Part shown: one piece after another, positions 1 to 64,000 of the stretch
Layout of the letters: the number at the start of each line of letters is the position of its first letter
Position numbering within the stretch: the stretch's first letter is position 1
Origin: Candidatus Bathyarchaeota archaeon
Lineage (GTDB): Archaea > Thermoproteota > Bathyarchaeia > Bathyarchaeales > Bathycorpusculaceae
Length of the DNA: 64,000 nucleotides
Reading direction: 5' to 3'
Assembly: GCA_963827165.1 (NCBI GenBank)
Contig: CAWGZR010000009.1
Location: 1 to 64,000 of the forward strand
Position numbers and translations under genes: made by a program
The notes under the pieces: generated by a model
The model's database searches: none
The model's input: only the letters and a program-made list of their open reading frames with translations
What the model was told of the DNA's origin: nothing

Positions 1-26
1 TGCTGGACTAAATGGGCGGTTATCTT

Positions 27-440
27 TTAAGGCAATTCACAGATTTTTGTGTCTTTGTTGAAACGTTGAAGGTCTTTATCCTGTGAGTAAACAATGTCAG
101 CTTTTTGGTCAATCGCGGTGGCTACGATTAAGGCGTCGGGTAGCTTTCCACCCCTTTTAGCCCTAAGGCCGGCGGCCAAGTCAGCAATTTCAAAGGAGAC
201 TGGCACTATTTTTAAGCTGTTGAGGGTTAAGTCGTTAAGCAGCTTTTTTACCGTTAAGGTTTTAGCTGCATCTCCTGCTATATAGAAACCCGTTAGGACT
301 TCGGCTATGGTGACTGTTGAAATAATTCCTTCATTTTGAGCCTTCATGAACCTACCTAATATCTGTTCAACTTTGCTTGCTTGAGGCTCAAATCCTTCGA
401 GAAAGTAAATGAGGATATTTGTGTCCAGGGCGGCCTTCAT
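27..440 (-). CDS. vapC: PIN-domain (VapC-like) toxin ribonuclease
   Basis: LDTNILIY, TIAEVL, LPDALIVATA and YSQD acidic PIN motifs; ATG at 440 overlaps the antitoxin stop. Confidence 0.9.
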   Translation of the reverse strand: MKAALDTNILIYFLEGFEPQASKVEQILGRFMKAQNEGIISTVTIAEVLTGFYIAGDAAKTLTVKKLLNDLTLNSLKIVPVSFEIADLAAGLRAKRGGKLPDALIVATAIDQKADIVYSQDKDLQRFNKDTKICELP

Positions 441-670
441 GATGGGGATTTCCATTCTTCTCGCAGTTTTTTCTGGTATTGGATCGGGTCTCCGAAGACG
501 CCTTTTCCAAGTCCCTTAAGTTCGCATATAGGATTAAAAGGTTTCAAAAATAAGCCGTCTTCTGTCGCGTTAATTTCGAGTATGATTCCGCTCTCAATAT
601 TTAGTTTCTTACGAAATTTCTTGGGAATAACTACTTGACCGCGAACACCGACTTTTATTTTTTCTGACAT
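437..670 (-). CDS. AbrB/MazE/SpoVT-family antitoxin
   Basis: KVGVRGQVVIPKKFRKKLNI motif, directly upstream of the PIN gene. Confidence 0.9.
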   Translation of the reverse strand: MSEKIKVGVRGQVVIPKKFRKKLNIESGIILEINATEDGLFLKPFNPICELKGLGKGVFGDPIQYQKKLREEWKSPS

Positions 671-799
671 ATTATTTATCAGACAATTAATTGCGAATCA
701 GAGAAATAAAGTTTCTTACCAGCCGAACGGTTCAAAACTTTTCTCCGCAAGTAGAAAGGTACCCAAGGCAGTCTACAATCTACTCATGCGGCTGCCCAT

Positions 800-1459
800 T
801 CACGCCTTCGCGACAATTGCATTCCAATCAGAATTCGCCTCAGTGAATAGCTGGACATCTGTAAAACCAACAGACTGCATTAGGTTTTTGATTTCTTCAA
901 GCGGGAAAAGTTTTACGTGCGTTGCCGCAATCACCTTTTCAGGTGTGGCTCCATATTTTAGTTCATTTACCAGAAGCAGTTTTCCATTTGGCTTTAGCGT
1001 CCGTTTTATTTCTTTTAAGGCAAGAGGTAGGTCGGGCCAGAAATAGTAAGTTTCAAAAGCCGTCACTAAATCGAAGAAGTCATTCTTGAAACTGGTCTTT
1101 TCCACCGTTGCCTCGACTATTTCAGCACGGTTTTGTGCAATCATTTCTTTATTGATTCTTTTAGAAAATTCAACCATGTCAGGAGAATAGTCTAAGCCGA
1201 AGACTTTTCCTTTGGGTGCAAGCTGGGCTAATCGGTTAACTGTTATGCCGCCTCCACAACCCACATCCAAAATCATAAATTCAGAACCAATAGTGATCTT
1301 TGTCAGACCCCACAGAGTAAGCGTCTCATGATGCCGATTCATCCTTGCAGCTACTAACCTACCATCGGGACCTGTTGGACATCGATATTGATCGCCTAAG
1401 CCTACCATCTGAATCGTCATAAGTGCGATCCAACTTCCTAATAAATTCAGCCGAAACAA
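800..1459 (-). CDS. Class I SAM-dependent methyltransferase
   Basis: ILDVGCGGG, GLDYS, FDLVTAFE, LKPNGKL motifs; start uncertain. Confidence 0.9.
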   Translation of the reverse strand: MFRLNLLGSWIALMTIQMVGLGDQYRCPTGPDGRLVAARMNRHHETLTLWGLTKITIGSEFMILDVGCGGGITVNRLAQLAPKGKVFGLDYSPDMVEFSKRINKEMIAQNRAEIVEATVEKTSFKNDFFDLVTAFETYYFWPDLPLALKEIKRTLKPNGKLLLVNELKYGATPEKVIAATHVKLFPLEEIKNLMQSVGFTDVQLFTEANSDWNAIVAKA

Positions 1460-1574
1460 TGAAAAGAATTAGCCTTCAATGTGATTGCTATTGTGCACCA
1501 ACAAACCGCTATTAAGTATTTTGACTTTTCCAATTGTTCTGTGGCAATAGGTATTTTTTGGATGTGGTGAGAGA

Positions 1575-1943
1575 TTGTTTTCGGCGAGAAAATCAACCAT
1601 CTTGGTTATAGACGGCAATAGATCCATTCTTAGGGTTTTCCGTCGACTCCTCGAAAAAAATGGTTACCAAGTCGTTACTGCGGAAACGGGCAAAGAAGCT
1701 GTCGAAAAACTGCATTGCACTTGTTTTGATGCAGCATTAGTGGATTTGGAGCTTCCTGACATTGAAGGCGCGAACCTGCTTTTTGAAATAAAGAAGATGA
1801 CACCTGAAACTGTAAAAATCATATTTAGCGGCTTAAGAAATCTTGAGGACGATAATTGCAAGGAAGTTTTTCTTGAGAAACCGGTTCCGCCAACAAAGCT
1901 TCTCAAAGTGATAGATGCAAAGCTTCAAGAAACGAAACAATGA
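1575..1943 (+). CDS. Single-domain response regulator receiver
   Basis: ILVID, LVDLELPDIEG phospho-Asp and FLEKP; GGTGA SD upstream. Confidence 0.85.
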   Translation: MFSARKSTILVIDGNRSILRVFRRLLEKNGYQVVTAETGKEAVEKLHCTCFDAALVDLELPDIEGANLLFEIKKMTPETVKIIFSGLRNLEDDNCKEVFLEKPVPPTKLLKVIDAKLQETKQ

Positions 1944-2382
1944 ATTTTGGCAACGCCTCAATCTTAATCAAGATAATGAATGTCAAAAGGCTTGCTTTAT
2001 GGCTTAAAAATTCCGCAGATAACCTTGATGGAACGGGAACTCGAAGAGACTCTATGAAAGCAAAAACTGAAGGATCTGAGCTCTTGTTGTTTCAACTTGC
2101 GACAACATTATTTTATATTCTTTTAGACCGTAATCGGTTAACAAGAAGAAAGCTAATAGCCAGCGGTTGTTTGAGCGGGTTCGACTGCTGTACGCGGTAA
2201 AGTGCTGCCCCATCTCTTTTTTGCACGTTTACCAGTATAGCGCACGGCTAAATCCGTTTAACACTAATTTTCCCCCTCGGGAAAAAGAGAGGTCTCGCCG
2301 ACTATTTTTTAATTATTGATTTCCTCCCGCGCAACTTTCTTTGATTTTCAAGCCGTTCTCTGGGCACAATTCTTTCTTTTTA

Positions 2383-3648
2383 TTATGGCCTGTGAACGTA
2401 TTTATCCAGTAGTGATCGTTTGTTCACGATGTTGAGTTGCTTGAAGAGGAAATCAAACTTCACTTCGATTTCAGCCGCAATCGCATCTCGAGTTTCCTGT
2501 GGCAGTTTTATGATTTCTTTCTTAAATGGCCCTAACCCTTTTTTGCGTGTTTTGTAGATGAATTGATCCTCGGTTTCGCCTGCTTTGGCCTCGTTTGCAG
2601 CGTTGATTTTTAGCCAAGCGTAAATTTGCTTTTTCAGGTCGGCTGGGAAATGTTTTGATTCATAGATCATGTTTTGGAATTCAGTGGCTAAATGTACTTC
2701 TGCGGTTTCGCATTCAACGAATTTGTGGAACGCTTCAGGAGGCAAAGTCGATGCGCCATGTTGGACAGCTCCCGCAAGTCCGTATCGTTTGCGCGCAATC
2801 TCGGAAAGGGTCTTTAGTGTGTTGAAGTCAAGGTTTATTTGCTTCATTGATCCGTCGGGCAAAACGATTCCTCCGTGGGTCGTTCCTGTCTGAACTGAAA
2901 TCTTGCTGATGCCGACTAAGCCTTTAGGTAGTCTTTCTTTAAGGCCGTCCATAAAGACATGCAGGTCTTCAGGAGTCGAATTCTGATGGCCTATCTCACC
3001 AATTTCGCCGCCTACCGAAATCGTGGTTCCTTTCGGTTCATGTTGACGGACAAACGAAGCGAGTTTTGCGCAAACATCATAGTTCAGAAGCTGCTGCTCC
3101 TTGTAAGTTGGTTTGGATAAGTCAACAAGGGTCGAGGAGTCTATGTCGATGTTGTAGAATCCCGAGTTTATGGAATCTGAAATCAAGGTTTGCAAGCTTT
3201 CAATTTCTTTTTGTGGGTTTTCTTTGTATTTGACGGCGTTGGCTTGATAGTGGTCCCCTTGGATGAAGACCGGACCCGAATATCCTTCTTTTATTGCAGC
3301 TGCTAACACCATACTTGCGAATTCTATGGGCGGCTGATTTGTGTAGCCGATTTCAGAGCGGGCAATCTCGAAAACGAAGGCGCCAGAATCATTTTTCTTT
3401 GCAACTCTGAAGATCGCGCGGGCCAAATCATAGGTCATGCTGCGCAGGTTTATTGCGGGAACTGTGAAGCCGCTGAATTCGCCCCTGCCCCGGGCCATGT
3501 AGAATTCCTGAATGCTTGCGGGATAAATCCCCTTTGTGGAAGCAACATTAAGGATTTTCTGGGCTAACGGCTTCTTTTTTGATATGTCGTCTTCCAAAAT
3601 TATTTCTGTTACGGTTTTCTCAACGTTAAATGGTTCAGCTTTGATAAT
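2383..3648 (-). CDS. Class II fructose-bisphosphate aldolase family protein
   Basis: VPAIN, QGDH, GGEIGEIG, GTTHG, VQHGAS and EVHLAT motifs; frame is open upstream of TTG 3597 to an SD-preceded ATT at 3648. Confidence 0.85.
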   Translation of the reverse strand: MIKAEPFNVEKTVTEIILEDDISKKKPLAQKILNVASTKGIYPASIQEFYMARGRGEFSGFTVPAINLRSMTYDLARAIFRVAKKNDSGAFVFEIARSEIGYTNQPPIEFASMVLAAAIKEGYSGPVFIQGDHYQANAVKYKENPQKEIESLQTLISDSINSGFYNIDIDSSTLVDLSKPTYKEQQLLNYDVCAKLASFVRQHEPKGTTISVGGEIGEIGHQNSTPEDLHVFMDGLKERLPKGLVGISKISVQTGTTHGGIVLPDGSMKQINLDFNTLKTLSEIARKRYGLAGAVQHGASTLPPEAFHKFVECETAEVHLATEFQNMIYESKHFPADLKKQIYAWLKINAANEAKAGETEDQFIYKTRKKGLGPFKKEIIKLPQETRDAIAAEIEVKFDFLFKQLNIVNKRSLLDKYVHRP

Positions 3649-3808
3649 TTCACGTCCTCAAATCGATGCCTAACTTATGAGCGTCATTTCTCTTATTTTA
3701 GTTTTAAGCATTGCGGAACGCTAACTTGCTGGAGCTCTAAACGAGCGACAACAAAACGAACACCAACATTTTAATTTCTGCACCGCCACGCTTTATTGGG
3801 GTACTAAC

Positions 3809-4339
3809 ATGTCATTCACGTCTTTTCATCTTAGACGCAAAGACCGAGAAATAACCGATCCAGAAGAAATGCGGCAAGTCCTCAAAACAACCCAGTATGT
3901 CACCGTCGCCCTCTGCATGGAAAACGAACCATACCTTGTCTCGTTGAGTCACGGTTATGACCAAACAAAAAACTGTCTTTATTTTCACTGTGCATCCGAA
4001 GGCAAAAAACTCGTCTTTTTGAAGGCTAACAGCAGGATTTGGGGTCAAGCCGTGCTGGATTTCGGAGTCACCGACGAATGCGACTACGTCTACAGTTCAG
4101 TTCACTTCTGCGGCAAAATGACGCTTCTCACCGATCTAAGCGAGAAGCAGCATGGGATTGAGGTGTTGGTGCGGCAGCTTTCCCTTGACCCTGAAAAAAA
4201 AATGGCAAACATCAAACCCGAAAAACTTGCAAATACAACAATCGGCAGAATAGACATTGAATCTATGACAGGCAAAAAAGGCTCCCCGAACAAGGAAAGG
4301 TTGCTGGACCTGAAAAACTCCGTTTTTCGAAGAACCTAG
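3809..4339 (+). CDS. Pyridoxamine 5'-phosphate oxidase-like (NimA-type) flavin-binding protein
   Basis: RRKDREI, PYLVSL, LYFHCASEGKK, YSSV and MTGK motifs. Confidence 0.85.
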   Translation: MSFTSFHLRRKDREITDPEEMRQVLKTTQYVTVALCMENEPYLVSLSHGYDQTKNCLYFHCASEGKKLVFLKANSRIWGQAVLDFGVTDECDYVYSSVHFCGKMTLLTDLSEKQHGIEVLVRQLSLDPEKKMANIKPEKLANTTIGRIDIESMTGKKGSPNKERLLDLKNSVFRRT

Positions 4340-4362
4340 ACTCAGAAAGGTCAGGTGCCGTC

Positions 4363-6264
4363 CTAAGATAGGTTAACTTGGAAGATCTCGAGGTTTTGGT
4401 TGGTATAGACGGGTTTTAGCCAACTGATGGCGTCAAACCGCTGCACGCATCCGGGGTAATGGGACAATTCGTCGTTGCCAACGTAAACGTATGAGACGTT
4501 GTACTCTTTGATTACAGATTCAAGTTGAGTTGCGTTGCCCGTGTAAGCTGAGTCAATTTGGTCATCCCTTTGGTAAACCTGGCTTAGCGGGATTCCATGT
4601 CCATAGGGCCAATACACGTAAGAGTCGATTCTTAGCCTGCCGCCGATCATGGTGACTGGGCACTGGATCGAATAGTAAGTGAGGAAAACCGAGTTCTGAG
4701 GAGTATTGTTTCTAACCCAAAGTCCCAGTTGATATTCACTCCAAGTTGCGCCGTTGTAGTTTGTTCCGACGTTGTAGATAATGACGCTTGCGCAAGTGAT
4801 GACAGAGAGCAACACCAAGGTTACAATCACGATTTTTCTTGTTTTAGCCAGCATTATGCCGGCTAACACGGCTATGGGAATCCATGCGAAAATGAAGAAT
4901 TTGTACATGTCCCATGCCCAAGGCGTGAACAAAAAGATGTTAGGAATCAAGAACAAGAGAAGGAAAGTGATTTTGAGGTGCTCATGCCCAGGTTTTACGA
5001 AAGAAAAGATGGCTAGTATGAATGGGATGCCAAGGTTCAAAAAGTAATAGATTAAGGGGTTTTTCACGAACTCTGAAAGGAAAGCTGTACTTAAGGAAAA
5101 CGAAAACGATTGGCCGCCGCCAAAAATGAATGGCAACGCGAAAACGGTTGGCAGAATGAAGTACAAGTAACTGAATTTTAATTTTTTAATGTTTAAGACA
5201 AGGCATGCGGCGAACGCAACGTAACAGCAGAAGAACGCGACACTGTGGAACTCGTAAACTAACCCGGTTATCAAACCCGCTAGGACCAAACGCCTGTTGT
5301 CATCTACTTTCTGAAGCAAAGCCAAAACCAGCGCAAACGCAGGCAAACCAACAAGCAATGGCCTCTGCTGGAGCAAATTATCGAAAATCGACGGCAAACC
5401 AAACTGTTGACCGAACTGGTAGCCATAGTTGGTGCCGACGTTGAATGTGCCATTGAAGAGGGCAGATATCAAGCCGAAGTAGCTTAATCCCCAACCGAAA
5501 ACGGCTAAAACTGTAGCTATCACCGCTGCGCGTCTTCCGTAAGGTCGCGCCAGAGCGTAAATGGCCAAGCCGAACACAAGAATGAAGAGAGCGTTCAAAA
5601 CGGGCAGAAGTGTTGGCAAATAGCCAAAAACGTGCTCTATGATTGCTGTGTGGAAATCGACAAAGTAATAGTAGCCCAGTGGGGTGCCGGAGTAGTTGGG
5701 TGTTTGCGGGGGGAAATTGCCTTGGTTTAGGCTTTCGATGATGTCATAATGGAAGGGTGTGTCTTGCCAGTTTGAGCCGGTGAGCACGATGCCATATTGA
5801 TTGGTGGACCAAACGCTCTTGACCAAAACCGCTAGGGCAATGAGGAAAATTACCGTAAATAACAGAATGCTTGTCTTCTTAATTTGCTTCAGCTTCAGAA
5901 ATTTGGGTGGCTTTAAGGGTTCATCCTTCCAGTAAACTACTGCCGTGTAGATGGCTGTCAGCGCCAAAAAGCTGATAAGGATTGTATCTCGGGAGTAGCC
6001 CACCGCCAAGGATAAGTAGTAAATGAACTCGACCGAGACTAAGACGCTGAAAAGCGGAACGAAAGCCCAAATTTCATGGGTCTTCAGCCTGAAGAATCGG
6101 TAGCCGATCAACCCTGGAACCAGAAAGGTGAAGACAAACGCGGCAAAAAGCGCAATGTAGATGGAGGGAAACGACGCCAAGGCGAGGATCAGCAGCAGGA
6201 TGCTAATCCAGTACTTTTGCAGAACCGACGAAGCATCAGTATTTCCCTTTACGCTCTCACCCAT
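4363..6264 (-). CDS. Polytopic membrane protein, GT-C-like glycosyltransferase
   Basis: About 13-15 TM segments, WQDTPFH and YYYFVDF lumenal motifs, C-terminal YVYVG..E domain; likely start ATG 6264. Confidence 0.6.
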   Translation of the reverse strand: MGESVKGNTDASSVLQKYWISILLLILALASFPSIYIALFAAFVFTFLVPGLIGYRFFRLKTHEIWAFVPLFSVLVSVEFIYYLSLAVGYSRDTILISFLALTAIYTAVVYWKDEPLKPPKFLKLKQIKKTSILLFTVIFLIALAVLVKSVWSTNQYGIVLTGSNWQDTPFHYDIIESLNQGNFPPQTPNYSGTPLGYYYFVDFHTAIIEHVFGYLPTLLPVLNALFILVFGLAIYALARPYGRRAAVIATVLAVFGWGLSYFGLISALFNGTFNVGTNYGYQFGQQFGLPSIFDNLLQQRPLLVGLPAFALVLALLQKVDDNRRLVLAGLITGLVYEFHSVAFFCCYVAFAACLVLNIKKLKFSYLYFILPTVFALPFIFGGGQSFSFSLSTAFLSEFVKNPLIYYFLNLGIPFILAIFSFVKPGHEHLKITFLLLFLIPNIFLFTPWAWDMYKFFIFAWIPIAVLAGIMLAKTRKIVIVTLVLLSVITCASVIIYNVGTNYNGATWSEYQLGLWVRNNTPQNSVFLTYYSIQCPVTMIGGRLRIDSYVYWPYGHGIPLSQVYQRDDQIDSAYTGNATQLESVIKEYNVSYVYVGNDELSHYPGCVQRFDAISWLKPVYTNQNLEIFQVNLS

Positions 6265-6424
6265 CCTCAACACACAATCAAGCCTTAGCAACGTATTAAA
6301 ATTACGCATAAAGCGCCTTTTCAGCATCGAAGAACCGCCAAGAAATCGATTTCTAACAAACCTTCAGCGGCATCGGCGGGAAAAGTTAATTAGCTAAAGA
6401 TATTAGTATTCTTGCGGCGCTTGT

Positions 6425-6531
6425 GCCCAGGTAGTATAGTTCGGTCTCGACATGAATTCTTTCATGTTGCCGAAGCAGTATATGCGGCTGTCGCCCGCAG
6501 GACCCGGGTCCAAATCCCGGCCTGGGCGCCA
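6425..6531 (+). tRNA. tRNA-Asp(GTC) with a 29-nt intron in the D-loop (6447-6475)
   Basis: Acceptor GCCCAGG/CCTGGGC, G73 and encoded CCA; anticodon arm TGCGG-CTGTCGC-CCGCA; BHB motif TCGG/CCGA with TCT and AGC bulges. Confidence 0.93.
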
Positions 6532-6575
6532 AAACCTCTCTATTTCACCCATTTTGCGAAATAAGGCTGTAATTG
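6519..6575 (+). repeat. attL-like site: tRNA-Asp 3' core plus downstream arm
   Basis: ggcctgggcgccaaaacctctctatttcacccattttgcgaaataagg recurs degenerately at 25485-25542. Confidence 0.75.
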
Positions 6576-6638
6576 AGTTTTTTTTTCAATCTTATTCTCA
6601 GAGACTAAAGCAGAAAGCTTAACAAAGATAATATTTAC

Positions 6639-6698
6639 AACGCACTATTTCGTGTCTTTTTACACTAATTTGGGGCTGGGATCCCCCTCCCGGCGCCA
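6639..6698 (+). repeat. Hairpin plus tRNA-3'-end-like site (GCTGGGATCCCCC family)
   Basis: aacgcactattt...gctgggatccccctcccggcgcca; similar copy at 11041-11093. Confidence 0.65.
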
Positions 6699-6875
6699 AT
6701 TTACCGGTTAGGGTTGTTTTTGAGCTTATTTTGTCTAAAATGGACATAGTAGAAGTTCATTCAAATTAGTTATTTGCTACATTTGAAATCTTGCAAAAGC
6801 AGTAGTGCGCTCAGTTCATCGATAATTAGAGATATCCGCGGTAATTTGTATGTAAGTCACTTAACCGAGGTTTTT

Positions 6876-7030
6876 TCAGAATTCACTTAGCATCTCTTTA
6901 AGTAGCCGACCTTCATCTTTGCGTTTGTGTGCCACAAAGGTTGATTTGACTAAACCAAACTTTTGTGCGAGTTTCTCAGAGCTTATTCTACTTGGCTTAT
7001 CATAGTATCCGAACTTGTAGCCGCGACTTG
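6876..7030 (-). pseudogene. C-terminal fragment of a Bat/HTH_10-type regulator
   Basis: GYYDKPSRISSEKLAQKFGLVKSTFVAHKRK motif with no N-terminal domain. Confidence 0.7.
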
Positions 7031-7054
7031 GACTTTCCCGAGGCGCTGAAAATC

Positions 7055-7399
7055 TCACGGTTGATTTTCAGGCAAGTATTTTGTGGTTAGGCGACGCATC
7101 GTTTGCAGGTGTGTGTGGATGGCGGTTTTGCCTTTGTCGGTGATCTGCACAAACGTGCGTGGGCCGCCTGTGGCTTTGAAGCCGAAGCGTTCTTTCACGT
7201 AGCCTTCGTCGGCGAGGATTTTGATGCTTTTGTTCAGCGAGCTTTTGCTGACGTTGACGGCAAGCAGCAGGTCGGTGAAGGTAATGCGTTCCACTCCAAG
7301 TAGCGCAAGCATGATGCCTACCCGCACGGAGCTCGAAAGTGCGCCTGCTGAAGTGAACTGCGAGAGGGCTTGGTCGTGGTCGCTGGGCGGGTTACTCAT
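7055..7399 (-). CDS. Winged-HTH transcriptional regulator (MarR/HTH_34-like)
   Basis: RVGIMLAL..TFTDL..SKSSLNKSIKILADEGYV..PRTFVQITDKG. Confidence 0.85.
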   Translation of the reverse strand: MSNPPSDHDQALSQFTSAGALSSSVRVGIMLALLGVERITFTDLLLAVNVSKSSLNKSIKILADEGYVKERFGFKATGGPRTFVQITDKGKTAIHTHLQTMRRLTTKYLPENQP

Positions 7400-8054
7400 T
7401 GCTTCGTACTAGCTCCTGGGGCGCTTCATACATTGATTTGATGCCAGCGGCTATTAGAACAGGAGTTGCGAAGGCAAAAGTGATACTTGGTACACCGGGG
7501 AGCGACGCGAGTATGAGAATAACCATAGCCAAAGGCGAGGCAAGCCAATCTTCGATGTGGCTCTGCAGGATAGCATCTTTTGAGGCCCGTGAAGTGACAA
7601 AGATGTGGTAGAAGACCCATACGGCGACCCAGCAGAAAATTGTTGTAGCTGCTAAGTAGTTAAGACCGTAAATGTTTAGTAACGTGAAAACTGCGAAGGG
7701 CAAAACAAAAATAAGTAGCCCTCTGAGCATGTGGAGAATGCCTCTTTTCTTATTTTCCAATTTACCGTTGTATAAGTCGATAACGCGGGTCATGTGGTAA
7801 AAGCCTTTCATTCCAGCCGCTCGGGCAACCATCCAAACTATAATCAAGCAGACCACTATGCCAGTTAACGTCAGGTAGCCTGGTGTGTGTAAGGCAGTCA
7901 TTATGCTTGCAAGCAGCGGCGGCAGGGAGACTAAGGTGTAGAATACGCCTATGCCTCGCCTAGCCCTGAAACGAAATGCGGCGAGGGCAATCTGTTTTGG
8001 GTCTCGCCCTTCAGGCTCCAAATCGTTCTCTTGCGTAATAGTGTCCACTTCCAT
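7392..8054 (-). CDS. Hypothetical membrane protein, translationally coupled to the regulator
   Basis: About 6 hydrophobic segments; overlaps the regulator start. Confidence 0.65.
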   Translation of the reverse strand: MEVDTITQENDLEPEGRDPKQIALAAFRFRARRGIGVFYTLVSLPPLLASIMTALHTPGYLTLTGIVVCLIIVWMVARAAGMKGFYHMTRVIDLYNGKLENKKRGILHMLRGLLIFVLPFAVFTLLNIYGLNYLAATTIFCWVAVWVFYHIFVTSRASKDAILQSHIEDWLASPLAMVILILASLPGVPSITFAFATPVLIAAGIKSMYEAPQELVRSNE

Positions 8055-8100
8055 ACTGGCAGATATTATCTTAACTCGTTTGTTTTTAAGATTAATGCTA

Positions 8101-8132
8101 GTTCACAAAGTGAACAGGTTCATAAAATGAAC
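8101..8132. promoter_or_regulatory. Tandem palindromic operator GTTCAY-AAA-RTGAAC x2
   Basis: gttcacaaagtgaac and gttcataaaatgaac between the divergent regulator and ABC operons. Confidence 0.7.
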
Positions 8133-8340
8133 AAGTGTCCAGCTATTAATCAAACTTTTCCATTTTTGTTTTCGGGATAAAAATGACCCAAACAAAACAT
8201 TCACAGAAAATACAAGCAAAAACTCGTGGGCACATGGGAGCCACCTCAACCGCTCCAGACGCCCTCACCACGAGATCAACAAAAAGGAACGGCGCGGAAA
8301 AAACCCATATGGGCGCGTCATGCAACAGGAGGCGAACGAC

Positions 8341-9303
8341 TTGAACCCAATTGAAGTTACCCGTCTTGAGAAGCGTTACGGCGACCTAAAAGCCGTTGAC
8401 GGCATCTCTTTCACGGTTAAGCAGGGCGAAGTCTTCGGTTTGCTAGGGCCAAACGGCGCAGGTAAATCGACCACCATAGAAATCCTTGAGGGTCTGCGGG
8501 AGCGAAGCGGCGGAGACGCCAAAGTTCTCGGTTTAGACCCGTGGAAGAACGGCTACGAACTGCACAAGAGAATAGGCGTTATCCCACAAGAGTTCAGTTT
8601 CATTGAGAAAGCAACACCTCGGGAAGCCATAGTCTACTACGCTGACCTATTCGACGTCAAAGTTGACTCCGACAGCATACTGCGCGACGTGCTACTTGAG
8701 GACAAAGCAGGCGTAAACTTTGAAAGTCTCTCAGGTGGACAAAAACAGAAAACAGGCCTTGCATTGGCGTTGGTAAACCAGCCAGAACTACTCTTCTTAG
8801 ACGAGCCAACAACAGGGCTTGACCCCAACGCAAGAAGAGCCATCTGGGACGTCATCCGCGGTTTGAAAGCCACAGGCAAAACAATCATCCTAACCACCCA
8901 CTACCTTGACGAAGCACAACAACTCAGCGACAGAGTAGCTATCATGAACCATGGCAAAATCGTCGCCATAGGCACAACAGAAGAAATCATAGCAGCGCAC
9001 GGTACAGGCGAACGCCTGCAAATTCACGGAAGCCAAACCTTAGCCAACTACATCAAAGCCAACACTGAACTCCAAGTTGACTACGACACAGTCAAACAGG
9101 AAATTCTTGTACCCCTAAAAAAGAAAATCGACGCGTTAGCCGCCCTAGCCGCTGCGGAGCAATCAGGCTTGGACTGGGGAGCAATCCAAACCCGCCAAGA
9201 CAGTCTCGAAGACGTTTTCGTGAAACTTGTCAGCGGAGCAGTCAACGAGCAAGGCGAAGTAACTCAAGAAATCCAAGTTAAAACCAACCACAGGAGACCC
9301 TAA
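8341..9303 (+). CDS. ABC-2 type exporter ATP-binding subunit
   Basis: GPNGAGKST, LSGGQ, FLDEPTTGLD, TTHY; TTG 8341 follows GGAGG. Confidence 0.93.
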   Translation: MNPIEVTRLEKRYGDLKAVDGISFTVKQGEVFGLLGPNGAGKSTTIEILEGLRERSGGDAKVLGLDPWKNGYELHKRIGVIPQEFSFIEKATPREAIVYYADLFDVKVDSDSILRDVLLEDKAGVNFESLSGGQKQKTGLALALVNQPELLFLDEPTTGLDPNARRAIWDVIRGLKATGKTIILTTHYLDEAQQLSDRVAIMNHGKIVAIGTTEEIIAAHGTGERLQIHGSQTLANYIKANTELQVDYDTVKQEILVPLKKKIDALAALAAAEQSGLDWGAIQTRQDSLEDVFVKLVSGAVNEQGEVTQEIQVKTNHRRP

Positions 9304-9305
9304 AC

Positions 9306-10421
9306 ATGTCAAGCTTAAAACGAATATTGTCCGACTTCAAAGTTTTCCGGCGAAGCTACCTAAGAAACAGACTGGGGCTTTTCTTCGCTCTCGTTTTCCC
9401 AGTAATCCTAATCCTCATCTTCGGCACTATCTTCTCAGGAAACAGCTCAGGAACAATCAACGTTTATACCCAAAACCAAGACACAGGCCCCTTCGTGACA
9501 CCTCAAATAAACATAGCCGCCCAATTCCTCCACGCCCTTAACACTTCCAGCACAATCAGAGTTATCACAGTTGACCCATCAGAAAACTTTTCACAATACC
9601 TATCAGCGCATTCATCCTCAGACGGCATCATAATCCCAGCGAACTTCAGCGCCGACTACCTACAGGGCAGCCCAATAAACATAACAGTTTACGGGAACCC
9701 AACGTCGAGCACCAGTGGCATCGTAAGCAGCGCAGTCAACGGCTACGCCAACTACTTCAATCTGCACCGCTTCAACGGCACAACAGTCATCGGCATTACA
9801 GCAGCAACCGTTAACATCCACCAAACAAAATACGTCGATTTCCTAATTCCAGGACTCGTAGGCTTCACCATACTGGTCAGCCCAATGTTCTCGCTGGTTA
9901 ACATCTCCTCGGAGTACAAGAGAACAAAACTCTTCAAGCAACTATCGCTTACACCGTTAACAAAGATGGAGTGGCTCATCTCAAAAATCATGCTGTACCT
10001 GCTCGTAACACTTGCAAGCTTTCTGCTGATGGTTGCAATCGGAACCTACGTGTTCGGCGCCAACATTAACCTAACCGTGGGAATCATACCGTTCCTGCTC
10101 ATTGGACCCACGCTGTTCGCCTCTTTAGGCATGCTCATAGGTACAGTCACCAAAACCCCCGAAACAGCAGCTATAATCGGCAACATAGTAACTTACCCAA
10201 TGATGTTCCTCTCTGGCACATTCTTCCCCATCAGCCTCATGCCAACCTACCTGCAAAACTTCGCGCACGCGCTGCCGCTGTTCTACGTAGTCGAAGGCTT
10301 AAACAACGTCATGGTCTACGGAAACACGATGGGAGCAATAATCGACTTAGCAGTCATAGCCGTCATGACAGGGGTCGTCTTCACGCTGGCAGTTAAACTC
10401 TTCAAATGGAGAGAAGACTAA
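9306..10421 (+). CDS. ABC-2 type exporter permease
   Basis: FLIPGL, LTPL and PMMFLSGTFFPI motifs, 6 TM. Confidence 0.9.
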   Translation: MSSLKRILSDFKVFRRSYLRNRLGLFFALVFPVILILIFGTIFSGNSSGTINVYTQNQDTGPFVTPQINIAAQFLHALNTSSTIRVITVDPSENFSQYLSAHSSSDGIIIPANFSADYLQGSPINITVYGNPTSSTSGIVSSAVNGYANYFNLHRFNGTTVIGITAATVNIHQTKYVDFLIPGLVGFTILVSPMFSLVNISSEYKRTKLFKQLSLTPLTKMEWLISKIMLYLLVTLASFLLMVAIGTYVFGANINLTVGIIPFLLIGPTLFASLGMLIGTVTKTPETAAIIGNIVTYPMMFLSGTFFPISLMPTYLQNFAHALPLFYVVEGLNNVMVYGNTMGAIIDLAVIAVMTGVVFTLAVKLFKWRED

Positions 10422-10559
10422 CTTCTCTTTCCTTTTCCTTGGAAAATAAAGTTGAATGGATGGATGGAATTTGTATGCAAAAAGATGCGGGAAAAAACGA
10501 AACCCAAGTTTCCCAAGTAATCAAAAAACTGAAAAACAGGCTCAGGAGGTGCAAGGAAA

Positions 10560-10877
10560 TTGTCGTCGGTTTACTGCTCGAAGTGTGGAATGATGAATTC
10601 TGAGGACTCAGCTTACTGCAAGCGATGCGGCGCACCACTGCAGGCGACGCCAACCCAAGACAGCTACAGGCATCACAGACACCACGAACACAGCGGCAGC
10701 CACTCAGGGATTGGAGCACTGATCTTGGGAGCCATCGTCATCATAGCAGGCCTAGCCATAGTCGTACCCGACATCCAATGGGACATATTCTGGGCAACGC
10801 TACTCGTGCTCCTCGGCGTCTGGATCATAGGCTTCTATCTTGTGAGGACTTACCGGACACCAAAGCAGCCCCAGTAA
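10560..10877 (+). CDS. Zinc-ribbon domain membrane protein
   Basis: YCSKCG...YCKRCG, His-rich linker, 2 TM; GGAGGT SD. Confidence 0.8.
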   Translation: MSSVYCSKCGMMNSEDSAYCKRCGAPLQATPTQDSYRHHRHHEHSGSHSGIGALILGAIVIIAGLAIVVPDIQWDIFWATLLVLLGVWIIGFYLVRTYRTPKQPQ

Positions 10878-11040
10878 CTCAGACAACACCATTTCCTCTT
10901 TTTTCCTCATGAAGAAACCTTAGATTTTCAATCACTTTTTGAAGCAAAGGAGCGGCCAAAAGACCAAGGCCCAAGACCAACAACCGAACCAACCAAGAAC
11001 CTTGGAACCATTCTTCACTTTTGTTTCCGTTTTAGCGCAG

Positions 11041-11093
11041 AACGCGCTATTTTTACTGGTAAAAAGGTGCTGGGATCCCCCGCCTAGCGCACA
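11041..11093 (+). repeat. Hairpin plus tRNA-3'-end-like site (second GCTGGGATCCCCC copy)
   Basis: aacgcgctattttt...aaaaaggtgctgggatcccccgcctagcgcac, homologous to 6639-6698. Confidence 0.6.
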
Positions 11094-11132
11094 CTCAGCG
11101 ACACGAATTGTTTGCACAGATAAGTAAGCTTT

Positions 11133-11729
11133 TCAGGTATGTGAAGTGGTGTTGCTTTTTCTTGAGTTATCTAATGCAACTTTTGTTCGCACAATCATTT
11201 TTCCCAAATGCCTTGCAGAGTCCATACCTTCCTGGTCTTTAGCAACTTCGCCCTTCTCTCGCCCAATAGAGAATGCGCGTCCACCGCTTGGAATAGTCAT
11301 CCCAACAGCAGTCATGAATGTGATCATCTGGTTACAGGTACTTGAAACCCCTGACCGACGAGCAACGGCAATTACGCCACCAACCTTATCTGCAAAGTCT
11401 TTTCTCCCTCTGGCCAACGCCAGAAAACCTATTCTGTCAATGAAGATTTTCATTTGACCGGTGACTCCTTGAAAATAGGATGGACTACCCAATATGATTC
11501 CGTCAGCTTTTACTAGCTCCTGGTAAAGGCTTTCGCCGTCATCGTCAGTAACGCATTTCTTAGTGCTAAAGCATGCCATACAACCGTTGCAGGGTTGAAT
11601 TCGATAATCAGAAATTCTGATAAGTTTTACTTCCGCGTCCTCCGCTTTCGCAGCTGCCAAAGCTTCTTGTAGAATTATGTCTGTGTTGCCCCCAACCCTG
11701 GGACTGCCGCTTAGCCCAATTATAAGCAT
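11133..11729 (-). CDS. Iron-sulfur flavoprotein / NADPH-dependent FMN reductase family
   Basis: GSPRVGGNT, PCNGCMAC...C, GSPSYF, KIFIDR. Confidence 0.9.
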   Translation of the reverse strand: MLIIGLSGSPRVGGNTDIILQEALAAAKAEDAEVKLIRISDYRIQPCNGCMACFSTKKCVTDDDGESLYQELVKADGIILGSPSYFQGVTGQMKIFIDRIGFLALARGRKDFADKVGGVIAVARRSGVSSTCNQMITFMTAVGMTIPSGGRAFSIGREKGEVAKDQEGMDSARHLGKMIVRTKVALDNSRKSNTTSHT

Positions 11730-12009
11730 CTCTATTGCCTCAAAAGCTCAATCTTCAAACCCATTGATTAACTATTTGATCTGTGGGATTCGAACCCAGA
11801 TTGAAGGGGCTGTTGAGAATGTTAAGCGTTGACGACGGGGTCACACTTGTATAGAGTTTTAAAGATTAGTTGGTTTGTGGAAAATTAGGCGGTTGAGGCT
11901 TGATTAGCTTTGTCGTTTAGCTAATTTTTAACGTCATTTGACGAATGTAAATACTTAAAACTTTCAAAGATTAAGGTAGCTTATTCAGCTTTTTAGTGAG
12001 GTGAAAGAT

Positions 12010-12078
12010 GTGGTGTTCAAAGAGGAAGAAGAATGGGAAGAAACTGAAGATGAAGAATGGGAAGAAGAAGAATGGTAA
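12010..12078 (+). CDS. 22-aa acidic Trp-punctuated microprotein MVFKEEEEWEETEDEEWEEEEW
   Basis: GAGGTGA SD at 11998-12004, GTG start, TAA stop; AT-rich TATA-like box near 11950-11960. Confidence 0.6.
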   Translation: MVFKEEEEWEETEDEEWEEEEW

Positions 12079-12250
12079 ACTCTACCCTTCAAACTTGGAA
12101 TTGAATAGAAGCTTCAAATCTTCGCCTGAGTTTACAAAAATCGCCTTATTTGACGAGTTTGATGAAAGGGACTCACCGTTTCGGGGGGTAGCCCGGTCCG
12201 GTTCACCCCTTTGTGAACTTGAGGTGTGCTTGGTTTTTGCTTTTTAATTG

Positions 12251-12296
12251 GGTGGAGTTCGCTTAATAGTTTAGGCGAGTCCCATTAGGCCCGCCA
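12251..12296 (+). repeat. Hairpin plus tRNA-3'-end-like site
   Basis: ttcgcttaa-tagt-ttaggcgag hairpin running into GAGTCCCAT-TAGGCCC-G-CCA. Confidence 0.6.
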
Positions 12297-12542
12297 CTTC
12301 CTGAACCCTTTAGAAATCAGCAAGAAAATGTTTGGCGAAGATTAGCTCCCCGCAAAATTTATAAAAAGCAATATTTTGCGCAGTCTGACAAACGACAAAA
12401 ACTAATCCCGTTAGTTTCAGAATAAGAATAGTGACTCGGTTGGTTCTGTCAAGGCAACTATGTTCAAGTTTTTGTTATTAACTCCGATTGTAGGATGTTA
12501 ATGTCCGAGTAAGAGAACGTTGTTCAATAGTGCGCTGTTAGC

Positions 12543-12893
12543 TTAGCTATTCATGATTTGGGCTAACGTTATGACGAATAAATTAATGCGCTCGTAAGCT
12601 TGACCATAATCAAATACGGAAGTAATGGTTGTAACCGGTGTTTCGGCGTCAATTGCTACGTAGGTTGTCTTCTCATTTTCTTTTGCTAATTTTATTTTAA
12701 GCGTAGAGCCGTAGGACAGAAAACTGCCGTTGGTTCTAATTGTTAAGTGATGAGTAGTTTCGTCTTTTTCCTGTATTTTCCAGTCAAGCTTAGCTACTAC
12801 TTTAGGGATAGCGTCCCAAATAGACTCAAGAGGAAAGTCAACCTCAAGGTCTTGTTTTCCGTCTCTTAAATAAGCCAATTTTTCTTCAGTCAA
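12543..12893 (-). CDS. Hypothetical protein
   Basis: 116-aa ORF with globular composition; no family recognised. Confidence 0.6.
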   Translation of the reverse strand: MTEEKLAYLRDGKQDLEVDFPLESIWDAIPKVVAKLDWKIQEKDETTHHLTIRTNGSFLSYGSTLKIKLAKENEKTTYVAIDAETPVTTITSVFDYGQAYERINLFVITLAQIMNS

Positions 12894-13417
12894 ACATTTG
12901 GGTGCCGCAGTCTAATAACTTTTATTTCCAGCTTTTGCATCGTGTAGCGCTCTGTATTTTAGATCTCGATGAATTTGAACCCAAAAAGAAACGGACCCCT
13001 TAATGCGGATGAATGAGTGGAAACTCTCGGAAACCTGCAAAGAATGCACAATTGGTTTTTTTCCACATGCAAGATCATAAACAATATTTTGCCTCCGTTG
13101 ACAAGCAGTGGTAGCCGGATCGGTTTGCCCCTGCAATAAGCTGTCTTAAAAGGCATTGCCCATTTTTATTAAATAAGACATAATTAGAAAACTTTGATTT
13201 TGCAGTTTGTGCAATCTTGGTTTTGGGAAAGTATTTTAACTTAGTGCTTTGTACTTGGAAGCATTGCGTGGTACAAAAGGCTGGTTTGGTATGAGGACTC
13301 AGGATCGCTCAAAGTTTAGGTAGGTTAATGCTTGTGCCTATCCAGGATGCAGTGGAGCATGTTGCTGGGCGATTTCTCGGCTATTTTACAAATCTGCCTT
13401 TGAGGGGTCTTATCCAT

Positions 13418-13876
13418 TTGGTTTCGCAGCAAGCAAAGTTTACAGAATATTTTAAAGGCTTCGAGAAAAACGTTGCTGTTCAAGGCATATTCGGAAAAGA
13501 AACAGAGGCAGTTCTCAATAACCTAAAGTTGGATTTCATTTGGTTTGGTTACATGGGAGTCAGCAATGATGATGGGCACTTAATGGTAAACAAACGTTAC
13601 TTAAGCACCGGACGCAAACAAGACATTTACCTCGACGTCATACATGAACTCTGCCACGTAAAGCAACACATGGAAGGCCGCGACCTCTTTAACCCACGCT
13701 ACGATTATGTGGATCGACCAACAGAAATCGAAGCCTACCGCTATGCTGTGCAAGAAGCCAAACGCATTGGTTTAAGTGCTGCGGAAATTCGCGTGTACCT
13801 TAAAACTGAAATGATGAGCAATGCAGTTTTAGATATACTGATTAGGAACATGTGCGTGGACCTTGAGGAATCTTGA
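13418..13876 (+). CDS. HExxH zincin-like metallopeptidase domain protein
   Basis: VIHELCHVKQ...PTEIEAY; TTG 13418 follows GAGGGG. Confidence 0.7.
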   Translation: MVSQQAKFTEYFKGFEKNVAVQGIFGKETEAVLNNLKLDFIWFGYMGVSNDDGHLMVNKRYLSTGRKQDIYLDVIHELCHVKQHMEGRDLFNPRYDYVDRPTEIEAYRYAVQEAKRIGLSAAEIRVYLKTEMMSNAVLDILIRNMCVDLEES

Positions 13877-14222
13877 TTTTCCTTGCCAAATGGGTTGAAG
13901 TCGTACCTTTTCGCCCAAAAATTCATCCCATCTTTTCAAATAAATTAACTGTATAATTTAGGAGTGATTTTAAAAAATTTTAAAGCTAAAGCTTTAGCCC
14001 GTCGTTCATCGGTTGTTATGCCTTTACATTTTTCAATTATTAAGATTCCTCCAGATCGTCTGTCGGGAACATTACTGACCCGCTATCAGTCATAAACATA
14101 TCTGACTCTGATTCCTCGGCGCGCCCCGCACACTTTCGATATAAAAAATGTCTGCTATGGATTGTTTTTCCAAAGTTTTCTCTGAAATTGGTGTTTTAAA
14201 GTAATGGTTGCGCCCCTTTTTT

Positions 14223-15854
14223 CGGACTGTGTCAAAACTCTGAGCTAAAGCCTAAGGACGTTTAGCATCCGAACTATTGTCTGCAGTCCCTTTCACTTGT
14301 TTTCTCTTTTTTACTTCTTCATCAAATTTATTATCGTTCCAACACCAAAAATGTTGATGACTCGTCTCATGTTGTAAGCAAGCATCGTAAACCCAACCTC
14401 TCCCTTAACCTTCCTAAATCCCTTCAAAAGCAAGTAACCCTGATTGAATGCCCGCTTCATGGTTCCAAACGGATGCTCAACTATCTGCCGCCTCAAACGA
14501 AGCTTCTGTCTACCTTCATAACTCTGCAACCTTACTCTGAGACGTTCAACTGCGCCATCATACTTGGACCTAACCATAGTCCTTCCACGTTTGTTCCTCG
14601 TACACTTGCTCCTAAAAGTGCAGACAGCACAGCTAACCGTCCTGTAAACCCTACCTCGCAGAGGGTCATTTCTGTACACGCACTTACAAAATGTCAGATC
14701 TTTGCCTGCAGGACAAACATACATGTCTTTAGAAGCGTTGTAAGCGAATCGGTCAGAATAGAACTCAGGCTCGGGAACTCCAATGCTTTTGTACGGGCTA
14801 AAAACATTAGGAATGGGCATAAACACTGTTACGCCATTATCTTCACAGTCAGCGATGTCTTTCTCAACGTAGAAGCCCTTATCGCTTAAAACATCAAGCG
14901 TATCCACATCCAAAGTCTACTTGGCAGCTAGCGCATCCTTGGTAAGCTGATGATGATCAGTCGAGATGTTTATCACGTCATAATCAACGATAAGGTGCTG
15001 TTTTGCATCAACTGACGTTTGAATGTTGTAGCCCACTTCAAGCCGTTGGCTGTCAACTCGCATTAAACGGCTGTCTTGATCCACAAGTGAAACTTCCTTC
15101 TGGCCAGTTGCCTTCATTTGGTCTTGAATCTGCTCGTATCGCTGCTTTTCTTCTTCAAGCTTGCATATTTTCTGCTTGAGCTCATCATTATTGACGCTTT
15201 CATCTTCAGCTGAATCTGCTGTATCGTTTTGGTCCATTTCTTTGAGGTATTGGGCTATTTTCTCCTCTGTTTGCTTGAGTCTTAGAGCGACTGTTTTCTC
15301 GTTGAGGTTGTTGCTTCTTGAGTTGACGGCTTTGAACTTGGTTCCATCAATCGCTACCAACTGAGCACCGTAGAGATCAAGGCTTTTGCATAGATACACG
15401 AATTCTTTGAATACTCCTTTGATGCAGTCCACGTTGTTTTTTCTGAAGTCAGCGATGGTTTTGAAGTCTGGAGCCAGCTTCTTCATGAGCCACATGACTT
15501 CAACGTTGCGGTGGCATTCTTTCTCGAGTTTTCTGCTAGATCTGACCTGGTTGAGGTATCCGTAAATATAGAGTTTGAGTAGGTCTGAAGGATTGTAAGA
15601 TGGTCTTCCAGTGTCAGCTGGGACTGAGTGTTTGAATCCCAGCCTTTCCAGGTTAAGGGCTGTCTACAAAGGCGTCGATGAACCTTACAGGGTTTTCTTT
15701 GTCAACATATTGGTCGATGGTATTGGGAAAGAGCACTGTTTGGTCTCTGCGGGTTCCGTTGACATGTTCGCTCATGGCTTTTCAGTTGGTCTAAAGCTAG
15801 CCTTAAGCTTAACGGTAAGTAGCGAGCGTAGAAAGAGACTTTTCACACAGTCGG
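14223..15854 (-). mobile_element. IS1182-family element, inactivated copy
   Basis: TIRs CGGACTGTGTCAAAACT / ACTTTTCACACAGTCGG; homologous to 23691-25337; right end uncertain by about 1 nt. Confidence 0.9.
14311..15775 (-). pseudogene. IS1182 transposase pseudogene
   Basis: CAG->TAG stop at 14917 and a disrupted 5' region; DDE motifs IDGTK, SDKGF and VEHPFG retained. Confidence 0.85.
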
Positions 15855-15942
15855 GTTTTCTGGTGCAACCCGGCTACCGCACCACAAATCTGTGCATTAC
15901 CAATGCATAGACTTATATTTTAATAATGCACATTCTTCCTCA

Positions 15943-17163
15943 ATGTTGCTTAAAGAAACATTACAGCAAATAATCGAAGAACAACAAAGAGACCTAAAAT
16001 CCCTAAACTACGGAATACCCCGAACACTGTCCGGCAACATCGACCTCACCCTCCCCTTCGCCATAATCATATCAGGCATTAGACGGTGCGGAAAAAGCAC
16101 ACTTCTACGCCAAGTCATGAACGCAACAAACGGCAAGTACTATTTCAACTTTGAAGACCCCAAGGCAAGCAGCTTTGAACTTGGGGATTTCCAAAAATTG
16201 AACGAACTCTTTGGGGAAGAATTTGGCCAAGATGGCTGCTATTTCTTTGACGAAATTCAAAACGTCGAAAAATGGGAGCTTTTCGTTCGAACCATGCTTG
16301 ACCAAGGAAAACATTTCCTGATAACAGGTTCAAACGCTTCATTGTTAAGCAAGGAGCTTGGGACAAGACTTACCGGCAGGCATCTGAGGGAAGAGCTATT
16401 CCCATTCTCATACCGCGAATTTCTTACTTTTAGGTCGGTAAACGCGTGTTCAGAGACTTTTAATGAATATCTTAAGCTAGGTGGTTTTCCAGAGTACCTG
16501 CGATTCGGTCGCCGCGAGATACTTCAAGAATTATTAAACGACATAATTATGCGCGATATCGTTGTTCGGCACAAACTGAGAAGCCCCAAGTCGATAAAGG
16601 CGATGGCGCTCTTTCTAATTTCAAACATAGGCGTCGAGTTTTCATACAACAGTCTTGCCAAAACCTTCAACATTGGTTCAACCAACAGCGCTATCTCGTT
16701 TACTTCATATTTAGAAGACAGTTATCTTTTTTTCACTGTACCAAAATTCAGTTACTCCCTGAAAAGGCAATCAGTGAATCCCAAGAAAGTATATGTCATA
16801 GATAATGGATTAGCTGATGCCAACTCGGTTTCTTTTTCGTCAAACAGAGGCAGAATGCTCGAAAACACGGTGTTCTTGGCCCTCCGGAGAAATGGAAAGG
16901 ACATTTTCTACTTTAAAGAAGAGAAAGAGTGCGACTTTGTAGTTAAAGAGGAAAATAAGATAACGCAGGCTATCCAGGTCTGCTATAATTTAACCGAAGA
17001 AAATAAGAACCGAGAGATTGATGGTCTCATAGAAGCTATAGAAACATTTGATTTGCCTGAAGGATTGATTTTGACCTTTGACCAACAGGATACCCTGAAA
17101 ATTGGTAACAAACGCGTAAGGGTAGTTCCTGTATGGCGCTGGTCAGACCGCGTCCTTTCATAA
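15943..17163 (+). CDS. AAA+ ATPase (AAA_14 plus DUF4143-type)
   Basis: GIRRCGKST, FFDEIQ, ITGSNAS, LTGRH, GGFPE, KKVYVIDNGL, ECDFVV. Confidence 0.9.
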   Translation: MLLKETLQQIIEEQQRDLKSLNYGIPRTLSGNIDLTLPFAIIISGIRRCGKSTLLRQVMNATNGKYYFNFEDPKASSFELGDFQKLNELFGEEFGQDGCYFFDEIQNVEKWELFVRTMLDQGKHFLITGSNASLLSKELGTRLTGRHLREELFPFSYREFLTFRSVNACSETFNEYLKLGGFPEYLRFGRREILQELLNDIIMRDIVVRHKLRSPKSIKAMALFLISNIGVEFSYNSLAKTFNIGSTNSAISFTSYLEDSYLFFTVPKFSYSLKRQSVNPKKVYVIDNGLADANSVSFSSNRGRMLENTVFLALRRNGKDIFYFKEEKECDFVVKEENKITQAIQVCYNLTEENKNREIDGLIEAIETFDLPEGLILTFDQQDTLKIGNKRVRVVPVWRWSDRVLS

Positions 17164-17185
17164 ACTGTAAAGTGATTTTCTGCAT

Positions 17186-17250
17186 TAGTTTGGTCAGGAC
17201 ATCAGGTTCCCAATCTGATAACTCGGGTTCAAATCCCGGTGGTCGCACCA
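17186..17250 (+). pseudogene. 5'-truncated or degenerate tRNA-Gly(CCC), att-type fragment
   Basis: TCAGG-TTCCCAA-TCTGA anticodon arm, TTCAAAT T-loop and TGGTCGC-A-CCA; canonical 5' acceptor and D-stem strands absent. Confidence 0.8.
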
Positions 17251-17400
17251 AAATTCTGTTCAATTCCCCTCGGTCTCCCTGCGGTGGGAGTTTTCTTCTT
17301 AACTTTTTGTTTATTGAGCTGTCAGTTCCCTTTTCGCTCGCTAAAATTTGGCGAAAAAAGACTTTTCTCTCTTGTTTGAATGAAGGTTTTGAACCCATTT

Positions 17401-17530
17401 CAGCCTGTGTGAAAACTAAAATCGCGTCCAAAAAGTTGCTCTATATGTGTATAAATAGCATCTTGTAACCAAAATTATTCACATAAAACAAGCATTTTTC
17501 TGAAATTAAAAATAGTTTTTACACAGTCTC
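17401..17530. mobile_element. 130-bp MITE with IS1182-type ends
   Basis: CAGCCTGTGTGAAAACT...AGTTTTTACACAGTCTC with an ATTT duplication; empty site TGAACCC-ATTT-GGGTTCA. Confidence 0.8.
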
Positions 17531-17768
17531 ATTTGGGTTCAGGGATCTCCAGCGTCAAATGAATGAGAAAATTCGAAAATGCATATAAATCCAACAACCG
17601 TTATCCCTTGTTTGGGTTCAGAACCGTAGAGACTCAAGCTGTTAAAGGGACGGACCATTTCTGCTGTGCCATTTCCAGTTACATTTGTAACATTTTTCCT
17701 ATTCTTTTTTTCGCCTGCCAAATAAAGCCCTTTAATCAAGAAACAACAAAAAAATAGGGAGAGTATGA

Positions 17769-17863
17769 TTTGGCGGGTCAAAGCACGTTTTGGTCCGGAC
17801 GCGCAAGGGTTTCAAGTTTGGGCTAAGAAGCCACCGTGTCCTGCCAATGTTGACCCCGCCAAA
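17769..17863. repeat. 95-bp imperfect palindrome ending in an acceptor-like TGACCCC-G-CCA
   Basis: tttggcgggtcaa/ttgaccccgccaaa, ttgg/ccaa and ggacgcg/cgtgtcc stems. Confidence 0.6.
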
Positions 17864-18321
17864 CGTTTTCCATTAAGGGAACATGCTTCCCGTTCAACTT
17901 GTAGCTTTATCTATCGATAAAGGGCTTTTTGATAGTTTTTTTGTACTTCGATGTTTAAGAAAATTTAGCGCACAAAAAAGCAAGCATAGTTTGAAGAGAG
18001 AGGATAACTCGCTATTGCAATTTTACGTTTTAGGAACTCAAGGTTGCAGAAACAAGAATGTAATGTTCATGCTTGCTGCAGTAAGTGTCGGAGTATTATG
18101 CGTTTTTTTATCCTTCTTTATGCGTATTTTCGAATGTTAGCCGAATTGTTTAATCTTCTAAGAGAACCACTCTCAACTGGCTTGGGTAATGGTCCACAAT
18201 TTTCCGTCTTCGGTATAGAAGGTGAATACATATTAGTTCATTACCAGACCATTGTAGCGATAGTCTTTAGCAGTAGCCAGCGATGGACTAGCCTTCCTTC
18301 CTACCCTATAGGAGTCCGAGG

Positions 18322-18939
18322 ATGAAAATTCACAAGAGAGTAACGCACATAGCAATTGAGCAGATGCAGGCGCCAGAAGTAATTGTGGAGGGCAAAAACG
18401 TAAAAATCTGCTTAAATGGGTGCGGCACACTTGTACCAGCGGGTAACAAAAAATATTGCAGTTTAAAATGCGCTAACGAATTCTACGCCAAACACAACCA
18501 AAAAGGATTACGAGAATACCTTCGCAAACGTGAACATGCCAAATGCCAAAGATGCGGCTGGAAAAACCCTAAAAAACCACGACTACCGGCTTACCCCAAA
18601 AGACCGGGCTGGATTGAAGGAGGCGTAAAAGCACACCAATTAGCAATTCAACAATACGAAAAAGATTATGAAGAAATTAGCAAAAAACGTAAAATGATAA
18701 TGCGGGAATGGCATAAAACATCTCCAAAGCCCAGAGCATTTGTAGCTGACCACATTATACCCATAGCAATAGGAGGCGACGAATTCGACCTCAAAAATGT
18801 CCAATGGCTATGCGCCCCCTGCAACAAAGAAAAAACAAAACACGACCAAGCTACAATAGCCCTCTACCGCAGACGAATCAAACTAATCGGAACCGGCGGG
18901 CAACCTTTAACACAATTCAATTCGATCGATAAGAAATGA
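18322..18939 (+). CDS. HNH endonuclease with zinc-binding motifs
   Basis: ADHIIPIAIGG...NVQWLCAPCNKEK; CLNGC, YCSLKC and CQRC motifs. Confidence 0.85.
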   Translation: MKIHKRVTHIAIEQMQAPEVIVEGKNVKICLNGCGTLVPAGNKKYCSLKCANEFYAKHNQKGLREYLRKREHAKCQRCGWKNPKKPRLPAYPKRPGWIEGGVKAHQLAIQQYEKDYEEISKKRKMIMREWHKTSPKPRAFVADHIIPIAIGGDEFDLKNVQWLCAPCNKEKTKHDQATIALYRRRIKLIGTGGQPLTQFNSIDKK

Positions 18940-19319
18940 CTGATTAAGAAATTCTCTATTCCTTAATCAAAAATAGAATCTGTGATAGAAACCATAAATT
19001 CGATGACCTTCACGCAATAAACGCCTAAAAACAGCTCCATTCACGAAATTAAGCCAAAAAATAATTAATTACCTGCATTGCGCGAACTCTTCCAACGTCC
19101 ACCGGTAGAGGCTTTAGTAGTTAATTGGCGAAATTAATCGGTCGCCTAAAAATAGAGCAGTATCTTAATGGGTGATTATGACCTTATTGAAACCGTATTA
19201 ATTAACGATTTGCCAGAACGACGTTTAAAAGTGACAAATGCAACGCTAAGGCCGAAATATCTTATAGAGGTCGAATTCTTTGTTTCGAATTTAAAATAAT
19301 AGTTTGAGGTAGGAGTAAA

Positions 19320-19433
19320 TTGAGTAGCCAAAATGAAGAAAATAAAATTAAACCTAATGAAGAAAATAAACCTAAACCTAAAAACGCCTATGTTAAAAGT
19401 AATCGTCATAATCGCAAATTTCATAGGCGATAG
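19320..19433 (+). CDS. 37-aa microprotein with a NEENK repeat and basic tail
   Basis: GAGGTAGGA SD, TTG start; MSSQNEENKIKPNEENKPKPKNAYVKSNRHNRKFHRR. Confidence 0.45.
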   Translation: MSSQNEENKIKPNEENKPKPKNAYVKSNRHNRKFHRR

Positions 19434-19470
19434 ATTTTGATAAAGAAAGAGGCGGAAAGTATACTCTTAT

Positions 19471-19695
19471 TTAGTAAAGTTCTTTTTTCCCGGTTATATA
19501 TGTCCAAGCGCCGACTATCGCAACTGTTAAACACGCACCGGCCAATCCTGAAATCAGGAAGCTTGACACACCGCCGAGCAATGGCAAAACTGAGATCATC
19601 CATGGGATAACAAAGACTGCTGTTACCTGTGCTATAATGCCTGCTACGAAACCTAAAACAATTATTATACCAAATATTTTCAATCTGCTATTCAT
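19471..19695 (-). CDS. Small two-TM membrane protein
   Basis: AGGTGA SD and two Gly-rich hydrophobic helices; divergent from the ESCRT-III gene. Confidence 0.7.
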   Translation of the reverse strand: MNSRLKIFGIIIVLGFVAGIIAQVTAVFVIPWMISVLPLLGGVSSFLISGLAGACLTVAIVGAWTYITGKKELY

Positions 19696-19831
19696 TTAAT
19701 TCACCTTTTTATTTTTAGCATTACTTGGCGCTTCTCTTTAGGCTAACCTACCTATTTCTGTCTAAACTGTTTAGCGCTTATAGCGTCTTTAGCTCTTATA
19801 GTTAAAGTTTGAAGCAGCTTTTTAGTCGACG

Positions 19832-19849
19832 TATAGCTGTACAGCTATA
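19832..19849. promoter_or_regulatory. Perfect 18-bp palindrome upstream of the ESCRT-III gene
   Basis: tatagctgtacagctata. Confidence 0.45.
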
Positions 19850-19920
19850 TGCTCATGTCGTTATCATATTAACAATGTTAAGATTGTTCGCTTCATTCCC
19901 GTCTTCAGAGGTAATTTAAA

Positions 19921-20580
19921 TTGTCGGAAAGATTTGCGAAAAAGTGGGATAGTAAACGGGAAGATGCGCCATTCTCAAACCGCATTAAAGACGCTGTAAA
20001 ACCGCCGGGACCATTGAAGCCAAGACTAGATTTCGCGGTTAGGAGGATTGATCTTCAAGTTCAGAAGCTTGATCAAGCCACTGACCGATTCAGCCAGAGA
20101 GACAAAGCAATCTTCGCTAGAACAGTTGATGCTTACGCAAAGCATGATATTGCACGCGCAAATGTTTTCGCCTGCGAGTTAGCTGAAGTTCGAAAAATGT
20201 CAAGGTTAATAATGAATTCTAAACTTGCACTTGAACAAATTACATTAAGATTACGAACAGTATCAGAACTTGGCGATGTGGTATCAACATTAGGTCCGGC
20301 CGTAGGGGTTCTACGTTCAGTCAATGCGGGCTTAGTTAGCGTGTGTCCAGAAGCAGAAGGCGAACTGGGCGAAATTGGTAACATGCTAAGCGGACTCATG
20401 ATGGAAGCTAGCCAAGGTTCAGAAACGACATTAAACTTTGGCCCTGTAAACGAGGACGCATCAAAAATTCTTACGGAAGCAGCAACAGTTGCAGAGCAGA
20501 AGATAAAAGACAAGTTTCCAGATCTGCCCCCAGGAATGCCCGCAGCCTCACAAACAGAGAAATCAACAGAGAGCTTCTAA
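19921..20580 (+). CDS. cdvB: ESCRT-III / Snf7-domain CdvB paralogue (CdvB1/B2-like, no C-terminal winged helix)
   Basis: PLKPRL...RANVFACELAEVRKM...ALEQITLRLRTVSELGDVV..L.PA...EDASKILTEAATVAE..FPDLP. Confidence 0.85.
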   Translation: MSERFAKKWDSKREDAPFSNRIKDAVKPPGPLKPRLDFAVRRIDLQVQKLDQATDRFSQRDKAIFARTVDAYAKHDIARANVFACELAEVRKMSRLIMNSKLALEQITLRLRTVSELGDVVSTLGPAVGVLRSVNAGLVSVCPEAEGELGEIGNMLSGLMMEASQGSETTLNFGPVNEDASKILTEAATVAEQKIKDKFPDLPPGMPAASQTEKSTESF

Positions 20581-20926
20581 AATAAGAGGAAAACAAAAAA
20601 CATGTCTAACTCCAATCTTTTTCTTTATGAATATTAATTTAGCGTATTTGTAATTCTACAGTCACAATTGCTTATGTTCTCTCATCGGCATTATTGGGTT
20701 AGGTAAATTTTATGTCGAAGAAACTTCAAACAGCCGATGGGCATCACGAGGAACTTGTTAAGGGTTTGTAAGTAAACCGTCTCATTGTAAGAGAATAATA
20801 TCATTTGATCGTAAAGTTTCTTTTTTGTCGTTAAGACGATACTTGAAAAAATGATTGTTGCAAGGATTAAAACCGCTGGTGTAAGTTCCGGTAATGTGGG
20901 CCGAATGTCTTAATTAATAACTCTAA

Positions 20927-21100
20927 CTATTCCATATCTTTACTTGAAACAAGAAACACAGGGTGTTCTTGTGAATCACCGGATTTATTGCTGGTGCTTT
21001 TATGACCTTCCTTACATCTCATTCCGTATCTTGTTTTAGTTTCATTTTCCCAAACCTTTTCAGTTGATCCACTGCATATTGGACATTTAAAATCTTTCAT
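20927..21100 (-). CDS. 57-aa zinc-ribbon microprotein
   Basis: GGTGA SD; MKDFKCPICSGSTEKVWENETKTRYGMRCKEGH...PVFLV. Confidence 0.65.
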   Translation of the reverse strand: MKDFKCPICSGSTEKVWENETKTRYGMRCKEGHKSTSNKSGDSQEHPVFLVSSKDME

Positions 21101-21544
21101 ATATTTTCACCAAAACCTAAAAAGTCAAAAGTAAATAAATCTTCGCTGTGTTTTTCCAAGTTCTTCTGCTCTGCAGGGGTATTGTTGGCTTGTTTCTTTA
21201 AGTCTTCCTATCGATTGAAAAGACCTTTCGACCCAGTGCGGAAGCTAAGTGAAAATAAAAAGAAATTTCGAAAACATCTCAGGTTCACCATGGTTCAAAT
21301 TGTCAGACACTCGGTCTTTCAGAAGAAAGGAATTACTTTGTTATTGTGAATCTTCTTCCACATTTATTACATGTGAAGGTTTCGATTGTAAAGAAATTGT
21401 AAACTTGACCACCTTAATTAATTAAGCGTGGTCGGCTATTTTTAGTTAAATATTGGCCGCTATTAAAACTCAAAATTATACGTTTCGGGCATTCAATGTA
21501 AGACAAATTAAGAACAAATTGCTATATATTTTAGGTGAATATTT

Positions 21545-21697
21545 ATGCGTAAACAACATAGACCAGAAGGATCAACAACCTCCTCCCAAAGCAGGAGTAG
21601 TATGGCAAGAAAAGCAAATGCTGCCAATAGTTCGAGGCAGAAACAAGCCAACGATAATCGTTCGAGACAAACCCAAGCCGATAATTCAAAGAAGTAA
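21545..21697 (+). CDS. 50-aa basic hydrophilic microprotein with an internal repeat
   Basis: AGGTGA SD, ATG; MRKQHRPEGSTTSSQSRSSMARKANAANSSRQKQANDNRSRQTQADNSKK. Confidence 0.55.
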   Translation: MRKQHRPEGSTTSSQSRSSMARKANAANSSRQKQANDNRSRQTQADNSKK

Positions 21698-22094
21698 AAA
21701 AGTATTTTTTATACTTCTAAATTAATTTTTAATGAGTAGCCTGAATATACTGTAAGCGCGCGTTAACTTGAGTAAGTAGACTTTTCAAGCGTAAAAACAA
21801 TGTTCAGAACAAAGACCCCTTCGAGAAAGCTACGGAAAAGTCTATTTTACTATATTAAAACATGTTCGAATTTGCAGGCTTTTGAGCGAGGGGTGATTAA
21901 TTTGCGGCATTGTTTTTTTTAGCTAAAGGTAAGCATTGGCAAAAGCACCCTCAGAGAGTTAACCTTTCATTGTCGCTTACCCTTTGATTTTTTCTCTCTT
22001 AATTTACTTAAACACCGAAGTACAAAAAAAGCGACAAGAAGCCCTTTATTAAAAAAATGTACTCATAAAGATCCACGGGAAGTATGTGTTTCCC

Positions 22095-22360
22095 TAACTG
22101 GAATCGTTTGGTTGGGTCAACGTTGAATCCAGCGCTAAAGCTTCCCCTTTGATTCTTCCCTTAGTAACTAATACTTCAAGTGTTTGATCTATTACTTTGG
22201 CCAATCGCTCTGGGCCTACTTTGGTTCTAAACCTGGACAATATTGCAATGCCATAAGGGGCCGATTAGGTTCTATGTCGCAGATTTTTTTGAGGCATGGA
22301 TTTTTCCGCATTTGACGTACAAGCATTCTGTCACTGGGAATATGCTTGAGCCGTTTAGTC
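22095..22360 (-). pseudogene. Fragment of an IS5/IS1182-like (DUF772-DDE) transposase
   Basis: LKHIPSDRMLVRQMRKNPCLKKICDIE, frameshift, then YGIAILSRFRTKVGPERL...EALALDST. Confidence 0.55.
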
Positions 22361-22584
22361 CCAATAAGAGGTAGAGGCTCACTTTATTAATTTAGGAGCA
22401 CGCATGCGTGCGTTGCAGAAAATAAAGAAGACGGCGCATTCACGATCAATTAGCGAAAACCGCGACTTTAGTAGTGTGAACTCTCCAATGAATTGGCGCT
22501 TAAATATGGTTCGGCCATTAGCTTTATGTGAGACAACGCTTGAATTGACGGGTTGTACCCCAAAGGTTGGGGAGACAAGTTAAT

Positions 22585-23370
22585 ATGCGAAATGGAGAAA
22601 AAAAGAGAATTCGCAAAATTTTGCTGATAGCGCTTGGGATAGCTTTGCTTTTGTTTTCGCTGGTTGTGGTAGATACATTCGTGTTGCCCTATTTCAAGTC
22701 GTTTCAAACTCAAACTTTCGTCAGCTCGGATTGGGCAGGCTATGGGGTGTCAGCAAATAACTTTTCTCCGCAGCCTACAGTCGACGCTGTGAGTGGGTCT
22801 TGGACTGTGCCGAAGGTTGCCCTTTCTGATTTTGACTCGTTTTCGTCGGTGTGGATAGGTATCGGCGGTGCAGTGGATTCCACGCTTATCCAAGTAGGTT
22901 CTGAACAGGACTCTCTGTCAGGTCAAGCTGTTTACAGTTTATGGTATGAGGCTCTGCCCGGTGATGCGGTACCCATTCAAAACATCACAATTTCGCCCGG
23001 TGACCAGCTCTCAGCATCAATAACACTCGTTAACGCCACAACTCGAAGCTGGTACGTCGGAATAGCCGACGACACGACAGGCGCGTGCTTCACCCAAAAC
23101 TGTCACGAACAAAACCTCACATACAACTCTTTACGGCTAACAGCAGAATGGATTTTAGAAAGACCCACGGTCAACAATCGACTAGCCCAGTTAGCAGACT
23201 TTGGGATCATAACTTTCACAAATATGTCAGCGCAAGTCGGCGGCAGAATAGGCGCCCCAAACACATTCCCAGAAGACCATTTCGTCATGCAAAACAATCA
23301 AAATAACCAAATCGCCACAGCTTCAAACCTGAAAGATCAAGGCACATCATTCACCGTAACATACTCATAA
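22585..23370 (+). CDS. G1-family glutamic endopeptidase, membrane-anchored or secreted
   Basis: SSDWAGY, WIGIGG, LIQVG and AEWILERP motifs; N-terminal TM segment. Confidence 0.85.
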   Translation: MRNGEKKRIRKILLIALGIALLLFSLVVVDTFVLPYFKSFQTQTFVSSDWAGYGVSANNFSPQPTVDAVSGSWTVPKVALSDFDSFSSVWIGIGGAVDSTLIQVGSEQDSLSGQAVYSLWYEALPGDAVPIQNITISPGDQLSASITLVNATTRSWYVGIADDTTGACFTQNCHEQNLTYNSLRLTAEWILERPTVNNRLAQLADFGIITFTNMSAQVGGRIGAPNTFPEDHFVMQNNQNNQIATASNLKDQGTSFTVTYS

Positions 23371-23690
23371 AACATCGACGACAAAGCAGTGCTTAAGCAA
23401 ACGCTCAGTGAAATAGCTAAACTTTAGCCTTTTCTTTGAATATATTCTATACAAGTGTTATCCACTTTTTCTTCCCATAAATTTTTATCTTTTTCTCTCT
23501 CTCGAATTCAAACGCCTACAACTACGCACCTACTCCCACGCACCCGCGCGCGTGTAAAGTTGAAGTCACATACATTGAGCATCCACATAATTTAGGGACA
23601 AAGTAGCGCGCTAGAAATGGTTTGGTAGGTTCTTTTTCCAGTGTTTTAGTCAAAAGTTGTTGATTTTAAATTACGGTTCCGCCCCCTTTT

Positions 23691-25337
23691 CAGACTGTGT
23701 GAAAAGTCTCCTTCTTTGCTTGCTATTTACCGTTAACCTTAAATCTAGACTAGCTTTAGAGCAACAGCAAGAGCTGGAAAGTCATGAGCGAACATATAAC
23801 GGGTCACTGCAGAAATCAGGGAGTTCTCTTCCCAAGCATGCTTGACAACTACGTCGACAAGGAAAACCCGGTACGGTTCATTGACGTTTTTATCGATAGC
23901 CTCAACTTAGAGAAACTCGGATTCAAGCACTCAGTACTCGCAGACACGGGAAGACCATCTTATGATCCTTCAGACCTTCTCAAACTCTACGTTTACGGAT
24001 ACCTCAATCAAGTAAGATCAAGCCGCAAATTAGAGAAAGAATGCCATCGCAATGTCGAGGTCATGTGGCTCATGAAAAAGCTGGCTCCGGACTTCAAAAC
24101 CATAGCTGACTTCCGAAAGAATAACGTAGAATGCATCAAGGGAGTGTTCAAGGAATTTGTTTATCTTTGCAAAAGCCTGGACCTTTACGGTGCTCAGTTG
24201 ATAGCGATTGATGGAACCAAATTTAGGGCCGTCAACTCAAGAAGCAACAATCTCAATGAGAAAACAGTCGCTCTAAGACTCAAGCAAACAGAAGAAAGAA
24301 TAACCCAATACCTCAACGAACTGGATTACAACGATGCGTCCGATTTAGATGAAGAGGAAACCGTCAAGAGAAATGGGCTCAAAGAAAAGATAAGCCAGCT
24401 GGAAGAGACGAAACAACAGTACGAGCATATTCAAGAGCAGATGAAGGCTACAGGCCAAAGAGAGGTTTCTCTTATAGATCCGGATAGCCGCTTGATGAGA
24501 GTAGATAGTCAGCGGCTTGAAGTCGGCTACAACATTCAAACGTCAGTTGACGCTAAACAGCATCTCATCGTTGATTATGACGTGATAAATAACTCAACTG
24601 ACCATCACCAACTTACTAAGAACGCGTTAGCAGCAAAGCAGACTTTGGGTGTAGATGAGCTTGATGTTTTGAGTGACAAGGGCTTCTATGTTGAGAAAGA
24701 CGTTGCCGACTGTGAAGATAATGGCCTAACAGTTTTCATGCCTATTCCTGCTGCTTTTAATCCGTACAAAAGTGTCGGGGTTCCTGAACCCGAGTTCTAC
24801 TCCGACCGATTTGTCTACAATGCAGCTAAGGATGTGTATGTTTGTCCTGCTGGAGAGGATATGCCTTTTTGGAAGCGGAGTAATCGTGGAAAGGGTTTTG
24901 AGGGTAGGTTGTACCGGTCGAAGTGTTGTGCTTCTTGTTTGAAGCGAGGTAAGTGTACGAGGAATAAACGCGGACGTTACATGTTCAGAGGCAGATATGA
25001 TGGCGCTGTTGATCGTCTCAGAGCTAGATTGGTGACTTCTGAAGGCAAAGAGAAGTGTCGTTTAAGAAGGACGATTGTTGAGCATCCGTTTGGAACCATA
25101 AAGCGTGCTTTCAATCAGGGCTATTTGCTTTTGAAGGGATTTAGGAAGGTTAAGGGAGAGGTTGGGTTTACGATGCTTGCTTACAACATGAGACGAGTCA
25201 TCAACATTTTTGGTGTTGGAACGATAATAAATTTGATGAAGAAGTAAAAAAACAGAACACAAGTAAAAGAGTCTTGCAAATAACAGTTCGGATGCTAAAT
25301 GCCTTTAGGAGTTAGCTACGAGTTTTGACACAGTCTG
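23691..25337 (+). mobile_element. IS1182-family insertion sequence, intact
   Basis: TIRs CAGACTGTGTGAAAAGT / AGTTTTGACACAGTCTG with a TTTT target duplication. Confidence 0.93.
23784..25247 (+). CDS. IS1182-family DDE transposase
   Basis: GRPSYDP, SSRKLE, PDFKTIADFR, IDGTK, DPDSR, GYNIQ, SDKGF, YVCPAG, VEHPFGTIK. Confidence 0.95.
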   Translation: MSEHITGHCRNQGVLFPSMLDNYVDKENPVRFIDVFIDSLNLEKLGFKHSVLADTGRPSYDPSDLLKLYVYGYLNQVRSSRKLEKECHRNVEVMWLMKKLAPDFKTIADFRKNNVECIKGVFKEFVYLCKSLDLYGAQLIAIDGTKFRAVNSRSNNLNEKTVALRLKQTEERITQYLNELDYNDASDLDEEETVKRNGLKEKISQLEETKQQYEHIQEQMKATGQREVSLIDPDSRLMRVDSQRLEVGYNIQTSVDAKQHLIVDYDVINNSTDHHQLTKNALAAKQTLGVDELDVLSDKGFYVEKDVADCEDNGLTVFMPIPAAFNPYKSVGVPEPEFYSDRFVYNAAKDVYVCPAGEDMPFWKRSNRGKGFEGRLYRSKCCASCLKRGKCTRNKRGRYMFRGRYDGAVDRLRARLVTSEGKEKCRLRRTIVEHPFGTIKRAFNQGYLLLKGFRKVKGEVGFTMLAYNMRRVINIFGVGTIINLMKK

Positions 25338-25341
25338 TTTT

Positions 25342-25366
25342 GGGGTCAAATCCCACCGGGCCCGCA
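25342..25366 (+). repeat. tRNA-3'-end-like site
   Basis: GGGGTCAAATCCCAC-CGGGCCC-GC; left arm 23628-23690 is homologous to 14159-14220. Confidence 0.65.
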
Positions 25367-25425
25367 ACTTAACAACTGCTCAAAAAATTCATTTTTAACA
25401 GGAAAATGGTGCTGGAATTCACCAC

Positions 25426-26052
25426 TCAGCGCCTGCCCGAACTCCCAAGTAGTTCTTCCGAGTTAAAACCCAAGTGTGGACCTAGGCCGGGGCGCAAAAA
25501 CCCTTTATTTCGCCTCATTTTGCTAAATAAGGGCATAATTTGGCTTAATTTCTTATAAGCGCGCGCTAAACTTACTATGCGACTTCCAAGTGAGATTAAG
25601 AAAAATCCGAGGAAAGCAAACTCTACAAAACTAAATATTGCTTTTATCGGAAAAATTAACGTTAAGACTATACCTATGTAGAGGGCGCTTCCCGCATATT
25701 TTCCTACGGGATCGTACAGTTTTTTGGAGTAGAGGCTTGTTACTAAGAATTGAATAAACAATGCACTTATGAGGAGCAATAGCCAAATTGGATAGTATCC
25801 ATTAGCGCTGAAAATTACGTATATGCCAAACACAAGAATAAAATCTGTTGTAGCATCATAGTAGCCGCCAAGCCTTGAGGTCACCTTTAATCTTCTCGCC
25901 AAATAACCGTCAAAAAAGTCAGTCGCAGCCGAAAAAGCAAGTAAAATTAAGCATAAGCTAATGTTTCCTATGTTGAATAAATAAAAGAACAAGGGCAAAA
26001 CTGCGATTCGAAACGAACTTATGAGACTGGGAATTATGATTAGTTTCCGCAC
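25426..26052 (-). CDS. CDP-alcohol phosphatidyltransferase family protein
   Basis: PSLISSFR, TDFFDGYLARR...SRLGGYYDATTD motif; C-terminus runs through the att-like site. Confidence 0.85.
   Translation of the reverse strand: MRKLIIIPSLISSFRIAVLPLFFYLFNIGNISLCLILLAFSAATDFFDGYLARRLKVTSRLGGYYDATTDFILVFGIYVIFSANGYYPIWLLLLISALFIQFLVTSLYSKKLYDPVGKYAGSALYIGIVLTLIFPIKAIFSFVEFAFLGFFLISLGSRIVSLARAYKKLSQIMPLFSKMRRNKGFLRPGLGPHLGFNSEELLGSSGRR
25427..25542 (+). repeat. attP-like hybrid site (tRNA-Asp core with both arms)
   Basis: 25456-25495 matches 33117-33156 at 35/40 nt; 25485-25542 resembles 6519-6575. Confidence 0.75.
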
Positions 26053-26177
26053 GGTCTATCACTTTATCGAGATTACGCATCGCGCCACATTCATCTTGGC
26101 GAGCCTAGCCAATAATCGGCAAATTTCTTAGAAGGAAAAATAGTAGGTGAAATTAGGGTAGTTTGAATAAGCGTGAA

Positions 26178-26345
26178 TTATTGCTTTAGAAGAAAAAGGC
26201 ATATCGTTGTTACTATAGCTAATAACACGGTTAGTCCACCAAAGACGGCGTGAACAGTATGATACGTAGATCCGCTGACACCCGCAGTAATTACCCCTAA
26301 AATTACTGTCAGAATAGAAAGTATGCGTACGGTTTTTAGGTTCAT
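26178..26345 (-). CDS. 55-aa two-TM microprotein with a YHTVH loop
   Basis: GGTGA SD, ATG; MNLKTVRILSILTVILGVITAGVSGSTYHTVHAVFGGLTVLLAIVTTICLFLLKQ. Confidence 0.65.
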   Translation of the reverse strand: MNLKTVRILSILTVILGVITAGVSGSTYHTVHAVFGGLTVLLAIVTTICLFLLKQ

Positions 26346-26400
26346 TTGATTCACCACTTTTATGACTGCATGTTTTCATGATCGTGTACCGGTTTATTGT

Positions 26401-26841
26401 CTAAGAAAGGGTTTTGGCTAATTTCTCGCCCAGTTGTTTTGCTTGTTGCTTGTCCGTTTCTGAAATTTTGTTACCTATGGCGAGCCCAGGTAGAATAAGC
26501 TTAGGGTTGAACGCTTTGAGTATGCTTTCGATGTTTGCGGTGGTCTTAGTTTGGCTGCCGCCACCAGTGGCGAATGCAACCATAGGTTTACCAGCTAATT
26601 TTTCGCGCACAAAATAAAAGTCTGTCAACAAAGTCAACAATGGGCCTGACATCATACTAAAGTATGCTGGCGACCCAAATGCGAATCCGTCAGCTTCAAC
26701 TGCTTCTCGTGCATTGATGTCCGCAACATTTTTTATTTCAACGTCGACTCCTTTGACGCTTTTTGCGCCCTCTGCTATGGCTTCGGCAACTTGTTTTGTG
26801 TTTCCGGTTTTAGAATAATATGCAACTAACACTTTTGGCAC
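26401..26841 (-). CDS. Flavodoxin / WrbA-like protein
   Basis: YYSKTGNTKQVAEAIAEGA, GSPAYF, LAGK..AFATGG. Confidence 0.9.
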   Translation of the reverse strand: MPKVLVAYYSKTGNTKQVAEAIAEGAKSVKGVDVEIKNVADINAREAVEADGFAFGSPAYFSMMSGPLLTLLTDFYFVREKLAGKPMVAFATGGGSQTKTTANIESILKAFNPKLILPGLAIGNKISETDKQQAKQLGEKLAKTLS

Positions 26842-26919
26842 TTAAATTCCTCTATTTTATGAACAACTGGAGAAAATAGTTTTATATAGTTTTGGGTAAT
26901 TATAATATACTAAAACTTA

Positions 26920-27705
26920 GTGTTTAAAATGACCAAAAAAAATGACCCAGCTGACCAAGAAACTGTAACTTATGCCCTTCGTGAACTTAAACAGGAAGTT
27001 GGCAGCCTAAAAGCCGAGTTAGGCAGGATAGAAGGGGTAATCCTAAAAGATCGGTTAAGCGCAGTGGAAGAAGCTCTGTCTCAAAACCGCTTAATGCAAT
27101 ACGCTGACCTCCTAAATGAAGAAGCCAGTGGCGATATTGACGGGCTGCTAAATGCAGATTGCGAAAAAAGGATAAAATGCCATGAATACTTTGAAGATCA
27201 ATTGGCTAAAAGCCTGCTAATTGTTAAATCATGCGAATCGAAAGACGCGTTGGCTGATCTGGATGCAAAAATAAACCAAATGGGGATTCAAGCTGAAAAA
27301 GCTAAAGGCACTCAATGCGAGAGCTGTAAAACAAAATTTCAGAAGAAACTAAAAAGAGAAAAAAGAGCTTTCCAAACAATAATTCTTGTCGAAAAAATCA
27401 ATGATGACAACCGCAATCAAGAAGTAATTGATGTTTCTTTCATTGTTGAAAATTTGCTTGAGCCACTGGCTAGCCCTGTGCGGCTTAAGATTCTTATCAG
27501 TTTGTATGAAGGAAAGAAGAATTTCTCTAAATTGTCCCAAATAATGGAGCTAAAAGGCGGTCACCTTATTTTTCATATTAAAAAGCTTCTTGATTCGAAG
27601 TTCATAGCTCAAGAGGACAACAAAGGTGGCTACATCATAACCCCCAAAGGGGTAGATGCAATAAAAAAGATCTCATTTCTACAATCAACAGAAAAGCAGT
27701 TATAG
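26920..27705 (+). CDS. ArsR-type winged-HTH regulator with a Cys-containing coiled-coil N-terminus
   Basis: LEPLASPVRLKIL..FSKLSQ..LKGGHLIFHIKKL..GGYIITPKG; CEKRIKC and CESC motifs. Confidence 0.8.
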   Translation: MFKMTKKNDPADQETVTYALRELKQEVGSLKAELGRIEGVILKDRLSAVEEALSQNRLMQYADLLNEEASGDIDGLLNADCEKRIKCHEYFEDQLAKSLLIVKSCESKDALADLDAKINQMGIQAEKAKGTQCESCKTKFQKKLKREKRAFQTIILVEKINDDNRNQEVIDVSFIVENLLEPLASPVRLKILISLYEGKKNFSKLSQIMELKGGHLIFHIKKLLDSKFIAQEDNKGGYIITPKGVDAIKKISFLQSTEKQL

Positions 27706-27875
27706 CATAATTATTGCTTTAAGTTAACCTTTTGGTAAAATAATTGGAAATGTCATTGTAAATACAAAAAGACAAATAGCAACCGAATTGCGCGTTCGAT
27801 AATAACGTTTATACGTTGAATTACATTTGATTTAGTTACATGCTTTTTGTTTACCCTGAATCGGAATAATTTGAC

Positions 27876-29469
27876 ATGAGATTAAAGGAAAAAACAGTGT
27901 TTCACTTAAGAAAAAACAAAGGAATATTTTTTACAGCAGTAATGTTCACCACATTGTGTCTTGTACTTTCCAGTTTTTTGCCAACAATCCATTCCCAGAT
28001 CACCTTCGCCCTACCCTGTACCATCACCACCACAGGAAATGCCTGGGAAGGCTACATAGCATTCGACCTAGAACTTAGGCAGCAATTTTATGGGCACGGG
28101 GGGAAATACCAATTATTTTGTGGTTATGGATACTAATGGCACCGTGCTAGCGCTTCGTGAGTCTGACACTAGCTACGGGGCGGCTTGGAATATCGCACCT
28201 GATACTCTAATGTTTTTCGGTGAACCTCAAGTGGGTGGAGCTAACTCCGCCCCAACGTACGAAACGCATTTCTGGAACCTGTCCACAGGCACTACGGCGG
28301 ATTTTCCAAACGTCATCGGCGAACATGATATTCAATATGACCCAGTCAACAACACATTCCTCACTTTTCAGCAGTATGTCCAACCCGTCGGAAACAACCT
28401 GTACCTAATCGACCAGATTGTCGAACTCGACGCAAACGGCAACGTATTATGGACTTGGAACCCATACAATTACATACCGCTCAGCGATGCTTCACCGTAC
28501 AACGAAACAGCCACTTTTAACGATCAAACAGTAATAGATTTCACCCATGCGAATACACTAGATTGGGACTACAACGACGGAGTCATCTACGCGAACTTCA
28601 GAAACCTCAACACCTTCTACAAAATCAACGAAACCACAGGAAACATAATTTGGGGCTGCGGCGAATTTGGCAATTTCACCCTCCTTGGCGCAGACGGTTC
28701 GCAGCTTGTTGGTCCAGATGGTTTGCCTCCCAGTCTATGGTACCACTGCCACACAGTTGAACAGGTAACACCAGACGTTTTCATGCTGTTCAACAACGAT
28801 TTCGAAAACAACACCAACCCAGACGACTGCCGCAGCAGCTTGATGGAAATTACCCTTAACGAAACAAGCATGGCAGCTTACGCTAACTGGAGCTGGGAGG
28901 CTCCTGCGTCGTATTGGAACGCGTATGGAGGATCAATAGTGCATCTTCCAAACGGAGATTTCATGGGAGACTTCGGCGTTCCGACGCACCAGTATACGTA
29001 TAACGAACTTCCCGATGGAACATGGGACTTCACCGACACTGGCGCCGTTTTTGCGGAGGTTAATCCTGCTGGGCAACTAGTGAGGACTTTCACGTTTCCA
29101 GTCGGTTGCTATGTCTACCGAGTTGAAACGGTAACCGATCCAGCTTCCATTGCATTTGCACTCCCAACATCCGTGGTTGCTCCAACTCCAACTCCAGTCA
29201 CTCTAGGACCAACGCCGTTTTACCTTCCAACCTATCCGCCTTCTTCCGCCACTCCTACCCCCTCAACAAACACGCCAACGTCGACTCCAACCATTTCCCC
29301 TTCAATTGCCCCCTCAATAACACCTTCAAACTCGCCTAGCCCCAAACCCCTGGCATCAAAACTAACCATTGAGATTGCCGCTGCAACAATTATTGTCATA
29401 ATAGTGCTGTCAACCCTAATGCTCTTGGTGGCGAGAAAACGTGTTCGCTGGCGCAAGACTACCTCCTGA
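27876..29469 (+). CDS. Arylsulfotransferase (ASST)-like surface protein, frameshifted near 28075
   Basis: GEHD, DFTHANTL, IIWGCG and WYHCH motifs; Pro/Thr linker and C-terminal TM; signal peptide lies in the upstream frame. Confidence 0.7.
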
Positions 29470-29798
29470 CCAATAATTATTGTTTTTAAGCAATTTCGTT
29501 TCTCTTTATCCAAATGATAAGACTCCACATTATTATCTGCGCCAAGAAATTTTCTTTAATAACATCCAAGGGTGCTCTTACTCGTACGCGCTCTTCTTAA
29601 CAATCAGTAGAACTTACTATGGAGATTCTACGCTTGCCATTTGAAGCGGGTTCCCTTGGCTTGTTACCTAAACATTTAGCAATTAAGCTTGAGACTTTCA
29701 AGATTGCACGTCACCAAATAAGCCGACGAATCTCTCCGTAGGAGCATTTATACTGTTTTCATCCATCTTTTTCCCATTTTTGTATGGGGGAAGATCAT

Positions 29799-30923
29799 TC
29801 ACGTACTCCAAGAGCGCCTCATGAGGAATGCGCCAACCCCGACGCAGGCGATGGCATAAAGCGCAAGAACCAACAGCGAAAAGGGAAGCCCTGTTGGTTT
29901 GGGGTAGAACAAGGCCTGCCGTAATGCGTCGATCGAGTATCGGGTCGGGATGAACGCGCTTAAGGTCTGGAGCCAGTGGGGAACCAATTCTATTGTAGTG
30001 AAGCCTCCGCCTAAGAGGAACAGGTAAATTGCGGTTATTGAGGATAGAAACGCAACGTATCTTGAGCCTTTTATTAAGGTCCCGATTATTGCGCCGATTC
30101 CGGACGCGCACAATGCCGTTCCTAAAAATATCCCGAACAACGCCGGCAACTGACCAATTGGCAAGCTAACAAAACCAACCAGTACTCCAAGCAACACTGC
30201 CGGAAGGACAATTGCAAAACACGCAAGAACACCTCCCAAAATGCGACCAGAAACTAGCATCCAGGAACGCTGTGGCGATAAGGCTAGCATGTGAGCAGTT
30301 TTGCTCTCTCTATCCAGTGCGCACAAGCAGGCTGTTCCGACAAGACCCACGTTCAGAATCAAGAGCACGAAAGTGGGTACAAACTGATAGTGGAACCAGT
30401 CAACGTTAGTCTCCCTAATGTATTGCTCGTCCAAGGATACATGATACACATTAGGTAGGGACGTATTTACGAATTCGTCCGAGATGAGGGTTGGAGCATC
30501 GAATTCTACAACGGAGCGGTCAACGCTCCTGCGAATATCGTCCGAAAAATCAAAGTCGACGTTATTAATCGTGAGAAGAACCTTTCCAGTGCCGTTTGCC
30601 ACCTGCTCATCGAACGTGGACGGGATGGTAATGACGGCAGCGACCTTTTCATCCTGAAGCATGCTATTTGCGGTTGTCAAATTCGTTACTGTGAGATCAT
30701 ATGCCTCTGTATCCGATCTAATAATTTGAGCCATCTGCATCGACGCGGGACCAGTACCTTGGACAACTAAAGCAACAGGCTGCTGAGTGACCGACAGACT
30801 CAAAGTTACAAGGACCAGCGTCATGGCAATCGGCGGAATAAGCGCGCAAGCTGCAGTAAGAGGCATTTTCCTCCACCTCCTAAGGTCATGCAATGCGATC
30901 GTAAACAGCGACTGAAGTTTCAT
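29799..30923 (-). CDS. ABC-2 type permease
   Basis: AVITIPSTF, DRESKT..LALSP, LLGGGFT, PTRYSIDALR. Confidence 0.88.
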   Translation of the reverse strand: MKLQSLFTIALHDLRRWRKMPLTAACALIPPIAMTLVLVTLSLSVTQQPVALVVQGTGPASMQMAQIIRSDTEAYDLTVTNLTTANSMLQDEKVAAVITIPSTFDEQVANGTGKVLLTINNVDFDFSDDIRRSVDRSVVEFDAPTLISDEFVNTSLPNVYHVSLDEQYIRETNVDWFHYQFVPTFVLLILNVGLVGTACLCALDRESKTAHMLALSPQRSWMLVSGRILGGVLACFAIVLPAVLLGVLVGFVSLPIGQLPALFGIFLGTALCASGIGAIIGTLIKGSRYVAFLSSITAIYLFLLGGGFTTIELVPHWLQTLSAFIPTRYSIDALRQALFYPKPTGLPFSLLVLALYAIACVGVGAFLMRRSWST

Positions 30924-32023
30924 AAAAATCCCCTTCTTGAGAAAAACCACGCTAAAACCAAAGCACCGATCCCCCACCCAACCAATGCGAGAGCAAGCAG
31001 GGCGAACGGCTCAGGCGTGACCTTCAAATTGAAAACGGCGTGTTCCATCAAACCCACCGCATAGTATTCCGGGGAAAAGTGAGCTGCCCCCCAGATGAGG
31101 CTCCCGTCGAACCGTTGTGGCTCGTACGAACCGCTGAAAAGAAACAAAGGAAGCGCAATTCCGAGAACGAACAGAGCCACCGGAAGCGTCTTTTTCATGA
31201 CTGCGCCGAGTGCGGCGCCGATGCAGCTAAAAATGGCAATGCAAAACAGGAGGGTCAACACCATTTCAAGAGGTTGAGCGGGCGAAATATCATACCCCAC
31301 AAGGGCCACGAAGACTGTAATTGCTATTGCCCCAGCCGAAACTAGAGCAGTTGCCATTACCCGTCCGATCAGCGGAATGAGTGGGGGTACGGGGGAAATC
31401 GCAAGAATCTTGGCCGTTTTTGATTCAAACTCTTCTGCAACTGAGAAAGCGCTTAAAGTGCCCGCGATTATGAGGGCATCTAAGACCAAAGCGCTTGCAA
31501 TCATGTAGTTGATGAAGCTTGTGTCATGGGCGTAAGAGTCAGTTTCGACCACACCAACGTTTACGCCTTCAAACTTTAGTCCATCACCAAAACTCATAAC
31601 GGCCGAAGGTACCGCGCGTTGGATGTCCGCAGTTAGGTCGCTGTTGATGTTGTCAATAAAAACAGTAATAGGCGCGGTCTTTCCTTCACTGATGTTCTCC
31701 GAAAACCCTTGTGGAATAACTATCATTGCCACGAGGTCACCCTTTGCAACCATTTCCCGCGCAGCCGTCTCATTATTCATGAAAATCAAGTTGAATGAGT
31801 GGTGGTCATTTTCTAGGCTATTGATGAACACTTGTGCAAGAGGACCGTTGTCGTTATTAACCAAAGCAGTTGGAGCGTATGCGCCGGTCATGCCGAAAAG
31901 CGTCACGAGAATAAGAAACGTCACTGATTGAACCAAAACAAGTGCAATAAGCAGGCGTGACCTTCTCAACCTGCTTAACTCGGCATTCATTCCACCTAGG
32001 AATGCGCGTAGTTTTTTTCTCAT
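30920..32023 (-). CDS. ABC-2 type permease
   Basis: MIVIPQGFS, AEEFESKT..LAISP, LFLFSGSY. Confidence 0.88.
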   Translation of the reverse strand: MRKKLRAFLGGMNAELSRLRRSRLLIALVLVQSVTFLILVTLFGMTGAYAPTALVNNDNGPLAQVFINSLENDHHSFNLIFMNNETAAREMVAKGDLVAMIVIPQGFSENISEGKTAPITVFIDNINSDLTADIQRAVPSAVMSFGDGLKFEGVNVGVVETDSYAHDTSFINYMIASALVLDALIIAGTLSAFSVAEEFESKTAKILAISPVPPLIPLIGRVMATALVSAGAIAITVFVALVGYDISPAQPLEMVLTLLFCIAIFSCIGAALGAVMKKTLPVALFVLGIALPLFLFSGSYEPQRFDGSLIWGAAHFSPEYYAVGLMEHAVFNLKVTPEPFALLALALVGWGIGALVLAWFFSRRGFL

Positions 32024-32025
32024 GG

Positions 32026-32982
32026 TTATCGTCCAAGGGATTTGAACACTTCAGATAGATCGGGTGCGCGAAAACAGAATCCCTCAATGCTGCCGTACTT
32101 TGTAAACTCGCGTAGGGTCTCATCAGGGTTCGCGCCTTTGGCCAAGAATAATGAAATGCCGCTCAAAGTTATGTCGGTACGGGTGACCTGTTGGATATTT
32201 TCAACGCCCGAAGCGATTTTTTTGGCAGTTTGCTCGTCGCATTCGACGTCAATGCAACTGCCCGTCCGCCTCACTAGTTCGCGAGGTTCAGCAATAGCTA
32301 ACATTACGCCCTCGCCTAAAACTGCGACGCGGTCGCATAAGGCTAGTGCTTCGTCGAGATAATTAGTCGCAACAACGACTGTCTTACTCTTTGATCTGAG
32401 AAGGCGAAGGTAAGCCCAAAGCGCATGACGTGTATCTGCGTCAACTCCGAGCGTTGGCTCGTCGATGATGAACAATTCAGGGTCATGAAGGAAAGCTCGG
32501 GCAATAGCAGTGCGTCTCTTGAGGCCTCCTGAAAGAGTGTTCACGACTTGGTCGCGCCGGTCTGAGAGGCCAAGAATTTCAAGGACTTCAAGAATCCTCT
32601 TGCGCGAATTTTGCACATCGTATAGGCTAGCCGAGAATTTCAGGTTTTCAAAGATGGTTAATTCTTCGTAAAGCGCGTTTTCCTGAAGGACAAAACCCAT
32701 TTTTCTTCGAAACTCAGCGGTATGTGTTGGCATCTTTTCGCCTAGCACATTGATCTCTCCCGATGTATGGCTCCGCAACCCGGATATGAGGGAAAGAAGC
32801 GTCGTCTTTCCGGCTCCGTTTTTTCCAAGGAGACCCATAATTTCTCCGCGACGGACGTTTAGTGTAATTCCTCGAAGAATGTCTTTGCCTGAAATCCTGC
32901 AGTCGACGTCTTGAAAATAAATGACACTATCCTTCATATTTTCTTTCACAATATCAGTAGATTCGGTAATGTCAATACTCAT
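32026..32982 (-). CDS. ABC exporter ATP-binding subunit
   Basis: GKNGAGKTT, LSGGL, IIDEPTLGVD; H-loop reads ATNY. Confidence 0.92.
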   Translation of the reverse strand: MSIDITESTDIVKENMKDSVIYFQDVDCRISGKDILRGITLNVRRGEIMGLLGKNGAGKTTLLSLISGLRSHTSGEINVLGEKMPTHTAEFRRKMGFVLQENALYEELTIFENLKFSASLYDVQNSRKRILEVLEILGLSDRRDQVVNTLSGGLKRRTAIARAFLHDPELFIIDEPTLGVDADTRHALWAYLRLLRSKSKTVVVATNYLDEALALCDRVAVLGEGVMLAIAEPRELVRRTGSCIDVECDEQTAKKIASGVENIQQVTRTDITLSGISLFLAKGANPDETLREFTKYGSIEGFCFRAPDLSEVFKSLGR

Positions 32983-33087
32983 GGATTAGACTGGCAAGTG
33001 CAATAACTATAAGTATTGTGAATTTTCAAACATGAACCATAAACCTTATTCAAGATCATCAAAAAAGTCAGGCAGAATTTCGACCTC

Positions 33088-33158
33088 AAGCGCCTTGCCA
33101 GGTTCTACGCGTGATTTTCCGAGTTAAAACCCGAGTATAGACCTAGGCCTGGGCACCA
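33088..33158 (+). repeat. attR-like site ending in a tRNA-Asp-type 3' end
   Basis: Imperfect palindrome gccttgccaggttctac...gtatagacctaggcctgggc followed by ACCA. Confidence 0.75.
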
Positions 33159-33349
33159 CTTCATTTCCTGTCAAAAGATACTTGAAATGAGCTCTTTTTG
33201 ACTATTAAAAGCCTTACAAATGGAGCCGGAAACGGGTATACCCTGGGGTTTCTAGACTTCCATCGTCAGAAAGCTAATTTTTGTGTATTTGCACTACTAC
33301 CGCGAACAAAAGCCTTGGGGTACAGCTTTGGACCAAGTCACGCTTTTAG

Positions 33350-34859
33350 TTAACTATGGGCTGGATTTAAATTGATTATTTTCTGAATTTCTTCTGGCGC
33401 TTTTGCCCTGTAAAATTCGCTAAACGGAATCTTTGGACTGCTTCCTAAGTATGCTTCAACTAGGTTAGCTAAAACAAGTTTAACTTGTTCAGCGTTGACT
33501 CCACGTTGAATTAGCTTCCCCAAGGCAGATGCCTCTTTAACAGATCCTTTGAGGTAAATGTTGTATGCTGGAACGTTTCTTCCCTCAATGTTCAATGCGC
33601 AGCCCTGTAACCCGATGTCGGCAATTAGATGCCGAGCACACCCGTTAGGGCAGCCGCTAAAGCTAATTTGCAACTTGATCTTCTTCAAATTATCTCCAAA
33701 GCGTTTCTCAAGGCAATCAATGCTTTCCTTTGCTCGATTCTTGGGGTGGTCAATTGTTTTCCCACAAAAGTTTCCTGCGCAAGCAATGGTTGCCCACCTC
33801 AAATATGGACTCCCTAACTGATACCCAATCTCTTCGAGAGCCTTGGCTGCTTTTTCAATTGATTCATCTGGAACGTTGGCAAGAATTATGTTCTGATAGG
33901 GGGTTAGGCGTAGCTCTCCATTGCCTAATTTCTTGGAGATATTGGCGATTTTTACCATTTTTTCGTTATCTAAGATGCCGCTGGAGACTGGTATGTTGAT
34001 GAATGAGTAACCTTTCTGTTTTTGCGGTTGAACACCTACGTGCTCAGCCTTGAAATTCTCCAAATGAGCGGTGGTATAAGGTTGAAGAGTTTTAGCCATT
34101 TTTGCTTCGATGGTTTTCCTGAGTTTTTCAACGCCCCATGCCTCGACGAGCCAGCGAAAACGAGCCTTTGCTTTAACTTCTCTGCTTCCAAAATCCCTAA
34201 ACACCTCAGCAGCGCACCTTGCGACATCTAGTCATTTCCTTCTGCTGCACCACTACGTTTAATGGCTTAGCGAGTTGAGGCGCCGCGGCAACTGTCCCTC
34301 CAACATAAACTACAAAACCTACGATTCCGGATGGCTGCTTAATCGCCACAAAAGACAGGTCTTGCATTTCATGGTCACCACAGCTCGACATGCAACTGGA
34401 GATTGAAATTTTAAATTTCCTTGGCAAATCAAGGAAGTCTATATTGCCGTTAAAGAAACTATCAAGCTGTTTTACTATTGGCCACGGATCAACCAACTCA
34501 TCCTTAATTAGGCCTGCGGCTGGACAGCTTACTACAGCCCGTACGTCACCACCATGAGCCGTTGGGATCCCCTGCCCACCATGGTCCGTGGAAAACCCTG
34601 TCTTTTCAAGCCTTGAGAAAATGTTTAATGCATTTTGGGAATCTATCCAGTGTAACTGGATATTCTGTCGATCAGTGATTTCAGCATATCCTCTGCCGTA
34701 TTCTTGAGATAGGCTTGCGATTTCTGTAAACTGGTCGGCGGTTAAGCGACCGTTCGGAATTTTTATTCGCAAAAAACATTCGGAACCTTCACACCTATCC
34801 TTCCCCAAAACATATCGATTACGCATGGCTTCAATTTTAGCTGGCAATATTTCGCTCAT
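33350..34859 (-). CDS. Ferredoxin-type nitrite/sulfite reductase (siroheme), frameshifted near 34232
   Basis: ITDRQNIQLH, DLPRKFKI, KARFRWL, CAGNFC and SGCPNGC motifs split across two frames. Confidence 0.8.
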
Positions 34860-35245
34860 AAACTTGGACTTCCTTCAACGGATCTAACAAAATTTAGTAT
34901 GATGATAGTAATATAGCACATGCCTATGATTGAAGGTTTTTTCTGTTGGAAAGCACAAAAAAGCGGCTTAATAGCATTTGATCGTTTTCTTCGTTTAACG
35001 GTCTAACTAGGCCTTTGTATTTGTTAGTTGCTGGGCAACCGACGCATTTTCAAGAACTGCTCTGAAAAAACACCAAAACCCCTAACATAAACCAGAAGCA
35101 GCTATTTTTTTGCATCTAAAACTGGAAATTTTGCTAAAAAGCGAGCACATTTCTAAAAGAGTATTCTGCATACACTGGAATGCTATTTTTTGGAAGAAAA
35201 GTTTCATAAGGTATCTATATCATAAGGTATTGGGCTGGTCTCAGA

Positions 35246-35704
35246 ATGCTTTCATTGGGCTTAGATGATTTGGACAAGCGCATACTAAAGTTGCTTCAGG
35301 CTAATTGCCGCCTTTCCTTTGCAGAGCTTGGCCGCGAGCTAGATGTAGCTGAAGCCACGGTTAGATTTAGGGTTAATCGACTTGTAAGCAACGGAGTCAT
35401 AACCAGATTTGCTGCTTTGCTTGATCCGGCTAAAGTTGGTTTGAAAGTAACGGGGGCAATATTGCTCAAAATTGATCCAGCATATTTGGAAGAAGCCTGT
35501 AAGCAATTAGTCTCGTTTAGTGAAACGCAATACTTGTTTCAAAGCACCGGAGAATACGACGTAGTTTCGGTGATTGCTGCCCGAGACATGGACCACCTTA
35601 ATAATTTAATCAAAAAGACCAAGATTATCCCGGGTGTAAAAGATGCAAGGGTCTCGGTTACAACGAGGTTCTTGAAATTTGACCCAAGTATCGCCTTGGT
35701 ATGA
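35246..35704 (+). CDS. Lrp/AsnC-family transcriptional regulator
   Basis: LDDLDKRILKLLQ..RLSFAELGRELDVAEATVRFRV; TGEYD. Confidence 0.92.
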   Translation: MLSLGLDDLDKRILKLLQANCRLSFAELGRELDVAEATVRFRVNRLVSNGVITRFAALLDPAKVGLKVTGAILLKIDPAYLEEACKQLVSFSETQYLFQSTGEYDVVSVIAARDMDHLNNLIKKTKIIPGVKDARVSVTTRFLKFDPSIALV

Positions 35705-35885
35705 CATCTTTTCGTAACCCCAATCAGGTTCTTTACGTTGCTGATTCAGCAATAAATTTCTTCAAAATTTAGTTTTCCGTAAGGTTAATACGTAAAGTGA
35801 CGTCAATTATCGAAGGGAAGAGCAAAAATCATAATGGATAAGCAAACGCACTAAAAACAGCTTGACTTTGGTGAAAGGGAACGCA

Positions 35886-36419
35886 ATGCAGAAAAAAAAT
35901 GAGAAATGCAAAAATTCTGAGACAAAACCCAATTCAAGTCCAATAACGTCGCCCTTAAGCCTAGATGAAACGGACAGAATAATGCTGCAGATACTTCAAG
36001 ACGATTTTCCCATTGTTCAGCACCCTTGGCTTGAAATAGGCCGCAAACTCAACATCAGCGAAAGCGAAGTCATAAAACGAATAAAGCGACTCAACGAAGC
36101 GGGTGCCATCGTAAAGATAGGCCCGGTCTTTGAATCTTCAAAAATAGGTTTAAAGTCAGCTACTTTGGTCGCGATGAAGGTGCCAAAAAACAAAGTTGAG
36201 GACATTGCACGGATTATAAACGCTTACGATAATGTTTCGCACAATTATGAACGTGAAGATGAATATAATGTATGGTTCACTCTTTCGGCCTCAAGCAAAA
36301 ACAAATTGACCGCAACGCTGAATGAAGTCAAGCAAAAAACAGGCGTGAAAGATCAGGATGTACTTGACTTGCCTACCGTTCAGCGCTTTAAAATAAACGT
36401 ACATTTCGAACTAACCTAA
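35886..36419 (+). CDS. ahbA: Siroheme decarboxylase subunit alpha
   Basis: LQDDFPI..P, VSHNYERED.YNVWFTL, FKINVHF. Confidence 0.9.
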   Translation: MQKKNEKCKNSETKPNSSPITSPLSLDETDRIMLQILQDDFPIVQHPWLEIGRKLNISESEVIKRIKRLNEAGAIVKIGPVFESSKIGLKSATLVAMKVPKNKVEDIARIINAYDNVSHNYEREDEYNVWFTLSASSKNKLTATLNEVKQKTGVKDQDVLDLPTVQRFKINVHFELT

Positions 36420-36442
36420 ACAAACTTAAAAGTGAATGAAAA

Positions 36443-36976
36443 ATGGATGAAATTGACCGAAAACTTTTAGCAAGCATGGAAAAAGGGATCCCATTGACAA
36501 CGGAACCTTTCAATGAAATTGCTCTCCAGATAGGAATCACACCAAAAGAAGTTATCACTCGCTTATGCAGCCTTAAAGAGAAAGGTGTAGTCAGGCGATT
36601 TGGCGCTTCAATAAAACCTAACAATATCGGTTTCTCGGCAAATGCTCTTGTGGCTTGGAAGGTGCCTGAAAACAGCGTTCAAGAAATCGGAGCGTATATG
36701 TCAAGATATCAAGAAATCTCGCATTGCTATGAGCGCGAAACCGTCAATGGAAGATGGGACTACAATCTTTACACAGTTATACATGGAAGGGAACGAGAGG
36801 TTGTTCAACGTATGGTTAAAGAAATCTCAGATGGAATCGGAATAAGGGAATATAAAATCCTGTACAGCACTAGAGACCTAAAAAGAACTGTACTCCCTGA
36901 CAGCTCCGCCATGATTTCGGCAAAATCTTCCACTGTTTTGCCTTACGGTCTTTCTCGGGAGATGAATGATCCTTGA
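36443..36976 (+). CDS. ahbB: Siroheme decarboxylase subunit beta
   Basis: GIPLTTEPF, VRRFGA, ANALVAW, ISHCYER, WDYNLYTVIHG, LYSTRDLKR. Confidence 0.9.
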   Translation: MDEIDRKLLASMEKGIPLTTEPFNEIALQIGITPKEVITRLCSLKEKGVVRRFGASIKPNNIGFSANALVAWKVPENSVQEIGAYMSRYQEISHCYERETVNGRWDYNLYTVIHGREREVVQRMVKEISDGIGIREYKILYSTRDLKRTVLPDSSAMISAKSSTVLPYGLSREMNDP

Positions 36977-38121
36977 TTAACATTACTAAACTTTGGTGTG
37001 GCACTCCAGGTTCGATGGATCATTTACGTTATGGCGCTGCAACTCATCAAAAACCGGTTGTCGTTTGGAACACAACGAGACGTTGCAACCTCAATTGTGT
37101 TCATTGTTACTCGAAGTCCGAGAATAAGATATACCCTAACGAATTAACCACTGAAGAAGCCAAAGCGTTTGTTAAAGACCTAGCAGAGTTTGGTGTTAAT
37201 GTACTGTTGTTTTCTGGCGGAGAACCCCTGCTTAGACACGACCTTTTCGAAGTTGCACGTTTCGCGACCGACCAAGGCTTACGAGCAGTATTATCCACGA
37301 ACGGTACACTAATTACCGAAAGCGTTGCAGTGCAACTAAAAAATGCGGGTTTCTCGTATGTAGGAATTAGTTTAGATGGCATAGGTGAAACTAACAATAA
37401 GTTCAGAGGTAAAAAAGAAGCTTTCGAACTGGCAGTTGAAGGAATTCGAAACTGCCTAAAAGCTAAAGTTAAAACGGGTTTGCGATTTACCGTTACGAAA
37501 TATAATTTCAAGGATCTTCCCGAAATCTTCAACCTCATTGAAGTCGAAGGAATCCCCCGAGTATGCCTCTATCACCTTGCCTACGTTGGAAGGGGAACTA
37601 CCATTACAAATGATGACCTAACACATGAACAAACGAGGGAGTTCATGGATTACATTTTAGAAAAAGCTGAGACTTTCCACAAGAAAAACTTAAACACCGA
37701 AATCTTAACCGTCGATAACCATGCTGATGCTGCCTACTTATATCTTAAGCTGAAGGAAAAGGACCCGAAAAAAGCTGAACAAGCCCTTCGACTTCTGCAG
37801 ATAAATGGCGGAAACAGTTCGGGCACCGGGATAGGTTGCGTTGATTTTAACGGATACGTGCATCCAGATCAATTCTGGCAACATTACTCGCTCGGAAATA
37901 TACGCAATCACAAATTCAGCCGAATCTGGACTGACGACTCAGAACCATTGCTTCGAGCCCTCAGAAACAGAAAAAGTCACCTACACGGAAAATGCATCGA
38001 ATGCAAATTTCTTGACATTTGCAACGGCAACCTCAGAGTTAGAGCGGAAGCAGTTTATGAAGACATATGGGCAACTGACCCCGCCTGCTACTTAACACCT
38101 GAAGAAATAAGGCCTCAGTAA
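36973..38121 (+). CDS. ahbC: Radical SAM Fe-coproporphyrin III synthase
   Basis: PVVVWNTTRRCNLNCVHCY, DNHADA, NGGNSSG, HPDQFW, SPASM Cys cluster. Confidence 0.9.
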   Translation: MINITKLWCGTPGSMDHLRYGAATHQKPVVVWNTTRRCNLNCVHCYSKSENKIYPNELTTEEAKAFVKDLAEFGVNVLLFSGGEPLLRHDLFEVARFATDQGLRAVLSTNGTLITESVAVQLKNAGFSYVGISLDGIGETNNKFRGKKEAFELAVEGIRNCLKAKVKTGLRFTVTKYNFKDLPEIFNLIEVEGIPRVCLYHLAYVGRGTTITNDDLTHEQTREFMDYILEKAETFHKKNLNTEILTVDNHADAAYLYLKLKEKDPKKAEQALRLLQINGGNSSGTGIGCVDFNGYVHPDQFWQHYSLGNIRNHKFSRIWTDDSEPLLRALRNRKSHLHGKCIECKFLDICNGNLRVRAEAVYEDIWATDPACYLTPEEIRPQ

Positions 38122-38134
38122 GAAGGTTAATTGC

Positions 38135-39184
38135 ATAAACACAGTCGACCAAACGCATTCGGAAACGGGAGAAGTCGCACCGAGAGTTGTAGCTTGGGAA
38201 TCCACACGTGCATGTAATTTTGCCTGCGTCCATTGCAGAGCTGAAGCCCAAAAAGAACCCGATCCGAAACAACTCACAACCCAACAAGCACTTAATCTGG
38301 TTGATCAAATCGCCAAGTTATGCAAGCCAGTGTTCATTATAAGCGGCGGTGACCCTCTTCAGAGAAAAGACATCTTCGAAATTGCTTCACGCGCCTCCGG
38401 CTTAGGTTTTAGGGTGGTTATGTCACCAAGCGGCAGCAACTTGACCGCGGATACGTTTGAAAAAATGAATGCTTCTGGTGTAAAGATGATTTCACTTAGC
38501 CTTGACGGTTCAAACCCGGAAATTCATGACAATTTCAGGCAGGTGGCAGGCGCCTTCGATTTGGCTATGAAAAACATGTCTCTGGCTCGTCAAAGCGGAT
38601 TTGCTTTTCGCGTTAACACAACTGTGACCCAGCATAACCTTGATGACCTTTTCAATATTCAGAAGGTAGCGGCTGAAATGGGGGCTCGTGAATGGGACGT
38701 TTTTATGTTGGTGCCCACTGGTCGTGGAAAGGTGAAGATGGAAATAACTGCGGACCAATATGAGAAGACTATTCAGTCTATTTATAAAGCAAGCCTCACA
38801 TCGCCCATTCCGATTAAAATGACATGTGCGCCTCAATACATGCGGGTTATTGCTCAGCAACAGAAAGAACCACACCAATCACATGGAGGCGGCAGAGGAT
38901 GCATGGCTGGGAACGGCTTTTGCTTTGTATCTCACATCGGAGAAGTATTCGGCTGCGGTTTCCTCCCAATTTCAGCAGGCAATATTCGGCAACAAAAGTT
39001 TAAGCAAATCTACCAGCAATCGCCCTTGTTCATTCAGTTACGCAATCATGAATCGCTGAAAGGAAAATGCGGCGGATGCGAGTATAAGGCGTTGTGCGGT
39101 GGCTGCCGTGCAAGAGCATTATCCATACACAAGGACTACTTAGCAGAGGAACCATACTGCACTTACAATCCCCCATTAGTCTAA
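38135..39184 (+). CDS. ahbD: Radical SAM heme b synthase
   Basis: VAWESTRACNFACVHCRA lies upstream of the first GTG; TCAPQY, GCMAG, CGGCRARA; ATA start inferred. Confidence 0.88.
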   Translation: MNTVDQTHSETGEVAPRVVAWESTRACNFACVHCRAEAQKEPDPKQLTTQQALNLVDQIAKLCKPVFIISGGDPLQRKDIFEIASRASGLGFRVVMSPSGSNLTADTFEKMNASGVKMISLSLDGSNPEIHDNFRQVAGAFDLAMKNMSLARQSGFAFRVNTTVTQHNLDDLFNIQKVAAEMGAREWDVFMLVPTGRGKVKMEITADQYEKTIQSIYKASLTSPIPIKMTCAPQYMRVIAQQQKEPHQSHGGGRGCMAGNGFCFVSHIGEVFGCGFLPISAGNIRQQKFKQIYQQSPLFIQLRNHESLKGKCGGCEYKALCGGCRARALSIHKDYLAEEPYCTYNPPLV

Positions 39185-39324
39185 TACATAATAGTTCATA
39201 TTGCTAAACTAAAGATAAAACAAGCAATACTATCTTCTGACCAGAAATAACTCTTCATCTGTTTTTTGCATCTGAAAGATTAAGAACCAACTAGACATGA
39301 TGTCGTACTGCGGTCTAAAAAGAA

Positions 39325-40152
39325 TTACTTGAGCTCTTTTTGCAGTAAACTAAGTGCCTCTTCAAATTTAATCGGAACTTCATCAACTAACCCTAAATTC
39401 TTAAGCTTAGTAAAAAGCCTCGCAATAGATGGCAACTCAAGTCCCGCTGATTCAAGCAAAGCCACATCCTGCAGAACCTTATGCATTTCCCCGCCGCCCA
39501 GCAACGACCCATGGCTGACAACAATCACCCGATCGGCAAGTTCAGGCAACGCCTCCACATCATGGGTAGAAACCACAATTGTAGTTCCCTCAGCGCTAAG
39601 TTCATTTAGCAAATCAATCAGCCCTCGCCGCGACACCAAATCCAGATTCGCCGTAGGCTCATCAAGTATAACCAACTCAGGACGCAACACCAAGGCAGTC
39701 GCCAAAGAGACCTTTTTCTTTTCGCCAAAACTTAATCGGTGGGGAGGACGATTTTTCAAATGGCTTATACCAATGTCTTCAAGGATGTGGTCACATCTTT
39801 CCGCAATAACTTTGTCGGGAAGCCTCAGGTTTTTTGGGCCGTAAGCTATGTCTTCGATGACGCTTTGGTTGAAAAGTTGGTCATCGGGGTCTTGGAATAC
39901 AATGCCGATTTTTTGCCGCAGCTTTTGAAACGATTTTGAGGTTACGTCTTCGCCAAAAACCCTGATTTCTCCCCTCTCAGGAGACAAAAGCCCAGCTATG
40001 AGCAAAATGAGGGTTGATTTACCTGAACCGTTTGGACCCAACAAGGCTACTCGTTCGCCTTTTTGGATTTCAAACGACACATCAGAAATTGCCTTCACTC
40101 CAGCAGGATAGCTGAATTTAACGTTTTTTACTGAAATAATCGGTTCCGACAT
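39325..40152 (-). CDS. cbiO: ECF Ni/Co transporter ATPase (NikO/CbiO)
   Basis: GPNGSGKST, VFQDPDDQLF, LSFGEKK, LDEPTANLD. Confidence 0.9.
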   Translation of the reverse strand: MSEPIISVKNVKFSYPAGVKAISDVSFEIQKGERVALLGPNGSGKSTLILLIAGLLSPERGEIRVFGEDVTSKSFQKLRQKIGIVFQDPDDQLFNQSVIEDIAYGPKNLRLPDKVIAERCDHILEDIGISHLKNRPPHRLSFGEKKKVSLATALVLRPELVILDEPTANLDLVSRRGLIDLLNELSAEGTTIVVSTHDVEALPELADRVIVVSHGSLLGGGEMHKVLQDVALLESAGLELPSIARLFTKLKNLGLVDEVPIKFEEALSLLQKELK

Positions 40153-40163
40153 TAGTTGACCTT

Positions 40164-40979
40164 CTATAATATCAGTAAGATTAAACTAAACGCAATTATT
40201 ATTGACGATGCGAAGGCTACATCAAGCCATCTAAAAGAGGGTAACGCCAGTTTATGGTCGTTTTCTATGCTGAAGCCGCGTGACTTCATCGCAAGATAAA
40301 CTCTTTCTGAGCGTTCATAGGTGCGGATGAACAGGGCAGCGAGGATGGCGCCGAAGTCTTTTAGGGCTGGATAATTCATGGTGCTTCTGTGTATGTATGT
40401 TCGGGCTTCTTTAGCTATCAAAAAACTCTGCACTTCATGCACTGACACAAAGAAGTACCGGTAAGTCAAGCTAAACAATTGAACAACAACTGCAGGAATT
40501 CTTAGTGAAGCAAGGAGCTTTAGCAGTTTCTCAAAGCCCAGGGAAACCACAAGAGTAGTCAAGGATGCTACGCAGAACCAAACGCGAATAGTAAACACCA
40601 AAAACCGCGTGATTCCCGTTGAGGTAATGGCTAAAGTAAAAAGTCTAAAGTTGGTAGCGGCAATTGTTTGTCCAGGCGTTATGAAAAGGATGGGTATGGA
40701 GATTAATGCTGCAAATGCTGGAATCCAAATGGTTCTGGAAAGAAGATACTTAAATGGAACACGTGATGCAACGGCAAGAACGATCGGTATTATGCAGATT
40801 AGAAGTAAGTAGGGAAGCGAAAAAATGAAGAGGGAAGTCACTATCATGAAGACAACTACTATGAGGTTGATAAGCGGGTTGATGCTTTGCATCAGACCGC
40901 GCTTATTGCTCAAGTCTTCAACATAGACCAGTGACTCCGAACCATCGACTATATCTCTTAGAGACTGAGGAACTCTCAT
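40164..40979 (-). CDS. cbiQ: ECF Ni/Co transporter T component (NikQ/CbiQ)
   Basis: LTYRYF, ARTY, ERSERVYLAMKSRGF. Confidence 0.9.
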   Translation of the reverse strand: MRVPQSLRDIVDGSESLVYVEDLSNKRGLMQSINPLINLIVVVFMIVTSLFIFSLPYLLLICIIPIVLAVASRVPFKYLLSRTIWIPAFAALISIPILFITPGQTIAATNFRLFTLAITSTGITRFLVFTIRVWFCVASLTTLVVSLGFEKLLKLLASLRIPAVVVQLFSLTYRYFFVSVHEVQSFLIAKEARTYIHRSTMNYPALKDFGAILAALFIRTYERSERVYLAMKSRGFSIENDHKLALPSFRWLDVAFASSIIIAFSLILLIL

Positions 40980-41269
40980 GTTAACTGACTCTTTTTTCTT
41001 TGCACGATTTTAGCAACTACCAGCCCCAGACAGAAGAGCCCCAATGTTCCAAATACGCCGACAATGAGAAGACCCCAAGTATTCTCTAAGCCAGGAATGT
41101 TATAGCCGTCGAACGGTGCTTTGTAAATCGATGTCTCATTGTCATTCATTTTTCCCGCCTGCTTATCCAACGTTTCGAACGAATAAGATAATACGAAGGT
41201 GCCGACTAAGACGAATATCATCGCTATTGCGAGTATGAGTATTATGGTTCGTTTAGTTGTTAATGGCAA
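40976..41269 (-). CDS. PDGLE-like (NikN-type) accessory membrane subunit
   Basis: ETLDKQA..APFDGYNIPG, 2 TM, between the M and Q genes. Confidence 0.75.
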   Translation of the reverse strand: MPLTTKRTIILILAIAMIFVLVGTFVLSYSFETLDKQAGKMNDNETSIYKAPFDGYNIPGLENTWGLLIVGVFGTLGLFCLGLVVAKIVQRKKSQLT

Positions 41270-41280
41270 AGTTTTTCACC

Positions 41281-42009
41281 TCACTCCTTAGCCTGCTTCT
41301 TTTGCTCGGTTGCTTGCTTGTTTTCCTCATCTAAATCCTCCTTGTTTTGGAGCTGGGGGATTCGTTTGAGGATGGGGCTTTGCATCAATAAATCTGGCCG
41401 TAGCTTTAGCAGGGTTCCTACCAATATCGCTGTGATTATGCCTTCTCCGACGCCTATGATTGAATGATTCATTGCCATGGCTGGAACTGCAACGTTGAGT
41501 CCGTACTGGAAGACTGGCTGTGAAAGACCTAGTTCTGTGCCTGCTGCGATAGCTGCTAGTACGTCGCCTGCGAACGCCGACACAAAAATTACAGCGTATA
41601 ATTTGTTGCCTTTTACTCCGACTAACTTGTACAGTAGCAGAAAGACCGCGCAGGGAACGAGTACGGCGATTATGCCCATGTTTAGGACGTTTGCTCCAAG
41701 AGTTGTGAGTCCACCGTCACCAAACAGCAGTGCCTGCAAGACTAGGATTACTGTTATGCCGATGCCGCCTGCAAAAGGTCCAAGAATCAAACCCATAGAG
41801 GCGCCGCCGAGCAAGTGAGCTGTGGTTCCACCCACGACAGGCCAGTTCATCATCATGGCTGCAAAGAAAAGCGCACATAGAAGACCCAGTATTGGGACCT
41901 GTTTTTCTGTGAGTTTAACTTTTTTTATGCAGATTGCCCACCAAATAATAGTGATAATAAACGCTGGAACGAAAACATAAGCTGTTAGATATCCGTCAGG
42001 TATGTGCAT
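41281..42009 (-). CDS. cbiM: ECF Ni/Co transporter substrate-binding M subunit (NikM/CbiM)
   Basis: MHIPDGYL N-terminus, GTTAHLLG, FGDGGLTTLGAN. Confidence 0.92.
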   Translation of the reverse strand: MHIPDGYLTAYVFVPAFIITIIWWAICIKKVKLTEKQVPILGLLCALFFAAMMMNWPVVGGTTAHLLGGASMGLILGPFAGGIGITVILVLQALLFGDGGLTTLGANVLNMGIIAVLVPCAVFLLLYKLVGVKGNKLYAVIFVSAFAGDVLAAIAAGTELGLSQPVFQYGLNVAVPAMAMNHSIIGVGEGIITAILVGTLLKLRPDLLMQSPILKRIPQLQNKEDLDEENKQATEQKKQAKE

Positions 42010-42025
42010 AGATGTCTCCTCCGCG

Positions 42026-42091
42026 GTAACACGTTTTATAGAAAACGTGTTACTTGAATAAAAGTGTTACTAATAATGAAAATCGTGTTAC
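42026..42091. promoter_or_regulatory. Two tandem 28-bp NikR-type operators
   Basis: GTAACAC-N14-GTGTTAC palindrome (42026-42053) and GTGTTAC-N14-GTGTTAC (42064-42091). Confidence 0.7.
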
Positions 42092-42140
42092 TCATGCAGG
42101 TGCGCAAAATGAAAGCAGACAACCAGCCCACAGAAAAAAG

Positions 42141-42345
42141 GACCAGTTCCATCATCAGTTTGTTCCCACTTTCGTGCCCTTGATTCCAAACAGGGGTCCT
42201 GTCGGAACAGTCTGCTTGTGTGCGCTGGATAGGGAGAGCAAGATTGCTCAAATGTTAGCATTATCGCCGCAGCGTTCTTGGCTGCCAGTTTATGGCCGCA
42301 TTTTGGGAGGTGTTCTTACGTGTTTTGCAATTGTCCTTCCGGCAG
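42141..42345 (+). pseudogene. Inverted partial duplicate of the ABC permease gene at 30197-30402
   Basis: QFVPTFV..CLCALDRESK..MLALSPQRSW..GRILGGVL.CFAIVLPA present in both. Confidence 0.85.
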
Positions 42346-42401
42346 AATAAACATTAACGTATTTTAGGAGACGAATCAGCGTGCCAATTTAAGGAAGACT
42401 T

Positions 42402-42431
42402 ATATCTGTACCAACATGTCTATTCCGACAT
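42402..42431. promoter_or_regulatory. PadR-type operator (ATGT-N8-ACAT, overlapping pair)
   Basis: atatctgtaccaacat and atgtctattccgacat immediately upstream of the PadR-family gene. Confidence 0.6.
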
Positions 42432-42445
42432 AACGAGGTCTTCAT

Positions 42446-42895
42446 ATGCTACAGGGGCTTTTGAAAATGTGGATGCTAAAAATAATTTCGAAAAAGGAAG
42501 TTAGTGGTTACGAAATTATCAAGAAAGTAGACGAGTTAACGGGGAAAAAACCCAGCACAGGGTCGGTCTATCCTTTGCTGAAGTCAATGCAGAACGAGGG
42601 TTGGATAATTGGGAAAAACCTTGGCCTAAAAACCATTTACCGGATCACTGATTCAGGCAAGAAAGTTCTGCAAGCACATAAAAACTTGAAAGACGACTAT
42701 GCACAGAAAATCAGCAGGTCTTATTATCTTGCTCAAGATACATTTACAGATTTACATCTTGTTCTCAGTCATGATAGAGATTTGATTAATCCGCTCATAA
42801 CTGAAGTATCTAAGTTGCTTGCAAACGGGATTCAACCCCAAAAAATCGAAGGGATACTTGGAAAGACAATGAATGAGTTGGAAAAACTAGAATAA
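42446..42895 (+). CDS. PadR-family transcriptional regulator
   Basis: SGYEIIK..PSTGSVYPLLKSMQNEGWI..YRITDSG. Confidence 0.92.
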   Translation: MLQGLLKMWMLKIISKKEVSGYEIIKKVDELTGKKPSTGSVYPLLKSMQNEGWIIGKNLGLKTIYRITDSGKKVLQAHKNLKDDYAQKISRSYYLAQDTFTDLHLVLSHDRDLINPLITEVSKLLANGIQPQKIEGILGKTMNELEKLE

Positions 42896-42906
42896 CGTGA
42901 TAATGC

Positions 42907-43872
42907 ATGGGTGAACCAATAATATCGGTTGAAGGACTCTGCTGCAACTACGGTAAACTCGTTGCTGTGGACGATATCAGCTTCAGCGTAGAAAAGGGAC
43001 AGATATTTTCGTTTCTAGGACCAAACGGCGCTGGAAAAACAACCACAATTAATTTGCTAATTACGTTGATACCGATACAGAAAGGCAAGGTAACAATCGC
43101 AGGGTTTGACGTAACAAAAGACAAGGATAGCGTTCGAAGATCCATAGGCGTTGTTTTTCAGGATCAAAGGCTCGATAGAGACCTCACAGTTTGGGAAACA
43201 CTGGATTTTCATGGAAGACTATACAACCTTCCAAAAACTATCAGAGGCCCTCGAATAGATGAACTCATTGAGCTGGTCGAACTGACGGATAAGAGAAATG
43301 AGTTTGCTAAGAACCTCAGCGGCGGTATGAAACGTCGTCTAGAAATTGCCAGGGGTCTTTTGACCAGACCAAAAATTTTGTTTCTCGACGAACCAACAAT
43401 AGGGTTAGACACCCAAACAAGAAGGCGAATTTGGTCATACATAAAGAAAGTGAAAACTGAAGGCGTCACAATATTCCTCACCACTCATTACATGGATGAA
43501 GCAGACCAAAACAGCGACGCCATTTGCATAATTGATAAAGGAAAGATAATAGCAAACGGTTCATCCGAGAGCCTGAAAAAATCTCTGGGACAAGCTCAAA
43601 TCCATCTTCAAACGGATGATGACGAAAAAGCCACCCGACTAATCAAAGAAGTACTTGACATAAACCAAATTAGAAGCTCGCCTGAAGGCCTAACTCTTCA
43701 GATAAAAGAGAACACACATCTGATACCGAAACTAATTGACATCCTAAGAAGCGGAGGCGTTGAAATAAGAAGCGTCAATCTAATAAAGCCCACTTTGGAC
43801 GACGTTTTTATTCATTTCACGGGTAGGGGATTGGGCGACACTATCCAAGAAGGCCATGGACCAAAACATTAA
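42907..43872 (+). CDS. DrrA-like ABC exporter ATP-binding subunit
   Basis: GPNGAGKTT, LSGGMKRRLEIARG, FLDEPT, TTHYMDEA. Confidence 0.93.
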   Translation: MGEPIISVEGLCCNYGKLVAVDDISFSVEKGQIFSFLGPNGAGKTTTINLLITLIPIQKGKVTIAGFDVTKDKDSVRRSIGVVFQDQRLDRDLTVWETLDFHGRLYNLPKTIRGPRIDELIELVELTDKRNEFAKNLSGGMKRRLEIARGLLTRPKILFLDEPTIGLDTQTRRRIWSYIKKVKTEGVTIFLTTHYMDEADQNSDAICIIDKGKIIANGSSESLKKSLGQAQIHLQTDDDEKATRLIKEVLDINQIRSSPEGLTLQIKENTHLIPKLIDILRSGGVEIRSVNLIKPTLDDVFIHFTGRGLGDTIQEGHGPKH

Positions 43873-44731
43873 CTGTAAAAGAGAAGGGTGCTTCATGGAA
43901 AACGGCTTTGTTGCAATTTATTGGCGAGACATGACTAAATTCTTTCGTTCAAAGGCTCTTCTTTTTTCTGCTCTTATTCAGCCAGTGCTTTGGCTAGTTC
44001 TTTACGGAATCTCGATGTCAAGCAACATCAACCTGTTCTTTCCTAGTGGGTCTAACCCACCGGGCGTAGTTTCTGCGAATTACATGACGTTCATGGCGGC
44101 TGGAGTGGTAGGCATGACTATTCTCTTTACTTGCCTTTATGCGGGGCAGAATGTTCAATTCGACAAACAGTATGGGCTGATGAAGTTAATTGTGGTTTCC
44201 CCTATGCCTCGCTCGCAAATACTTTTAGGGGTGACTTTAGGTGGTATTACAAAAGCATTGATCCAAACAGCTATTGTAATCGCGTTTGGGTATGTTCTCG
44301 GAGTTCATTTCTTCTTGGGCTTGACGATTATAGGTGTCCTAATGGCAATTGCAGGGGTGTTATTGTTTGTGGTGCTGTTTTCGATGGGCTTGATGTTTCT
44401 TTCAACTGCTATCGCCATGAAAGTAAGGGACCATAATGTTAGTCAAGCCGTTATAACTCTTTTAACACTGCCGCTTTTTTTTGCGAGCAATGCTCTTTAT
44501 CCGCTGGATTCGATGCCGACAGCAATAAAAATTGCAAGCGACCTCAACCCTCTTACGCACTTCATTAATGGTATGCGTTATTTTGGAATAGGCTCAGATT
44601 TCTACTCTTTTGGGGTTCACTACTCCACTTCGCCTGAGACGCTTCTTACCTCATTTGCATTTCTCGCGGGATTCACCCTCATCATGTTTTTGGCAGCGGT
44701 AAGGGCGTTTGAGACAACAAAAGAATTCTGA
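43856..44731 (+). CDS. ABC-2 type permease
   Basis: QPVLWL, VSPMPR, PLFFASNALYP, NPLTH. Confidence 0.9.
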   Translation: MDQNINCKREGCFMENGFVAIYWRDMTKFFRSKALLFSALIQPVLWLVLYGISMSSNINLFFPSGSNPPGVVSANYMTFMAAGVVGMTILFTCLYAGQNVQFDKQYGLMKLIVVSPMPRSQILLGVTLGGITKALIQTAIVIAFGYVLGVHFFLGLTIIGVLMAIAGVLLFVVLFSMGLMFLSTAIAMKVRDHNVSQAVITLLTLPLFFASNALYPLDSMPTAIKIASDLNPLTHFINGMRYFGIGSDFYSFGVHYSTSPETLLTSFAFLAGFTLIMFLAAVRAFETTKEF

Positions 44732-44845
44732 GGAAAGCTGACAAAAAAGGATGCGTACGCGCAAAAACTGGAAGAGCATAGTTGAACGAGCAAACATTTA
44801 TTAGAATAATAAGCTAACAACCGTTAAGAAAAGAAGGTAAATTTA

Positions 44846-45514
44846 GTGAAAGTTGTTGCCTCTTGGAGCGGTGGAAAAGACGGTTGTTTTGCAGTTTACA
44901 AAGCGATCAAACAAGGTTTTGACGTTTCAAACTTGTTAACTCTCATGTCAAGCGATGGAAAATCAAATTTTCACATGTTACCCCCAGAAATGTTAGCTGC
45001 TCAATCTGAAGCAGTCGGCATAAAATTGGTTACGTGGAGAACAACCGCAAACACCTACGAAGAAGAATTCAAGAAGGCGTTGCTTCAAATGAAAGCCACA
45101 GGTGCTAAAGGCTTGATTACAGGCGACATTTACGAAGTCGCACAGCACGAAGAGGGTTGGTTAGAACGGATTTGCAAAGAAGTAGGATTAGAACCTGTTA
45201 AGCCACTTTGGCTTTGCGACACAAAAAAACTTCTACGAGAATTTGTAGACATAGGTTTTAACGCTACAGTAGTCAAAGTAAACACCAAAGCATTGAGCGT
45301 AGAGTGGCTGGGAAGAGAACTAAACAACAAGTTCTACGATGACATAACCAAAATAAAAAATGTGGACCCATGCGGAGAAGGCGGCGAATACCACACATGC
45401 ATTACAGATGGTCCGATATTTAGGAAACGCATAAGACTCCTTGAAACAGAAAAGACCACACAAGGTGATTTCAGCTTCCTAAGCATTAAGCAATTCAAAA
45501 CTTTAGCCAAATAG
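44846..45514 (+). CDS. Diphthine-ammonia ligase family (DUF71/Dph6-like) PP-loop ATPase
   Basis: SWSGGKDG, GDI, PLW, DPCGEGGEYHT..DGPIF. Confidence 0.9.
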   Translation: MKVVASWSGGKDGCFAVYKAIKQGFDVSNLLTLMSSDGKSNFHMLPPEMLAAQSEAVGIKLVTWRTTANTYEEEFKKALLQMKATGAKGLITGDIYEVAQHEEGWLERICKEVGLEPVKPLWLCDTKKLLREFVDIGFNATVVKVNTKALSVEWLGRELNNKFYDDITKIKNVDPCGEGGEYHTCITDGPIFRKRIRLLETEKTTQGDFSFLSIKQFKTLAK

Positions 45515-45815
45515 ACACAACTTCGGATTTCTAGTTCGCACTTACATTACATTAAACGTTAGAAAAAATTGGAGTATCAAAATTAACTCGAGAAGCCTTG
45601 AAAAATGAAAATGCTCAGGGTATGCTGAATGAACGAAAGAGTTGACGCAAGATTAGTTGCATGTTGTGGAATCGATAAATTTTGCACAACAAAAATTGAA
45701 CAGAGTTTGAACAATTTGCGGAATACGCTAAGCTTCAATGGGTTACAAGCAGGTTAAGCATTAACTCAGCATTTGGGCAACTGCTATTGTAAAATCCGAG
45801 TTTCACGTCAATCAT

Positions 45816-46255
45816 TTAAACAACGAATTTGGCTTGAGGGTTTCCGATTTCGATTTCGTTTCCCAAAGCACCCAACGCCTTTTCCTCAAGTATTTCAGCA
45901 ATCCGATCATCGCAACCTAAAGGTTCACCATAAAAAAGCTCGATACCGCGCGCTCTCAGATGAAGCTCCTGCTCCTTTAAATCAATCAACTCAGGAATAT
46001 CATTCATCGTCTGCACCCCAGCAGCCAAAAAAGCAGGAACCAACACGATCTTTGACACACCCTGACTAGCGAGCGCATATATTGCCTCAGCAACAGTTGG
46101 AATATCCCTAATCATAAACCCAACCTCAACAATCTTAAACTAGATCGTTTGTGCAAAATATTAGCTAACTTTTCCAAGTTCACTCTGTTATAAGGCAGCT
46201 TACTCCCATGACCAACCAGAATCAAACCAACATCATCCAACACAACATTTTTCAA
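45816..46255 (-). pseudogene. cbiX: Second CbiX/SirB chelatase, frameshifted near 46138
   Basis: VGLILVGHGSKLP..., 1-nt frameshift, then PAFLAAGVQTMNDIP..GEPLG. Confidence 0.75.
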
Positions 46256-46381
46256 ACCAGATTCCCCCCCCCCGTTTCTGCAAACAACCATACAGACAAC
46301 TCATTAGCAAATCTCCACTTTTAGCCGACTAAAATATTAGCTTATACAGAGACAGATTAGTTATGTAACGTGTCAACTTAT

Positions 46382-46567
46382 TCAGCGCCTATTTTGTTTT
46401 TCCTTTTTTGTTCTTCTTGTGCCTTCTACTAAGATAATTATGGCAGCTAAAATTAGCAATGCACCTGCTATTATCCATGGAATAGTTCCTGCAGACGCAA
46501 TCTCAAAACCTATGATTCCTATTATGAAGGCGATTGGGAATTCTAATTTTTTGAGAATGTCGTTCAT
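46382..46567 (-). CDS. Small two-TM membrane protein
   Basis: Two hydrophobic helices and a basic tail. Confidence 0.55.
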   Translation of the reverse strand: MNDILKKLEFPIAFIIGIIGFEIASAGTIPWIIAGALLILAAIIILVEGTRRTKKEKQNRR

Positions 46568-46629
46568 GGCAAAACTTCAAGTTATGTTAATTGACAAAAA
46601 AAGAGGTGTATTAAGAGGTTTAGTTGAGT

Positions 46630-47493
46630 TCAAGTATGGATTTCGCGCGCGCAATCTTTCTCTTCAAGGAGGCCTACTATGGTTTTTCTGGCTTCACCTA
46701 TGGTAAGAGGGTAACGCTCGTTTGTTATTACATTATTTTCCTTGCTTAGAATTTCGAACAGGTGTGTAATTCGAGGTAGACGTAGATCCATACCTCTGAT
46801 TAAGTCTGCTTGCGAAAAAATCTCGGCAGGTGACCCTTGTAGAACGACTTGACCTTTCTTGAGAATACATATTTTATTGGCAAAAAGTGGAACCAAATCC
46901 AAATCATGAGTTGCAATTATCAAAGTTATCCCCATTTCCTTGTTCAGCTGAAGCAGAAGTTTTAGGACTTTACTAGTCGTTCTAGGGTCTAGATTAGCCA
47001 TAGGTTCATCCAATATTATGATTTCAGGTTTCATCGCAAGCACTCCGGCAATGGCAGCCCGCCTTTTTTGCCCAGTGCTCAAGTTCTGTGTGCCCTTATG
47101 ATCTAACTCTGTGATTTCTGTGGCTTCCAAAGCCCATTTCACGCGTGCTTTAACTTCTTCAATTGGCAAGCCCAAGTTTATGGGTCCAAAAGCAACATCC
47201 TCGCCTACAGTTCGCGCAAATAATTGATCATCTGGATCTTGGAAAACCAAGCCCACTTTTTGCCGTACCCAATCAAGATTGTCGTTAACTACTTCTTTAC
47301 CTAGTACGACAACTTTTCCTGAAGTTGGCATTAGCAACCCGTTGAAATGATGAATCAGAGTAGATTTACCGGCACCATTAGGACCAAGGATAGCCATGTT
47401 TTCCCCTTTTTCCACAGCGAAGTTAAGGCTGTTAAGAGCTTTTGTACCATCATGATATGTGTATTCAAGATTAATTGTTTCAACTGCTTTCAA
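46630..47493 (-). CDS. cbiO: ECF cobalt transporter ATPase
   Basis: GPNGAGKST, VFQDPDDQLF, LSTGQKRR, LDEPMANLD. Confidence 0.92.
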   Translation of the reverse strand: MKAVETINLEYTYHDGTKALNSLNFAVEKGENMAILGPNGAGKSTLIHHFNGLLMPTSGKVVVLGKEVVNDNLDWVRQKVGLVFQDPDDQLFARTVGEDVAFGPINLGLPIEEVKARVKWALEATEITELDHKGTQNLSTGQKRRAAIAGVLAMKPEIIILDEPMANLDPRTTSKVLKLLLQLNKEMGITLIIATHDLDLVPLFANKICILKKGQVVLQGSPAEIFSQADLIRGMDLRLPRITHLFEILSKENNVITNERYPLTIGEARKTIVGLLEEKDCAREIHT

Positions 47494-47524
47494 TCTTTAT
47501 CTTTCTCCTAAATGTCTTCCATAA

Positions 47525-48343
47525 CTAAAAAAATATTCCATAATGAACGGTTCGAAGGACAAACATGTCAACAAGAACCATGCCGACGCAAACAGCTATG
47601 ACCAATACGCCAATAAAGGTATCGAGTTTTGGCAGTTTCTTTTTTTCCAAAGTGAACAAATTATATTTTCCCGTGTAACCTCTTGAAATCATTGCGTTTC
47701 CCACTTTTTCCGACCTTTCGAAGGCTCTTACCAGAAGTGAACCGGCAATATTGCCGATGTTAGTCAACTTACTGAAGTAACCCACGGACTTTGAGTGACC
47801 ACACCTTGACGCCTGCGCCCGATACATGCGTAGGCTTTCGTCAGAGAGTACACCGATGTACCTGAACATTATCATCATCGTGTCGATTATTACGCCGGGA
47901 ACACGGAACCACGCAAGTGAATCCATGGTAGAAGAGATTGGTGTAACCAGTATGAGTAAATTTAGGACGGAAACAGCAGAAATGGCCCGCGTGAATACTA
48001 ATACGCCAAAGTAGATTCCTTGAGAATATACTGGAATCGTTAATAGTGGAACTCTGGCTATTATTGTTGTGCCGTAAGTGAAGGGCATAATAATGCCGAT
48101 GAATGCTATCATGGCGAGTGGAATCAATAATCTGTCAATATAAACTTTGATTTTTGCTCTTGAATATACGACTAATCCAAAGCATGCTCCAAAAAAAAGG
48201 AGAGGGACATACCAATGGCTAAGGGCGACGATACAGAAGATTGCAGTTATGGCGCATAGCAATTTTATTCTTGTATCTAATCTATGTAAGGCTGAGTTTC
48301 CTTCAGTGTATTCTTCAAGGTTCAGATGTTCCACTAAAGACAT
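47525..48343 (-). CDS. cbiQ: ECF cobalt transporter T component
   Basis: LHRLDTRIK, MFRYI, AQASR, AMISRGY. Confidence 0.9.
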   Translation of the reverse strand: MSLVEHLNLEEYTEGNSALHRLDTRIKLLCAITAIFCIVALSHWYVPLLFFGACFGLVVYSRAKIKVYIDRLLIPLAMIAFIGIIMPFTYGTTIIARVPLLTIPVYSQGIYFGVLVFTRAISAVSVLNLLILVTPISSTMDSLAWFRVPGVIIDTMMIMFRYIGVLSDESLRMYRAQASRCGHSKSVGYFSKLTNIGNIAGSLLVRAFERSEKVGNAMISRGYTGKYNLFTLEKKKLPKLDTFIGVLVIAVCVGMVLVDMFVLRTVHYGIFF

Positions 48344-48346
48344 TAC

Positions 48347-48481
48347 TTAATTCACCTTTTGTTTCATTTTCCTTAGCTGCATTTTACGGCCTATCATTGT
48401 GAAAATAAAGAAACCCGATATGGTTCCTATTCCATTGATCGGATCTCCCGTAAGAAAAGGCAATATGGCCAAGATAATCAT
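48347..48481 (-). CDS. 44-aa membrane microprotein inside the cbi transporter operon
   Basis: GGAGGT SD, ATG; fills the cbiN-cbiQ gap almost exactly; MIILAILPFLTGDPINGIGTISGFFIFTMIGRKMQLRKMKQKVN. Confidence 0.6.
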   Translation of the reverse strand: MIILAILPFLTGDPINGIGTISGFFIFTMIGRKMQLRKMKQKVN

Positions 48482-48490
48482 TTTTAGTCT

Positions 48491-48790
48491 TTACCTCCCT
48501 TCCCGTGTTTTACCGAATATTGTGGGGTAGATATAGCCTCCTATTAAGCCTCCACAGCATCCCACTACAGTGAAGCCAACGTTTTCGCCGGTGTTTCCCC
48601 AATATTCGATGGTGAATGGATTGTAATACACTGTGCCGGTGCTGCCAGCTTTTGCGTTTACAGAGCCATCTGTCGAAGGTAATTGTGATGGTGCGCCGTC
48701 AATGTAATAATAACTTACGTACGCCATTATAACTAGAGCCGTAATGCATGCAATAAGGCAAATTATTGCGATTCTATTGAACTTGTCCAT
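48491..48790 (-). CDS. cbiN: Cobalt transport accessory protein CbiN-like
   Basis: TM, TDG, YNPF, GE, TM ending GY; follows cbiM. Confidence 0.7.
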   Translation of the reverse strand: MDKFNRIAIICLIACITALVIMAYVSYYYIDGAPSQLPSTDGSVNAKAGSTGTVYYNPFTIEYWGNTGENVGFTVVGCCGGLIGGYIYPTIFGKTREGR

Positions 48791-49465
48791 TTAGCTCTTC
48801 ACCTCTGTTGTTGGCGGTTTTACCATCCACCATTTTAGTAGTTCAGGTCTATGGTTTGCTATGTACTGGATAGCTGCAGCCGTGAAGCCAAACTCCAAGA
48901 TTGCTAGCGGAATCTGAGTGGGCAAGTAACCAACCATGAATATGCCCCACCATGTAAACAAGTTGTTTGGGTGAAGTCCGATTGCAAGTTCAAAAGCTGC
49001 CGTAACGTATGTCATGAGGTCGCCTACTATGCCGCCGGTGCCTGCTGCGATCCAAAGTGGAGCTTTTAGTTTGTAGAGAAGAATAAAAATGCCGAAGCCT
49101 GTGAATGTTCCTACGATTCCCATGGACATGTCGTTTGCGCCGATGGTTGTTATTCCGCCGTGTCCGACGAATGTTTGGAAGAACAGGGCGATTGCCGATA
49201 TGACGGTTACTGGGAACGGTCCGATTAACATTGCTGCCATTGGTGTTCCGACGGGGTGTGAGCATGAACCTGTGACGGGAACTGGGATGTGCCAAACGGA
49301 TATTACGAAAACTGCTGCGCCCATTAAGCCGACTAAGGACATGTATTTCGGATCAGCTTTGCGTTTTCTAGATATCTGGATAGCTCCTACGGCTACGAAA
49401 ACTGCTGCTAATAAGTACCAAAATATGCACCATTCGGGTGACAATATTCCATCTGCTATATGCAT
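48791..49465 (-). CDS. cbiM: ECF cobalt transporter substrate-binding subunit
   Basis: MHIADGIL, PVPVTGSCSHPVG, HGGITTIGAN, TQIPLAILE. Confidence 0.93.
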   Translation of the reverse strand: MHIADGILSPEWCIFWYLLAAVFVAVGAIQISRKRKADPKYMSLVGLMGAAVFVISVWHIPVPVTGSCSHPVGTPMAAMLIGPFPVTVISAIALFFQTFVGHGGITTIGANDMSMGIVGTFTGFGIFILLYKLKAPLWIAAGTGGIVGDLMTYVTAAFELAIGLHPNNLFTWWGIFMVGYLPTQIPLAILEFGFTAAAIQYIANHRPELLKWWMVKPPTTEVKS

Positions 49466-49484
49466 GTTGTTTTTTCCCTCTCCT

Positions 49485-49506
49485 GTTGGATGGATAATCC
49501 AACCTG
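49485..49506. promoter_or_regulatory. Candidate cobalamin-regulon operator upstream of cbiM
   Basis: GTTGGAT-ggata-ATCCAAC palindrome; near-copy at 58699-58720. Confidence 0.7.
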
Positions 49507-49557
49507 AAAGTTTATAAATTCTCGCTTAACTTAAGGTTAAGCTCAGGTTGAATTAAA

Positions 49558-50385
49558 TTGCGAAAGTCATCCGTTCCACTTCTCCTTCGGAGCAAAAGCG
49601 AATTCACTAGGTTCGAAATTCTTCTGGCGATCATGCGCGGTCAACCTCACGTTAAACAAAAGGATATAAGCGAAACGCTTGGAGTCACTATTCAAGCTGT
49701 CTCAAAATACTTCAAAAACCTCAAGAAAGAAGGCTACCTTGAAACTGGCTCAGAACGGGCAGATTATAGGCTGACACAGAAAGCGATCTCAGGAATACAG
49801 GCGGATTTGAAGAGCCTAGAGGGGTACATTATCTCAATTAAAGGTGAAATGAAATTTGAACGATCCATGCCGGCCATAGCGACGCGGCAGGTAAAAACAG
49901 GAGACGAAGTTGGCTTAGTTATGAAAGGAGGCGTCATTTATACCGTCGCCCCGGATGGCTCTGAAGCAAAAGGTACTGCAATGGAAGATGCCTCGCCTGG
50001 AGAAGACTTGGAACTAAAAAATTTACAGGGCAAATTGAAAGTTAAAGAAGGAAGAATTCTTATTGTAAAGTTACCAAGCATCAGAAAGGGTGGTTCACGA
50101 GTAGTTGACCTTGATAAAATCAAGGAATTCTACGATGAGTTCAAGCCTGACCGAGTTGGCGTAATGGGAGCAGTTGGAAGAGCCGTTTTAAACAAGCTAG
50201 GTCTTAAGGCAGATATCGAGTTTGGAATTAGCCGTGCTGCAGCAATAGCCGCTTCAAGGGGCTTAAATGTGCTCGTGCTGGTTGTTGGTAGGATGGCTAA
50301 CCGAATGACGGAAGAAATCGAAAATTTAAACATGAAAAGTGCAACCAACATATGCTATGAAATACGTGATGCAAAAAGCATCTAA
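49558..50385 (+). CDS. Archaeal winged-HTH regulator (COG1497-like), divergent from cbiM
   Basis: QPHVKQKDISETLGVTIQAVSKY..L..EGY; AAIAASRGL C-terminal domain. Confidence 0.8.
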   Translation: MRKSSVPLLLRSKSEFTRFEILLAIMRGQPHVKQKDISETLGVTIQAVSKYFKNLKKEGYLETGSERADYRLTQKAISGIQADLKSLEGYIISIKGEMKFERSMPAIATRQVKTGDEVGLVMKGGVIYTVAPDGSEAKGTAMEDASPGEDLELKNLQGKLKVKEGRILIVKLPSIRKGGSRVVDLDKIKEFYDEFKPDRVGVMGAVGRAVLNKLGLKADIEFGISRAAAIAASRGLNVLVLVVGRMANRMTEEIENLNMKSATNICYEIRDAKSI

Positions 50386-50578
50386 AACCATTTACACCCG
50401 AAAGCAATGTTTCAACTCACATTATGAGCAAATAGAGCAAAAAAGCAAGAGAGAAGTATTGCACAATTTGATTTCATTTGCCTTTTTGTGCACAACTTGT
50501 TGACGACAAATTTGTGGCTAACATGGAAAATGCAACAAATTCGCAAAAAACAGAGTAATGCGTACTTCTAAAAGGCGA

Positions 50579-51310
50579 CTACTGCTCGAGGTCATAACCT
50601 CGAGGTGTTACCATCTGGCGGTTCACTATTTTTGTGGTCGAATTACCTACGATAATGGTGGTTGCCATGTCTACGTTTTTAAGTATCAACTCTTTGAGCG
50701 AAGTTATGGTTGTCTCTTCACCGTTTCTTCCTGCTTGTTTCACAATCCCCACCGGAGTGCTTGGCTTTCTGTATTCGAGTAGGATTTCGTGAGCTTTAGC
50801 CAATGGTTTTTTGCGGCCTAAACTTTGAGGGTTGTACAGGACAATAACGAAGTCTGCCTCCGCCGCAGCCTTTAACCGTTTTTCAATTAGATCCCATGGC
50901 GTCAGAAGGTCGCTAAGACTAATTACTGCAAAATCTGTCACTAATGGCGCACCCAATTTAGATGCTGCAGCAGTCGCCGCTGTTACCCCTGGAATAATCT
51001 CTATAGGAACATCAGCTTTCTCAAACGCAGCGGTTTCCAATACCACGCCTGCCATACCGTAAACTCCCGGGTCACCACTGCTGACGACCACCACCAATTT
51101 GTCTTCCAAAGCTTTTGCAACGGATGTTTTGGCACGATCCACTTCTCGCCCCATGGTGCCAGAAATGACCTCTACGCCGGGTTTGATTATGTTTTGAATG
51201 AGTTCTATGTAGGTTTTGTAGCCTACGACGACGTCTGCGTCCTCGATGGCTTTTCGGGCTTTAGGCGTCATCTGCTCGACAGCGCCGGGTCCGATTCCGA
51301 CGACGCTTAT
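50579..51310 (-). CDS. cbiH: Cobalt-precorrin-3B C17-methyltransferase
   Basis: VVGIGPG (upstream of the first ATG), SSGDPGVYGMA, DFAVISLSDLLTPW, LYNP, TPRGY; ATA start inferred. Confidence 0.9.
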   Translation of the reverse strand: MSVVGIGPGAVEQMTPKARKAIEDADVVVGYKTYIELIQNIIKPGVEVISGTMGREVDRAKTSVAKALEDKLVVVVSSGDPGVYGMAGVVLETAAFEKADVPIEIIPGVTAATAAASKLGAPLVTDFAVISLSDLLTPWDLIEKRLKAAAEADFVIVLYNPQSLGRKKPLAKAHEILLEYRKPSTPVGIVKQAGRNGEETTITSLKELILKNVDMATTIIVGNSTTKIVNRQMVTPRGYDLEQ

Positions 51311-52392
51311 TCGCCTTCTGCTATCGCCACTGTTACGCCGTTCATTTTTTGTTTTTTCAAGATTAGATGTGGGTTTTTTCCTGCTATTATTAGTGCTGCT
51401 CGTTCACATACTCCTCCTACTCCAATTTTGTTTTGAACCATTTCTGAATCTGGAGACAAGTCTTCGTGTTTGAAGGCACGAAGCGTCTCTACGCTTATGA
51501 ATTCAAATTTTAAGTCCAACTTGTCAGCCGCATCCAACATGCCCCGCGAATTTTTCTTAAGATCAACTGTTGCCAAACCATCTATGCGTTCGAAAGTCAA
51601 ATTCGTTCGCTCCAAAGCAGAGCGCACGGCTTCTAAGATTTGGTCTCTTGTGATTTCTTTTCTTGCCCCTATACCCATGATTATTCGTTTTGGCTTCAAG
51701 ATGGTATAGGGTTTAACCGCCTTTTCATCCGTCAATAATTCTTTTGTTACTATTGCAGCTGCATTATACTTGCTCGTAATTTCCATTGCTTGAGCAAGGT
51801 TTTCAGCCTTTTCAACAATGTAACCATTAACCGCATTTGTCTGAATCTTTAGGTCGCCAACTAAAATAAGCGCTAGGTTTTCCCCATTTACCAAAATGGC
51901 GTTGACAGAGACGAGGCTTTCAGGATTCACAATCGACAAATGCATGATTCGGGCGAGTTCATCAACACTCTGCTTTCCCAAAGAATCCGATGCCGTGGTG
52001 ATTACGGCGGTGGCACCTATTCCTTCTGAGATTAGTCTTGTCAACTCGTTGGCGCCACCATAATGCCCCGATAACAAACTTATGACGAATTTTCCGTTGG
52101 CGTCGACGCCTATGATGGCGGGGTCCACCAGCTTCCCTTGTAAGTAAGGTGCAATGGCACGTAAGATTATGCCAGTTGCCATAACCGCGACGATTGCATC
52201 CACAGTGCTGTAGGTTTCTTTAATGAACTCGTCCAGTTTCTGTTCAAGTGGGTTTACATCTTTTAGCATGTACTTTTTGGGCGCGTAAACTTCACACTGC
52301 AATCCAATGCTAATGAGTGCCTTTTTGATTTTGAGTGCGGTTTCAACTCCCCGCTTCGTAATTGAGATAACAACTATTCCGCGGGTGTACAT
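51307..52392 (-). CDS. cbiG: Cobalt-precorrin-5A hydrolase
   Basis: MATGIILR, DPA, ISLLSGHYGGAN, VITTAS, GIGAR, GVCERAAL. Confidence 0.92.
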   Translation of the reverse strand: MYTRGIVVISITKRGVETALKIKKALISIGLQCEVYAPKKYMLKDVNPLEQKLDEFIKETYSTVDAIVAVMATGIILRAIAPYLQGKLVDPAIIGVDANGKFVISLLSGHYGGANELTRLISEGIGATAVITTASDSLGKQSVDELARIMHLSIVNPESLVSVNAILVNGENLALILVGDLKIQTNAVNGYIVEKAENLAQAMEITSKYNAAAIVTKELLTDEKAVKPYTILKPKRIIMGIGARKEITRDQILEAVRSALERTNLTFERIDGLATVDLKKNSRGMLDAADKLDLKFEFISVETLRAFKHEDLSPDSEMVQNKIGVGGVCERAALIIAGKNPHLILKKQKMNGVTVAIAEGE

Positions 52393-53156
52393 TATTCTGC
52401 GCCTTTGCGGAAGCCCGTAGTGAAAGTAGGGTCATAAAGCTTTGAAAGATCATATGATTTGGGATCCAAAACTTTACCAACGAAAATCAGCGCTGTTTCA
52501 GTTATGCCTGCAGCCTTCACTTTCTCGGCTATGTCACTCAAATTGCCTTTGACAATTTTCTGTTCGGGCCAAGTTGCCTTGTAAACCACTTGAGCGGGCG
52601 TATCTTTTGGATATCCACCTTTGAGGAGATTCTGGACAACCCGCGCGATATGTGGGGTGCCGAGAAATATGACCATTGTTGCTTGGTGTTTCGCAAGTTC
52701 GATGAGGCTTTCAGATTTAGGCACTGGTGTTCTGCCTTCGGGTCGCGTGATGATAACCGTTTGAGAAATATTTGGCAGGGTTAGTTCACGGTTAAGAGCG
52801 CCGGCTCCCCCTTGCAAGCAGCTGACTCCGGGGATTCGGAAGTACTCAATTTTCATTTCGTCAAGAAAGCTCATTTGTTCCTGTATGGCACCATAGAAGC
52901 TTGGGTCGCCGTCGTGGACTCGAGCAACGAGTTTGCCTTCTTTCAAAGCTTGAGCCATTACTTCCAGAACTTCTGGTAGGCTCATTTTAGCGCTATCATG
53001 CAGCGCTGCATCACTCTTGCAATACTTGAGGTATTCAGGATTCAGAAGTGAACCCGCGTAGATAACGACATCTGCTTTTTCGAGCCATTTTTTGCCTTTG
53101 AGAGTGATTAGCTCAGGGTCACCCGGACCTGCACCGATAAAAACAACTTTGCTCAT
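52392..53156 (-). CDS. cbiF: Cobalt-precorrin-4 C11-methyltransferase
   Basis: GAGPGDPELITLKG, YAGSL, RVHDGDPSFYGAI, ATWPEQ, SKLYD. Confidence 0.93.
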   Translation of the reverse strand: MSKVVFIGAGPGDPELITLKGKKWLEKADVVIYAGSLLNPEYLKYCKSDAALHDSAKMSLPEVLEVMAQALKEGKLVARVHDGDPSFYGAIQEQMSFLDEMKIEYFRIPGVSCLQGGAGALNRELTLPNISQTVIITRPEGRTPVPKSESLIELAKHQATMVIFLGTPHIARVVQNLLKGGYPKDTPAQVVYKATWPEQKIVKGNLSDIAEKVKAAGITETALIFVGKVLDPKSYDLSKLYDPTFTTGFRKGAE

Positions 53157-53917
53157 GGTTTTTCAACCTGTTTCCAGTGAATGGGAACTTGGCTTCTTTT
53201 GACAATTGCTACAGAGAAGTAATCCTCTGTTATGTCCCAGCCTTGCACATCGCCGAGTTTTCCCACTAAGACCTTCTCCTCGGGCAAAGTACACCTTTTT
53301 ACTAAGGCTATCGTTGAGTTTTCCCCGAAACCGGCTCGCTGCAGAACATGAATTAATTCTTTTACGCGATATGCGCACTTCATGAACACGACGTTATCTG
53401 CGGATCTTGCAGTCTCCTCAATAAGGGCTGGATCTATGTCTGAAGGTATTATCGACACTGATTCCTCCCTTTCAGCCAAAGGCAATTTGGCGCTTGCGGC
53501 AGCAGCAGTAACCGAAGTTACACCTGGAATTATTTCCAGCTCAACCTCAGGGTAGGTTTCTTTCACGAATTCATAAAGATAAAGAAACGTGCTGTAAAGC
53601 ATGGGGTCGCCCAACGTGATGAATGCGATAAGCTTGCCTGCTTTGGCCATGGATGAGACAATAGTGGCGTCTTTGACCCAAAGCTTTCTGTTGTTCATCT
53701 CATCTTTGGTCATGGGGAAGACGAGTTCGATAATTTCCGGTGGTTTCGCTCGTTCTTGAAGAATTTGTTGGACCATCCCGAGGGCTATGCTAGGCTTTTT
53801 TGCATGCGACTTTGGAACGCAAAGAACGTCAGCTAATTTCAGGGCTTTCACTGCCTTTAGAGTTAATAGTTCTGGATCTCCCGGACCGACACCAATTCCT
53901 ATGAATTTTCCAGTCAA
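53153..53917 (-). CDS. cbiL: Cobalt-sirohydrochlorin C20-methyltransferase
   Basis: GIGVGPGDPELLTLKA, FPMT, TLGDPMLYSTF, VVFMK. Confidence 0.92.
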   Translation of the reverse strand: MTGKFIGIGVGPGDPELLTLKAVKALKLADVLCVPKSHAKKPSIALGMVQQILQERAKPPEIIELVFPMTKDEMNNRKLWVKDATIVSSMAKAGKLIAFITLGDPMLYSTFLYLYEFVKETYPEVELEIIPGVTSVTAAAASAKLPLAEREESVSIIPSDIDPALIEETARSADNVVFMKCAYRVKELIHVLQRAGFGENSTIALVKRCTLPEEKVLVGKLGDVQGWDITEDYFSVAIVKRSQVPIHWKQVEKP

Positions 53918-53927
53918 ACTTTTCCAC

Positions 53928-54530
53928 CTATTCGTTAGTAGCCGATATTATGGTGATTGGATTCCTTGCCAACATCATTGTTCCCGCACCAGCCGTTTTC
54001 CCTTTAGCTGCAAAAATCTCAACAACGTCGACTTCTTTGAAACCTGATTTTTTGATTTCTTCCAAAGCGGCAGTTGCTGTTTCCAGCAGTATGGCATTTA
54101 TGACTATTCTTCCATTTGGCTTCAACTTCCTGTGGGCTATTCGTATCACCGACCTAAGCGAGTGACTTCCGCCTATAATGAAGGCATCAACTGCAGGGAG
54201 ATTAGCCAGAGCCTCAGGTGCAGCTCCGTGAGTAACTTGAACAATGCTCTGCAAACCAAACTTCGCAACGTTGCCCGAGGTTAGTCGCACGGCTTCTTCG
54301 TCCTCATCTATAGAGTAGACTTTTCCTTTTGAACCAACCTGCAGAGCTGCTTCAACTGTCAAGCCGCCGGTGCCGCAGCCGACATCCGCCACTACGGACC
54401 CTTCACAGAGACGAGCCTTCGAAATCGTAATCACTCGAATTTCTTCTTTAGTTGGCCCTGGAACATTATCACTTTGAGTAAACATTTCGTCAGGTACGCC
54501 AGGAGTTTTGTAATTCCACATATCAACCAT
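53928..54530 (-). CDS. cbiT: Cobalt-precorrin-6B C15-methyltransferase (decarboxylating)
   Basis: PGVPD..F, TKEEIR, DVGCGTG, FIIGG, NAILLET, ARNPI. Confidence 0.92.
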   Translation of the reverse strand: MVDMWNYKTPGVPDEMFTQSDNVPGPTKEEIRVITISKARLCEGSVVADVGCGTGGLTVEAALQVGSKGKVYSIDEDEEAVRLTSGNVAKFGLQSIVQVTHGAAPEALANLPAVDAFIIGGSHSLRSVIRIAHRKLKPNGRIVINAILLETATAALEEIKKSGFKEVDVVEIFAAKGKTAGAGTMMLARNPITIISATNE

Positions 54531-54531
54531 C

Positions 54532-55203
54532 TCACATTTCGGTTTTTGAATTTCTATTTATCATCATTACACATAGCGGGGAAAAACTCAATTTTGGAAC
54601 TCCCATTAAGGTGGTCTCGAGTACGCTTTCGTTGTTTAGAGTCAAATTCTCGCAGATAGAAACAGGAGTCTCCTTGTCTATACCCGCTAAGAGAAGGTAT
54701 TTTGCGACTTCACGCGGAGGAAAAGTCTTAGGCTCAGGAAGCAACATGACAGTTTTTCCAGTCTTAACCGCTTCGGCAAGCGCTCGTTTCTTTTCAACAT
54801 CTACCCCGTCATGGAAAGCGAAAATAACTGCATCGTCCCAGCCTATGCAGAGCCGAGCCGCACATGCCTGCATGGAACTTACGCCAGGAATAACTTTAAT
54901 ATCGACATCTTTGTCCATTGACCTTCTCAAGAGTGCCCCTAACAGCCCCGAAAAACCCGGATCACCTGTCGACAAAAGCGCTACTACTTTTCCATTATGG
55001 GCTGAAACGACTAAATGTTTTAGTCCTTCCTCCATGTTCTTGGCAGTCAACGCCAAGGTTTCTCCTTTAATGTCCTCTCGAAATAGGTTTAAGCTGCGTT
55101 CAGCACCGATTATCACCTGCGAAGCTTGAACTGCTTTTCTTGCGGCTGGAGTTACATAGTCGGGTGAGCCTGGACCCGTTCCGACTATGTAGACTTTAGT
55201 CAC
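54532..55203 (-). CDS. cbiE: Cobalt-precorrin-7 C5-methyltransferase
   Basis: IVGTGPG, STGDPGFSG, IPGVSSMQ, CENLT..E. Confidence 0.92.
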   Translation of the reverse strand: MTKVYIVGTGPGSPDYVTPAARKAVQASQVIIGAERSLNLFREDIKGETLALTAKNMEEGLKHLVVSAHNGKVVALLSTGDPGFSGLLGALLRRSMDKDVDIKVIPGVSSMQACAARLCIGWDDAVIFAFHDGVDVEKKRALAEAVKTGKTVMLLPEPKTFPPREVAKYLLLAGIDKETPVSICENLTLNNESVLETTLMGVPKLSFSPLCVMMINRNSKTEM

Positions 55204-56282
55204 GGTTCTAAACCTCTTGCGTTTTCGTCGACTCCGAGTATTTTTCCTTCCATGGAGACGATTATGATGCTAAATTTGATTTTGTTCTTTGTCCGATCCG
55301 TAACTCGCGCGTGGATCTTTTGGGCTATTCTATCGTATGTAGCCCTTACCAGGTTAATTTTACTGAGGAGTTGGGTGGCTTCTTCCGTGGTGTTCGACTG
55401 CAGTACCGCGTTTATGGTTTCTGTGTCTGCACCTACGGAGGCAGCGTAAGCCGCAATGACCTCGTTTCTGGCATCACCCATTTTGTAATGAGTGTTGAAG
55501 ATTCCTGCTGCCAACTTCACCATCTTGCCCGAGTGACCCAGAAACACAATTTCCTTAACTCCCTTCTCAGCTGCCTTTTCCAGCATGTAACCCACGAAGT
55601 CCCCCGTCTGCACTACCTGGTCAGCTGGAACATTAAACAGCTGCTTAGCTATCCTTTCGCCAATGTTTCCTGGAACAAAGAAAACCCGCTCGTAGCCGTG
55701 GGCTATAGCTACGTCAATCTGAGGAACCAACGAGCGCCTGCACGCTTCCAGCGACAGAGGCTTTACCACGCCTGTCGTGCCAAGGACGCTTAAGCCACCG
55801 ACTATGCCCAGTTTTGCATTGAGCGTTTTTTCTGCTATTTTTTCGCCATCTGGAATAGATATTGTGACTTCAGCGCCCTTGCCCTCAGGCAATGCCTCTC
55901 TGACGGCGTCTGTTATCATTTTTCTTGGAACAGGGTTAATCGCCGATTCACCCACTGGAACTTGGATGCCTGGCTTGGTCACTTTGCCTATGCCCCCACC
56001 GTTTTTTATGGTGATTTTGCCGTCGTCAGTTAGCTTTACAGTTGCGGTTATGTCCATGCCGTTGGTGACGTCAATATCTTCCCCTGCGTCTTTCACGACC
56101 GTAGCTACTGCGGAATCGCCTAGTTTCTTGCAGTTCTTGACGGGTATTTCAAAGCGGATGCCAATGGGCGTAGGAATAACAACTTTGTCAACGCAGTTGC
56201 TGGTTAGCGTGATTAATGCGGCTTTGGCTGCGGCCGCTGCGCACGAACCGGTAGTGATTCCATACTTCAGAAACTTTGACAT
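55200..56282 (-). CDS. cbiD: Cobalt-precorrin-5B C1-methyltransferase
   Basis: GITTGSCAAAA, KDAGEDIDVT, AINPVPR, LGIVGGLSVLGTTG, GKMVKLAAG. Confidence 0.94.
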   Translation of the reverse strand: MSKFLKYGITTGSCAAAAAKAALITLTSNCVDKVVIPTPIGIRFEIPVKNCKKLGDSAVATVVKDAGEDIDVTNGMDITATVKLTDDGKITIKNGGGIGKVTKPGIQVPVGESAINPVPRKMITDAVREALPEGKGAEVTISIPDGEKIAEKTLNAKLGIVGGLSVLGTTGVVKPLSLEACRRSLVPQIDVAIAHGYERVFFVPGNIGERIAKQLFNVPADQVVQTGDFVGYMLEKAAEKGVKEIVFLGHSGKMVKLAAGIFNTHYKMGDARNEVIAAYAASVGADTETINAVLQSNTTEEATQLLSKINLVRATYDRIAQKIHARVTDRTKNKIKFSIIIVSMEGKILGVDENARGLEP

Positions 56283-56283
56283 T

Positions 56284-57369
56284 TCAATCCTCTTTTTTAG
56301 TCTCTGCCATCGACAGCAACGCGTTGAAAATGGCCACGGCAATTGTGCTTCCGCCTTTGCGTCCTTTAATAATTATATATGGAATAGGCAATTTAGAAAT
56401 GACTTCTTTGGATGCTGCAGCACCCACGTAACCCACCTCAGTGGCTACAATCAGGGCAGGCTTTGCCGTTCCAGCCTCAACGGCTCGGGCCAATTCAAAT
56501 GCGGCTGTTGGCGCGTTTCCAATGAGGAATATTGAGCCATTTACGCCGTCTTCTACAGCTAAACGCATAGCCGCAGTTGACCGTGTGATTGACTCGTCAT
56601 CTGCCATTTTGGTGGCGCGTTGGTCGTCGATGTAGGTGAGAATTTTTCCACCGAACTTTTCCACTCTAGCTTCTTTTATCCCAGCTTTAATCATTTTAAC
56701 ATCTGTGACTATTTTTGAGCCCGCTTTTATGGCGGCGACTCCCGCGTCGACTGCTTTGTCACTGATTACCAACAGCTTGGCAAATTCAGGGTCGGCGGTT
56801 GTGTGAACTACACGTTCGATTATTGCTGCATGCTTCTTGGGGGCTTTCGTTAAAATCTCTTGAATTTCAGGTCGGATGAGTTTCATGCTATCTTCGAATA
56901 TCTGCTTAGAAGCAGCAGGCGCATTTGTGTTTTTATTTTCATTTGCACTTGAACTAAAAGGGACATGATTATGTTCGCGGACTTCTTGACCAAGTGCTTT
57001 TAATGCTTTTTCTTCCAAGATTACGGCAATACATTCGTCCGCACCAATAGGTTCCCCATAAACCAATTGAATTCCACTTGCAGAGAGTTGAGATTCCTTG
57101 TCTTTTACGCCTATGAGTTCTGGGATCTCCTGCGTGGTGTGCACTCCAGGCGCCAAGAAAGCAGGGATCAAGACGATTTTTTTGACGCCTTTTTTGGCGA
57201 TGGCATCTATCGCTTCGGGGATGGTAGGCGTGTTCCTCATCATAAAGGAAATTTCGACTACCTTAAAGCTGGAGCGTTTACGCATAATGTCTGCTATTTT
57301 CTCGAGGTTTTCTCGGTTGTGTGGAAGCTTGCTTCCATGTCCAATTAGTACTAATCCAACGTTTTCCAT
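56284..57369 (-). CDS. Fused CbiX cobaltochelatase and CbiC precorrin-8X methylmutase
   Basis: N-terminal GHGS..PAFLAPGVH..GEPIG; C-terminal RVVHTTAD, IGNAPTA, VGYVGA, GRKGGS. Confidence 0.9.
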   Translation of the reverse strand: MENVGLVLIGHGSKLPHNRENLEKIADIMRKRSSFKVVEISFMMRNTPTIPEAIDAIAKKGVKKIVLIPAFLAPGVHTTQEIPELIGVKDKESQLSASGIQLVYGEPIGADECIAVILEEKALKALGQEVREHNHVPFSSSANENKNTNAPAASKQIFEDSMKLIRPEIQEILTKAPKKHAAIIERVVHTTADPEFAKLLVISDKAVDAGVAAIKAGSKIVTDVKMIKAGIKEARVEKFGGKILTYIDDQRATKMADDESITRSTAAMRLAVEDGVNGSIFLIGNAPTAAFELARAVEAGTAKPALIVATEVGYVGAAASKEVISKLPIPYIIIKGRKGGSTIAVAIFNALLSMAETKKED

Positions 57370-57384
57370 TTCAAAATCTCCTTT

Positions 57385-58677
57385 TTATTCAAGCTGATCT
57401 GTTTTTACCCCAATCAACTTTAAAGCAACCTCGATCAGTTCCGAGTCATCCTTTGCAGCGGCTTGCCGCAAGTTTTCGACTAAAGGCAGAAAAGTCTGTT
57501 TCAGCAAAATGCTGGTTAAATTATCAACAATTTTCTTTTCACGTTCATCCAAGTCGCTCATCATGTTAAGAGCTTTTAAAAGCTCTCTTTGACGGATTTC
57601 TTCTGTTTGAGACAACAATTCGGAAATAATTTTGCTAACATTCTCAGTTTTGAGAGCACGTTCAATTGTGATTAGTTCTTCTTCTATTATTCTTGAAGCA
57701 TCTTTCACGCTTTTTACTCGCTCCATTTTGTTCTTTTCAGCGATTAGGTGGAGGTCATCGATGTTGTACAGTTTTACGTTTGGGAGCTCATCGGTTCCTT
57801 TTTCTACGTTTCGGGGATTGGAAAGGTCAATTACAAGCAAGGTGTCTTTGTTCTGACGAGATACCAGGAATTTTGATACGTTCTCTTTTGTTAGGAGGTA
57901 GTGTGGTGCAGATGTGCAACAGAAAACAACATCGGAATCAACGAGAACTTCTCCAAGCTTGTCAAATTTTACTGCTTGGCCGTGAAGTTCCTCAGCCAGT
58001 CTCTGGGCACGCTCATGAGTTCTGTTAGCGATGAATATTGGGCTGAGGCAGCGCCTAGCCATGGCTTTAGCGACAAGAGTGCCTGTTTCTCCGGCGCCCA
58101 TTACTAGAATTTTCTTTTCATTTAAGCTGCCCAGCAGATTTTCTGCAAGCTCAACTGCCGCTGAACCTACTGAGACTGCGCCTTTGTTAATTCCTGTTTC
58201 TTTTCTTACTCGCCTGCCAACGTTAACTGACCTATTAAACAATTGCTTGAGGACGGGCCCTGCTCCATTAGTTTTCTCGGCTTCAAGGTAAGAGTCCCAA
58301 ACTTGGTTGATAACTTGGTCCTCACCAATCACCATTGATTCTAATCCTGATGTGACTCGTAAAAGGTGATTCAAAGCTTCTTTATTTATCGAATATTCGA
58401 TTGCTTTTGAAGCGGCTTCAATCTGAATCGGGGTCCTTTGGGCGAGATATTCAAAAGCGGCCTTCGCGGTTTCTTCTCCTTTTTGGCTGACCAGGTATAA
58501 TTCTACTCGATTGCACGTTTGAAGAAGAAGACACTCTTCAACGCCTGCGATGGCAGAAACCTCTTTGTACGCAGTTTCCTTGTCTTTGAACGCGACCGCT
58601 TCTAAGAGTGGAACGTGCGCTGTTTTATGAGTAATTCTAACGTTAACGATGTTAACGTTTCTGGCAGATGCCTGCAT
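57385..58677 (-). CDS. hemA: Glutamyl-tRNA reductase
   Basis: LQTCNRVE, GLESMVIGEDQ, GAGETG, ANRT, DLSNPRNV. Confidence 0.95.
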   Translation of the reverse strand: MQASARNVNIVNVRITHKTAHVPLLEAVAFKDKETAYKEVSAIAGVEECLLLQTCNRVELYLVSQKGEETAKAAFEYLAQRTPIQIEAASKAIEYSINKEALNHLLRVTSGLESMVIGEDQVINQVWDSYLEAEKTNGAGPVLKQLFNRSVNVGRRVRKETGINKGAVSVGSAAVELAENLLGSLNEKKILVMGAGETGTLVAKAMARRCLSPIFIANRTHERAQRLAEELHGQAVKFDKLGEVLVDSDVVFCCTSAPHYLLTKENVSKFLVSRQNKDTLLVIDLSNPRNVEKGTDELPNVKLYNIDDLHLIAEKNKMERVKSVKDASRIIEEELITIERALKTENVSKIISELLSQTEEIRQRELLKALNMMSDLDEREKKIVDNLTSILLKQTFLPLVENLRQAAAKDDSELIEVALKLIGVKTDQLE

Positions 58678-58698
58678 CGACCGCTAAACCCCTCCATC

Positions 58699-58720
58699 AT
58701 TGGATGGATAAACCGACCAG
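58699..58720. promoter_or_regulatory. Candidate cobalamin-regulon operator upstream of the hemA-cbi operon
   Basis: attggatggataaaccgaccag, similar to 49485-49506 and adjacent to a TTTATTTA box on the - strand. Confidence 0.65.
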
Positions 58721-58766
58721 CTTAAATAAAAGCTTTGCTTAATTACCCAAAAGAGGGGTTAAAGGC

Positions 58767-60344
58767 ATAACAAAACTTATTCACAGAGTGGGGTTGGCAT
58801 ATTTGCCCGGGTCTTTGCCCTGCTTCGAAACGTTTGGGAACCTACCAACTGATCTCGTTCGCGAAGACGGACTTGTGGAGGGAAAAACAGCCTCAGATGT
58901 GCTTGACATGATAATTATTCCAGGGGGAAGCCTCGTCGAGTCAAACACCCTCAAAGAAGATCTTGCAAGAGAGATTTGCAAAATGGCTGACTGCAGTAAA
59001 TTTGTTTTAGGAATTTGCTCGGGCTTTCAGATTCTTTCGAATGGAACTGATATCGGACGCTTGTCGGCTTATCCAATCATGCGTAAAGGGCTTGGTTTGA
59101 TTGATGCAGAGTTCACGCCTCTGATTTGCACGGATCAAGTTAAAGCCACAGTTATCGGAACTAGTTGCCTCACAGATGCAGTGGGTTCTGAAGTATCCGG
59201 TTTCCATTGCCACACTTACGGTAACGTTGTCACCCACAAAAAAGCAAAACCCATCCTAGTTTCCCACACTAAGCGACTAAATTATCATGAGAACGCAAAA
59301 GATCTTGTTTCCGGAATCTCGAACGATGAGGGCAACGTTGTGGGCGTAATGATACATGGTTTGCTAGACAGAAACCCACTCATTATAGAAGGCATCCAAA
59401 AGTCACTAGACATAAGCAACGAGGAGCTTCGGGGAATCAGAGCGGCGAACGGAAAATTGCTGCATCAGATTAAGGCTGAAATTGGAATTTCAACCAATGT
59501 TTACGAATGTGAAGCTGTTAAAAAACAAAGTACGCATAGGGCTTTGTTGGTAACTGCGTTAGGAAGTGGTTCTGGCAAAACCTTCATAGTTACTGGGTTG
59601 GCAGGCACGCTCAAAAAGAAAGGTTTCAAGGTGGGAGCCGTCAAAGTTGGCGGCGACATCCGAGACGTTGTCCCCGCACTTTACCTGATCAAGGAGCCCA
59701 TAAGAGATTATTCTTCAATTAGAGTTGGGCAAAGCGGATGGATGATAGGCAACGAATCAGTCAAGCAGGCAGAAAAAGAATACGACTTCCTCATCATCGA
59801 GGGAGCCATGAACGCCTTTACGGGGCTATTGAATGAAAAAGTCATGCGCCCTTCTTCCACCGCGGAAATAGCCGCAGCACTTGGAGTTTCCACTGTAGTA
59901 GTAGTTACCTGCGATATGGAAGGGATCGAAGGCGCTTTAGTCAACGTTCTGAACTATGTTAATCTTCTGAAGAATCTCGGAGTAAAAACAGAAGGCGTAA
60001 TCCTCAACAAGGTGCATACAAGCTACTTAACAGAAAACGTTAGGCGATTCATAGAACAAACCTTAACCAATGCGGGGGTTGAGTTGCTGGGCATTGTTCC
60101 CCGAGTCGATGTTGAAGGACGAGGTGCAATTCCGGAGATAGAAATCAAATATGAAGAGTTCGGCGCCAAAGCCATAGAAGTCATAGAAAACTCATTGAAC
60201 ATAGACAAGATCATCCATATAGCCGAACCAACCCGGATAACTCAACTGGACTATAATGCTTTAACGGAAAAATTTAGAAACACACTGTTAGGTAATATTT
60301 CCTCAGAGGCTTCAAAAAGTGGGAAAACTGAAAAATGCTCATAG
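58767..60344 (+). CDS. Cobyrinate a,c-diamide synthase-like protein with N-terminal glutaminase and C-terminal ATPase
   Basis: IIPGG, GICSGFQ, GFHCH, MIHG followed by SGSGKT, IIEGAM, GVILNK; ATA 58767 or GTG 58788 start. Confidence 0.8.
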   Translation: MTKLIHRVGLAYLPGSLPCFETFGNLPTDLVREDGLVEGKTASDVLDMIIIPGGSLVESNTLKEDLAREICKMADCSKFVLGICSGFQILSNGTDIGRLSAYPIMRKGLGLIDAEFTPLICTDQVKATVIGTSCLTDAVGSEVSGFHCHTYGNVVTHKKAKPILVSHTKRLNYHENAKDLVSGISNDEGNVVGVMIHGLLDRNPLIIEGIQKSLDISNEELRGIRAANGKLLHQIKAEIGISTNVYECEAVKKQSTHRALLVTALGSGSGKTFIVTGLAGTLKKKGFKVGAVKVGGDIRDVVPALYLIKEPIRDYSSIRVGQSGWMIGNESVKQAEKEYDFLIIEGAMNAFTGLLNEKVMRPSSTAEIAAALGVSTVVVVTCDMEGIEGALVNVLNYVNLLKNLGVKTEGVILNKVHTSYLTENVRRFIEQTLTNAGVELLGIVPRVDVEGRGAIPEIEIKYEEFGAKAIEVIENSLNIDKIIHIAEPTRITQLDYNALTEKFRNTLLGNISSEASKSGKTEKCS

Positions 60345-60979
60345 ACCTAAACCTTGAAGGAAAACGCGTCGTAGTAGTGGGTGGAGGTTCAGAAGGGTAC
60401 AGAAAAACAGTTGACTTCTTAGACGCAGGAGCCAAAATTTTGGTTGTAAGCCAATCCTTTTCGAGCAACATGACAAAGCTGTATAGCGAAAAAAAGATCT
60501 CAATTCTAAAAGAAAAAATTGAAAACGCAGAATCTTTCATGGACAGTTTTGACCCTAAGCCAGACATAGTTGTCGCAGTCACAAGTAACAGCGAATTCAA
60601 CTCCAGCCTAATTGACTGCGCGAAATCGTCGGGATGCATGGTTTACGCTCCGGACAATCCTTTGGTTAGCGATTTTGCTCTTCCCGCGACGGCAAGTGTT
60701 GGGGACGTAAGAATTGCAGTTTCAACAGGCGGGAAAAGCCCTGCAATGGCAAGCGTCCTGAGAAAACGGATTGAGAAAATGATTACTGCCGAGGATCTGC
60801 TTCAAATAAAACTCCAGGAGTATTTGCGGGATCTTTTGAAAAGGCAGGGGGGCGACCAAAAAGTTCGTAAAGAACTCCTCTACAAAGTGATCGAGGACTT
60901 GGATATTCAAAGGCTTCTCAAGGAGAATAAGTTTGAAGAAGCCAAGGAAAAAGCGGCAGATATTGTTCAAAAGACTTAA
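60335..60979 (+). CDS. sirC: Precorrin-2 dehydrogenase (SirC / CysG N-terminal part)
   Basis: VVVVGGG, SDFALPA, IAVSTGGKSPAMA. Confidence 0.9.
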   Translation: MLIDLNLEGKRVVVVGGGSEGYRKTVDFLDAGAKILVVSQSFSSNMTKLYSEKKISILKEKIENAESFMDSFDPKPDIVVAVTSNSEFNSSLIDCAKSSGCMVYAPDNPLVSDFALPATASVGDVRIAVSTGGKSPAMASVLRKRIEKMITAEDLLQIKLQEYLRDLLKRQGGDQKVRKELLYKVIEDLDIQRLLKENKFEEAKEKAADIVQKT

Positions 60980-61043
60980 TTAAAAAAATCAAAGTAACAA
61001 TTTCACAATAACGTTAAGTTAAAAAGATTTAGGAGATAACAGC

Positions 61044-62024
61044 ATGAGTTTCCCACAAGTTAGAATGCGAAGGCTCAGAAGAACAGCTGCGTTGAGAAAT
61101 ATGATAAACAACGTTAAGCTTCAGCCAAGTGACATAATTTATCCTCTTTTTGTTGATGAAAACGCCAAAAAACCAATTCCTATAAAGAGCATGCCGGGAG
61201 TTTATCGGCTCCCCCTCAACGACGTAGTGAATGATGTTCGACATGCGATGGAGCAGGATGTTAAATCGGTTATTCTTTTTGGAATACCCTCCAAGAAGGA
61301 TGAAACGGGGTCGGGTGCATTCGCGACCGATGGAATTGTTCAGAAGGCGATTAAGAAACTGAAAGATGAGTTTAGTGAAGAATTAGTTGTCATAGCCGAC
61401 ATTTGCCTCTGCGAATACACGAGTCATGGACACTGCGGCATCCTAAAGGATGAGCAAGTTCAAAATGATCAAACGCTTGCAATCCTACAGAAAGTAGCAG
61501 TCAGCCAAGCACAGGCTGGAGTTGACATTGCAGCACCTTCCGCCATGATGGATGGACAAGTTGAATCTATAAGAGAAGCTCTGGATGATTCGGGTTTTGA
61601 CCAAACCGCAATAATGGCTTACTCATCAAAGTACGCCTCCAGCTTCTACGGTCCATTCAGAGACGCAGCCGACTCAACACCTAAGTTTGGCAACCGAAAA
61701 AGTTACCAGATGAGTTGGGGAAATCAGAAGGAAGCTCTCAGAGAAATCGAGTTAGACGTTAACGAAGGTGCAGACATTGTCATGGTGAAGCCGGCGTTAG
61801 CCTACATGGACATAATAAGCTTAGCTAAAAAGAAATTTGACGTGCCAGTCGCAGCCTACAACGTAAGCGGGGAATATGCCATGATAAAAGCTGCCGCACA
61901 AAATGGGTGGATTGACGAGAAAACGGCTGCTCTTGAAGTTCTAACAGGAATTAAGCGTGCTGGCGCAGACACGATTATAACCTACTTTGCAAAAGACGTG
62001 AAAGAATGGCTGAATCAAACTTAG
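61044..62024 (+). CDS. hemB: Porphobilinogen synthase
   Basis: RMRRLR, DICLCEYTSHGHCG, SKYASSFYGPFR, MVKPA, YNVSGEY. Confidence 0.97.
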   Translation: MSFPQVRMRRLRRTAALRNMINNVKLQPSDIIYPLFVDENAKKPIPIKSMPGVYRLPLNDVVNDVRHAMEQDVKSVILFGIPSKKDETGSGAFATDGIVQKAIKKLKDEFSEELVVIADICLCEYTSHGHCGILKDEQVQNDQTLAILQKVAVSQAQAGVDIAAPSAMMDGQVESIREALDDSGFDQTAIMAYSSKYASSFYGPFRDAADSTPKFGNRKSYQMSWGNQKEALREIELDVNEGADIVMVKPALAYMDIISLAKKKFDVPVAAYNVSGEYAMIKAAAQNGWIDEKTAALEVLTGIKRAGADTIITYFAKDVKEWLNQT

Positions 62025-63325
62025 AAGACACAAAGTCAAAAGCGTTGTTCGAAAGGGCAAAGAGGGTTCTTCCGGGCGGCGTGAACAGTCCCGTCAGGGC
62101 TTTCGAACCCAACCCTTTCTTCGTGACACGAGCGAAAGGCTCAAAAATTTACGGTGCCGACGGCGAAACATACATTGATTTTTGTATGGCCTACGGCGCC
62201 CTTTTACTTGGTCACGCCGACAGAGAAGTCATGAAGGCGGTGACCGCCCAGCTTCGAAAAGGTTCACTTTATGGTGCGCCAACTGAATTGGAAGTAGAAT
62301 TCGCCGAATTCATACGGAAACTGGTTCCAAGTCTGGAAATGCTGCGGCTGGTTAACACGGGAACAGAAGCCACAATGCACGCCGTAAGGGCTGCAAGAGG
62401 GTACACTAGGAGAAAAAAACTTGTTAAGTTTGAAGGATGCTTCCATGGATCTCACGATAGCGTACTCGTGAAGGCGGGTTCGGGCGCGGCGACATTCGGA
62501 GTTCCTAATTCAGCTGGAATTCCTGAAGAGACAACAAAGAACACGATTGTCTTGCCTTACAACAGCCTTGACACCTTAGAAACGGTTTTCAAGCAGCAGG
62601 GAAACGAAATTGCCGCGGTCATTGCGGAGCCAGTTATCGGCAACGCCGGTCTCATCTTGCCCAAGACCAACTATCTGAACGAGTTGAGAAAGATCACCCG
62701 AGAATATGGATCCATTTTAATTTTCGACGAAATAATTACGGGTTTCCGACTCGACATAGGAGGCGCGCAAAAACACTTCAATATCAAGCCTGACATTACC
62801 ACATTGGGCAAAGTGCTCGGCGGCGGCTTCCCAATTGCGGTGTTTGGCGGAAGAAAAGAGATTATGCAAAACATGTCGCCCATAGGAAGTGTTTACCAAG
62901 CGGGAACTTTCAGCGGGAATCCCGTTTCAGTGGCAGCGGGCTACACTGCCCTAAAAATCCTCAACCTTAATGAATCAGAGATATATCCGAATCTTGAAAA
63001 GAACTGTTCTGAACTAAGCAAAGCCCTTGTAGACTTAGCTGCGGACTATCATTTAGATGCACAAGTTTACAACCTTGCTTCAATGTACCAAATATTCTTC
63101 TCGTCACAGCCGATTTGCGACATGGCAACCGCTAAATCCGCAGATACTCAAATGTTCCAAACATACTTCCATGAACTCCTAAAGCAAGGAGTTTTCATTC
63201 CGCCTTCCCAGTTTGAGACTTGTTTCTTATCTTCAGCACACACAGAAAAAGATCTGAAAGCTGCAGTGAACGCATTTGACAAAGCTCTGAGGGTTGCATC
63301 AAAAACAAAGAGTAGGTTTGCTTAA
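62006..63325 (+). CDS. hemL: Glutamate-1-semialdehyde 2,1-aminomutase
   Basis: PGGVNSPVRAF, GTEATM, FDEIITGFR, LGKVLGGG, QAGTFSGNP, PPSQFE. Confidence 0.97.
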   Translation: MAESNLEDTKSKALFERAKRVLPGGVNSPVRAFEPNPFFVTRAKGSKIYGADGETYIDFCMAYGALLLGHADREVMKAVTAQLRKGSLYGAPTELEVEFAEFIRKLVPSLEMLRLVNTGTEATMHAVRAARGYTRRKKLVKFEGCFHGSHDSVLVKAGSGAATFGVPNSAGIPEETTKNTIVLPYNSLDTLETVFKQQGNEIAAVIAEPVIGNAGLILPKTNYLNELRKITREYGSILIFDEIITGFRLDIGGAQKHFNIKPDITTLGKVLGGGFPIAVFGGRKEIMQNMSPIGSVYQAGTFSGNPVSVAAGYTALKILNLNESEIYPNLEKNCSELSKALVDLAADYHLDAQVYNLASMYQIFFSSQPICDMATAKSADTQMFQTYFHELLKQGVFIPPSQFETCFLSSAHTEKDLKAAVNAFDKALRVASKTKSRFA

Positions 63326-63326
63326 A

Positions 63327-64000
63327 ATGAAGTTGATTGTTGGCACCAGAGGAAGCAGGCTTTCCAGAATGCAGACCGCAAAGTTCCTTGAAGATCTTAA
63401 GCAAGCACACCCGGAAGCAGAGTTTAAGCTTAAGATTATAAAGACATTGGGCGATGCGGAAAAGCTAAAACCACTTTTCACGATTGATAGCCAAGGCATT
63501 TTCGAAAAAGAAATCGATCAGGCACTTATGAAAGGAGAAGTAGACTTCGCAGTCGCCAGCCTCAAAGATGTCCCCACCGCAGAAGTAACTGACACCGTTG
63601 TTGCCGCTATACCTAGGCGGGCTTCACCTTGTGATGTGCTTATTTCTAAAGACAAGACCGCTTTGAAAGAGCTGCGAAAAGGCGCAGTTATCGGAACGGG
63701 CAGTTTGAGAAGACTTGCGCAGGTTAAACATTTACGTCCTGACCTTGATGTTCAGCCTATTCGAGGCAACGTCGATACCCGGATCCAGAAAGTAAGAAGA
63801 GGCGAAGTAGACGGCATAATAGTCGCCGAGGCGGGTTTGGAACGAATGGGGTTAGCCGACCAGGTTACAGAGAGGTTCTCGCTAGAGTTGTTTCCTTCAG
63901 CGCCTGGGCAAGGTGCCTTAGCTGTCGTGACCAGAAAAAGCGATTGTAAGACAATGAAGTTTTTAAGTGTAATGGAGCATGCGCCGACTCGTTCCGAAGT
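63327..64000 (+). CDS. hemC: Hydroxymethylbilane synthase (partial, runs off the window)
   Basis: MKLIVGTRGSRLS, GIFEKEID, SLKDVP, GTGSLRR, IRGNVDTR, AEAGLER, APGQGAL. Confidence 0.95.
   Translation, partial: MKLIVGTRGSRLSRMQTAKFLEDLKQAHPEAEFKLKIIKTLGDAEKLKPLFTIDSQGIFEKEIDQALMKGEVDFAVASLKDVPTAEVTDTVVAAIPRRASPCDVLISKDKTALKELRKGAVIGTGSLRRLAQVKHLRPDLDVQPIRGNVDTRIQKVRRGEVDGIIVAEAGLERMGLADQVTERFSLELFPSAPGQGALAVVTRKSDCKTMKFLSVMEHAPTRSE

What the first reader, a model, noticed from the sequence alone, without database searches (positions are those of the whole stretch)
6425..33158. tRNA-anchored, integrase-free cassette array punctuated by hairpin + tRNA-3'-end sites (candidate integron- or tycheposon-like system)
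Seen in sequence: downstream of tRNA-Asp, all on the + strand, the accessory region is divided by short sites ending in a tRNA-like 3' end. They end at 6698 (ATCCCCCTCCCGGCGCCA), 11093, 12296 (GTCCCATTAGGCCCGCCA), about 14130 (weak), 15884 (AACCCGGCTACCGCACCA), 17250 (tRNA-Gly), 17861 (TGACCCCGCCA), 25366 (AATCCCACCGGGCCCGC), 25496 and 33158 (Asp-type). Most are preceded by, or embedded in, an imperfect hairpin of variable length. The tails match different acceptor stems, the sites form homologous arm families, and no integrase gene lies between 6.5 and 33.2 kb. Established: tyrosine integrases duplicate tRNA 3' ends; integron attC sites are variable bulged hairpins recombined as folded ssDNA; tycheposons build islands on tRNA fragments. 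Inference: small non-autonomous cargo modules are stacked by a recombinase acting in trans that uses tRNA T-arm/3' ends as universal docking sites. I do not recognise a described system with this architecture in this lineage.
Basis: partly seen in the sequence, partly recalled or inferred. Interest (0 to 1): 0.9.

Follow-up and report, generated by a model that had tools for sequence, protein, structure and literature searches.

The report
Integrase-less gene cassettes stacked at tRNAs
A soil archaeon (Bathyarchaeia) carries a 59-kb island behind its tRNA-Asp gene, built from cargo modules that have no integrase but end in conserved short sequences tipped with tRNA 3' ends, and the same module ends turn up in related genomes.

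Summary
Seven of the ten listed sites (6698, 11093, 15884, 17250, 25366, 25496, 33158) are tRNA-derived or belong to repeat families of the form "conserved arm + tRNA 3' core". All seven lie on the tRNA-Asp strand. Three sites (12296, 14130, 17861) are not supported. No tyrosine recombinase lies in the window.

The island is larger than reported: C9:6532-65831, 59.3 kb. In 45 of 65 related loci the flanking gene lies 0.4-9.5 kb after tRNA-Asp.

I found three arm families and one cassette type:
- F1, usually with a tRNA-Ser core: 23 of 61 genus genomes.
- F2, with a tRNA-Asp or tRNA-Glu core: 9 of 120.
- F3, with a tRNA-Arg or tRNA-Gly core: 3 of 120.
- A single-gene ATPase cassette flanked by tRNA-Gly repeats.

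Modules share only their ends. Their cargo is unrelated, and they can be as small as 1.3-2 kb. Breakpoints in relatives fall exactly at these sites.

The "hairpin/attC-like" part fails: 1 of 9 sites folds better than shuffles, and there are no compensatory changes. Sites 15884 and 25366 are att-type sites split by an IS that prefers T-arm-like DNA.

Best reading: tandem accretion of CIME-like, integrase-less modules by tyrosine integrases acting in trans. The helper integrase is not identified, and decay of once-autonomous elements remains a serious rival.

The parts
6424..6531 (+). tRNA-Asp(GTC) with a ~29-nt insertion in the D-loop region. It is the anchor (attL side) of the island.
   Evidence: Sequence read. 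Conserved next to the 654-aa gene across the genus. Most relatives lack the insertion.
6532..6575 (+). Left end (L-end) of the Asp/Glu-type module family.
   Evidence: The same sequence follows tRNA-Asp in G020 and L021 and follows the core at 25496.
6655..6698 (+). F1 right-end arm plus tRNA-Ser(GGA) 3' core. The core and downstream flank are identical to the real tRNA-Ser locus over 20 nt.
   Evidence: (16/20). It is the only site with a significant fold.
6699..11093 (.). 4.4-kb module: wHTH regulator, 220-aa unknown protein, ABC transporter ATPase and permease. It is bounded by two F1 sites.
   Evidence: Pfam. F1 sites at both ends.
11050..11093 (+). F1 right-end arm (TTTTTACTGGTAAAAAGGTGCTGGGATCC...) with a decayed Ser-like core.
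14152..14222 (+). F3 arm, separated from its core by IS-A.
   Evidence: 79% identical to the uninterrupted site at C4:123451-123522.
14223..15854 (-). IS-A, an IS5/IS1182-like DDE element. Its transposase is split into two ORFs (14311-14913 and 14917-15495).
   Evidence: Pfam. Copies and inverted repeats.
15855..15884 (+). Pseudo-T-arm plus tRNA-Gly-type core. It is the attL of the ATPase cassette.
   Evidence: CCCGGCTACCGCACCA is 15/16 identical to the tRNA-Gly(CCC) 3' end of G113, G137, G005 and G070. The conserved cassette left end TGTGCATTAC.AATGCATA follows it.
15885..17250 (+). Single-gene cassette: AAA_14/DUF4143 ATPase (15892-17163) plus a 5'-truncated tRNA-Gly(CCC) copy (17186-17250), which is its attR.
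   Evidence: Pfam. Rfam sub-threshold hit covering model positions 8-63. 88% identity to the real tRNA-Gly. The same unit sits at the real tRNA-Gly in G120, G004, G074, G113 and G137.
17401..17530 (.). 130-bp MITE with the IS inverted repeats and an ATTT target duplication, inserted in a T-arm-like palindrome.
   Evidence: 100% identical to C3:73976-74104.
23630..23690 (+). F3 arm, separated from its core by IS-B.
23691..25337 (+). IS-B with an intact 487-aa DDE transposase (23784-25247) and a TTTT target duplication.
   Evidence: Pfam.. One Logan contig shows an IS-less joint, 23686->25338 (weak).
25338..25366 (+). F3 pseudo-T-arm plus tRNA-Arg-like core.
   Evidence: 19/20 to tRNA-Arg(TCT). 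Uninterrupted homologues exist in G000 C4, G083 and G101.
25395..25440 (+). Decayed F1 arm that forms the outer part of a composite right end.
   Evidence: It lies 61-64 nt upstream of the F2 end in G000, L021 and G013 alike.
25456..25496 (+). F2 right end (TTCCGAGTT..AACCC.AGT.T.GACCTAGGCC) plus a decayed Asp/Glu-like core.
25497..33158 (.). 7.66-kb module: CDP-alcohol phosphatidyltransferase, flavodoxin, wHTH, arylsulfotransferase-like protein and an ABC transporter. It has an L-end at 25497-25540 and an F2 right end at 33117-33158.
   Evidence: Pfam. Ends.
33117..33158 (+). F2 right end plus core TGGGCACCA.
   Evidence: Zero mismatches to the genus pattern. Aligned with 11 other junctions.
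33159..64000 (.). Distal accessory segment, continuing to C9:65831. It carries sulfite-reductase-like genes, siroheme/heme genes, ECF cobalt transport, ABC transport and cobalamin biosynthesis genes. No mobility genes and no recognised end families were found in it.
   Evidence: Pfam. Boundary. CbiD is patchy in the genus and lies elsewhere in relatives.

Best explanation
The finding is the tRNA-proximal half of a 59.3-kb genomic island (G000 C9:6532-65831) inserted at the 3' end of tRNA-Asp(GTC) in a Bathyarchaeia genome whose genus includes 'Ca. Bathycorpusculum'.

The island was built by serial site-specific integration (tandem accretion) of cargo modules that carry no integrase. In its circular form each module would carry one composite attP-like site: right-end arm, then a tRNA 3' core, then the left end. 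After integration this site is split into an L-end next to the tRNA or a resident core, and an R-end plus a copy of the core at the far side.

At least three arm families occur: F1, F2 and F3. Each family is found with more than one tRNA core (Ser; Asp/Glu; Arg/Gly), and Pro is also found in a composite end. A tRNA-Gly-type single-gene ATPase cassette sits inside the island, between a Gly-like core and a 65-nt tRNA-Gly copy.

I infer that tyrosine integrases encoded elsewhere in the genome, or on transient helper elements, catalyse the recombination in trans. I also infer that resident tRNA-like cores in the island serve as secondary attB sites.

An IS5/IS1182-like IS and its MITE later inserted into the pseudo-T-arm of several sites.

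SHOWN: island boundaries, site families, their conservation across genomes, unrelated cargo, absence of integrases in cis, and breakpoints at the sites.
INFERRED: the recombinase class, action in trans, circular intermediates, and current activity.
For: ISLAND
- In 45 of 65 named related loci the homologue of C9:67106-68248 lies 373-9538 nt after tRNA-Asp. In 36 of those 45 it lies within 2 kb. In G000 the distance is 60.6 kb.
- The conserved flank resumes at C9:65826-65832.

BREAKPOINTS AT SITES
- L021 has a 2.08-kb insert at tRNA-Asp. It starts with G000's L-end and ends with the F2 right end, followed directly by the conserved flank. Its only long ORF encodes a 533-aa secreted repeat protein.
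- L026 and L033 come from the same bin. They share a 94%-identical second module but have different tRNA-proximal modules, 1.3 kb and 3.5 kb.

FAMILIES
- F2: 9 of 120 genus genomes, reversed-pattern control 0, plus 11 metagenome contigs. Twelve junctions were aligned.
- The F2 core matches the tRNA on the same contig: Asp in G000, G020, L021, L026 and L033; Glu(CTC) in G071; a variant Asp in L108.
- F1: 23 of 61 genomes, control 0, in same-strand clusters. G016 has tRNA-Ser(GGA) followed by 7 sites over about 50 kb. G000 C1 has tRNA-Ser plus 2-3 sites.
- F3: 3 of 120 genomes, with uninterrupted copies.

CARGO
- Among 17 compared segments, only the ends are shared: about 45 nt at the R-end and 43-140 nt at the L-end. 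The exception is one module shared by G066, L033 and L026.

ATPase CASSETTE
- tRNA-Gly lies directly upstream of the ATPase gene in 6 genomes. A tRNA-Gly 3' repeat lies downstream in 5 of them.

NO INTEGRASE IN CIS
- None in the window.
- None on the tRNA-Asp contigs of G020, L021, L026 or L033.
- G071 is a single contig, and its nearest PF00589 hit is more than 300 kb from the array.
- tblastn with 10 G000 integrases found nothing inside any F2 module.
- Reading: 4 of 53 F1 sites lie within 12 kb of a PF00589 hit. One of those four hits is a stop-riddled remnant.

INTEGRASES AVAILABLE IN TRANS
- G000 has 12 PF00589 matches elsewhere. Classic int-bearing elements sit at tRNA-Ala(TGC) and tRNA-Leu(TAG).
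Against: - No helper integrase was identified. The int-bearing elements at tRNA-Ala and tRNA-Leu use a different arm, TTGGCGATATCGCC.
- No excision or circle junction was seen in public data. Only Logan contigs were available, from 4 runs, and they showed no module-skipping joint.
- C-terminal integrase remnants lie about 120 nt downstream of F1 sites in G002 and G019, and a decayed integrase lies at G000 C9:145195. Some integrase-less units therefore arose by decay.
- The distal 32.7 kb (33159-65831) has no recognisable end family. Its right junction retains only GCGCCA of the tRNA, so its mode of arrival is unclear.
- The ATPase cassette shows genus-typical divergence (70-86% aa). Its presence at tRNA-Gly could be old and vertically inherited, with losses.
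- The genome is a MAG. The best read holders may be the source sample.
Confidence: 0.6

Rival explanations
1. Decay only. Each module is the dead remnant of a once-autonomous integrative element or provirus that lost its integrase by deletion. This is the classical origin of CIMEs. The array is a fossil record, and nothing is mobilised now.
For: - Integrase C-terminal remnants lie next to F1 sites in G002 and G019.
- A stop-riddled integrase lies between a tRNA and an F1 site at C9:145195-146754.
- Many cores are decayed: 11093, 25440 and 25496.
- IS and MITE insertions sit inside sites.
- The IME review defines CIMEs as decayed elements that retain attL and attR (passages).
Against: - No integrase remnant was found in any F2 module, across 9 genomes plus 11 metagenome contigs.
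- Units of 1.3-2 kb hold one intact gene yet keep both ends.
- The arms are far better conserved than the cargo or the cores.
- Within one bin, the tRNA-proximal slot differs while the distal module is shared.
Confidence: 0.3
2. Integron-like platform. A dedicated integrase next to the anchor captures cassettes through folded single-stranded, attC-like hairpins.
For: - In G016:C4, G023:C8 and G071 an integrase gene ends 80-130 nt upstream of a tRNA on the same strand. In G016:C4 and G023:C8 a module ending in an F1 arm follows about 4.6 kb downstream of that tRNA.
- Site 6698 folds better than shuffles.
Against: - The gene upstream of tRNA-Asp is a conserved 654-aa protein with no Pfam family and is not an integrase.
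- 8 of 9 sites do not fold better than shuffles.
- The pseudo-T-stem pair 19-30 is T.C in 14 of 34 copies, with no compensation.
- Modules hold several genes on both strands.
Confidence: 0.03
3. Self-mobilising cassettes. Some cargo proteins, for example the AAA_14/DUF4143 ATPase, themselves promote insertion at tRNA 3' ends.
For: The ATPase gene is the sole gene of a unit flanked by tRNA-Gly repeats in at least 5 genomes. Its 3' end matched in only a minority of the 120 genus genomes.
Against: - No recombinase or nuclease family was detected in it beyond AAA_14 and DUF4143.
- Other modules have unrelated cargo.
- No test of this idea was made.
Confidence: 0.05
4. Chance tRNA-like motifs in ordinary intergenic DNA.
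For: - Three listed sites (12296, 14130, 17861) are at or near chance.
- About 1-2 matches of 14/20 are expected among the + strand CCA sites of a 27-kb region. This is my estimate from the null.
Against: - Three tails have p<=4e-4.
- Strong fragments are about 9-fold enriched in the island.
- The arm families are conserved across genomes, with zero hits for reversed-pattern controls.
Confidence: 0.02

Closest known systems
CIMEs (cis-mobilizable elements) and tandem accretion at tRNA or other att sites, as in ICESt1-type islands of streptococci
   Same: The elements lack integration and transfer genes but keep attL and attR derived from the 3' end of the target gene. They are stacked in tandem by repeated use of the same site (definition read in passages of PMC5704250).
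   Different: - This is an archaeal lineage.
- No integrase-bearing partner is present in the arrays examined.
- Several arm families each combine with different tRNA cores.
- Units are as small as one gene.
- Origin by decay is not shown for the F2 family.
Tycheposon-built islands of Prochlorococcus
   Same: Islands abut tRNA genes. Successive integrations push older material distally, and partial tRNAs are scattered through the island (passages of bioRxiv 10.1101/2020.12.28.424599).
   Different: Tycheposons are defined by an inward-facing site-specific integrase and shared hallmark replication genes. None of these occurs in the modules here.
Integrons (intI-attI platform plus attC cassettes)
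   Same: Short conserved sites separate variable cargo units that stack at one anchor site. The cargo has no recombinase of its own.
   Different: - No adjacent integrase.
- The sites are conserved in sequence rather than in fold.
- The sites carry tRNA 3' cores.
- Modules often hold several genes on both strands.
Archaeal tRNA-integrating elements with SSV-type or pNOB8-type integrases, and arrays that re-use one site
   Same: Integration is into tRNA 3' ends, leaving direct repeats. Arrays formed by re-using the site are known for elements with tyrosine recombinases (passages of PMC6563490). Classic examples exist in this same genome at tRNA-Ala and tRNA-Leu.
   Different: Those elements carry their integrase, either intact or split. 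The modules here carry neither an intact nor a split integrase.
IMEX-type elements that use a host recombinase
   Same: Integrative elements without their own integrase that rely on a recombinase supplied by the cell.
   Different: IMEX elements use Xer at dif. Here the targets are tRNA 3' ends, and no host recombinase is implicated.

Membership tests
CIME / tandem accretion island | The element is flanked by attL and attR repeats derived from the target gene's 3' end. | tested here: met
   F2 modules. F1 arrays at tRNA-Ser. ATPase cassette at tRNA-Gly.
CIME / tandem accretion island | The element lacks integration and transfer genes. | tested here: met
   No PF00589 or PF16795 hit in the window. 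Pfam, PHROGs and NCBIfam scans of the ORFs.
CIME / tandem accretion island | The element derives from decay of an autonomous ICE or IME. | tested here: inconclusive
   Integrase remnants lie near some F1 sites. None was found in F2 modules.
CIME / tandem accretion island | The element is mobilised in cis by an integrase-bearing element accreted beside it. | tested here: not met
   No integrase-bearing element is present in the G000, G020, L021 or G071 arrays. Mobilisation itself is not testable here.
Tycheposon | A site-specific integrase at one end of the element, facing inward. | tested here: not met
   Definition.
Tycheposon | Shared hallmark replication or mobility genes. | tested here: not met
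   No primase, helicase, excisionase or capsid family appears in the Pfam or PHROGs scans. The family-specific profiles are in supplements that I could not see.
Tycheposon | The island lies next to a tRNA and has partial tRNAs between units. | tested here: met
Integron | An integrase gene adjacent to the primary site. | tested here: not met
   The upstream gene is a conserved 654-aa protein with no Pfam family.
Integron | attC-type sites defined by a conserved folded hairpin. | tested here: not met
   1 of 9 sites folds better than shuffles. No compensatory pairs in 34 F1 copies.
SSV-type archaeal integrative element | The integrase gene is split into two parts that flank the integrated element. 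| tested here: not met
   No PF16795 or PF00589 fragment in any of the six frames of the window at E<=1.
IS5/IS1182-like insertion sequence (the two IS copies) | A DDE transposase, terminal inverted repeats and a short target duplication. | tested here: met
   DDE_Tnp_1_6, DUF772 and DDE_Tnp_1 domains. Inverted repeat CAGACTGTGTGAAAA and 4-bp duplications. The family name is recalled from the domain combination.

The most novel reading that the evidence does not exclude
Bathyarchaeia of this genus may run a cassette economy at their tRNA genes. In this reading, integrase-less cargo units from 1.3 to about 20 kb are captured and stacked at tRNA 3' ends by integrases supplied in trans. Each unit is bounded by a conserved protein-binding arm joined to an exchangeable tRNA 3' core (Ser, Asp, Glu, Pro, Arg or Gly). 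Resident cores inside an island then act as further docking sites, so cassettes of different tRNA specificity accumulate in one island. Retargeting would occur by swapping the core while keeping the arm. Functionally this would be an archaeal counterpart of integrons or CIME accretion, but it is built on tRNA mimicry.
Probability: 0.35. Interest if true: 0.8.

Novelty: new variant of a known kind. Interest (0 to 1): 0.62.

Why it matters
Bathyarchaeia are abundant and uncultured, and little is known about how they exchange genes.

If these modules are mobilised in trans, they would explain how accessory genes move in this genus without each unit paying for its own integrase. The cargo here includes transporters, cofactor pathways, surface proteins and sensor kinases. 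The conserved arms would also give a simple sequence handle for mapping the flexible genome in metagenomes.

The "same arm, different tRNA core" pattern offers a natural experiment on how integrase target specificity is re-assigned.

If the modules are only fossils, the locus is still a clear archaeal example of island growth by tandem accretion.

Tried and rejected
- ARAGORN and Rfam at default settings found no tRNA in the window. This is a detection failure caused by the D-loop insertion, not absence.
- The synteny comparison by tblastx of 14 relatives against the window alone was uninformative. Comparison against the whole genome located the flank.
- The left-arm pattern AAGGCTGTTTTTGAGCTTATTT at <=5 mismatches is too noisy. 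The reversed control gave 11 hits, so I dropped it.
- The integrase arms at tRNA-Ala and tRNA-Leu differ from F1, so those integrases are not obvious helpers.
- G071's only full-length non-Xer-like integrase (439 aa, beside tRNA-His) lies more than 1.1 Mb from its array. It is 38.6% identical to G000's C10 integrase. No link to the array could be made.
- A viral-contig scan for the F2 end found 0 hits.
- Public runs were available only as Logan contigs. I laid 4 of the 20 listed runs on 15001-35000. No joint removed a module. One contig skips IS-B, with a flank of 28 nt, below the tool's own caution line. Rare excision cannot be excluded. Regions without cover are not evidence.
- Site 12296: the neighbouring repeats on C5 and C13 do not extend to the tail.
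- The recurrent 'cargo family' proved to be PAS / response-regulator-type proteins by their N-terminal sequences. I do not take them as a mobility gene.
- Supplements of papers were not opened. The tycheposon supplementary documents may show integrase-less units that I could not see.
- Literature: searches listed no paper describing such arrays in Bathyarchaeia. These two searches do not show that none exists.

Full report
**1. Organism and anchor**

The window is G000:C9:1-64000 of a 3.13-Mb, 14-contig genome. Named relatives of the neighbouring 654-aa gene are Bathyarchaeia MAGs, including 'Ca. Bathycorpusculum'.

ARAGORN and Rfam at gathering threshold report no tRNA in the window. Even so, 6424-6531 reads as tRNA-Asp(GTC) interrupted by about 29 nt after position 23/24. 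Most relatives have the same tRNA without the insertion, next to the same gene. ARAGORN with introns allowed finds 41 tRNAs genome-wide. Rfam adds a few more.

**2. The island is real and larger than reported**

I compared 20 kb downstream of tRNA-Asp in 14 relatives against the whole G000 genome. The next conserved genes correspond to C9:66232-74545.

In 45 of 65 named loci the homologue of C9:67106-68248 lies 373-9538 nt after tRNA-Asp, and in 36 of those it lies within 2 kb. In the remaining 20 loci the tRNA end or the gene was not found in the DNA held. In G000 the distance is 60.6 kb.

Spacer alignments place the resumption of conserved flank at C9:65826-65832, preceded only by ...AAGCGCCA. 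The inserted DNA is therefore 6532-65831, or 59,300 nt.

No PF00589 or PF16795 match lies in C9:1-64000, in any of the six frames, at E<=1. The genome has 12 PF00589 matches elsewhere.

**3. Testing the ten tails**

I scored each tail against 40 host tRNA 3' ends. Six of 46 tRNA entries were dropped first: Rfam-only hits, the SeC call and an odd tRNA-Pro. The null was 4778 random CCA-ending sites. Real tRNAs were not removed from the null, so the p-values are conservative.

| Site | Best match | Empirical p |
|---|---|---|
| 6698 | 16/20 | <=4e-4 |
| 17250 | 18/20 | <=4e-4 |
| 25366 | 19/20 | <=4e-4 |
| 12296, 15884 | 14/20 | 0.004 |
| 11093, 33158 | 13/20 | 0.02 |
| 14130, 25496 | 12/20 | 0.08 |
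| 17861 | 10/20 | 0.55 |

A genome-wide BLAST of tRNA 3' 30-mers gives 18 strong clusters (>=34 bits) outside annotated tRNAs. Three lie in the island, all on the + strand, against 0.34 expected by length. At >=26 bits the island holds 5 clusters (3 on +, 2 on -) against 1.58 expected. Only the strong class is informative.

**4. Arm family F2 (Asp/Glu)**

Sites 25456-25496 and 33117-33158 share a 38-nt repeat at 89% identity.

- The motif TTCCGAGTT..AACCCGAGT.T.GA.CTAGGCC occurs in 9 of 120 genus genomes. The reversed-pattern control gives 0.
- It occurs in 11 metagenome contigs and in no viral contig.
- Twelve junctions align into a near-invariant block of about 46 nt.
[quoted passage not shown] This is Asp in G000, G020, L021, L026 and L033, Glu(CTC) in G071 (two sites), and a variant Asp in L108.

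In L021 a 2.08-kb insert at tRNA-Asp begins with the sequence found at G000 6532-6573. It ends with this block, and the conserved chromosomal flank follows directly. Its only long ORF is a 533-aa secreted repeat protein.

A conserved left end (L-end) follows tRNA-Asp in G000 and G020. It also follows the core at 25496 and at tandem junctions in G066, L026, L033 and G071.

**5. Arm family F1**

- At 6698 the arm is followed by 20 nt identical to the tRNA-Ser(GGA) 3' end and its downstream flank.
- On contig C1 the real tRNA-Ser(GGA) is followed by two to three such sites.
- In G016 tRNA-Ser(GGA) is followed by seven sites over about 50 kb.
- The arm occurs in 23 of 61 genus genomes (control 0), often in same-strand clusters.
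- In G000 (25395), L021 and G013 it lies 61-64 nt upstream of the F2 block, forming a composite right end.
- In G023 it is followed about 40 nt later by a core matching the local tRNA-Pro(GGG).
- At C9:142869-146795 it closes a 3.8-kb unit behind another tRNA. That unit holds a stop-riddled integrase remnant.

**6. Arm family F3 and the IS**

Sites 15884 and 25366 lie just outside two copies of a 1.63-1.65-kb IS with a DDE transposase. The IS has the inverted repeat CAGACTGTGTGAAAA and 4-bp target duplications.

The DNA on the other side of each IS copy (14152-14222 and 23630-23690) is homologous to an uninterrupted site at C4:123451-123522. That site consists of a ~70-nt arm, then TTTT, then a pseudo-T-arm, then a tRNA-Arg-like core. 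Uninterrupted copies also exist in G083 and G101. In all, 3 of 120 genomes have the arm, against a control of 0.

The two window sites are therefore att-type sites that the IS has split. The IS family shows a target preference. Six of 20 IR ends abut a T-arm-like 12-mer within 30 nt, against 38 of 20,000 random windows. A 130-bp MITE of the same family sits at 17401-17530.

**7. The ATPase cassette**

The unit 15885-17250 holds one gene, an AAA_14/DUF4143 ATPase, followed by a tRNA-Gly(CCC) copy. That copy lacks its 5' acceptor strand: the Rfam hit covers positions 8-63 at 28 bits, below threshold. It is 88% identical to the real tRNA-Gly gene.

- In G120, G004, G074, G005, G113 and G137 the homologous ATPase gene lies directly after the real tRNA-Gly.
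- In five of these six genomes (not G005) a repeat of the tRNA-Gly 3' end follows the gene.
- The left end TGTGCATTA..AATGCATA is conserved. In the window it directly follows 15884.
- The last 16 nt before 15884 are 15/16 identical to that tRNA-Gly 3' end.

Sites 15884 and 17250 are therefore the two att copies of a tRNA-Gly-type single-gene cassette lodged inside the tRNA-Asp island.

**8. Cargo and integrases**

Among 17 module segments compared by blastn and tblastx, only the ends are shared. The exception is one module present in G066, L033 and L026. Those three loci have different tRNA-proximal modules of 7.06, 3.5 and 1.3 kb.

No integrase was found in any F2 module. The checks were tblastn with 10 G000 integrases and PF00589 on G020, the L021, L026 and L033 genomes, G071, G066, G013, G101 and G124. 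G071 is a single contig, and its nearest hit is more than 300 kb from the array.

Reading the F1 sites against the integrase places, 4 of 53 sites lie within 12 kb of a hit. In two of these the integrase lies upstream of the tRNA rather than inside the module, and one is a remnant.

Against the trans-mobilisation reading, C-terminal integrase fragments lie about 120 nt beyond F1 sites in G002 and G019.

**9. Hairpins**

Folding 70 nt ending at each of nine sites as ssDNA gave one significant fold: 6698, z -2.88. Site 11093 gave -1.73, and the other seven ranged from -1.08 to +1.13.

In 34 distinct F1 copies, columns 23-31, which the search pattern did not select, are conserved, while the core beyond column 32 varies. 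The would-be stem pair 19-30 is T.C in 14 copies with no compensating change.

The F1 arm contains a 7+7 palindrome with a 2-nt centre. The F2 block contains a direct repeat, CCGAGT...CCGAGT. Both features can be read directly in the sequences. They look like protein-binding sites, not folded attC-like sites.

**10. Distal segment**

The segment 33159-65831 encodes sulfite-reductase-like proteins, siroheme decarboxylase-like and radical-SAM proteins, ECF cobalt transport, ABC transport and cobalamin synthesis genes. CbiD is present in 11 of 24 genus relatives, at other loci. No end family was recognised in this segment. How it arrived is unresolved.

**11. Comparison with known systems**

The closest concept is tandem accretion with CIMEs: elements that keep attL and attR but have lost integration genes (passages of PMC5704250).

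Tycheposon-built islands share the tRNA anchor and the scattered partial tRNAs. Tycheposons, however, are defined by an integrase and hallmark genes (passages of the preprint), and these are absent here.

Arrays formed by re-use of one site are known for archaeal elements with tyrosine recombinases (passages of PMC6563490).

For 'Pervasive suicidal integrases' and 'Archaeal tyrosine recombinases' I saw only the search listings and the start of the abstracts.

Searches listed no description of such arrays in Bathyarchaeia. That is weak evidence of novelty.

**12. Verdict**

The integron-style folding and the 'universal' docking are not supported, and three sites are noise.

The best-supported mechanism is serial integrase-mediated integration of non-autonomous, att-bounded modules, with decay and IS activity overlaid. 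Action in trans is inferred, not shown.

Noticed in passing
window 14223-15854, 23691-25337 and 17401-17530; G000 C3 and C13 copies: An IS5/IS1182-like IS and its 130-bp MITE insert next to T-arm-like sequence (GGGTTCAAATCC with <=2 mismatches). Six of 20 IR ends abut such sequence, against 38 of 20,000 random windows. Insertions are often at the centre of CCC-WTTW-GGG palindromes. This IS family appears to target tRNA-like or att-remnant DNA.
   Followed up: partly
window 6424-6531; G000 C5:363160-363242: tRNA-Asp(GTC) and a tRNA-Glu(CTC) each carry an insertion of about 29-35 nt in the D-loop region that hides them from ARAGORN. The tRNA-Asp insertion is present in G000, G003, G019, G029 and L021 but absent from most relatives.
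   Followed up: partly
window 19921-20580: A CdvB1/B2 (ESCRT-III)-like paralogue (NCBIfam E=3.9e-52, below the equivalog cut-off) lies inside the island. A copy 78.7% identical at nucleotide level lies at C4:180646-181827.
   Followed up: no
window 17749-18031 and 21981-22125; C9:266466-266747: A low-copy repeat of about 280 nt is present as an inverted pair, bracketing a 4-kb segment that carries an HNH endonuclease gene (18322-18939). The claimed site 17861 lies inside this repeat.
   Followed up: no
G016:C4 (L090), G023:C8 (L091), G071:C1 (L115): In three genomes a full-length tyrosine integrase gene ends 80-130 nt upstream of a tRNA gene (Arg-TCG, Pro-GGG, His-GTG) on the same strand. In G016:C4 and G023:C8 a module ending in an F1 arm follows about 4.6 kb downstream of that tRNA. 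This geometry is unusual for 3'-end integration.
   Followed up: partly
window 33159-64000 (to C9:65831): A complete-looking heme/siroheme, cobalamin biosynthesis and cobalt transport cluster sits inside the tRNA-Asp island. CbiD is found in only 11 of 24 genus relatives, and at other loci.
   Followed up: partly
window 25426-26052 (-): The ORF of the CDP-alcohol phosphatidyltransferase runs through the L-end and into the F2 right end before its stop codon. Its last ~50 codons are therefore encoded by the junction sequence.
   Followed up: no
G000 C10:392660-407473 and C5:314726-333146: Two classic integrase-bearing elements sit at tRNA-Ala(TGC) and tRNA-Leu(TAG). They have exact 24-26-nt attR repeats and share a right arm containing TTGGCGATATCGCC, distinct from the F1, F2 and F3 arms.
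   Followed up: partly
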